Assembly (NCBI GenBank): GCA_002269645.1
Contig: NIVC01002478.1
Location: 1-64,000 of the forward strand
Length of the DNA stretch: 64,000 bases
Direction of reading: 5' to 3'
Source of the DNA: Macrostomum lignano
Lineage: Eukaryota
The position numbers and the translations under genes are program-made. The notes below the pieces were generated by a model. It made no database searches. It was not told the origin of the DNA and saw only the letters and a list, made by a program, of their open reading frames with translations. Below, in pieces: positions 1 through 64,000 of the stretch (its first letter is position 1; every line of letters begins with the position of its first letter).

Positions 1-748
1 TTTCCACAGACGATAAACACACCATCCTGAATCACTAAGCGTATTCCTATATCATTACAGGCTTAAATCAAGGCCACTCAAGTAGGACGGGATACGGACG
101 CTTCTTGAAAAATTTCAGGAGACAGGTTAGTAACAGAATCATAATTTTCTGAACGAAAAGATCTATAAATATCAATGGAGCTATAAGAAAGGCAAGACAT
201 ACCAAAAGATTAACACTGTGTCTGCCTCCTATCGAAAGCAATAACAATTTTTGTGCTGAAAAAATGAAAACTGCCTATCTCCGTAGTGTATTATTCGGAA
301 AACTGCCACCCAAATTTTTTTCCAAGAAACGTCTAGTTGCCAGCTCTTCTACTTGAGGGTAGTCCTTGGCTGAAACGTCACCCTTAAGTTTTAAACGAAT
401 TTAAATTTAGATCGCTACTGGTATAGGAAGTACATGTCAATACTCGAAACTACCCCACTTACTCAATCAAGTACAATAGAACGAGAATTCAAGCGCAAAA
501 TATTGTTGTTGCTGTATAGCTAGCACTGTCACGTGCTATCACGTGGTTGGGTACAACATACCCTTGCGCAGATACTGCATATTGCTGCATATCTATGCAA
601 GCTGCAGCTATATCTTAAAGCCAGTGTAGCAAGCAAAAGGCAAAATTGTTTGTCAAAAACTATTGTAGAAAGCAGCGAACATGAGCAACTCAGTGCTGTC
701 CCATCTGCCACAAAGCCTCTCCGCCGTGGTGTCTCGAGCATCGGCAGC

Positions 749-977
749 TCACTGAACACGGCGTGGCATCGACTCGAGCTCTGTCGCATTGGCGGCGTCG
801 GGCCCAGCCGCGAAGCCAAAGACATCGCGATTCTGGCGACGTGTTTCCAGAGGCCGGCGTTTCCAGAGCTGCACGGAGTCTGGCAGCTGCTCAACGGCCA
901 GCTGCAGTTGCGACTCAAGCTGCGCTGGACCCAGATGAAGCGGCCGTCCAGCTGCCAGAGGCTGGTTACTCAAAAAG
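749..977 (-). other. Possible terminal exon or relic of an orphan gene; reading frame unresolved
   Basis: GC-rich island in AT-rich DNA, preceded on - strand by an acceptor-like tttttctcag. Two frames are open (749..973 and 529..918), with no recognisable domain. Confidence 0.25.
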
Positions 978-1861
978 CTGAGAAAAACATATTGAACTGA
1001 ATAGGCGAGATCTTTTTCAGCGATTCATTGAAATATCCATACAACTGTCCACATCCTGTTATCATCCGTTGCGTTTTAAAAATGATTGATTGTAAATAAA
1101 CAAACGTTTACGTTTTTGCATTACATGTATCTTCCGCATGAAATTAAAACAAATTCAAACTGAAAAGCTTATTTATCAGAGTTTATTATAGTCAAATGAA
1201 GTCCTCCATGTACGAGTACCTACAGCGTTTAAATGAATTCAGTAGCGTGATACGCATTATGCTATATACACTTATTTGCACTCAGAATTACGAGACCCGA
1301 ATGAATTTTGAATACAAACTGATAAGCATTGACAACAGTTTCGTACTTAATAGGGACGAGCCGCAGGTAGGTTGAGGGAAAATATTAACTTATAGAATAC
1401 TCAATTGAAATTAAATATAGCCGATATGTTGACGGTAAAATGAACAGGAACAGGCATACTGCAGAATGTCAGCTGACTAAGTCGGAGTAAATTTGTACAG
1501 CGGCTGGTCAAAAAGGCGACGAAAACAACACCCAAAATACGCTTTCAAGACCATAATGAAGACGCCTGGTATAGCGTACTTGTATGTACAGCTGGCCTGA
1601 ATGTACAGTTTGTACAGAGAGTTAATGAATTACTCAAACGGTATGACCAAAAGGTTTATTCTAAAGACTGAACGAGATTTTTAAAGCCAGACCTAAATGG
1701 TTGGTAGAGAAAGACAACACGTGATTAAAGTACACTCCTACGAATAATGAATAAACATTGAGGGTTTGAGGGTTTCCAAGGTTCAAAGGTCATCGAAGTT
1801 CGGAGATCGCACCAGATGTCCCATTTCTAGGAACGCAGCAGATCAGTTCTCCGTTTTGGTG

Positions 1862-2281
1862 TCACGCCGTCGGTCTCGAAGACTGCCGATGCCTACGTCG
1901 GCTCTTGGCCATGTAGTGCAGAATCTGCCGAGCCAGACTTTTCTTAGTCTGACCCTCCGGCGGCTGGTCGAAGCCGCTGTCGTTGGACAGCATCCAGCTC
2001 ACTTCCTCGTCGGGCAGGACGCTGGCAGGATTCGTGACGGCGCACTGGTCTGCGCCGCCGCTCCCGACCCTGTCGTCGACTTCGCTGCCGTGTCCCAAAT
2101 CTGTTGATGAAGTCAACGAAGACGATGCGCTGTCATCGATTCCTTCGTCTACGATTGTCGTCTCTGTTAAACCAGCCGAGTTTAATGCCATGAATATTCC
2201 GATGATCTTGGACGCAACGGCAGAGCTTGCAGATAGAGTTGTGCTTTCCGGATGATGACTAGATAGAAAAACTTGTGACAT
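1862..2281 (-). CDS. Orphan gene A: ~139 aa Ser/Asp-rich low-complexity protein with basic C-terminal helix; 5' end uncertain
   Basis: ATG-initiated GC-rich ORF, colinear with gene B (SLTSSxDLGHGSEV, VTNPAS, SNDSGF, KxLxxQ[IV][LV]xY[MI]A). A possible acceptor near 2259 means an upstream exon may exist. Confidence 0.55.
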   Translation of the reverse strand: MSQVFLSSHHPESTTLSASSAVASKIIGIFMALNSAGLTETTIVDEGIDDSASSSLTSSTDLGHGSEVDDRVGSGGADQCAVTNPASVLPDEEVSWMLSNDSGFDQPPEGQTKKSLARQILHYMAKSRRRHRQSSRPTA

Positions 2282-2669
2282 CCATTTTGCTTCAATGTAT
2301 GTATAAACTCAGAACCAATTAGTAGGTAGTACGAAAATAGATTTCTGTATAACGCTCAATGGGGTGTGCATATGTGTCGTACATTACCCCCTGTTTGTAG
2401 CTCCACTCTGTATCTAGCGGCCAATTCGTTGGCTAACAACGGGTACGTACGAAATTCTTTTCAAGGTCAGACAGTCCACCCACGTATTGTATATAAACAA
2501 ATTTAGTAAATTTACATTCAGTCAGCGCGTGACTAGACTATTTTTGAATTATGTACGAATAACAATGGAGAGAAATGAAGAAAATGGGTCAGCTGACAGC
2601 TTCGTGGAATAACGAGCCCCGCTTATTATAAAAAAACATTAATTCGGGGGAAAATCCGAAAGCAAGTAC

Positions 2670-2859
2670 ATTCTCTTATTTCATCTCCCCTCTCCTCTCC
2701 TCTCCTATTCGATATCTCCTCTCATCTCATCTCATTCCTTTGCCTCTCCTTTCTCCTATTTCTTTTCCTCCATTCTCTCTCCTCTCTCCCCTCCTCTGAC
2801 CCGCAGTCATGCGCTGGTTCTCCATCTGGCCCTGGAGGTAAAAAGTTTGCCGACCCCTG
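2670..2859 (-). mobile_element. Truncated hAT-like MITE end with CT/GA-rich interior
   Basis: Terminus gtttgccgacccctg (2845-2859) is the reverse complement of caggggtcggcaaac at 52261. Related segments at 37824, 12430 and 59430-61000. Confidence 0.6.
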
Positions 2860-3318
2860 GCTTTGTTAAACATATATGAATGCAACTAGTGAAAATCATG
2901 TGATCATGGCAGCCAGTGATGCCACTAGTGATGAAGCACAGCCTCCAGGTTTAGAGAGCTGCTCAAGCTTCCGAAATAAGTCCTGAAGCCTTAAGGCTCT
3001 TTGGCTGCACCAAATTTATACGTCAAAAAGCTATAAAAAGTAATTTAACGTGAAAATATTAGCAATCGCGAAATGACTATTACAACAAGAGGTGAATAGA
3101 GGAAAAGCATTATAACGTTAAACGCAACTCGAATGTTAACCGAATGTTTTTAGGGGGAACTTTGTTCAATTTAAATATAACATAAAAATCATGATCCCGT
3201 TTGATAACGCAAGTAAATATCGATCAAATCTACCTATTGTCTATTCTATTTTATCAATAAGAAACGTATACCGTAGTTAGAGGTAAAACCGATCAGTTGC
3301 ATGACTTATTTATAGTCT

Positions 3319-4092
3319 TACGAGGGTAGTCTTACTTCATCTATCTACAACATACTTTTTGAATTTTGTAAATATCTACCACCGGCATTCAGAAGTTATG
3401 TCCAATCTAGTACTAAGCCCTTGCGTATCGCTTACAGAAAATGACTTAATCAATCCACCAATGCTCCACCATGACAATGCCCGACCACACACGGCTTCAA
3501 GGACAGTGAAGGCAATTCAACGCATGAAGTTTGAACTCCTGCCTCACCCACCTTACTCGCCTGACTTGGCGCCAGCAGATTTTTGTCTTTTTTCCGAGGC
3601 TGAAGGAGCTGCTAAGAAGCAACGTCTACGTCAAACGTCACTGCCTGAAAGAAGAGGTTCGGTGACTCCTTGCTTATGCGATTCCCAAGGAGCAGTACGC
3701 GCATGCCATTGATTCACTGCGCATTCGCTGGGAGAAATGCGTCAACTGCAACGATGACTACATGGAGAAGGTTTCAATCCCTAAAGACAAGGATATTTGA
3801 TCGCGAATTTGACTGTCATGTTAAGAACTATAATGGATATGCTCTTACAGATTGATTATCATTTTTTTCCGGAATATACCTGTTTTTTAGTTTCTGTAAG
3901 CTATAGCCAGGGGCACAGTACTACGTCGTAGATTTGACATAACTTCTGAATGACGGTAAATAGTTACAAAGTTCAAAAAGTATGGTATATATAGATAAAG
4001 TCGCCTTCATTTAACGTCAAAGCCATTAATCTATCTGAATCCAACTATGAGTTAGGCTGAAAATTCCCACTACTTTTAGGACACCCCTCGTA
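3319..4092 (+). mobile_element. Degenerate, internally deleted mariner (Tc1/mariner) element
   Basis: Termini tacgaggg (3319) and ccctcgta (4092) are inverted but match for only about 8 nt; transposase relic inside. Confidence 0.65.
3461..3770 (+). pseudogene. Mariner transposase C-terminal fragment, frameshifted
   Basis: HDNARPH and PPYSPDLAPADF (mariner catalytic-domain motifs), then RWEKCVNCNDDYMEK in another frame. Confidence 0.9.
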
Positions 4093-4143
4093 GTTCGTTA
4101 AAAACTATAGATACATGATGGATGATGGACATTTGAAAATCAA

Positions 4144-6058
4144 TTAGGGGGGGTTCAAAGTTCGCTGTTGGCGCCGGTCTCTGGCTATGTAGCGCACAAC
4201 CTGATGGCCAAGATTTTTATTGCGCTGCATCTCCTGTTGACCTGTAGGGGCTGCTTCAGAGTAGGCGGCAGCAACGGATGCGGCGGCGGCAGCGGATGCA
4301 ACAAGGGCCTCGATATTTAGGCTGCCAAATCCGCTGTCGTTTGACTGCATCAGGCCTATAAAACATAGGCGTAGGAACGTTTCAAAAAGTGGGGGGGGGG
4401 CAGGTTCAGTGACGGATTTAGGGGGGGCGCATAGGGTGCACGCCTTCGTCGAGTTAGCTTTTTTATATGGAAAATGCCCATTATCATGTACCAATTATTT
4501 TCAGAACCCATCTTGTCAGCACTCATTTTATAAAGCGCCACAGGCACTCATTTTGGCGCCGCAGGCACTCATTTTAGCGCTGCAGGCACTCATTTTAGCG
4601 CTGCAGGCACTCATTTTAGCGCCGCAGGCACTCATTTTAGCGCTGCAGGCACTCATTTTAGCGCCGCAGGCACTCATTTTAGCGCCACAGGCACTCATTT
4701 TAGCGCTGCAGGCACTCATTTTAGCGCCGCAGGCACTCATTTTAGCGCTGCAGGCACTCATTTTAGCGCCGCAGGCACTCATTTTAGCGCTGCAGGCACT
4801 CATTTTAGCGCTGCAGGCACTCATTTTAGCGCCGCAGGCACTCATTTTAGCGCTGCAGGCACTCATTTTAGCGCCACAGGCACTCATTTTGGCGCCGCAG
4901 GCGCTATGTTTTGTCGCCCTGCAGCAAAATGTATTCATGCAAAGCAGCAAAAACCAAAAATAAGCAAGAAGTCTACATATTACGTTTAAAAAGTGGGGGC
5001 CATGGCCCACTGGCCCCCGTTCCTACGCCTATGCTATAAAATGTTTTAGGTGTGTTTCCCTCTCTCTTATTCTTCCGTCTCTCTTTGACGATGTCTCTAA
5101 GCGTCTATACTTCTAGTCAATTAAATAAGTCGATGGTTCGATATGTTTCTCTCGATCTTTAACCCTCAACAAATATGTTTGTTTCTAGTTGCTGATGGTT
5201 GCAATGTCAGATAGATATTAGTCTGGCAAATGTATTGAGCAATTCAGTGAAAATGAGAGCCACAGGCTACTTATCGATACTGTTGCACGAGTACTTCGAT
5301 ATCTTGACGTGTGTCCAGAGGGTCGCCATCATAAACCCAAAAAAATCATAACTCCAAAAGCACTTCCCATTATAAACCCGAAATATCATAAACCCAAAAT
5401 ATCATAACTCCGAAAGTGTTAGCAACGCCTATCATACGAGCTAAACCCGAAATGTCACAAACCCGATCGAAATATCATAACTCCGAAAACCAAAACCAAA
5501 ATAGTGTTGGACATTGCTAGAACTTTGGAGTTATTATGTTATGATATTTCGGGTTTGTGATGCCCCCCCCCCAAGAGTAGAGGAGTAGCGGGAGTGGGGG
5601 CAAAGGGAGGCGGAGAGGAGGCAAGCTAGGGAGCTGAGGAGAGGAGGCAGAGCTTCATTCTCACTGAACGCAAGTACATATAAGATTTCTATAACGCATT
5701 TCATTGGTGTTCGCTTCACACATGGGAATCTTTACCGCCGCACAAGCATGTGCTGTACTTTCCTGATAGAAAAACCTTCTGAAGTTCGCATTAGACTAAC
5801 ATCGGGCATAACATGCTTAAATTAAGATCACTTCACCTATAGTAGATTCAGATGGGATGCTGGCAGGGTTGGTGACGCGATTTGCGTCGCTTCTTGAATC
5901 ATCTTCTACTTCGCTGCCGTGCCCTAGATCTGCCGATGAAGTCAAAGACGTTAAGCCTCCTTCTTCATCGTCTGAACCGTTGCGATCAGCGCCATTACCG
6001 ACGCTGGGATCGATATTGGCGCTCGATGTACCATTAAATTCATAAGGTTGAGAAGCCA
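4144..6058 (-). CDS. Orphan gene B, 5'-partial: complement(join(4144..4355,5837..6058))
   Basis: Phase-1 junction ATA G|gtgaag ... ttttatag|GC CTG gives VTNPASIPSESTIGLMQSNDSGF, which aligns without gaps to gene A VTNPASVLPDEEVSWMLSNDSGF. The upstream exon is preceded by a ctaacag acceptor. Confidence 0.6.
4364..5033. mobile_element. hAT-type MITE with 8-bp TSD ctataaaa
   Basis: TIRs cataggcgtaggaac / gttcctacgcctatg; ctataaaa at 4356-4363 and 5034-5041. A solo similar end lies at ~22982. Confidence 0.9.
4534..4903. repeat. 21-bp minisatellite (gcaggcactcattttagcgc[c/t]), ~17 copies, inside the MITE
   Basis: Directly visible; explains the spurious QALILA and SACGAK ORFs. Confidence 0.95.
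5320..5552. mobile_element. Foldback-like MITE with modular ataaacccgaaatatc subrepeats (copy 1)
   Basis: Inverted ends gggtcgccatcataaaccc / gggtttgtgatgcccc; homologous to 20866-21095. Confidence 0.7.
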
Positions 6059-6929
6059 CTGTTAGTGTTTTTTAGTTAGCTCGAATTCAAACTATTATTT
6101 CTTCAAGAGAAACTGCGATGGCAAAAATTAGCGAAGAATAATGCAGTATAATGTCGGATACAGCTGGGGCAGAAACCTGCTGTCCGCTTACGAATATATA
6201 CTCGTATATTTCTGCTGTTTCCAGACCCCGAAGGCTTCAAGAGTGTCTTTTCTCTGTTTTTTTCTCTTCTCTGCCTCTTTTTATTAGCGTCATCAGCACC
6301 ATTGCCGTCACTCAGGATAGTCAGCTCGCATCTGTTCTCAGAAATGTTGGTACTGCTTATTGTGTACGCTCGTAGCTTTCTGCAAGCTATCTGATACTTA
6401 TGCATTCAAAAGCTCGAAATATAACCAAAGCCGAAAGCTACTGCATGGTAAGTTCTTGTTATATAAAGTTTGTTCGTTAAGAAATTTCCAGCTTTTGAAC
6501 CCCCTCTCCCCACTTCATAGCGCTAAAATATGCAATCAGTACAGTGTACATCATTCTTTACCGAAAAGAGGGTAGAAAACAACACACCATCTCCAACCCC
6601 CGAACCCCCGCACAGGCACCAAAGAGCAAATTCTGACCTTAAAATTTTTCCGGATCTCCGCTGAAGCGGGGGCGGCCCTATTGAGAGTGTAAATCAAAGT
6701 TTTGATTTATTAATATGCGACATCGTGTCAAGTACGAGCGTACAGACAGCTTGAAAATTAAAACTAAATAGTAGAAACTAGCAATCTTCGCCCCCCCGAT
6801 GGGGGGCATCTAGATAGAATCTCTGGCTCTCTACAAGTATCAAAAAGACGGCCAAAAAAGTCTTCACATAGACAATAGAAAAACTGCTCAAATGAAGTGC
6901 AATGCAAAAAGAAAACATCCTAGGACAGC

Positions 6930-8150
6930 AAGCAACCCCCCAGATAGCAAGCACCCCCAGATAGCAAGCACCCCCAGATAGCAAGCATCTCCAGATAGCA
7001 AGCACCCCCAGATAGCAAGCCCCCAGATAGCAAGCACCCCCAGATAGCAAGCATCTCCAGATAGCAAGCACCCCCAGATAGCAAGCACCCCCAGATAGCA
7101 AGCACCCCCAGATAGCAAGCATCTCCAGATAGCAAGCACCCCCAGATAGCAAGCACCCCCAGATAGCAAGCACCCCCAGATAGCAAGCACCCCCAGATAG
7201 CAAGCATCTCCAGATAGCAAGCACCCCAGATAGCAAGCACCCCCAGATAGCAAGCATCCACCTAATAGCAAGCACCCTTAGAAAGCAAGCACCCCCAGTT
7301 AGCAAGCACCCTTAGATAGCAAGCACCCCCCAGATAGCAAGCACCCTCAGATAGCAGGCACCCCAGATAGCAAGCATCCACCTAATAGCAAGCACTCCAA
7401 GATAGCAGGCACCCCAGATAGCAAGCATCCACCTAATAGCAAGCACCCTTAGATAGCAAGCACCCCCAGATAGCAAGCACCCCCAGATAGCAAGCACCCC
7501 CAGATAGCAAGCACCCCCAGATAGCAAGCATCTCCAGATAGCAAGCACCCCCAGATAGCAAGCACCCCAGATAGCAAGCATCCACCTAATAGCAAGCACC
7601 CTTAGAAAGCAAGCACCCCCAGTTAGCAAGCACCCTTAGATAGCAAGCACCCCCCAGATAGCAAGCACCCTCAGATAGCAGGCACCCCAGATAGCAAGCA
7701 TCCACCTAATAGCAAGCACTCCAAGATAGCAGGCACCCCAGATAGCAAGCATCCACCTAATAGCAAGCACCCTTAGATAGCAAGCACCCCCAGATAGCAA
7801 GCACCCCCAGATAGCAAGCACCCCCAGATAGCAAGCACCCCCAGATAGCAAGCATCCACCTAATAGCAAGCACCCTTAGAAAGCAAGCACCCCCAGTTAG
7901 CAAGCACCCTTAGATAGCAAGCACCCCCCAGATAGCAAGCACCCTCAGATAGCAGGCACCCCAGATAGCAAGCATCCACCTAATAGCAAGCACTCCAAGA
8001 TAGCAGGCACCCCAGATAGCAAGCATCCACCTAATAGCAAGCACCCTTAGATAGCAAGCACCCCCAGATAGCAAGCACCCCCAGATAGCAAGCACCCCCA
8101 GATAGCAAGCACCCCCAGATAGCACGCATCTCCAGATAGCAAGCACTCCA
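6930..8150. repeat. 18-bp minisatellite (cagatagcaagcaccccc), roughly 65 copies with variant blocks
   Basis: Directly visible; source of the GGACYLGVLAIW ORFs. Confidence 0.95.
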
Positions 8151-8164
8151 AGATAGTAGGCACC

Positions 8165-8525
8165 CCATTTATGTTTGACATGGTAGCTGTTTTGTGTTTG
8201 ACATTGTGGCTTTTTAATGTTTGACCTGGTGGCACTTTAATGTATGCAATGATGGCTCTTTAATGTCTGACATGGAGTCACTTATACGCTTGACATGGTG
8301 GCTCTTTAATATTTGACATGGTGGCACTTTAATGTCTGAAATGAAGTCATGTATGTACGCTTGACATGGTGACTCGTTGATGTTTGACATAGTGGCTCTT
8401 TTATGTTCGACATGGTGGCTCTTTAATGTTAGACATGGAGTCATATATGTTTGACATGGTGGCCTTTAATGTTTGAAATGGTGCCACTTTTGTTTGACAT
8501 TGTGCCTCTTTTATGTTCAGCATTT
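8165..8525. repeat. Degenerate ~30-bp tandem repeat (tttgacatggtggctctttaatg)
   Basis: Recurrent gacatggtgg core at regular spacing. Confidence 0.75.
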
Positions 8526-8565
8526 TGTTTTTAAGATGTTTTAATAAAAAAATTATTTTGCACTA

Positions 8566-8635
8566 CTAAGATTCGAACCCAGGTCGCTGAATTAGCAGTC
8601 CAGTCTGATCGCATCTAGGCTATCTCTTGTCGATC
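8566..8635 (-). pseudogene. tRNA-derived (Ser-GCT-like) module with Pol III A/B boxes, inside the Helitron
   Basis: Minus strand reads tagcctagatg (A box), ggactgctaatt (resembles the tRNA-Ser GCT anticodon arm) and gggttcgaatct (B box/T loop); acceptor stem not intact. Confidence 0.55.
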
Positions 8636-10329
8636 GGAGAGCATGAATTGTGGCCCTTATAATTCAATTCTTATAGCAAATCGGTTAGAGTAAAAAGTTA
8701 TGACATAATCAATTTCTCAGTCAGCCAGTATCAGTCTCAATTTAAGTTAGAAATATGGTTACGCAATTTAAATCAAGTCGTGTGTGCATTTCTTTGGCAC
8801 TTTTTTTTAACTTGCTGTGATGCAATCTTTATCAGAATTGAAATTCAGTCAGTCAGGTTTTTCTCTAGCATTCTTACAATGCATTTCAGGTCGAAAGAGC
8901 TGCTTGACCTTCGCAGAAAATCATGTTTTTCGAATATTTAATCCCTTTAATATTGATCAATTTCTTAGCCAAGATGCATTCAACATCCCAGGAAAATTTC
9001 TGATCGAATGGTGCAAGTTTGAAGAGAATCGGTTGAGCCATTCTCGAAAAAATCAATTACACGCACGCACGCACGCACGCACGCACGAATACAGCGCAAA
9101 ATTAGTTTAGTAATATAAAATAGATATAGATAGATAGAAATAGTAGAATTACCTATAGACCAGGAGCTTCAGGCTCAGAATGGAACGAAATTTTCAAAAC
9201 AACTGCACCAATTATAGTCCTATTTGTTGTGGGATTGGCTCCGGTCTACCTCTATTCCAGGTATCAAGAAATGTCACATGGCTAGATCCACAGTGTCGAT
9301 TGAACTAGCAATACATGTATAATAGTGTATGTTGTATTATTTACTTGAATACGGTGCATCAACTGAATTTTAGAGAATGTGCAATTTAGGGAATGTGCAA
9401 TTTAGGGAATGTGCAAGGTTGGGGAAATTGGGATTTAGGGAATGTGAAATTTAGCTCCCTCACTTTCAAAAAACATCCGAAAATGCACGGCTGGAAATAA
9501 AACTCAGAGACTTTAAAGACATGCAAATCCATACACTTCTATAATAGAGAATCAGTATGAGAGATGCAGTTTCCCAAATACGCTGCTGTTGATAAAAGGC
9601 TACAGTGATAGTTTGCTAAACCGACCCAGGCAAAATTAAGCCCCCGAAGCTAGAAGAGAAAAAGTAAAGATAATAACAAGCCGAAAGGGTGGGTGGCAGG
9701 CAGGCGGGCGGGCCAGCCGCGGTCGCGCAACGCTAGGCGGCAAAGCACAGAAAAGCAACTCCAAAACGCTGACAGGGGGCAGAGCGAGAAAACGCGGGGG
9801 CTGGGGGTGGGGTTGTGAAAAGCTTTCAGTTAATTCCCTTTTTACGACTAGCTAGAGAGGAAGAGAGTAGGTTAGAGAGGAATCATTTTCAACGCCGCTT
9901 AATCTTCAAATTCTTTCAAGAGACAACTGAGCTTAAACCCGTGATACAAGTGGGGTGGGGCGGGGGCGTCACGGGACAGGCATGGTCTGATTGCCAGCCT
10001 ATTGAACCAATTAAAGTGTTGAAGCAGTAACGGCCGCTGAGGGGGGTGGGGAGGCGTTGGGTGTGTATTAACAGGTTGGCTGCTCGCACTCACTGACTCG
10101 CACGTTTAGCCTGCGCTTATTGGCAGACATCCCTCCGTTCTCTCTTCGCTCGTCTCCCCTGCTTGGTCCGCCTCAGCAGAAAGGGATAATGGAACGAGAA
10201 GATGAGGGATAGAAAAACACTTGTATTATCCGAAGAGGAGAGCAGCTGAAACTTGCCCTATGAGACTTGCCTATTATTTAGTCAATTGAGTCAGTATTAA
10301 AAGTTAAGCAGACGAATTTTCCTGTAAAA

Positions 10330-10581
10330 ATGGAAAACGCGAGGCTCAGCAGCGAAGTCTCGGACTTGAGCGCCACGCTGCCTGCGCTGGAGCTCGAGAC
10401 AGCTCAAGCCGGACCTGCAGATCAGCGTCGGCCGGTGCTGGCTCGAACCCGATCAAGAAGCCACGGCGACGTCGAGCTGACAGGCTCACCGGACTCGAAC
10501 GGAGGAGATGGAGGAGGCGGCAGCGGTGGCCAGCAGCGTCGAGAAAGCAGGCGGCGTCTGCAGTCGTGGAGTGGCGCCTAG
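10330..10581 (+). CDS. Small orphan ORF (83 aa), possibly a degenerate member of the C/D family
   Basis: aaaATGG start context; GC-rich island; S..L...LELET resembles the C/D N-terminal block; Arg-rich end. Confidence 0.4.
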   Translation: MENARLSSEVSDLSATLPALELETAQAGPADQRRPVLARTRSRSHGDVELTGSPDSNGGDGGGGSGGQQRRESRRRLQSWSGA

Positions 10582-11099
10582 AAATCTTGCAGACTCCATT
10601 AGCTCGTACTATTTAAATTAAAATGCATTTGAGAAGTGGCTATTTGCTTTTAATATCTAATCAATCAAAACTATTGTACTATTATATATTGTACAAGTAA
10701 TTTTTTGCGCCCCATAAAGCCGGAATCTGAGGGCATATCACCCAAGCTTCTTGATAAGGACATTGTGAGATATAGTATAGCATACGGCTATCATGTGATC
10801 ACGTCAGATGCTGCAAAATTGGGATTGGAATATGAACCCGTATGGGACAGGGCAGGGTAAAATTTTAAGCACTAATGGTGTAGTTTTATGGCTTGTTTTT
10901 GGCATAGAACGGGTAGCGAATGCAGAGCGGACTTATTTATTCTAGTTTCCTTCGGCTATAAGGGGGCGGGGGGCTAAACACTTATTCTGACTAGAGCGAC
11001 TAAGTCGCACTGTTCTCTCTGTATCTCATCTATACTCAAAACCTCACTGAAGAGCTCAGTTCTAACGCTAACACAATACCGGCGTAGAATTTTTATATG

Positions 11100-11670
11100 C
11101 TGCCTGGCACTTGCAAGGCTAGAGTTGAGTTGAATTTAATGAGACCAGTTAATTAGCCTGTATATGGTTAAATGTCTAATGCTACGAGCGTACTGGGTAG
11201 ACCACCCACTGAGGCAACAGAAACCGACTTGTTGTCAGACTTAAGATTATAGATAAAGCGGCTTCAGAATTATCACACGAAGCCATAAAGCTCGTATTGC
11301 ATTTTCATGTTTGGTGCTGGTGGCATGGCGAAGAGAGGAGTGGAAGAGAATTTATCGATTAGCTTAGACCCCAGCAACTGTGGAAATCTGGGACGGCATC
11401 TCTTAACCCCCCACTTTAGAGCCAAGTGAAGTGGGGGGTTGGTGGCTCACTGCATGAGTAAAAGCGTGTGGAAACGTTGGCTAGAAATAACTATGGCTAC
11501 CCCTTCCCCCACACACAAACTCTCTGCTCTCTCTCTCTCTCCACATCCCTGTCTCTGTCTGTCTCGCCTCCCGCAGCCTTTTCAAATCGCCCAGACAAGT
11601 AAACAGTGTAAAAATACAATATGGTACTAAATTGTTTTTTATTCGACAATACTCTGAAGCAAGGGTCTTG
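11100..11670 (+). repeat. Upstream segment of gene C, homologous to 19310-20010 upstream of gene D
   Basis: Shared colinear blocks gagttgagttgaatttaa, cttgttgtcagacttaagattatagataa, agaccccagcaactgtggaaa, cttaaccccactt and aaacagtgt..acaatatggtactaa; also agaatcttacgcttctattgct at ~12849 and ~20069. Confidence 0.85.
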
Positions 11671-11988
11671 TCAGTGCTTATTATTTTCCGTAGTTGAGGA
11701 CAATGTGACAAGGACTCTAAGGCATTATCATCAACGTATTACTGTTTAAATAAGATCTAACACGAACCGAAATTTTTAACTACGAATCAAGATAGTTCGA
11801 GTAGCTCGAATATTGACAAATCAGCGTTGAGGGCTTCTCCTATATGCATGTAGAGCATATGAATGCATGCAGAGGAGATGACAGGAGAGGAGAAGAGGAG
11901 AGGAGAGGAGAGGTGAGGTGAGGTGAGGAGAGGTGAGGTGAGGAGAGGAGGAGAGCAGAGCAGAGGCTTGGTCTCCTCCTCTCCTCAG

Positions 11989-12340
11989 CGCCGAGACATG
12001 GACCCTGACGGACGCCTTGGAGAGGCAGCTGGACGCTGCGCATGCGGCAATGCTGCGTGCGGCTTTCGGAGTGCGCAGCGGCCCAGGCAGCGAGACCAAT
12101 GCCGCGGTCTACACTAGGGCGCGCCTGACGCGGCCTTCTGACCTGCTGCGCGGGCGGCGACTTCGACTGGCTGGCCACGTCATCCGGTCGGAGGCCCGCT
12201 GTCCTGAGCCGCTACACGACGTGCTGCTGCTCAAGCTGCAGGGACCGCGGAGGCGAGGCCAAGGGCGAACGGTGCGATACCCTGACCGACTTCTGAGTGA
12301 CGCTGGCGCCCCGGACCAAGCAGGGGATGCGACTTCCTGA
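11989..12340 (+). mobile_element. 3' fragment of an RTE-like non-LTR retrotransposon ORF
   Basis: Translation AETWTLT...RRLRLAGHVIR...GPRRRGQGR, motifs typical of the post-RT region of RTE-type LINEs. Confidence 0.85.
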
Positions 12341-12429
12341 GGGCAATGGCCCAGAGACGCGCTTTCTGACTGCTCCCCCTTTCTGGCTACTGCGTGGCCG
12401 GCGGGAGCAGTACCTTGTTGTTGTTGTTG

Positions 12430-12590
12430 TAGAGCAGAGGAGAAACGGGAGAGAGGAGAGGGAAAATGGAATAGAGAAAATTAGAGAAGAGAGCAGAGAA
12501 GAGACACAAACGTTGAGAGCGGGCCGGATTGCCATTGTGAAGTTTCAAAGGACCCAAGGCGGGTCGGAGTTTTCCGACCTATGGAAAAAA
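12430..12590 (+). mobile_element. Internal fragment of the GA-rich hAT-like MITE family
   Basis: agagacacaaac..gagcgggccggattgc.attgtgaagtttcaaag is shared with 52385-52445 and 37925-37970. Confidence 0.7.
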
Positions 12591-13314
12591 ACAAGCAATC
12601 AAAGCCTTAAATGGCCCTTATGGCAAAAATTAAACAATAAATGGTCACATCAGCAACTATTTTGAGGACACATAGTTTGCGTTCTGTTTTGCTTATTGTT
12701 TATTAGACAAGTAGACACATTTCAGTAGTCACCCTTCGTTTTGCTTCAACAGCAGCATTGCTGGAAAACTGCAAACGTGTATACCAGCGTAAATACGCCG
12801 ACTCGCTACCTAGGAGCATTAATAATAAGTTAATGGATGAGGAACTATAGAATCTTACGCTTCTATTGCTTGTTTATTTGAAAAAAAGCTAATTGATTGT
12901 GCATTTTAAAATCATTGCATTTTAAAATCGCTTAATCAATATTAGTTACAGTATCTAGATCCTGATGGATCGTCATTTTTATAATAGAAAAAAACAATTT
13001 AGCTTTCAATTGTACTTTTTATTAGTTCAATATTCAGTAGAAATATTTATAGTACACTACCTTTAATGTACAGTGCGATTTATTTTTAGCAACACGCTTA
13101 GACTTCACTATTTTTTTTAACTAAAACTAGTGGTTGTGGTCGCCTTCTATCTCTTATCCAATAACAAGCTTGTTCAACTTTTATTTGATAGTGTTCTAAT
13201 TCTCACTCTAAACAGTATATATAAAGCCTTACCTAAATATCGCACACTTGGCATAGAACGCTAAACGTTTTACAAAGAAAGAATATTTACAGTTGACTAA
13301 AGATTAACCTTAAA

Positions 13315-16118
13315 ATGGCCGAGGGCGGTGGAGAAGAGGATTATTTCCCTGGAAGAGTTAGCACCTCACAGCAGGCCTCGCCGGCACAGTCCATAACCTC
13401 TCTGTCCCGTTCAGTGCAAGATATTGTTACCTACAGCCTCGAGACGGGCGAATCCGCAATACCAGAGCCCATTGCTCAGAGTTCTGCATCGGGCATCGAG
13501 CACCAAATGGAGGAGACTGACCATTCGTTAGCTCGGAGCTCTGCACCGGGCATCGAGCACCAAATGGAGGAGACTGACCATTCGTTAGCTCGGAGCTCTG
13601 CACCGGGCATCGAGCACCAAATGGAGGAGACTGACCATTCGTTAGCTCGGAGCTCTGCACCGGGCATCGAGAACCAAATGGAGGAGACTGACCATTCGTT
13701 AGCTCGGAGTTCTGCACCGGGCATCGAGCACCAAATGGAGGAGACTGACCATTCGTTAGCTCGGAGCTCTGCACCGGGCATCGAGCACCAAATGGAGGAG
13801 ACTGACCATTCGTTAGCTCGGAGCTCTGCACCGGGCATCGAGCACCAAATGGAGGAGACTGACCATTCGTTAGCTCGGAGTTCTGCACCGGGCATCGAGA
13901 ACCAAATGGAGGAGCCTGACCATTCGTTAGCTCGGAGCTCTGCACCGGGCATCGAGCACCAAATGGAGGAGCCTGACCATTCGTTAGCTCGGAGCTCTGC
14001 ACCGGGCATCGAGCACCAAATGGAGGAGACTGACCATTCGTTAGCTCGGAGCTCTGCACCGGGCATCGAGAACCAAATGGAGGAGACTGACCATTCGTTA
14101 GCTCGGAGCTCTGCACCGGGCATCGAGCACCAAATGGAGGAGACTGACCATTCGTTAGCTCGGAGCTCTGCACCGGGCATCGAGAACCAAATGGAGGAGA
14201 CTGACCATTCGTTAGCTCGGAGTTCTGCACCGGGCATCGAGCACCAAATGGAGGAGACTGACTATTCGTTAGCTCGGAGCTCTGCACCGGGCATCGAGCA
14301 CCAAATGGAGGAGACTGACCATTCGTTAGCTCGGAGTTCTGCACCGGGCATCGAGAACCAAATGGAGGAGCCTGACCATTCGTTAGCTCGGAGCTCTGCA
14401 CCGGGCATCGAGCACCAAATGGAGGAGCCTGACCATTCGTTAGCTCGGAGCTCTGCACCGGGCATCGAGAACCAAATGGAGGAGCCTGACCATTCGTTAG
14501 CTCGGAGTTCTGCACCGGGCATCGAGAACCAAATGGAGGAGCCTGACCATTCGTTAGCTCGGAGCTCTGCACCGGGCATCGAGCACCAAATGGAGGAGCC
14601 TGACCATTCGTTAGCTCGGAGTTCTGCACCGTGCATCGAAGTTGAGGTGGAGGAGCAGCCAAAATGTTTGGCAACTCAGAGTTCTGCAGCCAGCATGGAG
14701 CTTAATCAAGAAGCGGCTTCAGTTTCGCAAGATCCGACCACTACAGTTTCAAGAACAGAGTGCCAGGCAGAGGAGGCTGCGCCTGAGTTGGTCGATGTAC
14801 CAAACCCGAGTGGAGATGTTTCAGCAATCGAAGGGGATTGCCCACGCCCAGAGATTAGTTGCATCATACTTACGAACGAAACGTCAAGCAGCTCATCAAC
14901 ATCTGTAGATTCTAGCCATCCAGTTTTGAAACTCAATCACTCTTCCAGCGTGCCGAATGCGAAACAACTGAAAATAACTGAAAGAGATGAACGGCCACCT
15001 GCTTCACGGAAGGGTGCTGACGAAACTTCCAGCAACAGTCCCGAAGTAGCTGGGATTAAGCTGAAATTGGAGCAGTTGCCAAAACCCATCAATTCCAACC
15101 AACACCCAGAGTTGGTTGTCGCTCGGGTTGAACGCTTTGAACAGCGTTCGTTGCCGCACCCAGAGAAGCAGCAGCAGCTGAGTTCAAGCCTAACGCAGAT
15201 TGCAAAAGGGTAAAAAATTTGCTGTTAATTTTTTAGGGGTTCTCTCGAATTGAATACTTTTTCTTTAGCTATCAAAATAATTTATCATATAGCTTGTCTT
15301 GTATTGTAGACAAGACGGAATGGAACAAACTGACCAGAATACAACGACAAAAAGCGCTCAGAGCAGCTCCGTATCGTCGACTAGCGCCGCCACTGCATCA
15401 TCTGCTTCGGCCGAGGGTTTGCAATTGCCCGACTGTCCTGATACGCAAGACCTAGTACCAGACGCGTTGTTTGACGAGCCAAGTGACCAACAGCTAAACT
15501 GCGAGACACCAACCTGGTGAGTCTGAGATAGGGTAATTATTTCACAAGCACTAACCATGTATTACATGCTCGTAATTTTACAAGTCTATTCCGGAATGCG
15601 GTTGAAAACCATAAATTTCTATTAGCAGCGTTCTATTAGTTTGATCATGCTCGTCGACTCTCTGAAAGTCTTAAGGTTTATGAAAGTGCATGGATGCTAG
15701 TCGGTTAGGCCTAGACGTTGCGAAAATGAAGCTTTGTGACGAAAGCACCTGTTTGGCCACCTGAACTGATAAAGACTCTCAAACTGTTTGTAGCGCTGGC
15801 GGCGGCTCCGGCCTACCGCTAGCTCAGGAAGACTCGGCTGACGGCTTGGCCAACGTCATAGATGAGCCAGCGGAAGACGAAGCCCAGCGGCAGTCGTTGC
15901 TGCGCGGTTACGACAGTCTGCCTTCGGTCATGAACGCAGAAGCAGTCAACTGGCAGCTCAGCAGACGCGGTCATCAAAGGCAGTTTCAACTACAGCATAA
16001 CAATCAAGATGAAGAGCAGCAACGGCCAAGACCAATAGCGACTCGAATCTGGCTTCGGCTGCGGCATCTGTGCAACTCATACAGCTGCCTTGGGCAACGA
16101 ATCAACGTGGAAGATTAG
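13315..16118 (+). CDS. Orphan gene C, 808 aa predicted: join(13315..15209,15310..15516,15794..16118); disordered acidic protein with 19-aa repeats and a C-terminal Cys motif
   Basis: aaaATGG start; both introns GT-AG and phase 2 (GG|gtaaaa..tgtag|A; TG|gtgagt..tgtag|C); spliced length 2427 nt is divisible by 3; exon layout identical to gene D. Confidence 0.8.
13484..14640 (+). repeat. 57-bp in-frame coding tandem repeat, 20 copies of SSAPGIE[HN]QMEE[TP]DHSLAR plus 1-2 degenerate copies
   Basis: Counted in the ORF translation. Confidence 0.95.
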
Positions 16119-16429
16119 TAGTCGTTTCAAAGATATCTCATATCGTAATTACTTTCAAACAGCATTTGTCCTTCCCTATCTGTTGAATATCGCATTGTAG
16201 ATAGTCTTTTACTAGGGAGGATCCACGGCTTAGTGGTCTAGAGCCCTACCGAAATTAGCGGAATGGGCGACGCTCACCTCCCCGCTGCGTCCTCGGACCG
16301 CCCTGCAGCAGCCCTACCGAAATACGAGAAATTGACTCACCTGCATGATTGATGCCCCCCAGAGACAGCTTTTTTAAGGAGAGCCACCTCCTTAGCCCAG
16401 TACGTGTTGCACTACCTTTTGTTATACCC

Positions 16430-16660
16430 TCAAGGCGGCGCCCCTGTGCTCCTTCAGTGTGACGCCCCTGTGGTACTTTAGTGTGACGCCCCTGTGTTTC
16501 TTCAGTGTGGCGCCCCTGTGCTCCTTCAGTGTGACGCCCCTGTGGTACTTTAGTGTGACGCCCCTGTGTTACTTCAGTGTGGCACCCGTGTTCCTTCAGT
16601 GTGACGCCCCCTGTGTTGCGTCCACGGTGTGGCAGCCCTATATTGTATCCTCAGTGTAAC
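16430..16660. repeat. 24-bp minisatellite (cttcagtgtggcgcccctgtg...), related to the adjacent 28-bp array
   Basis: Shares the tcagtgtggcgccc core. Confidence 0.85.
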
Positions 16661-16879
16661 ATCCCTTGTATATTGTGTTTTCATAGAAATGTATCTATCT
16701 CTATCACTATATAACTTTAGCTCGTATAATGCAATTTTACCTTTTACAATTCACAGAACGCACTTTCCATTCTACGCATTTTGCTCCATTTAATGTCTAT
16801 ACAATAGCAAACAAACTGCACGGAAGACCTATGCTAAAATATAGGCCATAGCTATATGATTAAAAAGTATGCTGTCCTC

Positions 16880-19020
16880 ATTGTCCAAGTGTGGCGCCCT
16901 CTGTATTGTCCTCAATGTGGCGGCCCTTGTGCTGTGTCCTTAGTGTGGCGCCCTCTGTATTTTGTCCTCAGTGTGGCGCCCTCTGTATTTTGTCCTCAAT
17001 GTGGCGGCCCTTGTGCTGTGTCCTCAGTGTGGCGCCCTCTGTATTTTGTCCTCAATGTGGCGGCCCTTGTGCTGTGTCCTCAGTGTGGCGCCCTCTGTAT
17101 TTTGTCCTCAGTGTGGCGCCCTCTGTATTTTGTCCTCAATGTGGCGGCCCTTGTGCTGTGTCCTCAGTGTGGCGCCCTCTGTATTTTGTCCTCAGTGTGG
17201 CGGCCCTTGTGCTGTGTTCTCAGTGTGGCGCCCTCTGTATTTTGTCCTCAGTGTGGCGGCCCTTGTGCTGTGTCCTCAGTGTGGCGCCCTCTGTATTTTG
17301 TCCTCAGTGTGGCGCCCTCTGTATTTTGTCCTCAGTGTGGCGGCCCTTGTGCTGTGTCCTCAGTGTGGCGCCCTCTGTATTTTGTCCTCAGTGTGGCGAC
17401 CCTTGTGCTGTGTCCTCAGTGTGGCGCCCTCTGTATTTTGTCCTCAGTGTGGCGCCCTCTGTATTTTGTCCTCAGTGTGGCGCCCTCTGTATTTTGTCCT
17501 CAGTGTGGCGCCCTCTGTATTTTGTCCTCAGTGTGGCGCCCTCTGTATTTTGTCCTCAATGTGGCGGCCCTTGTGCTTTGTTCTCAGTGTGGCGCCCTCT
17601 GTATTTTGTCCTCAGTGTGGCGACCCTTGTGCTGTGTCCTCAGTGTGGCGCCCTCTGTATTTTGTCCTCAATGTGGCGGCCCTTGTGCTTTGTTCTCAGT
17701 GTGGCGCCCTCTGTATTTTGTCCTCAATGTGGCGGCCCTTGTGCTGTGTCCTCAGTGTGGCGCCCTCTGTATTTTGTCCTCAATGTGGCGGCCCTTGTGC
17801 TGTGTCCTCAGTGTGGCGCCCTCTGTATTTTGTCCTCAGTGTGGCGCCCTCTGTATTTTGTCCTCAATGTGGCGGCCCTTGTGCTGTGTCCTCAGTGTGG
17901 CGCCCTCTGTATTTTGTCCTCAGTGTGGCGGCCCTTGTGCTGTGTTCTCAGTGTGGCGCCCTCTGTATTTTGTCCTCAGTGTGGCGGCCCTTGTGCTGTG
18001 TCCTCAGTGTGGCGCCCTCTGTATTTTGTCCTCAGTGTGGCGCCCTCTGTATTTTGTCCTCAGTGTGGCGGCCCTTGTGCTGTGTCCTCAGTGTGGCGCC
18101 CTCTGTATTTTGTCCTCAGTGTGGCGACCCTTGTGCTGTGTCCTCAGTGTGGCGCCCTCTGTATTTTGTCCTCAGTGTGGCGCCCTCTGTATTTTGTCCT
18201 CAGTGTGGCGCCCTCTGTATTTTGTCCTCAGTGTGGCGCCCTCTGTATTTTGTCCTCAATGTGGCGGCCCTTGTGCTTTGTTCTCAGTGTGGCGCCCTCT
18301 GTATTTTGTCCTCAGTGTGGCGACCCTTGTGCTGTGTCCTCAGTGTGGCGCCCTCTGTATTTTGTCCTCAATGTGGCGGCCCTTGTGCTTTGTTCTCAGT
18401 GTGGCGCCCTCTGTATTTTGTCCTCAGTGTGGCGACCCTTGTGCTTTGTTCTCAGTGTGGCACCCTCTGTATTTTGTCCTCAATGTGGCGGCCCTTGTGC
18501 TGTGTCCTCAGTGTGGCGCCCTCTGTATTTTGTCCTCAGTGTGGCGACCCTTGTGCTTTGTTCTCAGTGTGGCGCCCTCTGTATTTTGTCCTCAATGTGG
18601 CGGCCCTTGTGCTGTGTCCTCAGTGTGGCGCCCTCTGTATTTTGTCCTCAATGTGGCGGCCCTTGTGCTGTGTCCTCAGTGTGGCGCCCTCTGTATTTTG
18701 TCCTCAATGTGGCGGCCCTTGTGCTGTGTCCTCAGTGTGGCGCCCTCTGTATTTTGTCCTCAGTGTGGCGCCCTCTGTATTTTGTCCTCAGTATGGCGCC
18801 CTCTGTATTTTGTCCTCAATGTGGCGGCCCTTGTGCTGTGTCCTCAGTGTGGCGCCCTCTGTATTTTGTTCTCAGTGTGGCGCCCTCTGTATTTTGTCCT
18901 CAATGTGGCGGCCCTTGTGCTGTGTCCTCAGTGTGGCGCCCTCTGTATTTTGTCCTCAGTGTGGCGGCCCTCTGTATTTTGTCCTCAGTGTGGCGGCCCT
19001 TGTGTGGTGTCCTCAGTATG
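16880..19020. repeat. 28-bp minisatellite, ~76 units of two interspersed variants
   Basis: Units cctcagtgtggcgccctctgtattttgt and cctca[a/g]tgtggcggcccttgtgctgtgt. Confidence 0.95.
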
Positions 19021-20094
19021 ACGCACCTTGTGTTGCGTCTTCAACGTAGCGTCTCTGTTTTATACTAAGTAAATAAATAGTAAATTGTTTGTTTATTTTC
19101 TACAAATTGAGAAAAATCAACTAATATATAGCTAGTTTTTCAGTACATATGTTGTTACACGTGTTCTTGTGCACTTGACTTGAGTTTAAGTCAAGTTTAT
19201 TATCAAATTAGTGCACCCCGTGGTTTCATAAAGGAAATTTGCGTTCTACTCTTCATAGACAAACATACAGATAAGCACTGAAGCTTACAGTAAAAAAAAT
19301 AATCTTACTTAGGCTAGAATTGAGTTGAGTTGAATTTAACGAGTCTATGGCTACCTGTCAAATGCTACTGGATAGACCATGCGCCCACTGAGGCAGTGGA
19401 AAAATTGAAAAAGTCGTCTGTGAAGACAGAAAGCAACTTGTTGTCAGACTTAAGATTATAGATAATGCAGCTTCAGAGTTATCATATGAAATTTAATAAC
19501 TCAAATCATACGAAAATTGATTCTAATTGTTCAAGCAATTCCCACGCCCACTAGAACCACAGCTCTCCTTTTTATTTTTTGACAGACATAATAAACCCTT
19601 TAAACAACGAACAGGCAGGCAGGCTAAGCCATATATTACTGTATATTGTCGCGCGGCGCTAGCTGGTATGCCCGGCTTACGAAGTGAGGAGTGGATGAGA
19701 AGACATTTAGCTAGACCCCAGCAACTGTGGAAAGCTGCATGGGCCAGCAACTCTTAACCCCACTTTGTAGCGTCTGCATGAAGTTGAGTAAGTGAATGCA
19801 GGAGAGCCAAGTGAAGGGAGGGCAGGTTAGGGGGAGGGTGCGTCGGTGGCTGAAAGCACAGGAGCAAGCAGGAGCGTGAGGACCCTCTCTCTCTCTGCCT
19901 TGTTTCTTGCCTCCCCGTTTCTGCGTTTCACGCAGACAATTAAACAGTGTTAAATTACAATATGGTACTAATTTTTTAGATTAACTTTAGATTGACAATG
20001 TTCTATAGCAAGAGTTTAATGTATACGAGCGTAAATAAATACACAGACTAGAATATGGAATTACAAGTAGAATCTTACGCTTCTATTGCTTTTT

Positions 20095-20363
20095 CAGTGG
20101 CGGCGCAGCACCTCCGATTAGGGGGGGGGGGCGGTGGATGGGTGGTCAGGTGGTTGGGTGGTCCCTCAGCAAATTTTTAGGATTAGAGCAGCGCATTACA
20201 CTAAATTCTGAAAAAAACGCATATGACGAGCTCGTACTAAAAAATTATGGTGGGTGACCCCACGGAGGGATGAGAGGGTGGTCACCCCCCCAGGGAGGTA
20301 GGAGCGTGGTCACCCGGGGGCAGCAGCCTCCTCTGCCCCCCCCCACCACCTGCGCCGCCACTG
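20095..20363. mobile_element. hAT-type MITE with 8-bp TSD tgcttttt
   Basis: TIRs cagtggcggcgcag / ctgcgccgccactg; TSD at 20087-20094 and 20364-20371. An empty homologous site lies upstream of gene C at ~12863. Confidence 0.92.
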
Positions 20364-20865
20364 TGCTTTTTCACTTGAAAAAAAGCTAATTAAGAAAAGA
20401 AAAATAGAAGAGAACAGGGTCATTGTTTTGCAAGCACTAACCAGGTTTAATGTCTACGTTACACTAGGCCTGCTCCATGGGCTGGATATTAAGCCAACCT
20501 TCCCCTTGCGCCCTCCTCTCCGCGCTCCTCTTCGCAGCCTCTTTTCAGGCTTGGCCTTGGCCCTTGGCGCTACGTTCAATTGCTCTGCTTTTTTCTTTTG
20601 CTGTTTTTATTCTCTCCGCAACACCATGCTCATTGAACACACTCATTCAACACTCATTACCAAAATATATGCAACATACTAAGGCGGTCTCCTCCTCGGT
20701 GCTTTGTGCTCGCTGCCATAGTGTGTTTTGCAAAGGCGGCAAAGCAGCAAAGGTAGGAATAGCTTCATAATGATGCACTGCGGCATCTTTGATGGCTAGA
20801 CCGCAGACCAAGTAACGTAAATTATTCTGACTCAAGGCCCTGTTGTCGGCTCGGCTCGGCTCGGC

Positions 20866-21095
20866 GGCATCATAAATCATAAATCATAAACCCGAAATAT
20901 CATAAATCAGAAAAATCACAACTCCGAGAAACAAAATAGCAACGCCTATCATAAACCCGAAAAATCACAAACCCGAAAAATCACAAACCCGAAAAATCAC
21001 AAACCCGAAATATCATAACTTCGAAAGTTCTAGCAATGTCCAACTCTATTTTGGTTTTCGGAGTTGTGATTTTCCGGGTTTATGATGGCGACCCC
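20866..21095. mobile_element. Foldback-like MITE (copy 2 of the 5320 family)
   Basis: Same aaacccgaaa subrepeats and tagcaacgcctatcata block; right end gggtttatgatggcgaccccc. Confidence 0.7.
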
Positions 21096-22050
21096 CGGCT
21101 CATTCAACCGTGAAAGTTGTTGAAAAACACACACGAGAATCGGCATAAATCGACTTGACAGTGCAATTAGACAACGATGTCCAAGCTGGTACGAGTATAA
21201 AAACCGCAAACAGCTTGGCAGGCGATAATAAAATAATTTTAAAGCAGGACTGCTTGCATTCGCCAGAGATCTCTTTGATGTGGAATAACCGAAAAACTTT
21301 AAAGGGCGGTAGTTATGGCGGGTGTCTGCGTCGGTGCGTCAGTCCCCCTTGCGCCCTCGCCTCCTCCGCGCCTAGGTTTTTAAACCCCCCTTTAAGGCTT
21401 GGTCTCAGGCGCGCCCTGGGGTGGGGGGGGGAGCAAGCAGCCCCCTCCCTTCAAGCCGCTGAAAATTTTTTCAGGAAGCTTTTTTGGTGCGGGAAGGCGA
21501 CGAAAAATCTGGGGCCCTGCCCGTGCCAATTGCCACCTTTCTCTCTTAACTCTGCCTCTTGCTTTGCATCAGAACCAACAGTTAAATCGGTCCCTATCCA
21601 TGCTGAATAGCAAACAGAATTGAGGGTTGACATTAGTCAAAGCCAAAAAGAGCGGTGAGTAGGGACTCAGGGACTGATAGACTCTTTCGCATTGCTAACT
21701 GCTTACAAAAAACATGCCCTGCTGGCTGGCTGGCAAAAAAATAGACCTCTGTCATCTGGCCCTGTGATCCACCCCGCCCCCCCCCCCTCAAGAATTTCTG
21801 AGTGCGCCACTGCGTTGGCCTTGGAGCTGCATGCAATTGCTCGGATTTTTTGTTCTTCTGTTTTTGTTCTCCAACTGTTTTGGCTTAAATATCCTTTCTT
21901 ACACGGCTTATTCGGCACTTATTGCACAATAAATGCATGATGCGAATGGGGGTCACTTTCGCTCCTCGGGGCCTTTGCCTTCGTCTCTCTCCTACTGCTC
22001 AAATTTGGTTGACAAGTAACTAAGCTATATGAGCGTAGATTGCAGAGATT

Positions 22051-22953
22051 AAAACTGGGCGCGTTCTGCATACGGCAACTAACTAACTAAATAAGTAATT
22101 CCGGCGCCACAGCCATTGAAATAGGCTCTTACGCCACTAGATATAAATAAGTTTCCTGATAGGGAGTGTACTAATGTACACTAAAAGCCAAGTTAGACTA
22201 TAGAGGACTGTACAGGGCTGTATCAAAAAAACCAAACCTCCCCGGGGGACAGTAGCGGTTCGACGAACCAGTCAGGAGCCCGTGCCCAAAAACCAGGTTT
22301 GATAGACCCCTTAGCCTATTAGGAAGGCCCGAAGGCCAAGAGCCGTGGCATCCATGCTGGGGCCGACCGCCCCTCTACCCCCGGGTACAAATCATAAACC
22401 TCCCCGAGGCCCGTGGGGGTTGAGAGAACCAATCAGGGAAGCCCGTGCCTTCTCCTGGGTTAGATAAGCCAAAAAAACCGGTCATTTGACCGCCCCCACG
22501 GCCGTGGCAACCCGAAGGAGCCTCCCCCCCCAACTAGACCCCGGGTACTCTTGCCAGACAGTCTCTTATCTTTGAAGCGGCAGGAGGGCTATTCGCCGGG
22601 ACTATTTCACCCTTTGTTTCGCCAACCCGCCATTTTTATAGTGACCGTGCCAACGGTCCCGTCCTGCTCAGACTCAGTCCTGGTTCTGGCACACTCCAGC
22701 TTTAATAGGGTCGCTGGCTGTACGCTCAGAGGGCGCCTGAGGGATACCGTCAGAGCACCTTGGTACAGGTATAGGCCTGCCTTCCTATACAGCTACCCAC
22801 AGCCCTTCCCGATCCACTATTACCCTCCAACCCAGCCTACTCACTCATTACAAGCTTTCAGCCAGGCAGAGACAAGTTTCACAGGATTGACTGCGGTTAG
22901 GCGTCTCTATGCGAGACAAAACCAAAACTGGGCGCGTTCTGCATACGGCAACT
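22051..22953 (-). mobile_element. Probable retroposed insert (LINE 3' UTR or SINE-like) between 30-bp direct repeats
   Basis: aaaactgggcgcgttctgcatacggcaact at 22051-22080 and 22924-22953; short (ttag)n tail on - strand; internal ~160-bp dimer at 22236-22550. Confidence 0.5.
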
Positions 22954-23480
22954 TCTGTTGCTCACACCTTTATAGAACTGAATAGGCGTAGGAACGGGGG
23001 TGGGGTGGGGGCAGTAATGGTATCTGGCCCCTCCACATTTTAAATGCTTCCAGTCTCAAGTCTTCAGGTGAAGGCTTATTAGCCATTCGTACAACAGTCG
23101 TGTGATTCACTGGTTTGATGGCTTATTTGATGACACGCCGACATGAGTTGCCGAAAAAAAACAAATAGATTTGCTCGGATTGAACAGCAGAAGGCGAGTC
23201 TTTTTCTCCCATTGTTTTATTCCCCCCACTACATAGCACAAATGCAATAAACTCTGCGATGACCTTGCCGTGTATTTGGAGGTGTGGTCAAAGGTAAAAA
23301 CATAGTGGACTCCCGCGTGCAAAGGAATCCACAGAACACACTAAGAGTGATAATGGGTCAGTTAGTGTCGCTGGCAGAACGTAAATGTGAAATGCTTTGA
23401 CTGGAGCGTATACAGGTACGGATCACAGTCTGGGCTTGTACACTTCCGGCGGCGGAGGGTATCAAAAATGAAAAGATGAG

Positions 23481-23505
23481 GCGGGCGGGGCGGGGCGGGG
23501 CGGGG
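23481..23505 (+). promoter_or_regulatory. Tandem GC boxes / perfect G-quadruplex motif ~390 bp upstream of the gene D ATG
   Basis: gcgggcggggcggggcggggcgggg; function not shown. Confidence 0.35.
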
Positions 23506-23873
23506 CCCCAAGACTCTCCCGCTCTGTCCCTCTCACTTCTTGGTCTGTGGTCCCTCTCTCCCCCGCTCCCTCCTCTCCTCCCTGCCACAGCCAACCACAG
23601 ACCTAATACCCTACAGCCAACCACAACCTTCAGACCACATGGGCATGGGGCTACATGTATAAGACCCCACTAAGTGTGTGTAAAACTATCATTTCATATT
23701 TAGGTTGCCCAAAAAAGCTCTAGGCCTTCAGAGCATAAGGAGAGCTTCATTACACTTTTGATAAATGAAAAGGCCCAAAAGAATTTGTGATCCTGAAAGT
23801 ACACAGTATACAAAACTCCTATATACTGTAAAAAAGCTACTAGAAAAGAAACAGAAGCCAGTTCAACGCCAGT

Positions 23874-25579
23874 ATGGCGGAAGGAAGCGACCAAGGTGAC
23901 GCATTTCCACTCAGAGAAGGCCAATCGCAACAAAACACGCCGTCGTCGTCTACAAACTCGCTACCGCGCTCGGCTCAGGACTTGCGTGGAATCGAGTTGG
24001 AGACCAGCGACTCATCCTTGGGCGCCGGCTCGAGCCAGCAGCGACCGGCGAGTCTTCCTGAGCTGACTGAGCCGCACAGGGAGTTGCTCTTTGCATCGCA
24101 GCCGAGTCCTGACTGTGCAGCATCGGACGACGCATCTAGCGAAGACCAAGCCGAGGCATCGGAGTCGCCCACTTCGGAGAATGGCTCTGAAGTCTCTGCT
24201 GTTACCGGAAGTTCAGTAACAAGCGACGCCGTCGACACTTATGAGCAAGAGTCGTCTAGCGAGCCAGACAACGTCCAAGATAGAGTCATGGGCGCCGCCG
24301 CGTCCGTATGTAGGCATGAGTCGGCTCCAGCTCGCTACAATCTGTTCCAACGTAAACAAGACAGCACAGCGGCTGGAACAGGGCAGGCGGCTCCGACGCC
24401 AGTCGTACGAAGTCCCTCACCGCCGATGGGAAGTGGCGTCCAAACCGATGCAATGGAAGGTACGACAGCCGCGATCGGCACGGATGTCAAAAACGACGCT
24501 GCGGCACCCAGTCTGCCAAAAGGGGACGACAATGACGAGGAGGCCGCGGCAAATGAAGACAACGCCGCAGCTGCGATTCCAGACGCTCAACAGGCAGCGG
24601 CGGCTAACGAGAATGCCGAGCTTCTTGCCGCTGCCACAGCTGTTTTTGCGAAGCCTGACCAGTCGGGTGAAAAAACAACTGGACACGAGCATGCAGCTAA
24701 CTTGTGCGCGAGAAGTCCTGAAGTCACAGCTAATTTTGTGACTGGAATTGAGCTCAGAGGACAACCGCCGCTACTGCAACGTCCAGACGCCAGCTTGCGA
24801 AATGGACACAGCGAGGGGAGCATTGACACAAGCAGAAAAACGCAAGAAAAGCAACGCAGCTGTACCCTGGGCCGGCACTCCTCGTCACCGGCTCAGAGCA
24901 GTCAGGAAGAGAAACGGCTGCAACAGCTGCACCAGCAACAACAGAAGCCAGCAGCTGAGCAAAGGTAAATCAACTGAACAGTAACTTTCTTAAATTGATC
25001 AATTAAAGCCACATGCATGAATGTAAATTTTGAAGGCGATTTCCGCACCCTTTAGAGACGGTTTGACTCTGGATGCGCAACGCCTGCCGCCGGCTCCCGA
25101 AGTTGATGAGCCAGAGGATGTGCAGCAGCAACAGCAAACTGAACAAGAACAAGCTCATACATCAGAGGCGTAAGTATAAAATGATAAAAATTCGAAACCT
25201 CAAATTTGTCAAAGCCTTAAAAGTCTATCTTTTTCTTCTATCAACGTCATGCAGGAGTAATCAGCAAGCTCCGGAGCTGCCGCAGCTGCAGCCGGCGCCG
25301 GTTGAGACTCCATCCATGCCGGCCGCCGAATACGCAGCAGCGACGTCGGATCCGCCGCCGCCGGCCATCCCAAGGTTGGACTCAAGAAGCGACGGTATCG
25401 AGCAAGAATTAATCAGCCCACAGGAGATTCAGCCTAGGGCTGAAGACAGACGGGACAGGCACAGCATCCGCAACGCGAACAGAGGTCGGCGGCGACTGCG
25501 ACACCGACTGCTCGCCTCTCTGCGCTACCTGTGCCAGTCGTGCACGTGCACCGGGAGTAGGAGGCCTGCTGCTGACTAG
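23874..25579 (+). CDS. Orphan gene D, 509 aa predicted: join(23874..24964,25056..25169,25255..25579); paralog of gene C
   Basis: N-terminus MAEG..FP..SQQ..P..SL.RS.QD...LET shared with C; both introns phase 2 (AG|gtaaat..ttag|A; GC|gtaagt..gcag|G); last coding exon 325 nt in both genes; C-terminal LR[YH]LCxSxxCxG. Confidence 0.8.
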
Positions 25580-25746
25580 ACAAACTTCGAACTACAACTT
25601 CGAATATATATACTCATCATAGCTAAAGTAGTCTTACACGCCTAATTTTAAAGAAATATATATTTTCAATACTAATGTTATTTTACCTTAGTACCCTGCA
25701 GACAAATAGATAAATGTTGGTACAGTTTATATTAGAGTCCAGATTA

Positions 25747-26729
25747 TGTAGTGAGCCGCTAGTTTATGGCTAGGCGTCACCCTTGTCAGCCGTTCCCTCG
25801 CCCTCCCTTTGGGTTGCTGTCTGCCGCTGGTCAGCTTCCCGCCCTCCTTTCGCTTGCCTGTTGCCCCCGTGTCCTTTCCGCCCTGTTGCGTTTCCGTTCT
25901 CAGCCCTCAGTCTCTCGACTGTGGGCTGTCTCTGTTTCGCTCCCGTCCCGTTTTCCCTGTCTTGTGAGCAAGTCACATGACAGTTCTTGCGTTCTTTGAG
26001 TCTTAAAGTGCAGTAAACATGTTTACTGCACTCGTTGGCCCTGTTTACCGGGTGAGTCACGTGCTTTCGGACCCTTCCCTTCTCTAAGGAGAGGAGTGAC
26101 TCATGTTGCTAAAAATAGCAACTGAGTCACAGCCGCGTGTACTCTGGCCGGGGACCTCAAGTGACGTCAGTTCTAAAAATAGAACAAGTCACGAGGTCTT
26201 CCGCGCGCTTGTACCCTGCCCAAGACTCTCGAGTGACGTCAGTTCTAAAAATAGAACAAGTCACGAGGTCTGGAGCGTGGGAATTTCCCGGCTATAAATA
26301 GGAGCCCTCTCCCCCTTGTTTCCGTCAAGGAGTCTTCCTTCTGTTCAACCTCGAGTTCTACGTCCGCGTGTGACTAAGTCCCGAGTGTCCGAGTCTTTGC
26401 GCACATTGATTCTGTTCCTATTGCTCCGACTGAGACCCGACCAAACCAATCCAAGTCTACGAGAGGCTAACTCAGCCCTCCCTGTACCATCCAAGCCCGG
26501 CAGGTGCTGCTGACGAGACGCCTTATACGTTGAGCTGCAAATCTGCACGTCGTGCTGTGTTCGTTGACTTCATTATTTCGTTCCGACGGGAAGCTCACCT
26601 CACCGAAGGCCGAGACCTGAAGGAACTGGTGGCAGCACTACCTACGCTACTAAAGTTAAGAAGGCTTCTAAGTGAGAGGACGGAGCCCAAGTCACTGCGC
26701 TGTACAGCAGGACAACCACAGGTACAACA
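25747..26729 (+). repeat. 5' LTR (983 bp)
   Basis: Constant 8751-bp offset to the 3' LTR; no difference seen in the segments compared. Confidence 0.97.
26053..26300 (+). promoter_or_regulatory. LTR U3 enhancer/promoter: 3 AP-1 sites, 2 CRE, kappaB site, TATA box
   Basis: tga[g/c]tca at 26053, 26097 and 26123; tgacgtca at 26162 and 26234; gggaatttccc at 26279; tataaata at 26293. All repeated in the 3' LTR. Confidence 0.65.
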
Positions 26730-26730
26730 C

Positions 26731-26750
26731 TGGTGGCAGCGGTGGGATTC
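26731..26750 (+). promoter_or_regulatory. Primer-binding site complementary to the tRNA-Leu 3' end; second copy at 26794-26811
   Basis: tggtggcagcggtgggattc is the reverse complement of GAAUCCCACCGCUGCCA-CCA of metazoan tRNA-Leu. Confidence 0.9.
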
Positions 26751-28057
26751 AAAGACCTACCAGGCCACCCCGAGAAAAACCCATCTATAACACTGGTGGC
26801 AGCGGTGGGATCCGACTACGACACACCCAAGCCAACCGCTCTTTCGAGAACGACATCGGCCAGCGACTACGACGAGTTCAACATGTTCAACGAGCGAGAC
26901 GAGAGCCGGTGCAGCAGCCGGCTGGATCAGCACATCAGCAGTTCGAGGCCTGCGGCAGCAGAAGCCGCCGCAGCAGCAGCAGCGATCAACGACTTTGGTC
27001 AGCAGCCAACGCCGAGGCAAGGTGCGAGAAGCGACGTGTCCGACGACCCGCCAGACGAGCTTCTGCAAGGCCTGGACAACATCGGCCGGAACATCACGCA
27101 CCAGGACGTGAGGACCATGATGGCAGCTCTGCAGCAGCAGATGGAGCGGCCCGTGAGTAAACAAGTTAAAATTGTGAAGTTTACTCCAAGTCAGGACATT
27201 CATGTCTGGCTTGCCGCGTTCGAGCAGCGTTGCGAGATGGAGCGCATAGTCGACCCGTTCGAGATGAAGCAACACCTCATCGCGAGTCTTGATTTGGCTA
27301 CTGCATATCCTTCTTTGCTTAGTATGAATCTTCCGCGTTTCGCCAGCTACGAGGAGGTCAAGCAGCGTCTGATTGAGCGATTTGCCCGTCATGGTGGTGC
27401 TGATGAGTACAGAGAGCTGTTGAGGCGTCGTCAACAAGGCAAGAATGAGTCAGCAGAAGAGTTTGCTGACGCCCTGAGAACTCTGGGTGAACGTGCGTAT
27501 CCTCGGATGCACCCTGAAGACCGCGAGAAGGAGATTGCGGATCAATTTCTCGCTGGTATCCGGACGACGCCAGACTTGCGTGAACGGCTGTACTGGGTTC
27601 GCCCGAACAATCTTCTTGCTGCGATTCGAGAACTACGACGACTAGAAGGCGCCAAAGAATTGGCGCAACGAACCGCTCAACCCCCGGTTAGGATGTTGGA
27701 CGGGGAGGAGGACGGCGACCCGAAACCGACGTCACCGCCCAAGCCTTGCTGACTCTAACCGACTTGATTGAGAAGCAGCAGCGAATGCTGGATCACCTGG
27801 TGCAGCGTGACCAACAGCAGGTAGCCAGCCCGCCAAAGAGAGCTATAATCTGCTATAGCTGCGGACAGCCCGGTCATCGCAACACCCAGTGCCCGACGCG
27901 CCAGAACCAGGGAAACGGCCAGGCGGAGAGCGACAACGGCACCGCCCTCCGCGAGGTCCAAGCCCAGGCTACTTGGCAGACTCCGAGAGGTCACCAGAAG
28001 AAGAGGATGTCGGCTGTGCAGGCGCCAATGCCCAGTCCGACAGTCGCTCGTCAGTAA
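26733..28057 (+). CDS. gag: Gag (capsid-like region plus CCHC zinc knuckle), broken by one -1 shift at ~27724
   Basis: FTPSQDIHVWLAAFE...QQGKNESAEEFADAL; CYSCGQPGHRNTQC in ORF 27746..28057. Confidence 0.88.
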
Positions 28058-31000
28058 GTGACGCGGAGTGCGGAGGTTTCGTGGACACCTCCCCGAATCA
28101 AAAAATCCATGCGCGTGAGGCCGATCCGTACGTCACAGGTCGAGTTGCGAGTCGAGAGGTCCCTTTCTTGCTAGACAGCGGCAGCCGGAAAAACTTTCTT
28201 GGTTCGTCAACCTGGGCCGCTATTAGACGTCGGATGCCTCGTTGTATTATATTGCATGCTAATCCCGATTGCGTAACTATGTATGATGGGACGCAGCTCC
28301 CACTTGCTTGTAAGGTGACCATCCCCGTGGAGTTTGGTGATGTCGTCGCGGACACCGAATTCCTCGTCACGGTCTCCGATTGTGAAAATTTGCTTGGCGT
28401 ATCGTTTATGCGAGAGCACTGCCAGAACTTGGACTTCGCTCAAGGAATGCTAACGTTCAACAATGGCACGTGTATCCCTGTTCGTTATTCGCGTCGTGAG
28501 CTTCAAACCTGCCGAGTGTACACCTCCGAGAAGTGCACCCTGCCGCCTAGAAGTTCAGCGCTGCTTCCCGTCAGATTGGATGACGGCCATTCCGAGAATC
28601 GAGGATCGCCATCAATTGTCGAGCTGGTTAAGTCGAGGCTGCATCCCAGCTGCAACGCTCTGGAAGCAGCGCCTGCTCTGATGACGATGCCTGAAGGTCG
28701 CGGCTACATTGAGGTCGTCAACACCGCCGACAGCGAGGTGTTCCTGCAAGCCGGTATCCGTGTTGGTGTTGCGACGCCACTCCGAACTGCCGACCTGATG
28801 TACTTGAGCGAGACGCCCGAACCTGAAGTGCGACACCTCCCGAAGAACTCTGAAGAGTCCAGCACAGCATGGCTAGATGAAGTCGAGATCAACAGCGAAT
28901 TGTCCAAAGAACAACATCAGCGAGTGCGAGATCTACTAGTTGAATGTCAAGCGGCCTTCTCCAAGCACCTGCTAGACGCCGGCCTGACTCACCTGGTGAC
29001 CCACGAGATCATCTTGAAGGACCGGACACCAGTTGCGCTACCACCACGCCGAATCCCGCCTCATCTGAAGGACAAGCTCGACGCCTGCTAGACGAGATGC
29101 TGGCGAAGCACATCATTCGCCCTGCCTACTCGAGCTACAATTCGCCAATGCTCATCGTGCCCAAGAAGGACGGCAACATCCGACTAGTCCACGACTTCAG
29201 AGCTCTCAACGACAGGTGTGTGTATCACCCGTATCCGCTCCCGCACATCCAGGAAACCTTCGCGAAGCTTCGTGGTGCTCAGTGGTATTCTAGCTTGGAC
29301 CTTGCTCAAGGATTCTGGCAATCCCGCTGCGCGAATGCGACCAGCACTTGACGGCATTCTCAGTGATCGACCGCGGCCAATTCTGTTTTAACGTTCTACC
29401 GATGGGTCTCCACGATAGTCCCGGCAGCTTTCAGCGTTGCATCAATAAGCTCCTGGACGGCCTGACGCCAAAGACTGCGCTTGGCTACATGGACGACATC
29501 GTGGTGCACTCAGTGACTTTCGAGGAACAGCTGGATAACTTGCGAACTGTACTCCAGCGCATCATCGCAGCCAAACTCAAAGTGAAACCGAAGAAGTGTC
29601 ATTTGTTCCTCAAGGAGCTGCATTATTTAGGTCACGTCGTGACTCCCGACGGCCTGAAGACCTGTGAGGACAAGATTGCGCAGATCCGTGATTGGCCCGT
29701 GCCACAGTCCGTTACTCAACTGAGACAATTCCTAGGCCTCGCCAATTACTACCACAAGTTTGTCGACGGCTACGCTGGAGTGGCTGCGCCGCTGCATGCC
29801 CTGACGCGAAAGGACATTGGCAGCCTGCGGCAGCATTGGACTCCCGAGCATCAGTTAGCGTTCGACACTTTGAAGAAGAAATTGTGTTCTACTGAAGTTC
29901 TCGCTCTGCCTGAATTTAATTCTGATCCTGCTGTGAAGTTTGTCCTCGACACGGATGCCTCTGATATTCGAATAGGCGCTTGCCTTGGACAACTGCAATC
30001 CGACGGCGTCGAACGTCCAATTGCATTCTTTAGCCGTAAACTTCGCGATCCTGAGAAGCGCTACACGGTCACGAAAAAAGAGCTGCTTGCAATTGTGGAC
30101 GCTATGCGACATTTCCGTCATTATTTAATTGGCAAGAAGTTTGAAGTTCGATCCGATCATCGGGCCTTACTGTGGTTACTGAACCAGACTCAGGCCACAG
30201 GTATTTTAGGCCGCTGGATCGAACGCCTAAGCGAGTTCCGCTTCCAGCTCAACCACCGCAAAGGCAAGGACCACGCCAACGCTGATGCCCTGTCAAGAAG
30301 ACCGGAGGCGCCGCCGATCTCCTGCGAGCATGGCCGACTGCTAGAGCAACCTGGTTCTGCAGCCCGACCCGGTGACAACCACGACCTGGAACCGGATTCG
30401 GACCCGACACCCGAGGCCACTGCCAGAGCAGCCCTCCAGAAGACAGTCCAATCTCGCTGCTTGGAGGCCGAGACTGACCTGGACGAAGACCTGGAAGCCA
30501 CCGCGCCAGCAGCCTTCCAACACGACGCCCACCGCTGCAGTCAACGCCTGGAGACCGGCCTGGACGACAACTCAGAGGCCACTGCGACAACAGCCCTCTG
30601 CCGCGATGCCCATGCCGCCCGCTGCAATTTGGAGACCAACCTGGACGAAGACCTTGAGGCCACTGTGGACACAGACCTCCTTGACGACGCCCAAGACTAC
30701 AGGTCTCGGACTCTGGAGACGCCCCCGGACCAAGATTCAAAGGCCACCGCACCAGCAGCCCTTCTGATGACGGCCCGCAACGCAACTCCAGGCAAGCAAT
30801 TTAACTACAACCCTTCCGAGCCTTTCGCTGGGATTTCTCGCCGTGTTGACAGAGGCCAGAATCTCGCGCCAGCTGCAAGGTCGAAGCTCTGTCCCCCGGG
30901 CCGACAGACAGCTGCTCATCGCCTGTGCGGAAAGTCGAGTCCCCCTTTGCGACACCGCCCAGTGCAGGAGAAGACTCACCCAATTTTGACGACGACTGAG

Positions 31001-33779
31001 CGACGGCTACGGCTGCCTGCGACGAAGCGTGCTTCACGTGTTGCGTCCCGCCCTACAGCCAAGAGTCGCCTGTGCTATGCAGTGGAGGCATGCGCGCTGC
31101 TCCATCTGCGGATTTTTCTGTCTTGAGAGCGATGAAGAGAACTTCGAATCGAGATCAACGGACGTACGCCGACGTTGTGAGACAAAGTCCCTCGGAGCGA
31201 CCTAATCCTGACGCCGACAAGACGGTGCCGTGTGATCGACCTGGAGCCATTAAAGCGGAGACTGCGGGAATCCGGACCCCTCAGCCATGCCGCGCTGTGC
31301 TCACTGATTTTCTGAAGCTGCCGATGACTCGCCAACAGTTCGTTGAAGCCCAGCGCGCTGATCGAGCCATCAGCTACGTGCTCAACTTGGTCGAGAACGA
31401 AGCCCGAAGCCTGAGTTCGACGCCCGGTTGCGACTGAAGAAGGAGCAGCGGAACCTGCTCGGATACTACGAGAACCTGCAGGAGGACAACGGCCTGCTGC
31501 TGATTGACCTGTCCGATGGCCAGCAGCCGCCAAAGGTTGTTCTGCCTGAGGCCCTTGACGCCCAGGTGCTCCAGGAGCTCCACAGTTCGCCACTGTGTGG
31601 ACACCTCGGCGAGACGAAGACGTTACTGCGGCTACGAGAACGGTTCTGGAGACCCGGATTAGCCCGTGCTACCAAGACCTTCATCAGTAAGTGCCGCACT
31701 TGCCTTGAAAGTAAATCGCGACGGCGAGAGAGAGTTCCGGTCCAGAGCTTCCCAGTTTGCGAAGTTCTGGGTAGAATCCACTGTGATGTAGTAGGACCAA
31801 TCGCGCAGAAGAGCAAGAGCGGCAACCGCTACATCCTGACCTTGTGCGATGCGACGTCGAAGTATCCATTCGCCTACCCGATGAGAAACCAGAAAGCCAA
31901 AACAGTCATCAAGCTTCTGCAGGAGCGCTTCATCCCCGAGTTCGGTGTACCATGCTGGATTCACACCGATCAAGGCACCAACTTCACCGGCTCCGCCTTC
32001 AAGAAGTTCTGCGACCTGTTTGGCATTCGGCATACGACAACAACACCGTACAATCCAGCTTCCAACGGACAAGTCGAGAACCTCAACAAACAGCTGAAGA
32101 GTGTCCTCACCTGTCTGCTCGAGCGCAACCATAACGACTGGGACACCTTCCTCCCAGCTTGTCTGATGGCTCTCCGTTCCAGCGTGCACCCGGTGACAGG
32201 TTTCACGCCTCACTACCTGGTGTTCGGCCGTGACTTCCGACTTCCGATCGACAACTCGCTAAAGAAGCTGCCCGAGTATGCCAACCTGCCCGACTATGTC
32301 AAGGACTTCCAACGTCGCCTGGACGAGGCGACTGAGCTAGCCAAGGAGCGCCTGCATCTGCATCAGCAACTGCGAGACGAGCACTACTCGAACCTGCCCG
32401 TCGCCAAGAAGCTCCAACCCGGCGATCTGGTCTTCCTCAACAACCCGGTACTCGAACCGGATGAGGCGGCGAAGTTTCATCGACCTCGCAAAGCCCTATA
32501 CGAAGTCGTCGAGCCCAAGGGCGAGGTCGTCTACAAGATTCGACGGAGACTGCCCAACCCGAGAGCCAGACGAGACGAACTAATCGTCCATCGCCGGAAC
32601 CTCCTACTCGTGCCTGACGCCGATTACACGAGGACTTCCGATCCTGAAGTCGACAAACCGAAGAAGCGTCGGCGACCGCCCGACGTCCCCGACGGCGCAG
32701 GACCCGCGACCCTGACGCCGATTCCCGAGGACGACCAGGACGACCCCGACGACGATGATGATAACGGCTACGACGCAAGGCCGGCCTTCCGATGGCACTT
32801 CCGGCCTTTGGCGATCCCGGAGGTGCAGCCAGGAGGTGGACCGGTCACGACACCAGCGAACCAGGCAAGTGCACTTCGGCGTGAGCCAGTGCCGTATGGT
32901 GAATGTCATTTGCATGAGCCTGTTCTTGATGCGTCTACGCCTGTTGTTTCTTTTCCGCCCGTTTCTGCTCCCGCCCCCAGTGCTGCTTTTTCTGTGGTCC
33001 AGACCCCTGGGCCGTCGCTATGCACCACTCCGGTGGAAGCGTCATTAGGAACTGTAGATGCCGGTAGGCCGGCTAGGAACCGTAGGCAGCCTGAGAGGCT
33101 GATTATTAATCCTAGGGCTAAAACTTACGTTAGCCGCACCGCCCGCATCCGCGCACAAACTAAAACGAATTTCAGCGCAGAAATGCAACCGCGCCGTATT
33201 GCTAAGCGCACTGAGCGCTCGCCGCCTACTGAGGCTCGCCTCAATCGACCCCGTTACTATGTTGAACCGGGGCCTCCGATCGGCGCAGCGGCCGGCCAGC
33301 TCGAATCTGGCGAGCACCGAGAGGCTCATCGCATTCCTCCCCAGCTCCGGCTCGGCTTCCGCCAGGACGGCGGAGCTACGCCGCTGCCGGAGGAGAACCA
33401 CCGCCCGTCAAGGAGGCGCAGACGTCGACGCCGACCGGGGCACAACCGGACCGCCGGTGCCGAGGGGACGCCCTCGGAGAACCCGGCCGTCGTCCGTCGT
33501 CTAGCGCCAACCTCATCAGGAGGACAGGCGGCTGCGTCAACAGCCAGCACGGAAGCTGTCGCCCAAGGAATCGCGACAATCCGACGCCAGGTCGAGGCCG
33601 ACCAAGCACGCGAGGCCGCAGAAACCAGCCGGGAGCGACCCAAGCCCGCCACGACCGACACCAAGCCCGAAGCCAAGGGGCAGCGCCGACCGCGAACTGC
33701 CGCTCCCGTCTGCATCGACCTGACGGGTTTGGACTCACCAACTCGCCGAGCCCACGCTCAGACGACCACCGCACCCTGA
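27910..33779 (+). CDS. pol: Pol polyprotein (aspartic protease, RT, RNase H, integrase), interrupted by four single-base -1 shifts
   Basis: FLLDSGS (PR); YSSLDLAQGFWQ and YMDD (RT); LDTDAS...ADALSR (RH); H-H-C-C zinc finger, CDVVGP, HTDQG and GQVENLN (IN). ORFs 27889, 28944, 29348, 31072 and 31428. Confidence 0.95.
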
Positions 33780-34485
33780 GACAGCGCGCGTTGTAGCTCA
33801 GCTAATCGCTGGGCAAATTGCTGGGCGCACACCGGCAGTGCCCGAGATCATAATGAACTGCGGCAGGGCGGACTGATTGATTTTAGGAAGCAGCCTAGTG
33901 CGAAACCCTTCGGCGCCACTGACTTAGCGCCCATAGCAACTGTGCGAATTTTGCGCAATCGCGCCATTTAATTTTCTCCTTTTGTGAGCAGCATTTGCCA
34001 TTTGTGCTCAAGCTGATGATAACCCTTTGAAGGCCTCTGGCCAGTCCCTTGCTTTTCTTCCCCAGGGCTCTGCAAGAACTCCCGCATCCCTTTGTATTTA
34101 GGCGCTTCTTGCTTTCTTGGGGCTGGCGCCCCCCCGTCTGCATTTGGTGTGTTCCACTAATACCGTATGGGGCAGTTTTACGGCTCTCGCCCAGCCGCGC
34201 GTTTAAGTCCGATTGCGGCCTCTATTTTTACGTCCCCATACCTGCTCAGGTATCCCCTTTCTCCCCCACGGGCCCTGCTATTATTTAAAGCACCCCGGTA
34301 TTTAGGCGCTGAATTCATGCGGGCAGGCGCCCCCGCCGTGCGTTTTGGGTCGCAATCATGGGCCTGACCCACCCTCTTCTGCTATTCTGCCAAAGTTACC
34401 ACCTTTTTGCCAATCAAAATTTTATTTTCTGCAGTTTACCTTTTTAAATAAAGGCGCGCTCCGCCTTCACTCCGCCTCTTTATTT

Positions 34486-34497
34486 GAACGGGGAGAG
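34486..34497 (+). other. Polypurine tract
   Basis: gaacggggagag immediately before the 3' LTR TG. Confidence 0.85.
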
Positions 34498-35480
34498 TGT
34501 AGTGAGCCGCTAGTTTATGGCTAGGCGTCACCCTTGTCAGCCGTTCCCTCGCCCTCCCTTTGGGTTGCTGTCTGCCGCTGGTCAGCTTCCCGCCCTCCTT
34601 TCGCTTGCCTGTTGCCCCCGTGTCCTTTCCGCCCTGTTGCGTTTCCGTTCTCAGCCCTCAGTCTCTCGACTGTGGGCTGTCTCTGTTTCGCTCCCGTCCC
34701 GTTTTCCCTGTCTTGTGAGCAAGTCACATGACAGTTCTTGCGTTCTTTGAGTCTTAAAGTGCAGTAAACATGTTTACTGCACTCGTTGGCCCTGTTTACC
34801 GGGTGAGTCACGTGCTTTCGGACCCTTCCCTTCTCTAAGGAGAGGAGTGACTCATGTTGCTAAAAATAGCAACTGAGTCACAGCCGCGTGTACTCTGGCC
34901 GGGGACCTCAAGTGACGTCAGTTCTAAAAATAGAACAAGTCACGAGGTCTTCCGCGCGCTTGTACCCTGCCCAAGACTCTCGAGTGACGTCAGTTCTAAA
35001 AATAGAACAAGTCACGAGGTCTGGAGCGTGGGAATTTCCCGGCTATAAATAGGAGCCCTCTCCCCCTTGTTTCCGTCAAGGAGTCTTCCTTCTGTTCAAC
35101 CTCGAGTTCTACGTCCGCGTGTGACTAAGTCCCGAGTGTCCGAGTCTTTGCGCACATTGATTCTGTTCCTATTGCTCCGACTGAGACCCGACCAAACCAA
35201 TCCAAGTCTACGAGAGGCTAACTCAGCCCTCCCTGTACCATCCAAGCCCGGCAGGTGCTGCTGACGAGACGCCTTATACGTTGAGCTGCAAATCTGCACG
35301 TCGTGCTGTGTTCGTTGACTTCATTATTTCGTTCCGACGGGAAGCTCACCTCACCGAAGGCCGAGACCTGAAGGAACTGGTGGCAGCACTACCTACGCTA
35401 CTAAAGTTAAGAAGGCTTCTAAGTGAGAGGACGGAGCCCAAGTCACTGCGCTGTACAGCAGGACAACCACAGGTACAACA
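34498..35480 (+). repeat. 3' LTR (983 bp)
   Basis: Copy of 25747..26729. Confidence 0.97.
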
Positions 35481-37823
35481 ATTACATGTACCTAAAAAAT
35501 TACAAGTACTTCAGAGATACAGAAAACAATTTCTATAGAATTCCATTTAAATAGGAAATGTAGTGTGGTCATAATTTACTATTCTAAGAGTATTTATCTG
35601 AATGTCTATTCAGCGATCATTTACAGCAATCTGTATCACTTTATGTATGGATATTTATGCTTTGTTATATAAAATAAATTGTTCATTGTACAATGGCATT
35701 CAAACAAAACTGAAATTTGTTTTTTTAAATCAATCCGCAGCAGTAAACATATCTGCTGCTGCCTAACAGAAACTTAGAGACTCAAACAGTAGAATTAACA
35801 TAATTGAGCAATTAAGTTTACAAAAAAGTCAAAATTCTCAAGTTTAGCTTATCTTTAGGCTATTTATGGAGTGTTTCTTTTGGTTTCCGGATTGGATCTG
35901 ACACCTGACCCTAACCTGTTCTTGCATCTGAGTCTAAAAAGCGATTGAAAAGTTGTTCAATTGACTGCTCACGTTGCGTCTAGAATACTGCTTTTGCTGT
36001 TGCTGTCCTCAATGTATATTGATAACAATAAAGAATCAACGCCACCTAATCCACACAGAGCCAGCTAAGAAAGGGAATGTCAAGGAATAGTACGCTCGTA
36101 GAAGTTAGCGTTGTAACAGGACGCAACGCTCGTAAATATTGCTAAATTATTTGAAGGCCTGCCTGTTTACATGTAGCTCGTATTTAGTGATGCTTGCCTT
36201 CAAAAAGCATCCTATTCAACTGTTTTAAAGAAACCTGCACTTCCATTGAAGGCTCAGAAGCTCTAAAATAGGTCTATTTATAATTTATTAAAAGTCTTAA
36301 CCTGTTAAATATACATGCATTAAAAGTATTTGTCATTATAGCTCGTAGGCAACCTGGTAACTCATTTAAAACTTGCTATGCTTTTATGCAGACATACTGC
36401 TACTAATTCAACAAAGGATGAAGAAATTTAGGTGCAATATATATATATATTATTCCATAACTTTAGCTGTCATGACAACGTTTTTTTACTAACCCTAATA
36501 CTCGTATATGCTATTATGTACTGTTTTAGAAGACGAAAAAACTACTCGTAATATTTATGTTGCTTGGCTGAATATTTCACTTAGATCTCGTATTTATCTG
36601 TAGATTTGTAGATTTGTAGATTGTTTCGAACAACCTGGCGAAAAATTAATTATCATTTTAAGTGCCACAGATCCGGAGTTATAAGCATTTAAAGTTTGGC
36701 TGCAATACAAACAAGCGGGCCTTCAAATAATTTTGCAATATTTACTCGTACGAGCGTTCGTCCTGATACAACAGTAACTTTTAGTAGACCTTGGGCAAAT
36801 GGTAAGCAAGAATGGCGTGACCAACTCAGATACGTCAACTTTAGTGTGTGTGTGGTGTGTGGTGTGTGTGTGTACTGGGAGTGCAGGCAGACAGGGCAGG
36901 AAAACTTGAATAGACAGTTTAACTAGCATAGTTCGTGCGTGGGCTGACACCAGCAGACAGACTGACCTATATAGCAAAAACACGCACTTTTATGAGTCAT
37001 CTGTCACTTCAATAACATTTAGCAGTCCAAGTGAGTAGGACTACGAGACCAGGATTTTTTAAGACGGGGGGGGGTTAGTTGTTGAAAGGTAGCAGCAAGG
37101 AGGGCAGGCCACCCCCCAGGCCCCCATTAAAAACCTTAGCGGCCCGAAGAGGGGTGGGGGCGGACCCCCCCCCCCCACGCGCTCTCCCCCCTGTATGCCC
37201 AGGGACTTCTAAAAATAGCATCACAGCAGTTGAGAGACAGCAGTTGATGCTATTTTTAGGAGTCCTTGCATGGTGCGTCCGGGGTAGACGACCTGTCAAG
37301 CTGCACTTTTCTGTACCTGACAAATAACGATAGTATAGCATTGCGATGCTTTACGAGCATTCATATACGAGCGATAAGGCTTATCTTATCCTTGGGTCGA
37401 CTTTAAATTAAAGATTGAAATTCAGTCAGCTAAAAAAGCATTATTGCATTATTTTAATCTAAACAAACAGACACAAACCGGCCTGTTCACCCGCCTAAAT
37501 GCGCAATGTATTTGATGAAGCAGATGAGAACAAAAATTTTAACCAAAAATGCTTTCAAGCTATTGTAATAGCAAATGCTTAATTATAATTGCATGGTTCC
37601 CTAGGCCTAGCTGTTTGTTTAGGGAAACAACAATACTATAGTGGAGAGTAGGGGTCCTGACTTGTACTGATCCCGGAATGGAGGCTACCGCAATACCATT
37701 CTTCATGAAGCACATAAATACATCCTGTGTTTTGCTGTATATCATACACTAAGCGTTGCAAACTTAAATTGAGTTATTTGCTCCATCTGTTAGTTTCCTA
37801 TCATTGGCCATTGCTAAATATCG

Positions 37824-38090
37824 GGGGTTGGCAGACTTTTTACGACAAGGGCCAGATGGAGAGGATAGAGGAGAGGAGAGATAGGAGAGAAGGAGAGGAG
37901 AGAAGAGGAGGGAAAGCTGCTGAGCTGAGAAGAGACACAAACCTTGAGTGGGACGGAGGATCACCATTGTGATATTAAGTTTGAAGTTTGTGAATTTTAA
38001 AGTGTGAAGTGTGAAGTTTGAAGTTTGAAGAATGTGAAGGCACGGAGGGTCGGATAGAGAGGCTTGGTGGGCCGGATTTTGCCGATTCCT
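37824..38090 (+). mobile_element. Degenerate GA-rich hAT-like MITE
   Basis: gggggttggcagactttttacgacaagggccagatggag followed by a GA-rich tract and the family block agagacacaaacc. Confidence 0.65.
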
Positions 38091-38511
38091 GGGCTATAAA
38101 AATATTAGTGTCACGCTATAGTCTGATAAATTCACTGACCTGCGCTATTTTTAGCATCTAACGAAATGTAAAGTTTTCCACACGGTTGGCTGTCTTCATA
38201 ACGGAATTTTTCCGGGATCCCGGGATTACGCCCCCCCCCCCTAGTGGACAGGGAATGAGCTTTAGCTGGAGACGCCGATTGAAATCGGACAGGCGAGGGA
38301 ATGGGAATGCTCCCACCCCCGAAATGGCGACCCCCAACTCAACGGCGGCCAACTAAAATGCCAGCATTGGCTCAGCAGCACCATATGTGAAGCAGGGGAA
38401 AACTCGAAAAAACAAAGATTAAAAGCAAAAAAGCGGAACTGTCGACTTTCAAGTCCAGTAGAGTTTTTATCGGAATCGGTCTTACCGAAGTGAAGTCTCA
38501 AATGAATAATT

Positions 38512-38956
38512 TTATTCGAGACGCGGCTTCTTCACGGCCGGCTTTGTTTCTTCTTCCGCCTCAGCTTTGGATGAAGCTTCCGTTTCTGACTTGACTCTGC
38601 TAGCGCGAATCCACCGAGTTAGGCCGGTGTCCCGCAGCGGCGGCTGCGGCTGGCGGCGCTTTGGCGACGGTGGCGGCGGCTTCGGATTCTGCTGATAACG
38701 AGGCGGCGACGCACTACTGGCTGCCGATGCCGAAGCCGCTGCCGTCGGCCTCGATGACGCGGCTGGCAGCCATTTGTCTAGCGTTACTGCTGCCGTTTGC
38801 GGGGCACTGGGCGGGTGGAACCGTGGGTCACAGGGGGTGATACACATTGCCTCTATTGAAATATAGATATGGACACAGACGGACAGACAGACACAGACGG
38901 ACAGACACAGTCAGACAGACAGACAGACAGACAGACAGACAGTCAGACAGACAGTC

Positions 38957-39017
<61 letters not shown>

Positions 39018-39019
39018 GT

Positions 39020-39052
<33 letters not shown>

Positions 39053-42000
39053 GATTATAAAATATAAGGTAAATTGATATATATCTAAAACGGGTACCTC
39101 TCATTTCGCCGATTCTCATTTCGCCGACATTCTCATTTCGCCGATTCTCGGTTCGCCGACATTCTCATTTCGCCGATTCTCGGTTCGCCGAAATTAGTTT
39201 CATAATCCATAGAAATAAAGACTTTCCGTGACAATATTTGCGTTCTCCGGGATTTTATTTGGTAATATTCAATAATATCCCATAAAGTCTTTATGTCTAT
39301 GGTTTATACGAGATTACACATGCCTTTTTCGGGAGTTATTTTCATAAATCCCTCGGGCCTCAGGCCCTCGTGATTTATACAAATAACTCCCTCAAAAGGC
39401 ATGTTTAATCTGATACATAACCATCTGGACATTAGACCATAGCCCGTAAGCCCAAATGGGCTGCAAAAAGCTATATTACCAATACAATACTTTATTTTTT
39501 CAAGCCATAGACATCTAAATCACACTTGCATTAGTGTAGTTGTCTATGGTCTAATGTCCAGATGGTTATGAAACTAATTTCGGCGAACCGAGAATCGGCG
39601 AAATGAGAATCGGCGAAACGAGAATCGGCGAAACGAGAATCGGCGAAATGAGAATCGGCGAAATGAGAATGTCGGCGAACCGAGAATTGGCGAAATGAGA
39701 TTCGGCGAACCGAGAATCGGCGAAATGAGATTCGGCGAAACGAGAATCGGCGAAACGAGAATCGGCGAAATGAGAGGTACCCATCTAAAACGGCGCATAA
39801 AATGTTGACATCAGTTAAAAAGCCGCCTGAATCTGCCAAACCAACTGATTGTGTACGAGCTAGTTGAAAATATGTCTCGACAATAAAAATGACCGGCTTA
39901 AGTAAATTCGTTCTTGTACAGCGATGAGTCATTCATACACTATCTGGATAGCTGGCCAAAGTACTCGTAGAGTGAAGCTGAGCCCAGGAATTTTAACTTA
40001 GCAAGTCTTGTTACTCGTAGCTAGGTTTAGAATTCTTTGGCTCACGCGCAAGCTCTATCCAGCCTGCATAAACAATTAATTTTTTGAGTGCTTCCCAGGC
40101 ATAAAATTGGAGACACTAAGTTAGCTAACAAATTAAGCATTTACCTGGATTCCAGTTTAACAGGTTGTAGGCAAAGTTTATCATTGTTCCGAGTACTGTT
40201 TACGTGCGAAGAAACAGCGTAGAAACAGATGTCTGTCACCGGACGAAGACAGGCCAAGGCCTTACAAAGGTAATTTAGATAGATAAAAAATATAACTAGT
40301 GGAAATATAAGTGTCATACAGTCACACTATTAGCCTCACCCGCTTCGGATTATCAGATTGAAGCCAATCCGTGATTCCATCGGCCGTTTGCAGAATAGCC
40401 TGCGAAATTCGGCACAACTAACTGATCAATATGACAGTAGAACAGTAGACTGAATGCAGATTTAAATAAGGCATCAACTTACTGGCATTCGATCGTGAAT
40501 GTCGCTGACAGTCTCGCTGGCTGGCACAGTGATCACCGTGAAGCTGTGCAGATCTGGCTCACCTGGCTGAGGGACGGGCGAGGATTCGGCGAGGTGGGGA
40601 AGAGGGAATTATATTTTTTAATAGCAACAACATTTAATACAGCAACTGAGGATCTGGGAGGCTGGCCTAGCAACTGACACTCTGGGAGGCTGGCCCAGCA
40701 ACTGAGGATCTGGGAGGCTGGCCCAGCAACTGAGGATCTGGGAGGCTGGCCCAGCACTCGAGGATCTGGGAGGCTGGCCCAGCAACTGAGGATCTGGGAG
40801 GCTGGCCTAGCAACTGAGGATCTGGGAGGCTGGCCCAGCACTCGAGGATCTGGGAGGCTGGCCCAGCAACTGAGGATCTGGGAGGCTGGCCCAGCACTCG
40901 AGGATCTGGGAGGCTGGACCAGCAACTGAGGATCTGGGATGGGAGGGTATGGCCCAGCCTGAGGTTCTTATCCGGAAGTACCGAGCAAGAAACCATAGAG
41001 CTCACCATGCCCTGGTGCACATCGAATAGAGCCGCAATGAACATGAGGTTGGGCGGCTTTTCGCCGCAGTCCCGCTCCAGCCAGCCGGGCGGGTGGAAGA
41101 AGTAGGCCTGCTTCTGGCCCCCGGGGCCCAGCTTCGGCCGTTTCCACTCGTAGAAGCCCTCGCAAAGTAGAACGCAACGACGGCCATTCAGTAAAAGATT
41201 ACGGAAGCTGGCCTTCTCCATCAGCGTCTCAACTCGAGCGTTCGACATGTTGAGAGTGAAATTTGAGGTGTCTCGGCCTACCCAGGAGGGCACCAGGCCC
41301 CACTTCATGGTGGAGATGAGCCGGCAGCCCTGATTGGAGTACAGCACTGGCCTGTGGGATTGTGTTGGCAGACTCAACTGTGACACGGTGCCGTGGAAAC
41401 TGCTGCATGACTTGAGGCAGTCATAGAGAAGGTCATATAAGCGAACAGTACTGATAGCAGTAACAAATAGGGTCATGTAAATAATCTGGGACATCTACAG
41501 ATGGTCATACGAATGACCTAAAAACACTAACAGAGGGTCATAAGGATGACCTAGGGACAGTAACAGTGAGGTCTATAAGGATGACCTAGGGACAGTAACA
41601 TAGGGGGTTACACAGCTGATCAACAAAACGAAGCGACCTAGTAACAGAAATGAGAGCCTAGGAAAGGGTCCTGTAAAGTTCAAATAGTGTCTTCAACGAA
41701 TATGGAACTAAAAATGATTAGCTGCACAGTGACAAAGATCGGGTGCATATATTCACTTTATAGCACTTAGTTAGGAGGCTTTATTAAAACCAAGGCCTGT
41801 GTTACAATTAACTGGTAGTGGAGTTTATCTTTTGAATAAATATTTAATTAAATACAAAATTATTATCGCGATATGATGATAAGGCTGAAGTACAGACTTT
41901 GTAAGCATTTTTGTGAAGCTAAATTTAACTTGGCAAGTTTAACAGATTTAGACTGCAAGCTTAACGCGAAAAGGTGCTTACACAATAGAATTTACCGCAA

Positions 42001-43407
42001 TAAGAGTGCAGTTTATACCGAAATTCCCATAACTTCTGTGAAACACCGGTGGAGCAGTCGTTGAGGAAAGGACTTTTAAGCAAGATTTAGTCTGTTTGCA
42101 AATATGCTTTTTAATGTGAAGCACAAAGTGTACGAATGTAAGGACAGTTCTAAGGCACCAGAAAGCGATCTTTAACTAGTTAAGAGGCTGATTCTTGAAG
42201 CATTTGAGAGCCTTTCTTACAGAGTCTAAAAAAGCCAACTTTGAACTTTAAAGCTAGTGTCCCTAGATAATCTTTATGACTCTCTGCTAGTCCCTAGATC
42301 ATCTTTATGCTAGACACGTGACTGACTCAACAAGGCAAAACTGCTCACAGAAACGTTCCAGGCGGCAGGTTATAACCTGGCGAGTAGGGCGGACTGCACG
42401 GTAGGTCGCGCCATCCAGGTCGCCCATTTGCAAAAGTGCACCGGCTCTGCAGCTGGTCCCTCGATAGCGTGCTGAAAAGGTAAATAAACAAAAAGAACTG
42501 ATAAAAAACTTAGACTTTGACTCTGTTGTGCAGCAGTGATTAGATATGACTTATTCAACTTTAAATAAGTTTTGATAAAAATTGCCCTGCGACATATTAA
42601 GAACTTGTACTGTGATTGACTGCACATGTATTCGTACTACTCAAGATATCCTTATTAGCAAATGCAGCTGCAAATGCAAATCCCCTATTAGCATCTGTAT
42701 CTATCCCCTATTAGCATCTGTATCTATCCCCTATTAGCATCTGTATCTATCCCCTATTAGCATCTGTATCTATCCCCTATTAGCATCTGTATCTATCCCC
42801 TATTAGCATCTGTATCTATCCCCTATTAGCATCTGTATCTATCCCCTATTAGCATCTGTATCTATCCCCTATTAGCATCTGTATCTATCCCACATATTAG
42901 CACCTGTATATATCCCTATTAGAAGCTGTATATATCCTCTGTTAGCATCTGTATATATCCTCTATTAGCATCTGTATATATCCCCTAGTAGCATCTGTAT
43001 ATTTCCCCTAGTAGCATCTGTATATTTCCCCTATTAGCATCTGTATCTATCCCCTATTAGCATCTGTATCTATCCCCTATTAGCATCTGTATATATCCTC
43101 TATTAGCATCTGTATATATCCCCTATTAGCATCTGTATATATCCCCTAGTAGCATCTGTATATATCCCCTATTAGCATCTGCATCTATCCCACATATTAG
43201 CACCTGTATATATCCCTATTAGCAGCTGTATGTAATCCCAATTAACAGCTGTATAAGAGCCACTACATGTACATGTATATAATCTATAAAAACGTATGTC
43301 CTTTATATTCCAGTTAGCAAATATAACATTCGACGAAGCACTGTACCAGTAAGTTTTTTGTCAATAAAAAACAACACAGCTCCATACCAGGCTGTTCTTC
43401 CGCACAT
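38512..43407 (-). CDS. HMCES: HMCES / SRAP-domain abasic-site crosslinking protein, 347 aa: complement(join(38512..38806,40145..40260,40340..40399,40483..40566,41006..41351,42349..42471,43388..43407))
   Basis: Starts MCGRTAC (catalytic Cys2); YNLPPG, MKWGLVPSW, NARVET, GRRCVLLCEGFYEW, IHDRMPAIL, AVSSHVNSTRN. All introns GT-AG with matching phases; total 1044 nt. Confidence 0.93.
38872..39050. repeat. (CAGA)n microsatellite
   Basis: Directly visible, in the last HMCES intron. Confidence 0.97.
39092..39782. mobile_element. Mutator/Foldback-like MITE with 9-bp TSD atctaaaac
   Basis: TIRs gggtacctctcatttcgccga built from ~15-bp subrepeats; TSD at 39083-39091 and 39783-39791. Confidence 0.88.
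40641..40945. repeat. 28-bp minisatellite in HMCES intron 3, ~11 copies
   Basis: gcaactgaggatctgggaggctggccca. Confidence 0.95.
42684..43215. repeat. 23-bp minisatellite in HMCES intron 1
   Basis: ccctattagcatctgtatctatc. Confidence 0.95.
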
Positions 43408-43589
43408 AGTCAGCTCTGATGCTTTTTCCTATTCTTTAATTCGATTTCAACGAACGCAATAGTCAGCAGAAATAAAAAACAAATAGGCAATAATAAGTTA
43501 TGGCCATAAAAGCTATAATAGGCAGTTTGCAATTTAATGAGCCGTTTAAATCTAAGGAAACAGTCACTTTATTAGCGACATTGTCACAC

Positions 43590-43893
43590 AACCGGCGAGA
43601 GGCATTGCTGCCCATTCCGCCCAGACTCCCCTGAGCAGGCACACAAGCGCGCGGATACGTACGCAGTCACACGCACAGGCACACTCACACAGGAGTGTAC
43701 AGCGGCCCTGACTTTATTTATCGTTAGGCATGTACACTTCACTGTGCCTTGGGGGTTGGGCCTCAAGGCCGTTAATTGCACGAGCGGAGCCAAGCCGAGA
43801 TTCCACTTTAGCCCCAAATTAGTGTGACTGCCACTTGGATTCGAACCTGTGCCGCTTGGACATCAGAGCGCCGCGCCAGACCAATGGCTACCC
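43590..43893 (-). mobile_element. tRNA-derived SINE; 3' extent approximate
   Basis: Minus strand: ggtagccattggtc (A-box-like) and ggttcgaatcc (B box, 43837-43847), followed by a non-tRNA body. Confidence 0.6.
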
Positions 43894-44554
43894 TAAATTC
43901 TACTTGATGTTTTCCTAAAACACCAATACTGTGTAATACTGTCTGCATTAAGAAAATAAGTAACAAGCATAATACAATTAGCAAAAAATGAACTGAATTT
44001 AATTGTTTATACACACACACAGCAGCGGCAGCACAGAACCTTTCGGCAGTCTATTTATATTTTTTGTTTTGGGGTTACGAGTATGCAAGCACTATTATCA
44101 GCCCAGTGTTCGCTATCGTGCGTACTTTTAACATAAACAAAGTTTAGAGACACAAACAGAGCATAGGTACACACCTAATCTGCGTATCAATAGCAACAGG
44201 TGCACAAGTTTTCGCTGACAATTAAAAAAGCGGGCAAAAAACGCTGATTTTGCTACTGAAAATAACAGTAGATGAAGGCCTTTCAAGCGAGTAAAGCGTA
44301 CCTAGTTATTCCACTTAGTATCCGTGATATTAGCTACCTTTTAAAATAGTAAGTACATTACCCACACATCTATTATTCCTTTGAAAACATTGCACATTAC
44401 AGCACTAATTTACTACCAGTAACTTTACCAGCATAAATACCAATTTAAAATTTCACAAATATTAGATCGCAGGATTATTAAAATGAACAATATGGCTGAT
44501 AGCCAAAACCCTTCAATCTATACAACTGAAACGTTAAATAACGTTAAATAGCTC

Positions 44555-45135
44555 TGCCCTCCTTGCCTGGTCCATCTGCTGGCTCCTCTGGTTGTCTCCC
44601 TGTCCTTGTGTCTCGGCTCTCATCCTGACAGTGGACTGGAGTCCTGGGGTTGATGTTCGTCCCGAATCGGGGATACCGGCTGAGTCGGGGTCCTCTTGCT
44701 CCTTGTTGCCCCTTCCCGACCCCTTGGCTTGGCCTCCAATGTAGAGCTGGATATAGAGCTAGACTCGCTCCAATATTTAAGCCATTTCCAAGACTTGTGG
44801 GTTTCCCCGCTCTTGGACGGCTTTCAGTAGTAACCCAAACATTTTCTATTCCAATTTCTTTTTTCGCGCACTCCCGGGACTTGTCTGCTGGGTGGTGGCC
44901 TGGGTGGACTCGGTCCTAGCACCGTCCCTGATTCCACTTATGGGTTGGCGCTGTCTTGTACCATAGACTTGGGTTAGTAGCCTCAATAAGCCCCCTGGCC
45001 TAGACGTCGGGGTCCAATCTTGCGGGTATCTTGGGCTTTATGCCCCTGGTAGTGCCCCTCTGCGGCAGAGCCCCCTTTCGGGCTGATCCGCGGGTAGCCC
45101 CCGGCTTCCACCCACGTTTAACAACAACAAATAAT
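44555..45135 (+). mobile_element. Probable 5'-truncated LINE 3' end
   Basis: GC-rich structured block in AT-rich intergenic DNA, ending in an (aac)n tail; no RT motif visible. Confidence 0.4.
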
Positions 45136-45270
45136 AAGAAAATGCTTCTACAAAGCAGTGATACTTTATACTTAAATTAAATTTTGCATTTCGCTAACCG
45201 AATAGTCTACGGGACAGGTTAGTTATTTGATTAGTGAATTTGAAGTCGCAAAGTTGTCAAACAGTTCGAG

Positions 45271-48200
45271 TTACTTCTGAAACGCTTCCGGCGGGATTTT
45301 GCCTTCAGCTTTTAGCTGGGCGAATTTGCTAGCGGCCATGTCAAAATCCCAGCCGAATTCGTTCAGGCACTGCCGGCTGAACTCGGCGTTCATGCCCGAC
45401 TTGGCGGCGAATTCGGTCACCATGGCCTCTTTGGCTGCGGCTGGCAGTTCCTGAAGGGTGGCGCTTGTAGTCGCACTGGCCGCCGCGCTGGCGTTCTGCT
45501 TCCGGAACCACTCGGCACCCTGCGGTTGCGGGGGCGGTTGACACGAATATGAGGCAATTGGAGGATTTTCTTTCGCGATTAGCCGATGAAGTCGCGGGGA
45601 ATTTCCATAGATCATACGATAAAGAAAGTTGCCATAAATATAGGACATTGGGAACTTCTAGAACGATAAAAGTTAGATATGTAGATAAATAGATATAGAT
45701 AGACAATAGACATAGATATGTAGTAGATATGCAGATAAGCTATGGGTAATTTCCATGTAGATAAGCTATGGGTAATTTCCATGTAGATAAGCTATGGGTA
45801 ATTTCCATGTAGATAAGCTATGGGTAATTTCCATGTAGATAAGCTATGGGTAATTTCCATGTAGATAAGCTATGGGTAATTTCCATGTAGATAAGCTATG
45901 GGTAATTTCCATGTAGATAAGCTATGGGTAATTTCCATGTAGATAAGCTATGGGTAATTTCCATGTAGATAAGCTATGGGGAATTCCTATGTAGATAAGC
46001 TATGGGGAATTTCTATGTATAAGCTATGGGGAATTCCATGTAGATAAGCTATGGGGAATTTCCATGTAGATAAGCTATGGGGAATTTCCATGTAGATAAG
46101 CTATGGGGAATTCCTATGTAGATAAGCTATGGGGAATTCCATGTAGATAAGCTATGGGGAATACCTATGTAGATAAGCTATGGGGAATTCCATGTAGATA
46201 AGCTATGGGGAATTTCTATGAACAAAAGGCAGAGGGAATCCATGTGAACACAAAGTTCGGGGAATTCTTATGAACATTAAGTTCGGGGAATTCTTTCTGA
46301 ACATAAAGTTTGGGGAATTCTTATGAACATTAAGTTCGGGGAATTCTTTCTGAACATAAAGTTTGGGGAATTCTTATGAACATAAGACAGGGGAATCCAT
46401 GTAAACATAAGGCATGGGAATTCCTAACAACATATGGGGAATTCATGTGAAAATAAGGCATGGGGAATTTCTTCGAAAATAGGCACATAGAGTCTGGAAA
46501 ATGTCCAATAAGTTATGGGGAATGTGTATAAATGCAATTTTGGAGAATTTCCATGGATATAAGCCATGGGGAATTTCTATAAAGCTCCGAGTCGCGGGGA
46601 ATGAATTTAAGTCTAACCTGATGGCTAACGTGGGTGATATAAAAATCGTCGGCGTGAATCTGCATGCCAGCCTCGGAGCCGGGCACTGGCACCAGCACCA
46701 GGGTGCGGCTGAACGTGCGCAGAGTCTTGTCCTGACTGTCGCCACCGTCTCGACCGGGCGTCAGCTCGATGAACAGGCCAGTAACGAAGATTAGCGCCGC
46801 TTTGTCGCTGTTCACAGGCACGTCAACTCGCATGCTGTTTAACAGGTGACTGGTGGTTGGCAGCTTCTCTAGAGCGGACACGCACTGTAACCGGCCGCGC
46901 TGTACCAACGATTCAGCTTTGCTCCGATTGCTCTCCAGGTATTTCAGATTCCTGCTGAGACCGATGTAGCAGTTCAATGATTTGTGATGATTCATTGCGC
47001 TAGTCGGAGAAGCTGTAGACAGGGTCAGCTTGGCGTGCTCAGTGTAGTACGGCAGCAGGCGACTGCGCTCTCCACTATCCAGAATGCTGTAGTAGCTGGG
47101 GGGTGCGCGTTTCCAAAGTGTAAATCATTATCACTGAATCCATAATAACTGATCATATTCAACTAGCTTAAATAATAGCTTGCACATGCTTCCTTGCTAC
47201 TGAACTGTAAGTAGAAAAACTGTTTACAGCAAGCTAGAATGCCGAAATCTAGATTTTATCAGCGAAATTAACAATGTACATGTCTATAGGCACTATCATC
47301 TTAGATATCTGAACAATTTACATGTCTATAGACACTGTCATAGATATCTGAACAATATACATGTCTATAGACACTGTCATAGATATCTGAACAATAGAAA
47401 TGTCTATAGACACTGTCATAGATATCTGAACAATAGAAATGTCTACAGGCACTATAATAGATATCTGAACAATATACATGTCTATAGGCACTATCCTCCT
47501 GGATATCTGAACAATGCACATCTTTATAGGCACTATAATAGATATCTGAACAATATACATGTCTATAGACACTGTTATGGATATCTGAACAATATACATG
47601 TCTATAGACACTGTCAAAGATATCTGAACAATATACATGTCTATAGACACTGTTATGGATATCTGAACAATATACATGTCTATAGACACTGTCAAAGATA
47701 TCTGAACAATATACATGTCTATAGACACTGTCATAGATATCTGAACAATATACATGTCTATAGGCACTGTCATAGATATCTGAACAATGTGCATGTCTAT
47801 AGGCACTGTCATAGATATCTGAACAATGTGCATGTCTATAGGCACTGTCATAGATATCTGAACAATTTGCATGTCTATAGGCACTATCCTAGACATCTGA
47901 ACAATATAATTTGTCTCCTGAGATCTATAGACACGACACCAGAAATCTAGACAATATTCTCCTAGAACGTATACAAGATTTGTCATTCCCTTACTTCTTT
48001 AAATAGTTGATGACGGCCACTTTAATATCGTCGTTAGGAAAATAGCCCAGAGTAGCCTGCGGCAGAGTGCCGCCATCCTGGCGCTGCATCAGGACGTCGC
48101 GATCGTTCTTTAAACCGGAATCGGATAGCGGCAGTGGGAGGAAGGTGAGGTGGGGCGGTATTTTGGCGAACAAGGCGCTTTGTAGATTGCTGACGTTTGC

Positions 48201-51200
48201 TGGATGAACTACTCATTAGTAGCAATAAATGAAAGACTGAATTATTTTCTTTAGAAAAATGCCAGAAATTTGAAAATCCATGTTTATACAAAATAGCAAA
48301 CATCATTTTCAACAGCCATTTGTGTTTTCAATAGAGAAATAGAATTTGCAAAGAACTCACGGCCTAAACCTCTTTTAAGACTTGACAAAAACGGACTAGC
48401 AGACTTAAAACGGCAAATATTAAATTACATATTGCATAGCAACACACTCATTCAATCTTTTTTCATCTTCATCAAACGTGCGCTCTTTCAGTCCCGTTGC
48501 GGGAGCCTTTATTTCAAGGTCTCCAATTATTAGTTATATTGAACGCATAAAGCTCAATTGATAAACAATGAGACTCAATCTCACTTGCCATCAGACAGGC
48601 TAGCACTTCAGACCAATAATGGCCATATCGAATCAATAATTACATGCTGCCAGTGGCATGTACACGCTTGCTTTTCAGCAGCATTTTCAGTGGCATTTCA
48701 TCAAATTGCTTTTTTTTCAATCTGGCCTTTCTTCTTTTTCATTTATGCCACTTGTTATTAAACAACACATTATTTACATTGCCTGTGTTGTGTGATTAAG
48801 CAATGCATTGCTTGGCCAGAATTTCAAATGCACACATTATTTGTGCGGGACAGAGCACTTTTAACAGCATCAAGTCGATCTTTATCGACTGAAACACAAA
48901 ATAACATATTAAGCAGCCAAGCAATAATATTCGATAAGTCGCTTGAGCCGCTGTCAAGTGTCTAGGCCGTGTATTATTATTTTTTAATGATTTATCAGTT
49001 ACTAGCTACTAGTAGAATAGCCGTTCAGAATGAAAGTTTGCTAAAAAATATACATTTGCTTTTCGATACATATCGCCTAAATATGCTTTTCAATACATTT
49101 CGCTTAAATATATATTTTTTCGATACATATCGCTTAGATATATTTTTTCGATACATATCGTCTAAATATATTTTTCGATACATATCGCCTAAATATACTT
49201 TGAATTACTATCTAGAGGCATTTCAAAATGCAGGTAGATGCGCATATGATTTAAATTAAGCAAATAAATAGAAATGCATAGGCAGACCAGTTTCTCCAGT
49301 TTAGAGCACATGCCCTTCAAAGCGGTGCAGGTGTCCGAGAATCGCACGCTAACTGGGTTATTCTCTAGCCGGATTGAGCGCAACTCTTGGCAAGCCCGAA
49401 GTGAGCTCAGATCTTCCACTGTGCGCAAACGATTAGCGCGCAAGTCTACGGTGGTTAGAAAGGGTGCCAGGCGCTCCAGTAGAGGCGCGAATGGAGTGAG
49501 ACTGTCCAGCTGATTCTCGGACAGGTTGAGCACAGCCAGCTCAAGATTGTGTATCTGGCTAAGCAGTTCCAGCACGGCGGTGACAACGTTCGGCTTGTTG
49601 AGCGGCAGGTACAGGCCGGAGCCTGCCAGCTCCGTGTCCGATTTCAGCGAGCTGAGGTCCAGCGCTTTGGTCACCTGAGAATTGAGTTTCATTTCATACT
49701 TAATCGGTAATAGTGTTTACGGTTATTTAATCTGAGCAGGGAGTAGTGTGTGGTAGACTAAGTTGAGTATCTGACAGATTCTGGTAGTCTAAGTTGTGTA
49801 TATCATGTAGTGTCTGGTAGTTTTATCTACTCGAAAGTTGATTATTGGGTAGAGTGGCTGGTAGCCAAGTAGATTATTGGGTAGAGTGGCTGGTAGCCAA
49901 GTAGATTTTTTGGGTAGAGTGGCTGGTAGCCAAGTAGATTATTGGGTAGAGTGGCTGGTAGCCAAGTAGATTTTTTGGGTAGAGTGGCTGGTAGCCAAGT
50001 AGATTATTGGGTAGAGTGGCTGGTAGCCAAGTAGATTATTGGGTAGAGTGGCTGGTAGCCAAGTAGATTATTGGGTAGAGTGGCTGGTAGCCAAGTAGAT
50101 TATTGGGTAGAGTGGCTGGTAGCCAAGTAGATTATTGGGTAGAGTGGCTGGTAGCCAAGTAGATTATTGGGTAGAGTGGCTGGTAGCCAAGTAGATTATT
50201 GGGTAGAGTGGCTGGTAGCCAAGTAGATTATTGGGTAGAGTGGCTGGTAGCTAAGTAGATTATTGGGTAGGTAGCCAAGTAAATTATTGGGTAGAGTGGC
50301 TGGTAGCCAAGTAGATTATTGGGTAGAGTGGCTGGTAGCCAAGTAGATTATTGGGTAGAGTGGCTGGTAGCCAAGTAGATTATTGGGTAGAGTGGCTGGT
50401 AGCCAAGTAGATTATTGGGTAGAGTGGCTGGTAGCCAAGTAGATTATTGGGTAGAGTGGCTGGTAGCTAAGTAGATTATTGGGTAGGTAGCCAAGTAAAT
50501 TATTGGGTAGAGTGGCTGGTAGCCAAGTAGATTATTGGGTAGAGTGTCTGGTAGCCAAGTAGATTATTGGGTAGAGTGGCTGGTAGCCAAGTAGATTATT
50601 GGGTAGGTAGCCAAGTAAATTATTGGGTGGAGTGGCTGGTAGCCAAGTAGATTATTGGGTAGAGTGGCTGGTAGCCAAGTAGATTATTGGGTAGAGTGGC
50701 TGGTAGCCAAGTAGATTATTGGGTAGAGTGGCTGTTAGCCAAGTAGATTATTGGGTAGAGTGGCTGGTAGCCAAGTAGATTATTGGGTAGAGTGGCTGGT
50801 AGCTAAGTAGATTATTGGGTAGGTAGCCAAGTAGATTATTGGGTAGAGTGGCTGGTAGCCAAGTAGATTATTGGGTAGAGTGTCTGGTAGCCAAGTAGAT
50901 TATTGGGTAGAGTGGCTGGTAGCCAAGTAGATTATTGGGTAGAGTGGCTGGTAGCCAAGTAGATTATTGGGTAGAGTGGCTGGTAGCCAAGTAGATTATT
51001 GGGTAGAGTGGCTGGTAGCCAAGTAGATTATTGGGTAGAGTGGCTGGTAGCCAAGTAGATTATTGGGTAGAGTGGCTGGTAGCCAAGTAGATTATTGGGT
51101 AGAGTGGCTGGTAGCCAAGTAGATTATTGGGTAGAGTGGCTGGTAGCTAAGTAGATTATTGGGTAGGTAGCCAAGTAAATTATTGGGTAGAGTGGCTGGT

Positions 51201-52961
51201 AGCCAAGTAGATTATTGGGTAGAGTGGCTGGTAGCCAAGTAGATTATTGGGTAGAGTGGCTGGTAGCCAAGTAGATTATTGGGTAGAGTGGCTGGTAGCC
51301 AAGTAGATTATTGGGTAGAGTGGCTGGTAGCCAAGTAGATGGTCACCTGTAAGTAGCGCCGACTAAGCGACTGCCGCAGCGCCTGTTTGGCCTCGTCGTC
51401 CAGCACGGGTACAACGGGCTCGCGCACCTCAGTGACATTGATCATGAGCTTCTGCCCATCTGGACAGGCGATCTTGCTAGCCACTTTGCTGTACTCCAAA
51501 GCGGTAGATTTCTTTTCCTTAACGTAAAAAAAGCAATTGCGCTGCTCCGTGCGCCACATAAACGGAATGAAACTGCGACTGAGGTGCGCCTGCAGCGACT
51601 CCAATAGCCAGGCTCGATCGTATTTCACTCCGAATACCACCGTGACCTGGGGGTTAAGAGAAAAGTTTATGGATATTTTTTAGCATTTATAGCAGTGAGT
51701 TAGGCAGTGATTATCAGTTTAGATCAATATTATCTATCAGTTTTCTAGACAGACTATTCATGGGGGCACAGATACTAAAATAACTAGATGGCCACTCAGG
51801 CATATTTACTTAGTAAAAAAGCTTTATACTTTCAGTTCAGTAGCAATGAAGAATGCATAAGCTATTTTATGTGAATAAAGGCAGCTGAAATGACTTTGAT
51901 AAGCTTAGAAGCCCAAGCTTGCAGACTTAAACAGCTTACTAATCGGTTGAGCCAAAATGTACATTAGCCACTGAAATGTACAAGACAAGGCTGGAACAAC
52001 CGAGGAAGGTAATAAAAATTGGGTGGCGGGGCAGGGGTAGAGAGGTTCGGTATGGAGTTTGAGGGTTTAAGCTTGGGGGGGGGTAAAAGCCAATAAAAAT
52101 AAACCTTTTAATGTAAAAAATAAAATATACATTAAAATGCTTCAGTTAACCTTATTACTGAACTGAAAGTAGCTTACATGCAAATGTGCTGAGTGGCCTA
52201 TCTAGTTATTTTAGTATTTGTGATGGATGGGGTGGATTTTATTAATAAGCTACTGTAGAGCAGGGGTCGGCAAACTTTTTTTACCGCAAGGGTACACGAG
52301 GGAGAGAGGAGAGGGAATAGAGAAGAGAGACAGAAGAAAGAAGGTAAGGAATAAAGGAGACGAGAGGAGGATAGGGAGAAGGGAGCTGAGAAGACACAAA
52401 CCCTGAGCGGGCCGGATTGCTATTGTGAAGTTTCAAAGTACCCGAGGGCCGGATGAGAGAGGCTTTGCGGTTCGCATGTGGTTTGCGGGCCTGAGTTTGC
52501 CAACCCATTGTCGCTACAGTGATGAGATGAGCACGCGCACCCAGGGTCTCACCGTCAGGCATGTACACACTCTGCATCATGGGGATTAGCTCTTTTCTCA
52601 TGCAAGGGTTTAGCTGGTGGGTCAAATAGACAAACCTTGAACCATCTCTCCTCGTCTGCATTAGGCCTGATATTATCGGCGATGAGGTTGACGCGGCCGG
52701 GACTAATATTGGCAAAGTTGGCGCCGCCGCGGCGCGGGTGGCCCCGCTTTTCGATGCCGCCACGGCCGCGAAAGCCGCTGAAACCGTCGCCGCCGCCGCC
52801 TCGAGAACCGCGATAGATTCCGCCACCGCCTTGAGCACCGCGGTAGGTTCCGCCACCGCCACCGCCGCGATTGTAGTTGTCAACACCACCACCGACGCCG
52901 CCGCGGCCTGGACTGATGCGAACAACGCGGATGCCTTCGCCGCTGCCACCCTCTTCGGCAC
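45271..52961 (-). CDS. NXF1: Nuclear RNA export factor 1 (TAP), 5'-incomplete. Exons 52636..52961, 51347..51646, 49288..49674, 47995..~48199 (5' boundary uncertain), 46618..47095, 45271..45519
   Basis: RGG-rich N-terminus, then WFK|VTVVFGVKYDRAWLL (pseudo-RRM), LRRs (LNLSENQL, VDLRANRL, IRLENNPV), NTF2-like domain (YYSILDSGERSRL, RTFSRTLVLVP) and a TAP-C/UBA end (SGMNAEFSRQCLNEFGWDF...IPPEAF). Confidence 0.92.
45733..46220. repeat. 26-bp minisatellite in the last NXF1 intron, decaying towards 46600
   Basis: gtagataagctatggg[t/g]aatttccat. Confidence 0.95.
47275..47900. repeat. 39-bp minisatellite in an NXF1 intron
   Basis: atatctgaacaatatacatgtctatagacactgtcatag. Confidence 0.95.
49845..51340. 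repeat. 32-bp minisatellite, ~46 copies, filling an NXF1 intron
   Basis: gggtagagtggctggtagccaagtagattatt. Confidence 0.97.
52261..52510 (+). mobile_element. GA-rich hAT-like MITE in an NXF1 intron
   Basis: TIR caggggtcggcaaac and degenerate gtttgccaaccca; no TSD recognised. Confidence 0.75.
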
Positions 52962-53125
52962 CTAATAAATCAAGTTTGTAGTAGTAGTGCTAGTCAAAGC
53001 TATGCTTAACAGGTCAAATATTTGATAAAGCCAGGTTTCTATTTTTTAGTTGTAGACAACACTAATTTACACAAATCGGTTTTTATACCTTTGTGTCGCT
53101 GAGAACATTGCACAATACTGTATAC

Positions 53126-53340
53126 GGGGGTTGTAGCCTACTGGTTAGAGCATTAGACTTACAACTAAACGGTTGGGGTTCGATTCTCGACCCACTCAGA
53201 ACAATTTGTTCCTGAGCAAGACACTTAACTCTGTATTCTTTCTTTAGCTGGGATAATCAAAGATCTATAGCAACCAATAGTCCTTGGACTAAGCAGCCAT
53301 AAACAGCCTTCAGATGTGCCCTGCAATAGTTGTAGCTTAG
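53126..53340 (+). mobile_element. tRNA-derived SINE with CORE-like block
   Basis: A box tagcctactgg, B box ggttcgattct, then cctgagcaagacacttaac, resembling the conserved CORE-SINE motif. Confidence 0.75.
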
Positions 53341-56183
53341 CTGCCAGTTGCACATCTGGCCATTAGGGCAGGTGTAATAAAGACAGTATATACCATTGCA
53401 TATCGCATAATATATACAGAATGCTCAATCACATCTTTTTCATGAAGCCAAATTAAAATTCGTGCACACTACTGTTGTTGTGAAGTCTCTGGCCAGTAGT
53501 ATTAACTAGCAAAGAATAATTTAGCAAAAAGTATCAAAAGCAGATACAGATCATATTACAAGGATCAAATGTAAAGCCCAGTCAATTTATTTAGGAAGTC
53601 AAAACTTCCTAAACTAAACTTTATTTAGGAAGGCACCAGTGATGCAGACGAATTCTGGAAAACAACTTGGCCACTGCCCTTGTGCAGCGTTCACTGTATT
53701 TCAAGCTATGCATGTGAATATTAGCAAGAACAATGGGAAAGAACTTTTCTTGCAGCCATTGACCCACACCCTTCAGAACAAATACATCTTTGTCTGTTGT
53801 CATAAAGGTGCACTCTATCTGATAGACTGCAGATGTGATTGACTGCCTTTTTGGGTATACAATGACCAGGTTTCTAGTTCCGTCCTATTTTTGAGTTGCA
53901 GAAAAGTGCATCGCTTCCAAACCATTGACTTTCAATGCCTGTTGGCATTCTTTGCACTTGCACTCAGATTTGAAGAGCTTGAAAGCAGCCAGCCAGCCCC
54001 AATGTAGATGCACTTTTTAGTTAATGCAGTAAAGTTTACTGAAATTAGATCATTGCCCTGCAACCTAGGACTCTGCACATTTGCACTTGTAGCTACCTAG
54101 GCCTGAAATTTGCCCAGCAAAGTGCTGCCATCTTTCTTGCAATTGCTGTTGGTCTAATAATGCTAATGCTAAACAATAGCAAGCTTATTTGACTAGCAGT
54201 GAGGCAAGACTACTAGCTAAATAATTATAAGATTATTTTATTAACACCTACCAATGAGGTAGGATTACTAGCTAAATAGGCATTGCTGCCTTTGTTGAAA
54301 AAAATATGTTTTTTGGAATTTACAGGGGTATAGAAGGATTGCTGATTTTTTGGTATACATTAAAAACAAACAATTTTATACATTTAGTAGCATAAAAGTA
54401 AACAGTCTAACAACTAAAGCTATATTCTATAGTCTAATATAGTAGTTTATTATAGATTTTAAATGTTTTAAAAAACTTCTAGGGATTGACTGTGATCATG
54501 GTCACAATCCCGAAAACTATGATCACAAGGAAAAAATCATGCATAGTCTTTTGCCAATCACAATTCATGAATTTTGTGAATTAAACATTACTTTTTTTCT
54601 AGTCATTTCTCCACTTGAAAAGCTGATTTTAGCATGTTTGAGAAAAGTCAGGAAAATGAAATCAAAAGCAAACATTTGCATTTTATCTTTGATAAAATTG
54701 CAATTAATTAATCAGTCTTCACACAACATGTTTTGCTGAACAATTGGCATATTTAGGCAAGGCAATAATATAGATTCAAAGAGATAGTATAATTTTTTTA
54801 AAAACTAGTAAGCCAAAATGATTGTAAGTATGGATAACAGAGTTGGATGGCCCAAAATAAGAGGCAAAAAGGAGAAAATAAGGAGATTTTGGAACTAATT
54901 ATAGACACTAGTAATTATCTTCCCTATTGGAATAAAAGTTGAAAACCCACGGACGTGCACTTTAGAGTAGAGTCAAATTATTTTACCATGCTTTAGCATT
55001 ATTAGAGATGTTCCATTGTAATTGACGAAATTGTCCATTTCAATCTGTTGAAATTGAAATTTGACAACTTTCCAAAATTGAAATTGAACTTGAAATTTCC
55101 CATTGAACTTGAAAGTTTAATATGACTAGGCCTAACACTTACTTTTTTACATTTTGATTTACTGCTTATGCAAAACAAAATACATGTATATGTAGCAGAA
55201 ATTACTCGCTGTTTATTTTTAGCCACTTAGACACTTTTGAAATGTTGACTTCCAATTTTTTTCAAAATTGAAATTTGCTCTTAAAAATTTTGAATTTTAG
55301 AAAATTGAAATTGAAATTTCGGAACATTGCTAGGTATTATAAATGACAAGTGTATAGGCTCCTTCTCCAGAGGTATTAGGCCCCCTTCTATGTATATTTA
55401 TTTGCTTGAGCAGCAGCCAGTGGGGAAGGGCACTGCGCGAGCAGGCCCTGCGCGCTTGTGTGCGCACTGCGCTTTAGAAAAATTTCAAAAGTGCGCCGGA
55501 CACCGTCCACAGTTTTACAACTTTTTCCTGTAGGGATTATCTTGGAAAACTTTCCTGTGCTAGGCCCAAAAATTTGCATGCCTTGCATGCCAAAAGTAGG
55601 TATGTACAATTGGCGTACATCACTCCTAAGAAAATAATATATGTGCATACCTGGTGTGCACTTTATAGATTCATGCGGAAAAGTTATTGTGAAAAAAAGA
55701 TGAAAAAAAATCATTTTTAGGTATAAAATTATTAATTGCTAGCTTTCTGTGTTTTTAAAGCTTATAATAAAGCATTCATACTAATCTTTGTGTGTATCAA
55801 TTTTCCACCATACATGCCCAACACCCATCTGACCTGTCCAAACTGATGGGTGAAATGGCCTTAGCTTAAGTCAGTTGCAAAATCGAAAACATAAAAAACA
55901 AAAACTTTTGGAAGAAAGAAAGGAAGGGAAGAGAAGGAAAAGAAAGGAAGGAAAAGGGAAAGAGGAGAGAAATAGAAAGAGAAGAAAAGAGAAAAAGGCA
56001 AGGAAAGTCATATACTAAGCGAAAATTAAGTTACAATCAGAGGAACTAAGTTGCAATTAGGAGGAACTAAGTTGCAATCAAGAAGAACTAAGTTGCAATC
56101 AGGAGGAACTAAGTTGCAATTAAGAGGAGCTAAGTTGCAATTAGGAGGAACTAAGTTGCAATTAGGAGGAACTAAGTTACAAT

Positions 56184-57346
56184 TAGTGATGGACCGAATG
56201 TGGATTTTTGCAAGTTTCCGAAACCGAATCCGAATGTACAAAAAAAATCCGAATCCGAATCCGAATGTTTCCGAATGTAAGCAAAAAGTGTAAGGTAAAC
56301 GGCGGGAGTAACTATGACTCTTTTAATTTACGAAAATGTCTTGTCATCTAATTAGTGCGCACATAAATTGACTGACAAGATTCCATCTCTCCTGGGATTA
56401 TATTTGTACTCGTACTTTTATCTTAGGGGTCAGATATGATCACAATCGTGAATTCAAGACCATTTTTTCACGATAGTGATTTTGTTGAAACCTGTTCCAT
56501 CAGTTGTGAATTTCTGCTTACGTTTTTATTAGAAATATAACTTTTCTACTTGATTTACCAAAAAACGTTGAACACAATGTGTAAAGAATTAACAAATTTT
56601 AAATTTGTTGACTTGATAGCATTACGGCCAAGTAGCTATTATCAATATACGAGTATGATTTCTTTTCTTGTTTGTTATTTTCAACACTTGTAACTTACGA
56701 GCTCAATATACATGTATGCTAATATAAATTCACAATCATGATCACGCCTGCCTTTGAAAAATTCACGCATGACCAAAATCTTCTACTTGTCTGACCTCTA
56801 CTGATATCTATTGCGAAACCAAATTTAAAGAGACGGACTTAGATAGGAAATTCAGTTCTACTTCTACCGTGTTACATGAACATCTAATTCTAGTACTACT
56901 GACTATAGCTAATGAGTGACATATATATACAGTGCAATTATGATAATTTTACTGTACGTACGTACAGTCCATGTGACCCGTGCAGTTGCAATTTTGCATT
57001 TTGAAAAAACCTGTTATTACACTTAAACAATAATTACCAAAATATTTCCGTAACTTTAGGTTTATCGTCTTACGGGTCCCTAGGTTTAGTAAATTTACTT
57101 ATTTAAATTTTTTTAAACATATATTGCTGCAAAAATAGACAATCGTAGAAAAAAAGAATAACGTGATAGATTTTGCTCTTTGCCTTTTAATTTTCTTTCT
57201 TTTTAGTTTTTAGTTTCTTTATTTAACGGGTTGCATGCTTTGGTTTCTTGATTTGTAATATTTATTTTAGATTTGAATTTTAGAAGCACATTCGGAAATA
57301 TTAGGAAAAAAAAATTTCCGAATCCGAATATTCGGATCCATCACTA
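56184..57346. mobile_element. Non-autonomous hAT element with 8-bp TSD gttacaat
   Basis: TIRs tagtgatggaccgaat / attcggatccatcacta; ccgaat subterminal repeats; TSD at 56176-56183 and 57347-57354. Confidence 0.9.
56293..56392 (+). pseudogene. Decayed ~100-bp 28S rRNA fragment
   Basis: ggtaaacggcgggagtaactatgactct and gtcatctaattagtg match the universally conserved LSU segment around the R2/I-PpoI site; the rest is diverged. Confidence 0.85.
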
Positions 57347-59429
57347 GTTACAATTGGGAGGAACTAAGTTGCAATTAGGAGGAACTAAGTTGCAATTGGG
57401 AGGAACTAAGTTGCAATTGAGAGATTTTTTGCCTATCATCTAGGCATTGGAGTAGTGTATCTAGGCATTGTAAATATGGCAAATTTTTGAAGGCATGATA
57501 CAGGAGGCTCCAATTTGTGTGCAGCACAATGGTGTTAGAAGAAATTGTTTCTTGCCCATGGTTTTAGTATGTTTTCCACTGTAAATAATATCACCAAAAA
57601 ATTATTATTAAAGCAAACCAAATTAAACCAATTAAACCAATTAAACCAAAGTATTCGCAATGCATTCGCAATTGTTATTACAAATAATTATTAAAAAAAG
57701 TTTTCTTTAAAAAATATACATAAAAGATAAGGAGATACTCCCTAAAAATAAGGAGACAAAGTCCAAAATAAAATAAGAAGAAATAAAGAAAATAAGCCTA
57801 AGGAGACTGTCAACACCCTGTAAGATATGCATGTCTACTTCTATGAAAAGGTTTTGATTTGTTCAGAAATTTTTATAATAATAAAAGCAATAAGATAAAT
57901 GATACAGAAAAAAGTTACTTCCATGGCACTAGCCATTAGGCCTACACAACAGTCAACACACAAGGCATACACAATACAACATCATATATACTTACTTCTT
58001 CTATCAAAACGATATCGAGAATTAGGCCTGCCGCGTTGGAATGGCATATCTTGTATAAATTCAGGCCTAGTAGGGAAACTAAAAATCACTTCTTCAAGAA
58101 GTTATTGACTTCGAAAGTAAATTTATATGAACAGCAGAAAATCAATCAGAATGTTAAAACCTCTCCTGAACAAGGTTGTAATATTTCGTACACAATTGCT
58201 TTAACGTTTAAAGCAGTTAATACAAAAAAGTTATTTGTTTTGTTAAAAACAAAATGACGTATTTTTAGCTCTGCATTCACAGTTTTAGTTTTACTTCGGT
58301 TATTTAAAGTAAAAAATTGTTATAACATTAAGTGACTGGTGCTTTTGCGGCTTTTCATATTACCAATTCCAGAATCAGAATCGGTTCAAATCTTCCAAGA
58401 AAAACAGCATTTAACTGCGTTAACAACCTCACTTAGCTGTAGCATAATTTTTCACTTTCTTCTTGGCGATTGTCATTCAATAATAAAAACTTTATAGCAC
58501 GTATCTCCCTCTAGTTATGGAGACAAAATTGACAAACAGGATTAAGGGCCTACTATCAAATTAAAAAGAAAAAAATACTAAAAAAAACTTTCAAAATCTC
58601 ACTCACTGGACTAGGCCTATTACTAGTCTCTAGGCTCTAGCCTGCCTGAGGACCGACCCACCTTTGATAATCCCTATGTTTGGCCTGGCATTTATTGACT
58701 ACTTAGGCCCTAAGCCCTAGGCTCTTTTTCCAATTAATTGTTTTATTTCTAACAGATTTATCATGATTATCATTCAAGAACCGAGACTATCAAGGAGCAT
58801 GTGATAGGCCTCTCATGACTCAAGAGACCTGGGAGTCAATTTAAACTCAAATATGCAATTCTGACTTTTAAAAAGCTGATATTTTTTAAGACATAGGCCT
58901 ACTTGTACGCTATAGGCCTATATGGGGCCTTTTCATATTGCTTGTTCTGGTTCCAGAACCAGAACCAATTTGTGAAGTATAACTTTTTGTTTGTCCTGTT
59001 TGTCTTTTTTAGAGAATTGGTCAAGTAATAAAATAGTTATTATAAGTTTTGCCTATGATCATAATTTACAATAGGCTATGATCTAATTTTGCCTATATAC
59101 TATGGTTTTTATTATAATATTTTTATTTAATCAGTTTTTGTACTTATATATATTTACAAACTGTTTACAAATATATATTATATATATATATATATATTTA
59201 CAAACTGTTGAAACCCGCAGACTTTGAACCCGGAAAATTCCAATCCCCAGAACTAATTTTGCATATATTCTAAAATCTAAGGCTATACACAAACAAATTT
59301 ATAGTTAATAGGATAGAGGTAGACATAAAATGGAGCACATTTGTATAAAATTAGGGTTTGAGGCAAACATTGATATTATTGGCTGGGGCACTCTGCAGAA
59401 TGCCAGGCAATGTCTGTCTGACTCTAAAA

Positions 59430-60176
59430 CATGTATTGGCAAACTCTAGTGGCCTGGCCTCTCCCTAACTCTCCTTATGTCCCTTGGATCCTTTAAAATT
59501 TCTATCATCTCTTCTGTTTCCTTTCTTCTCTCTCGTCCCTCGTATATCCTCTCTCCTCTCTTTTCTCTCCTCTCTCCTCTCTTTTCTCTCCTCTCTCCTC
59601 TTTTCTCTCATATCTTCCGTTATTTCTCTTCTCTTTGATCTCTCTTATCTCATCTCTTCGCTATGTTTTCTCTCTCCTCTCCTCTCTCCTTTCTACTTTT
59701 CATTTTCTCTCTGCTCTCCTCTCTCCTCTCTACTCTTTCATTCTCTCTCTCCTCTACTCTCTCCCATCTTCTTTCATATCTTCCCTTATCTTTCCTCTCT
59801 TTCATATCTCTTATCTCATCTCTTCCCTCTTCTTTTCTCTCTCCTCTCGTCTCTCATCTCTCCTTCTTTTCTCTCATCTCTTCCTTCTCTCTATTCTTTT
59901 CTCTCTTCTCTTAACTCTCTCTTCTACTCTCTCATCTCTCCTCTCTACTCTTTCCCCTCTCTCTCCTCTCTCCCCTCTTCTCTCATCTCTTCCCTTACCT
60001 CTTTCTTCTCTCTCTTTCTTCTCATCTCTTTTCTTGTTTTTTCTCTTTTTTCTCCCCTCGTCACTCATCTTTTCCCTCACCTCTCTTCTCTCTTGTCTGC
60101 TCTTTTATCTCTCCTTTTTCTTCTTTTATCTATTCTATTTTATCTCTTCTCTTTTCTCTCTGCTCTGCCTGCTCTT

Positions 60177-60263
<87 letters not shown>

Positions 60264-61000
60264 TTCTGTCTTTCTCTCTTATCTCTCCTCCTCTTTCTAC
60301 TCTCTCCTCTTTCCTCTCCTCTCTCCTCACTCACTTCTCTACCTTTGTCTCTCCTCTCTTCTCTCATCTCTATAATCTCTCCTCTATTCTCTCTACTCTC
60401 CTATCTTTCATCTGTTCACTCTTGTCTCTGCTTTCTCATCCCCCTCCTTGATCTGGCATCTATGTCTTATATGTTCTCTCATCTCTCTCCTCTGTACTCT
60501 TTTCTTTCCTCTCTTTTGACTCCTCACTTTCCTTTCTCCTTTCTTCTTTTCTCTTCTCTTCCCTTTTCTATACTCTCTCTCCCTCTCTTCTCTCCTCTCC
60601 TCTTTATCTCTCATCTCTTATTTCTCATCTCTCCTTTCACCTCTCTCATCTCTACAACCTTAGAGATGTAGAGATGTATCTTTATCTCTTCTCTCTTTCC
60701 TTTACTCTCTTATCTCTTCTTTCACCTGTTTCCTCTCTGCTCTCCTCTCTGCTGTCTCCCCTCTCCTCTCATCTGCAGCTCTCTGCTCTCTCATCTCTAC
60801 TCTCTCCCCTTTTCTCCCCCTCTCTCTCATCGTCCTCACCCCCTCATCTCTCTTATTATCTTTTATCTTTTCTTTTATCCCCTCTGTCACCTCTCCTCTC
60901 TTTGAATCGTCTATTCCTTCTTCTTTCCACTCTCATCTGCCTCTCAGCCATAAGCTGTATTCTTTATCTGGCCTTTGAGGTAAAAGTCTGCCTATCCCTG
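59430..61000 (-). repeat. ~1.45-kb CT-rich low-complexity tract with a (CT)n core, bounded by GA-rich hAT-MITE ends
   Basis: atctggcctttgaggtaaaagtctgcctatccctg (~60965-61000) matches the 2825-2859 end; ttggcaaact at ~59436. Confidence 0.75.
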
Positions 61001-61739
61001 CTTGGAAAGCCAGTTTGTGGGACGTAGTACTCTCATGGTTGTTCTCATGCTTTGATCACGTCATCTTTCTTGCCAATTTGCAGCCCTAAAAGGAATTTGT
61101 GTATCTTCAGCACCACTGCAGTTTGCATCAGTCTAACAGTAACAACCAAGGAAATACGCATTTCTTAGGAGGCCATTTAAAATTTACACAGTACCTTTAA
61201 AAGAAACCTAAAATTTCCATGGTGTGCCTAATTTAGTAGGGTTGTATTGCATTGCATCGCATTGCCTTTTCATAAATCTTTTGGCTTTTTGCTTTTATAA
61301 ACCATGCTGGATTCCCAATTTCCCTCAATTTGCCAATTGCTATCCACTGTTAGACTGCTGCAGAGTGTGCTAATACAGAAGGCAGAATTTCTCACTAAAC
61401 TGTTATGGCTAAACGTAGCCTCTCCACTTTCGGGGTGCAAAGAAGGCTAAATAAAGTTGTTCCAAAACACTGTACATTGCCATGTACATTCAGTTCTATT
61501 GCCTGACCCTTTGTCTGGCTTTGCCTCTGGGGGAATGAATGAGTGAGTGGCACAAACAACAGAAAAACACAGACAAACTTCACACGCTTACAGTTTCTTT
61601 TTCGGTTGAGTTACAGAGTTGAAACTTTACATTAAAATAGATAATAAGTCAATGAAGAATTGTGTCAAGTTTAAAGTCAATCACTTCACGTGGAGTAAAC
61701 TTATGGCAGCTGAAAAGTTTGTCAATTTTGAAACCCTTT

Positions 61740-62180
61740 TATACACCTAGGCCCAGATCGGAATCGGGAAACAGAGGCAGGCGGGTGGAGGTTGGGGTGG
61801 CTGTCTCGCTGACAAAAAATAGCCTAACTTTAAAAGTGTACAACATTGTTCAGGATTAACTTTGAGACTCAAAATTTTACATGATTATGCCAAAATAGTT
61901 GAAAATTGTCTGTGTCAAATTGGAAGAGAATCGGTAGAAGTGGAGTGGCGCTATGGAGCATTTAGTAAAAAAATTGCGCATTTTGAGCAGTTTTTTGTAC
62001 TTTTAGGTAGGAAGACTTGAGTCTAGGAAATTTAAAGGTAGCCTAGGACATTCTCCGTAGTAAGTTTAGGGTAGGTGCAAAATTTGGTGTCATTTGGTTC
62101 AGGCGGTTTTGTGAGTCCATAGCAATCAAAACTGTCCACACACAGACACACAAAGTTTTGATTTTTATATGTAGAGATGA
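61740..62180 (-). mobile_element. Possible short non-autonomous Helitron
   Basis: Minus-strand start tctctacatataaaa...tgtgtgtctgtgtg...ccaaattttgcacc resembles the 9130 end; 3' hairpin and CTAG near 61747-61770 are weak. Confidence 0.4.
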
Positions 62181-64000
62181 TCTGAAGTATAGAATGCAGT
62201 AGAGATAGGCTATCTCTAGATAAGCCTAGTAACATTAGCTAGCCAATGTTTGCCAGTGGGAAATTTGCCAGCTAGACATTTGTAGATGGCAATTGCATAA
62301 AGAATTATAGGTAACAAGTCAATTTGCCAAAAGTTGATTTGCTAAAATTTAATTTTCCAAAAAGATTGTTTTGCTAAAAATTAGGCCCTATTTTGCAAAA
62401 TAAATAAACAATGAACAAATAAATAAAATGAACAAATAAAGAGAAGAAATATTAACTATTAAAATATAAAATGTCACAATGTGAAAAATCAATCAATGAC
62501 CCAAATAACAATCAAAAATAAAATTTAGCATGTTAAATGTTAAAAAATGTAAAATGTCAAAATCAATCAATGATCCCAATAACAAATAAAGATAAATGTA
62601 GAATGTTTAATGTCAAAATTTAGATGTTAAAATTGTCTTTCCGAGGGATTACATTGCAAAATAGTACAACATTGTCAACTGCATTATTGAAGTTAGCAAC
62701 CGGAACTTTTGCCACCAAGTTATCATTGAAGTCATTTGCTCCAACTTCTGCTACCAAGTCCTCATTGAAATCATTAGCATCAACCCTAGCTAGCTACTAC
62801 CAAGTCCTCATTGAAGTCATCGCGTTGACTCTAGCTATAGCTGGAGCTTCTGCTGCCAAGTCCTTGTTGAAATCATTGGTAGTGCCTCTAGCTACAGCTG
62901 GAGCTTTTGCTGCCAAGCCAGCTATGCAATTGTGACATTTCCAATCAAATATTGCCTGCCACATCAACTATTGGTATTGCTACTGTTGAAGCCACTGTTG
63001 CACTTGTGATGTTGCCAGGAACCACAGTTGCATTGTAGTGCCTACTGCCATATAGACATGCACTTCTGACATATAGCATTGATCTATTGCTGTTTCAATG
63101 CTGTATGTCAGATGCTGTACACTGCCAACAAAGCTTATAACAAATGCATATTGCAGAGAGAAGTAGTTGCTTGTTGCTAGTGAATCTACATATATGTATA
63201 GTAATTGGTCATGAGTCTAAGTAGTAAAAGAAAGGCAGAAAAGGGTTGAGTGGGTCCCACTTTGGCTATTATAATATGCAAAAGTAGGAAAGAAACATAT
63301 TTTATATAGCATGTGGCAGTTGTTGCGCAAAAAATATTCTCCTTGTATTTTGTTTTCATATATAAAAAACTAAAAAATCAAACTTATAACCTTACTGTTA
63401 AGTCTAAAGATAGCAGTTTAAGCTAAGAAAATATATATATAGGCCCAAACTGGCCAAGTTAAAGATGATGTATATCCTAAAAAAATCTATAATCTATAAT
63501 ATAAAATATAATCTTAATATAATCCTAATATACTAAATCTCTAAGGTTTGTTTATATGTTTAAATGGGGTTCTAAAAATGCAATACAATGTATATGAATC
63601 ATGCTAACCAAGATGTACATTTACAATAGAATATAACTCACTCACTTAGAACAGTGAGTGATACAGTATATCGCTTTTGAATTGGTAGATATATCAGTTT
63701 CACAATCAGTAGGTTTCATATATGCCCAACACCTATCCAACCTATCCAAACTGGCTGGATAGGTGAAATGGCTACTGGCCAAGGTAAGTTGCAAAATCAA
63801 AAATGCAAAAAAAAACAATTGGGGGGGGGGGAAAGAAGAGAAAGATAAAAGGCTCATTCCATATAAGATGGACATATTGGGAAAATAGAAAAAAGTCAAT
63901 ATTTTTGCTTGCCATTGCCTAATTAGCCTATTTTTTTACCAAATGTTTATATTGTGCAATATATACAATCTAAGAATAAAGGAATGGTAAAATGTTGGAT

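What the first reader, a model, noticed from the sequence alone, without database searches (positions are those of the whole stretch)
1211..56655. Dispersed TA-CGAG(C)(G)-TA micro-insertions that look like transposon excision footprints, with two empty sites in the window
Seen, either strand, by eye: TACGAGTA x11 (1211, 6199, 21190, 36499, 36543, 36743, 39962, 40012, 44076, 56407, 56648); TACGAGCTA x6 (5435, 10600, 16718, 36174, 36339, 39854); TACGAGCGTA x5 (6365, 6733, 11183, 20024, 36091). Uniform-composition expectation is about 2, 0.5 and 0.1. Two paralog pairs show these are insertions that duplicate TA: gcctatcaTA-CGAGC-TAaacccga (5426) vs gcctatcaTAaacccga (20944), and aatgcTA-CGAGCG-TActgg (11178) vs aatgcTActgg (19361). 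The mariner relic at 3319/4092 has TA|CGAG termini. Established: Tc1/mariner elements target TA and leave a few terminal bases plus TA on excision. Inference: a CGAG-ended family excised at very high density and left 4-6 nt footprints, longer than the usual 2-3 nt. That would imply an unusual cleavage stagger or repair path, and a pervasive source of new CpG-containing motifs.
Basis: partly seen in the sequence, partly recalled or inferred. Interest (0 to 1): 0.85.

Follow-up and report, generated by a model that had tools for sequence, protein, structure and literature searches.

The report
Transposon excision scars in a flatworm genome
This flatworm (Macrostomum) DNA is peppered with tiny TA-flanked CGAG insertions that are most likely the scars left when a cut-and-paste transposon jumped out; that kind of scar is already known from the fly transposon Minos, so only its density is unusual.

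Summary
With tandem repeats masked, counts against an order-3 Markov expectation are 11 vs 0.69, 6 vs 0.21 and 5 vs 0.03.

The window comes from Macrostomum lignano or a close relative. The enrichment repeats in 56 kb of independent M. lignano DNA: 8 sites against 0.69 expected.

Seven sites have a homologous copy without the insertion, either a paralog or a syntenic locus. Six of these carry a single TA and one carries CA. The difference is exactly TA plus 4, 5 or 6 bases. Insertions private to each homolog show events in both lineages.

Only CGAG, CGAGC and CGAGCG are enriched. The 2-nt and 3-nt versions, and other fifth or sixth bases, are at background.

The best explanation is Tc1/mariner-type excision footprints. 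A TA-flanked mariner relic with CGAGGG termini lies at 3319-4092.

The claimed novelty fails. Minos has TA|CGAGCC ends and a "characteristic six bp footprint". What may be new is the density (about 0.5 per kb), the 5-nt and 6-nt classes, and the missing source element. TACATGTA and TAGGCCTA are enriched too.

The parts
1211..1218 (+). TA-CGAG-TA micro-insertion (4-nt class)
5435..5443 (+). TA-CGAGC-TA (5-nt class); the empty paralogous site is at 20944-20960 (TA at 20952-20953)
6199..6206 (-). TA-CGAG-TA (4-nt class)
6365..6374 (-). TA-CGAGCG-TA (6-nt class)
6733..6742 (+). TA-CGAGCG-TA (6-nt class)
10600..10608 (-). TA-CGAGC-TA (5-nt class)
11183..11192 (+). TA-CGAGCG-TA (6-nt class); the empty paralogous site is at 19361-19371 (TA at 19366-19367)
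16718..16726 (-). TA-CGAGC-TA (5-nt class); the syntenic M. lignano locus L003 (~5089) has a single TA
20024..20033 (+). TA-CGAGCG-TA (6-nt class)
21190..21197 (+). TA-CGAG-TA (4-nt class); syntenic L003 (~5865) lacks the 6 bp and has CA where the TA would be
36091..36100 (-). TA-CGAGCG-TA (6-nt class); also present in L003, so older than the split of the two copies
36174..36182 (-). TA-CGAGC-TA (5-nt class), sharing a TA with TACATGTA at 36168; the L003 copy has decayed to TAGCTGGTA
36339..36347 (-). TA-CGAGC-TA (5-nt class); shared with L003
36499..36506 (-). TA-CGAG-TA (4-nt class); shared with L003
36543..36550 (-). TA-CGAG-TA (4-nt class); shared with L003
36743..36750 (-). TA-CGAG-TA (4-nt class), private to the window; empty (single TA) in syntenic L003 at 13144 and in the inverted-repeat arm at 36124-36142
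39854..39862 (+). TA-CGAGC-TA (5-nt class)
39962..39969 (-). TA-CGAG-TA (4-nt class)
40012..40019 (-). TA-CGAG-TA (4-nt class)
44076..44083 (+). TA-CGAG-TA (4-nt class)
56407..56414 (-). TA-CGAG-TA (4-nt class)
56648..56655 (+). TA-CGAG-TA (4-nt class)
3319..4092 (.). Internally deleted mariner relic, TA-flanked, with termini CGAGGGTAGTC... / CGAGGGGTGTCCTAAAAGT (like the Hsmar2 ITR); it encodes HDNARPH..PYSPDLAP
16631..16650 (.). Empty site in the window (TA at 16641-16642) where syntenic L003 4598 carries TACTCGTA
22018..22035 (.). Empty site in the window (TA at 22026-22027) where syntenic L003 6612 carries TACGAGCTA
15563..15574 (-). Compound variant TA-CGAG-CATG-TA; shared with L003
37366..37376 (+). 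Variant TA-CGAGCGA-TA (7 nt)
20222..20236 (-). Variant TACGAGCTCGTCATA, close to CGAG+CTCG with both ends retained

Best explanation
These are fixed excision footprints of one or more cut-and-paste transposons of the Tc1/mariner (IS630-Tc1-mariner) superfamily with termini TA|CGAG...CTCG|TA, in a Macrostomum flatworm genome. The proposed steps are as follows. The element inserts at a TA and duplicates it. On excision, the transposase cuts the non-transferred strand a few bases inside the element, so each flank keeps TA plus a 3' overhang of terminal bases. End joining then leaves TA + CGAG(C)(G) + TA. For the 4-nt class, the two overhangs CGAG/CGAG pair at their outer C:G and G:C with two central mismatches. 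Repair of those mismatches gives CGAG or CTCG, which is the Minos model of Arca et al. 1997. The 5-nt and 6-nt classes are nested extensions of the same end, suggesting a source terminus CGAGCG. Shown here: the micro-insertions are real, they sit at TA with TA duplicated, they are recurrent and lineage-specific, they show no sign of constraint, and a CGAG-ended mariner exists in the window. Inferred: that an element once occupied each site, the length of the stagger, and the repair route.
For: Enrichment holds against order-3 Markov and repeat-masked backgrounds. It is replicated in 56 kb of independent M. lignano DNA: 5, 2 and 1 sites against 0.52, 0.14 and 0.03 expected. Flanks are unique. 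Seven sites have a homologous copy without the insertion, six with a single TA and one with CA. Five are window-filled (5435, 11183, 16718, 21190, 36743) and two are L003-filled with the window empty (L003 4598, 6612). The difference is always TA + 4/5/6 nt. Five sites are shared with the syntenic locus, and one of those has decayed by a substitution there. Orientation is balanced, 9 plus to 13 minus, p = 0.52. No target consensus appears beyond TA. One-mismatch neighbours are in modest excess (31 vs 22.5, 12 vs 6.7, 5 vs 1.1), as expected for decaying neutral sequence. There are no sites in tandem arrays, where 5.7 would be expected (P = 0.003), and none in the brand-new LTR retrotransposon. 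The sites cluster, as local hopping would produce. Only CGAG, CGAGC and CGAGCG are enriched; all tested alternatives are at background. The TA-flanked mariner relic has CGAGGG termini. Precedents: Minos ends are TACGAGCC... (PMC3680223), Minos leaves a six-bp footprint (PMC3386967), and Minos excision alleles of +4/+6/+8 bp exist (PMC6980720).
Against: No intact or MITE-like element with CGAGC or CGAGCG termini turned up in 128 kb (window plus three loci), and no Tc1-type transposase motifs were found. The only CGAG-ended element seen has G, not C, at position 5. Its expected 5-nt and 6-nt products, CGAGG and CGAGGG, are not enriched. No occupied ('full') allele was seen at any footprint site. 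A simple trimming model for both-end products (CGAG+G, CGAG+TCG, CGAG+CTCG) is not borne out: only CGAG+CG would fit. The density of about 0.5 per kb is far above anything I know to be reported for footprints.
Confidence: 0.8

Rival explanations
1. The micro-insertions come from a mutational process that does not use a transposon. An example would be a sequence-specific nuclease or repair pathway acting at TA, or templated insertion from a common donor.
For: No source element with matching 5th and 6th bases was found. The restriction to CGAG, CGAGC and CGAGCG is not explained by simple trimming of 4-nt ends.
Against: Templated or polymerase-theta insertions copy local sequence and would not give the same 4-6 bases at 30 unrelated sites. 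TA duplication plus terminal bases is the signature of Tc1/mariner excision. CGAG is the documented terminus of Minos and of Hsmar2-type mariners. One such mariner lies in the window.
Confidence: 0.08
2. The motifs are scars of programmed elimination of TA-bounded germline-limited elements, as with ciliate internal eliminated sequences, seen in a somatic-biased assembly.
For: They have TA boundaries and are dense and clustered.
Against: States differ stably between two assembled homologous loci, and some are shared and decaying. That pattern fits inherited mutations. To my knowledge no programmed elimination is known in Macrostomum. Ciliate excision is precise and leaves one TA.
Confidence: 0.03
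3. The motif is a selected cis-regulatory or protein-binding site.
For: It is a short, exact, over-represented word containing CpG.
Against: It appears as presence/absence insertions in repeats and intergenic DNA. It is polymorphic between homologs and one copy has a substitution. Orientation and flanks are random. The three length classes have no common spacing.
Confidence: 0.02
4. The pattern is chance, a compositional effect, a hidden dispersed repeat, or an assembly or sequencing artefact.
For: None beyond the small size of the window.
Against: p = 1e-7 to 1e-10 against order-3 and masked backgrounds. The flanks are unique. The enrichment is replicated in another assembly, GCA_002269645.1. 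Five sites are identical in two independently assembled homologous sequences.
Confidence: 0.02

Closest known systems
Minos (Tc1 family, Drosophila hydei) excision footprints
   Same: Minos has a TA target and ends TA|CGAGCC... (PMC3680223). It leaves a 'characteristic six bp footprint', that is TA plus four terminal bases (PMC3386967; also Arca et al. 1997, Genetics 145:267, from my own knowledge because the paper is not held). This is literally TACGAGTA/TACTCGTA. Excision alleles of +4, +6 and +8 bp are also reported (PMC6980720).
   Different: No Minos-like element or Tc1 transposase was seen here. The Minos sixth base is C, but CGAGCC-TA occurs 0 times and the 6-nt class here is CGAGCG. 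The host is a flatworm. The footprints are fixed in the genome at about 0.5 per kb, rather than recovered in an excision assay.
Hsmar2-type mariners (CGAGGG termini)
   Same: The Hsmar2 ITR is TACGAGGGGTCTTCAAAAAGT... with CGAGGG highlighted by its authors (PMC3770610). The window relic has TACGAGGGGTGTCCTAAAAGT, TA flanks and mariner catalytic motifs.
   Different: To my knowledge, mariners studied so far cut 2-3 nt inside the element. The CGA 3-nt class and the CGAGG/CGAGGG classes are at background here. This family therefore explains at most the 4-nt class.
Tc1/Tc3 and Sleeping Beauty footprints
   Same: The principle is the same: TA + terminal bases + TA after end joining (PMC2874221). 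The Tc1-type TA-CA-TG-TA word is itself enriched here, at 9 sites against 0.71 expected.
   Different: Those retain 2-3 nt per end (SB: TAG(T/A)CTA). Here 4-6 nt of one end are retained.
Genome-wide excision polymorphisms in rice (Mariner/Stowaway etc.)
   Same: It is a precedent for reading excisions out of genome comparisons (PMC4423477).
   Different: In rice only 94 excisions were found in more than 63% of two genomes, and most carried deletions or filler. Here the footprints are clean, uniform and orders of magnitude denser.

Membership tests
Tc1/mariner excision footprint | The insertion sits at a TA and is flanked by TA on both sides | tested here: met
   True of all 22 window sites and 8 independent sites in the loci
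Tc1/mariner excision footprint | The homologous empty site carries one TA, and the difference equals TA plus a few bases | tested here: met
   Seven sites have a homologous copy without the insertion: six with one TA, one (opposite 21190) with CA. Differences are exactly 6, 7 or 8 bp
Tc1/mariner excision footprint | The retained bases equal the terminal bases of a TA-flanked TIR element of the same genome | tested here: inconclusive
   The mariner relic at 3319-4092 starts CGAGGG, so the first 4 nt match and the 5th and 6th do not. No CGAGCG-ended element was found in 128 kb
Tc1/mariner excision footprint | Both orientations occur, because the two ends are reverse complements | tested here: met
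   9 plus to 13 minus, binomial p = 0.52
Tc1/mariner excision footprint | An occupied allele (element present) exists or existed at the same site | not testable with these tools
   Only one homologous locus could be fetched, and no full site was seen
Minos-type footprint (Tc1 family) | A 6-bp footprint of TA plus the four terminal bases CGAG/CTCG | tested here: met
   There are 11 window sites. Sites 36743 and 21190 differ from their empty homologs by exactly 6 bp. Literature:
Minos-type footprint (Tc1 family) | The source element is a Tc1-family (DD34E) element with CGAGCC termini | tested here: not met
   No Tc1 transposase motifs in the window or L001-L002. CGAGCC-TA occurs 0 times. The sample is only 128 kb, so absence from the genome is not shown
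Mariner (DD34D) element, Hsmar2-like termini (the relic at 3319-4092) | TA target duplication, CGAGGG inverted termini and mariner catalytic motifs | tested here: met
   TA on both sides, with 14 of 16 terminal bases matching between the ends. It encodes HDNARPH..PYSPDLAP and matches SETMAR at E = 1e-12 and Mos1 at 3e-9. Hsmar2 ITR. It is not intact: about 770 bp, with the N-terminal part missing

The most novel reading that the evidence does not exclude
One very active, still unidentified family with terminus CGAGCG may be the source. Its transposase would cut the non-transferred strand 4 to 6 nt inside the element. A 6-nt overhang CGAGCG would anneal to its partner by four base pairs around two mismatches, extending the Minos heteroduplex model. 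Its hit-and-run activity, repaired almost always by end joining in the Macrostomum germline, would have left more than 10^5 footprints. That would make excision scars a major class of small indel, roughly 1 in 15 in the 5 kb compared here.
Probability: 0.2. Interest if true: 0.6.

Novelty: new member of a known kind. Interest (0 to 1): 0.45.

Why it matters
Excision footprints are normally seen only in laboratory assays or as rare polymorphisms, so the historical excision rate of cut-and-paste elements is almost unmeasurable. If the density seen here holds genome-wide, Macrostomum would carry a readable fossil record of more than 10^5 excisions. The density is about 0.5 per kb of non-repeat-array DNA, and it was replicated in independent loci. 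Such a record would allow estimates of excision rate relative to point mutation, of local hopping and of germline repair choice, and it would flag a family that may still be active in a model flatworm. It also matters practically: these scars are a recurrent, homoplasy-prone class of indel. The mechanism itself is not new.

Tried and rejected
- **Literature search for the motif:** a search for TACGAGTA/TACTCGTA with 'footprint' found nothing relevant.
- **Arca 1997, Pavlopoulos 2007 and Metaxakis 2005:** these papers are not held, so secondary citations were used.
- **Species identification through the HMCES/SRAP exon:** it returned only bacterial YedK-like proteins.
- **Exact look-ups of three window ORFs:** nothing was on record.
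- **Search for TIR pairs TACGAG...CTCGTA and for any TA-flanked 16-nt TIR:** only the mariner relic and non-CGAG MITEs were found.
- **Candidate terminus CGAGCGTTGCGTCCTG... from the 36.1/36.75 kb palindrome:** it has no other copy in 128 kb, so it remains only a lead.
- **M. lignano DD37E 'Mosquito' family:** its ends are CTGGG, so it is not the source.
- **Mixed mismatch-repair products CGCG/CTAG, and both-end products CGA+TCG, CGAG+TCG and CGAG+CTCG:** none is enriched.
- **CpG-decay asymmetry:** TACAAGTA is 6 against 1.9 expected, but TATGAGTA is 0. TACAAGTA is also a neighbour of TACATGTA, so this is uninterpretable.
- **Absence from the LTR retrotransposon:** it is not significant on its own, because the element has few TAs (1.9 expected).
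- **TACATGTA/TAGGCCTA filled/empty test:** no informative homolog was available.


Full report
**Observation.** The 30 bases on either side of each site are unrelated, so the sites are not copies of a dispersed repeat.

The order-3 Markov expectation is 0.7, 0.25 and 0.02. The window is full of satellites, so I masked them, leaving 52.4 kb.

| Word | Observed | Expected (order-3, masked) | Poisson p |
|---|---|---|---|
| TACGAGTA | 11 | 0.69 | 2e-10 |
| TACGAGCTA | 6 | 0.21 | 9e-8 |
| TACGAGCGTA | 5 | 0.03 | 1e-10 |

These are the most enriched non-microsatellite words of the form TA-N4/5/6-TA. The excess of TACGAG as a whole (44 occurrences) is accounted for by these sites plus a few variants.

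**Where the window comes from.** GC is 46% and CpG observed/expected is 0.78. The window holds an HMCES/SRAP exon about 55% identical to the human protein. It also holds a Gypsy-type LTR retrotransposon at 25747-35480, whose 983-bp LTRs are 100% identical.

The retrotransposon integrase ORF is 88% identical to a Macrostomum lignano protein. The intronless ORF at 23874-24968 is 94% identical to M. lignano BOX15_Mlig027183g1. The window is therefore from M. lignano or a very close relative; M. lignano is a free-living flatworm.

I fetched three M. lignano loci from GCA_002269645.1: L001, L002 and L003.

**Replication outside the window.** I excluded the parts of L003 that are homologous to the window, which left 56 kb of independent M. 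lignano DNA. There TACGAGTA occurs 5 times (0.52 expected), TACGAGCTA twice (0.14) and TACGAGCGTA once (0.03) (sites listed). The proportions of the three classes resemble those in the window.

**The sites are insertions at TA.** L003 (NIVC01001512.1) is a syntenic homolog of window 13.2-36.9 kb. Its gene blocks are 93-97% identical and its intergenic stretches 68-85% identical. It lacks the LTR retrotransposon, whose target duplication is ATTA.

Comparing the window with L003 and with paralogs inside the window gives seven sites whose homolog lacks the insertion; six of the homologs have a single TA and one has CA. The difference is always TA plus 4, 5 or 6 bases.

| Filled site | Class | Empty counterpart |
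|---|---|---|
| window 5435 | 5-nt | window 20944 (paralog) |
| window 11183 | 6-nt | window 19361 (paralog) |
| window 16718 | 5-nt | L003 ~5089 |
| window 21190 | 4-nt | L003 ~5865 (TA is CA there) |
| window 36743 | 4-nt | L003 13144, plus both arms of a local inverted repeat |
| L003 4598 | 4-nt | window ~16641 |
| L003 6612 | 5-nt | window ~22026 |

Five sites (36091, 36174, 36339, 36499, 36543) are shared by the window and L003. One of them has decayed in L003 to TAGCTGGTA. The events therefore predate and postdate the split of the two copies and occurred in both lineages.

In 5.0 kb of high-identity alignment there are 169 substitutions and 15 indels. One indel is a clean CGAG footprint and one is a possible TA-TCG-TA.

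**Other properties.**
- Orientation is balanced, 9 plus to 13 minus.
- No target consensus appears beyond TA.
- The sites are clustered: 9 neighbour gaps of 250 bp or less against 2.6 expected, p = 1.5e-4. Density is 0.52 per kb in the 42.6 kb that is neither tandem array nor the new retrotransposon.
- Tandem arrays hold none, where 5.7 would be expected (P = 0.003). The retrotransposon holds none, but only 1.9 would be expected there.
- One-mismatch neighbours are in modest excess: 31 vs 22.5, 12 vs 6.7 and 5 vs 1.1. This is what a neutral, decaying population of sites with a mean age of very roughly 7-10% divergence would show.

The spectrum of inserted bases is sharply restricted. CG (2 nt) and CGA (3 nt) are at background. 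So are CGCG, CTAG, CGAGA/G/T and CGAGCC, and CGAGGG has only the single site supplied by the mariner relic's own terminus at 3319. The both-end products CGA+TCG, CGAG+TCG and CGAG+CTCG are at background too.

**Mechanism.** TA duplication plus a few constant bases is the signature of Tc1/mariner excision repaired by end joining (PMC2874221). The relic at 3319-4092 shows that a CGAG-ended family exists in this genome.
- It is TA-flanked.
- Its termini are CGAGGGTAGTC... and CGAGGGGTGTCCTAAAAGT.
- It encodes LHHDNARPH...HPPYSPDLAP, which matches the SETMAR and Mos1 catalytic domains.
- Its terminus resembles the Hsmar2 ITR TACGAGGGGTCTTCAAAAAGT (PMC3770610).

Footprints can outnumber elements without difficulty. 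Cut-and-paste keeps copy number roughly constant, while every end-joined excision adds a scar (inference).

**Comparison with what is known.** It does not.
- Minos, a Tc1-family element, has ends TA|CGAGCC (primer TACGAGCCCCAACCACTATTAATTC, PMC3680223).
- From my own knowledge of Arca et al. 1997 (Genetics 145:267; not held), most Minos footprints are the four terminal bases flanked by TA. They arise from a heteroduplex with two central mismatches.
- That model predicts exactly CGAG or CTCG, which are TACGAGTA and its complement.
- Minos excision alleles of +4, +6 and +8 bp are also on record (PMC6980720).
- Reviews give 2-4 bp as the usual Tc1/mariner range (PMC7913693).

**What remains open.** The 5-nt and 6-nt classes are nested extensions, CGAG then C then G. 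They do not match the mariner relic (CGAGGG) or Minos (CGAGCC), and simple trimming of 4-nt overhangs does not explain them. The simplest reading is a source terminus CGAGCG. A 6-nt overhang of that sequence would pair with its partner at four of six positions, but that is inference.

The only longer sequence starting that way is CGAGCGTTGCGTCCTG..., the TA-proximal end of both arms of a palindrome at about 36.10-36.13 and 36.75-36.79 kb. It has no other copy in the 128 kb examined. No intact source element, Tc1 transposase motif or occupied allele was found. With these tools, Macrostomum sequence could be reached only through three proteins, so this absence is weak evidence.

I found no paper describing such footprints in Macrostomum.

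**Verdict.** The footprint interpretation is well supported, and I give it about 0.8. The inference of a novel cleavage or repair mechanism is not supported, because Minos is a direct precedent. The features that may be new are the density, the 5-nt and 6-nt classes and the unidentified source. This is a new member of a known kind and of moderate interest.

Noticed in passing
window 1122, 9312, 23652, 35483, 36168, 43264, 43270, 55181, 56709; L002 and L003 also: TACATGTA, the canonical Tc1/Tc3-type footprint TA-CA-TG-TA, occurs at 9 sites against 0.71 expected (p = 7e-8), all in unique flanks. In independent M. lignano DNA it is 6 against 0.69. No filled/empty pair was available.
   Followed up: partly
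window 15706, 37602, 55127, 57937, 58612, 58894, 58913: TAGGCCTA (TA-GG-CC-TA) occurs at 7 sites against 0.68 expected (p = 7e-6). It may be a third footprint class, from an element with GG...CC ends. Site 15706 is shared with L003.
   Followed up: partly
window 36168-36182, 43264-43277, 15563-15574, 56696-56716; L002 5120 and 15005: Compound footprints share a TA: TACATGTAGCTCGTA (the same 15-mer recurs at L002 5120), TACATGTACATGTA, TACGAGCATGTA and TACGAGTACATG. This suggests repeated hits at the same TA or hot-spot targets.
   Followed up: no
window 36100-36134 and 36745-36790, with 36135-36742 between: Both arms of a 32-bp palindrome end ...CAACGCTCG-TA-CGAGCGTTG... at a central TA. A 610-bp TA-flanked MITE (TIR AATATTGC[T/A]AAATTATTTGAAGGCC) has split it at that TA. 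The arms may be terminal repeats of the CGAGCG-ended source family, but no other copy was found.
   Followed up: partly
window 25747-35480: A Gypsy-type LTR retrotransposon has 983-bp LTRs that are 100% identical and a 4-bp target duplication ATTA. Its gag, protease, RT-RNaseH and integrase ORFs are open and much more GC-rich than the host. It is absent from the syntenic M. lignano locus L003, so it is a very recent insertion.
   Followed up: yes
window 39092-39782: A 690-bp foldback element has long terminal inverted repeats built of 15-bp units (TCTCATTTCGCCGAT) and a 9-bp target duplication ATCTAAAAC, which looks Mutator-like. Its interior is a nest of further palindromes.
   Followed up: no
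window 13315-15213 and 23874-24968: Two intronless paralogous ORFs have similar N-termini (MAEG...). The second is 94% identical to M. lignano BOX15_Mlig027183g1, which UniRef names as RING-type domain-containing. The first contains a 57-bp in-frame tandem array of 20.5 copies, and its copy number differs in L003.
   Followed up: partly
window 40667-41494 (-): An exon of an HMCES/SRAP (abasic-site sensor) homolog runs into a 28-bp tandem repeat at 40640-40939. The protein database returned no flatworm ortholog.
   Followed up: no
window 16881-19043, 49835-51340, 6927-8166, 59547-60400: Large satellite arrays are present: a 28/56-bp unit, a 32-bp unit, a 17-bp unit and a degenerate (CT)n. The 16.9-19.0 kb array is missing from the syntenic L003, and synteny with L003 ends abruptly at window 36926.
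   Followed up: partly
window 16141-16147: TATCGTA (TA-TCG-TA, a 3-nt version from a ...TCG end) lies inside an 8-bp insertion relative to L003. It could be a 3-nt footprint of the CGAG-ended mariner, but the class as a whole is at background.
   Followed up: partly
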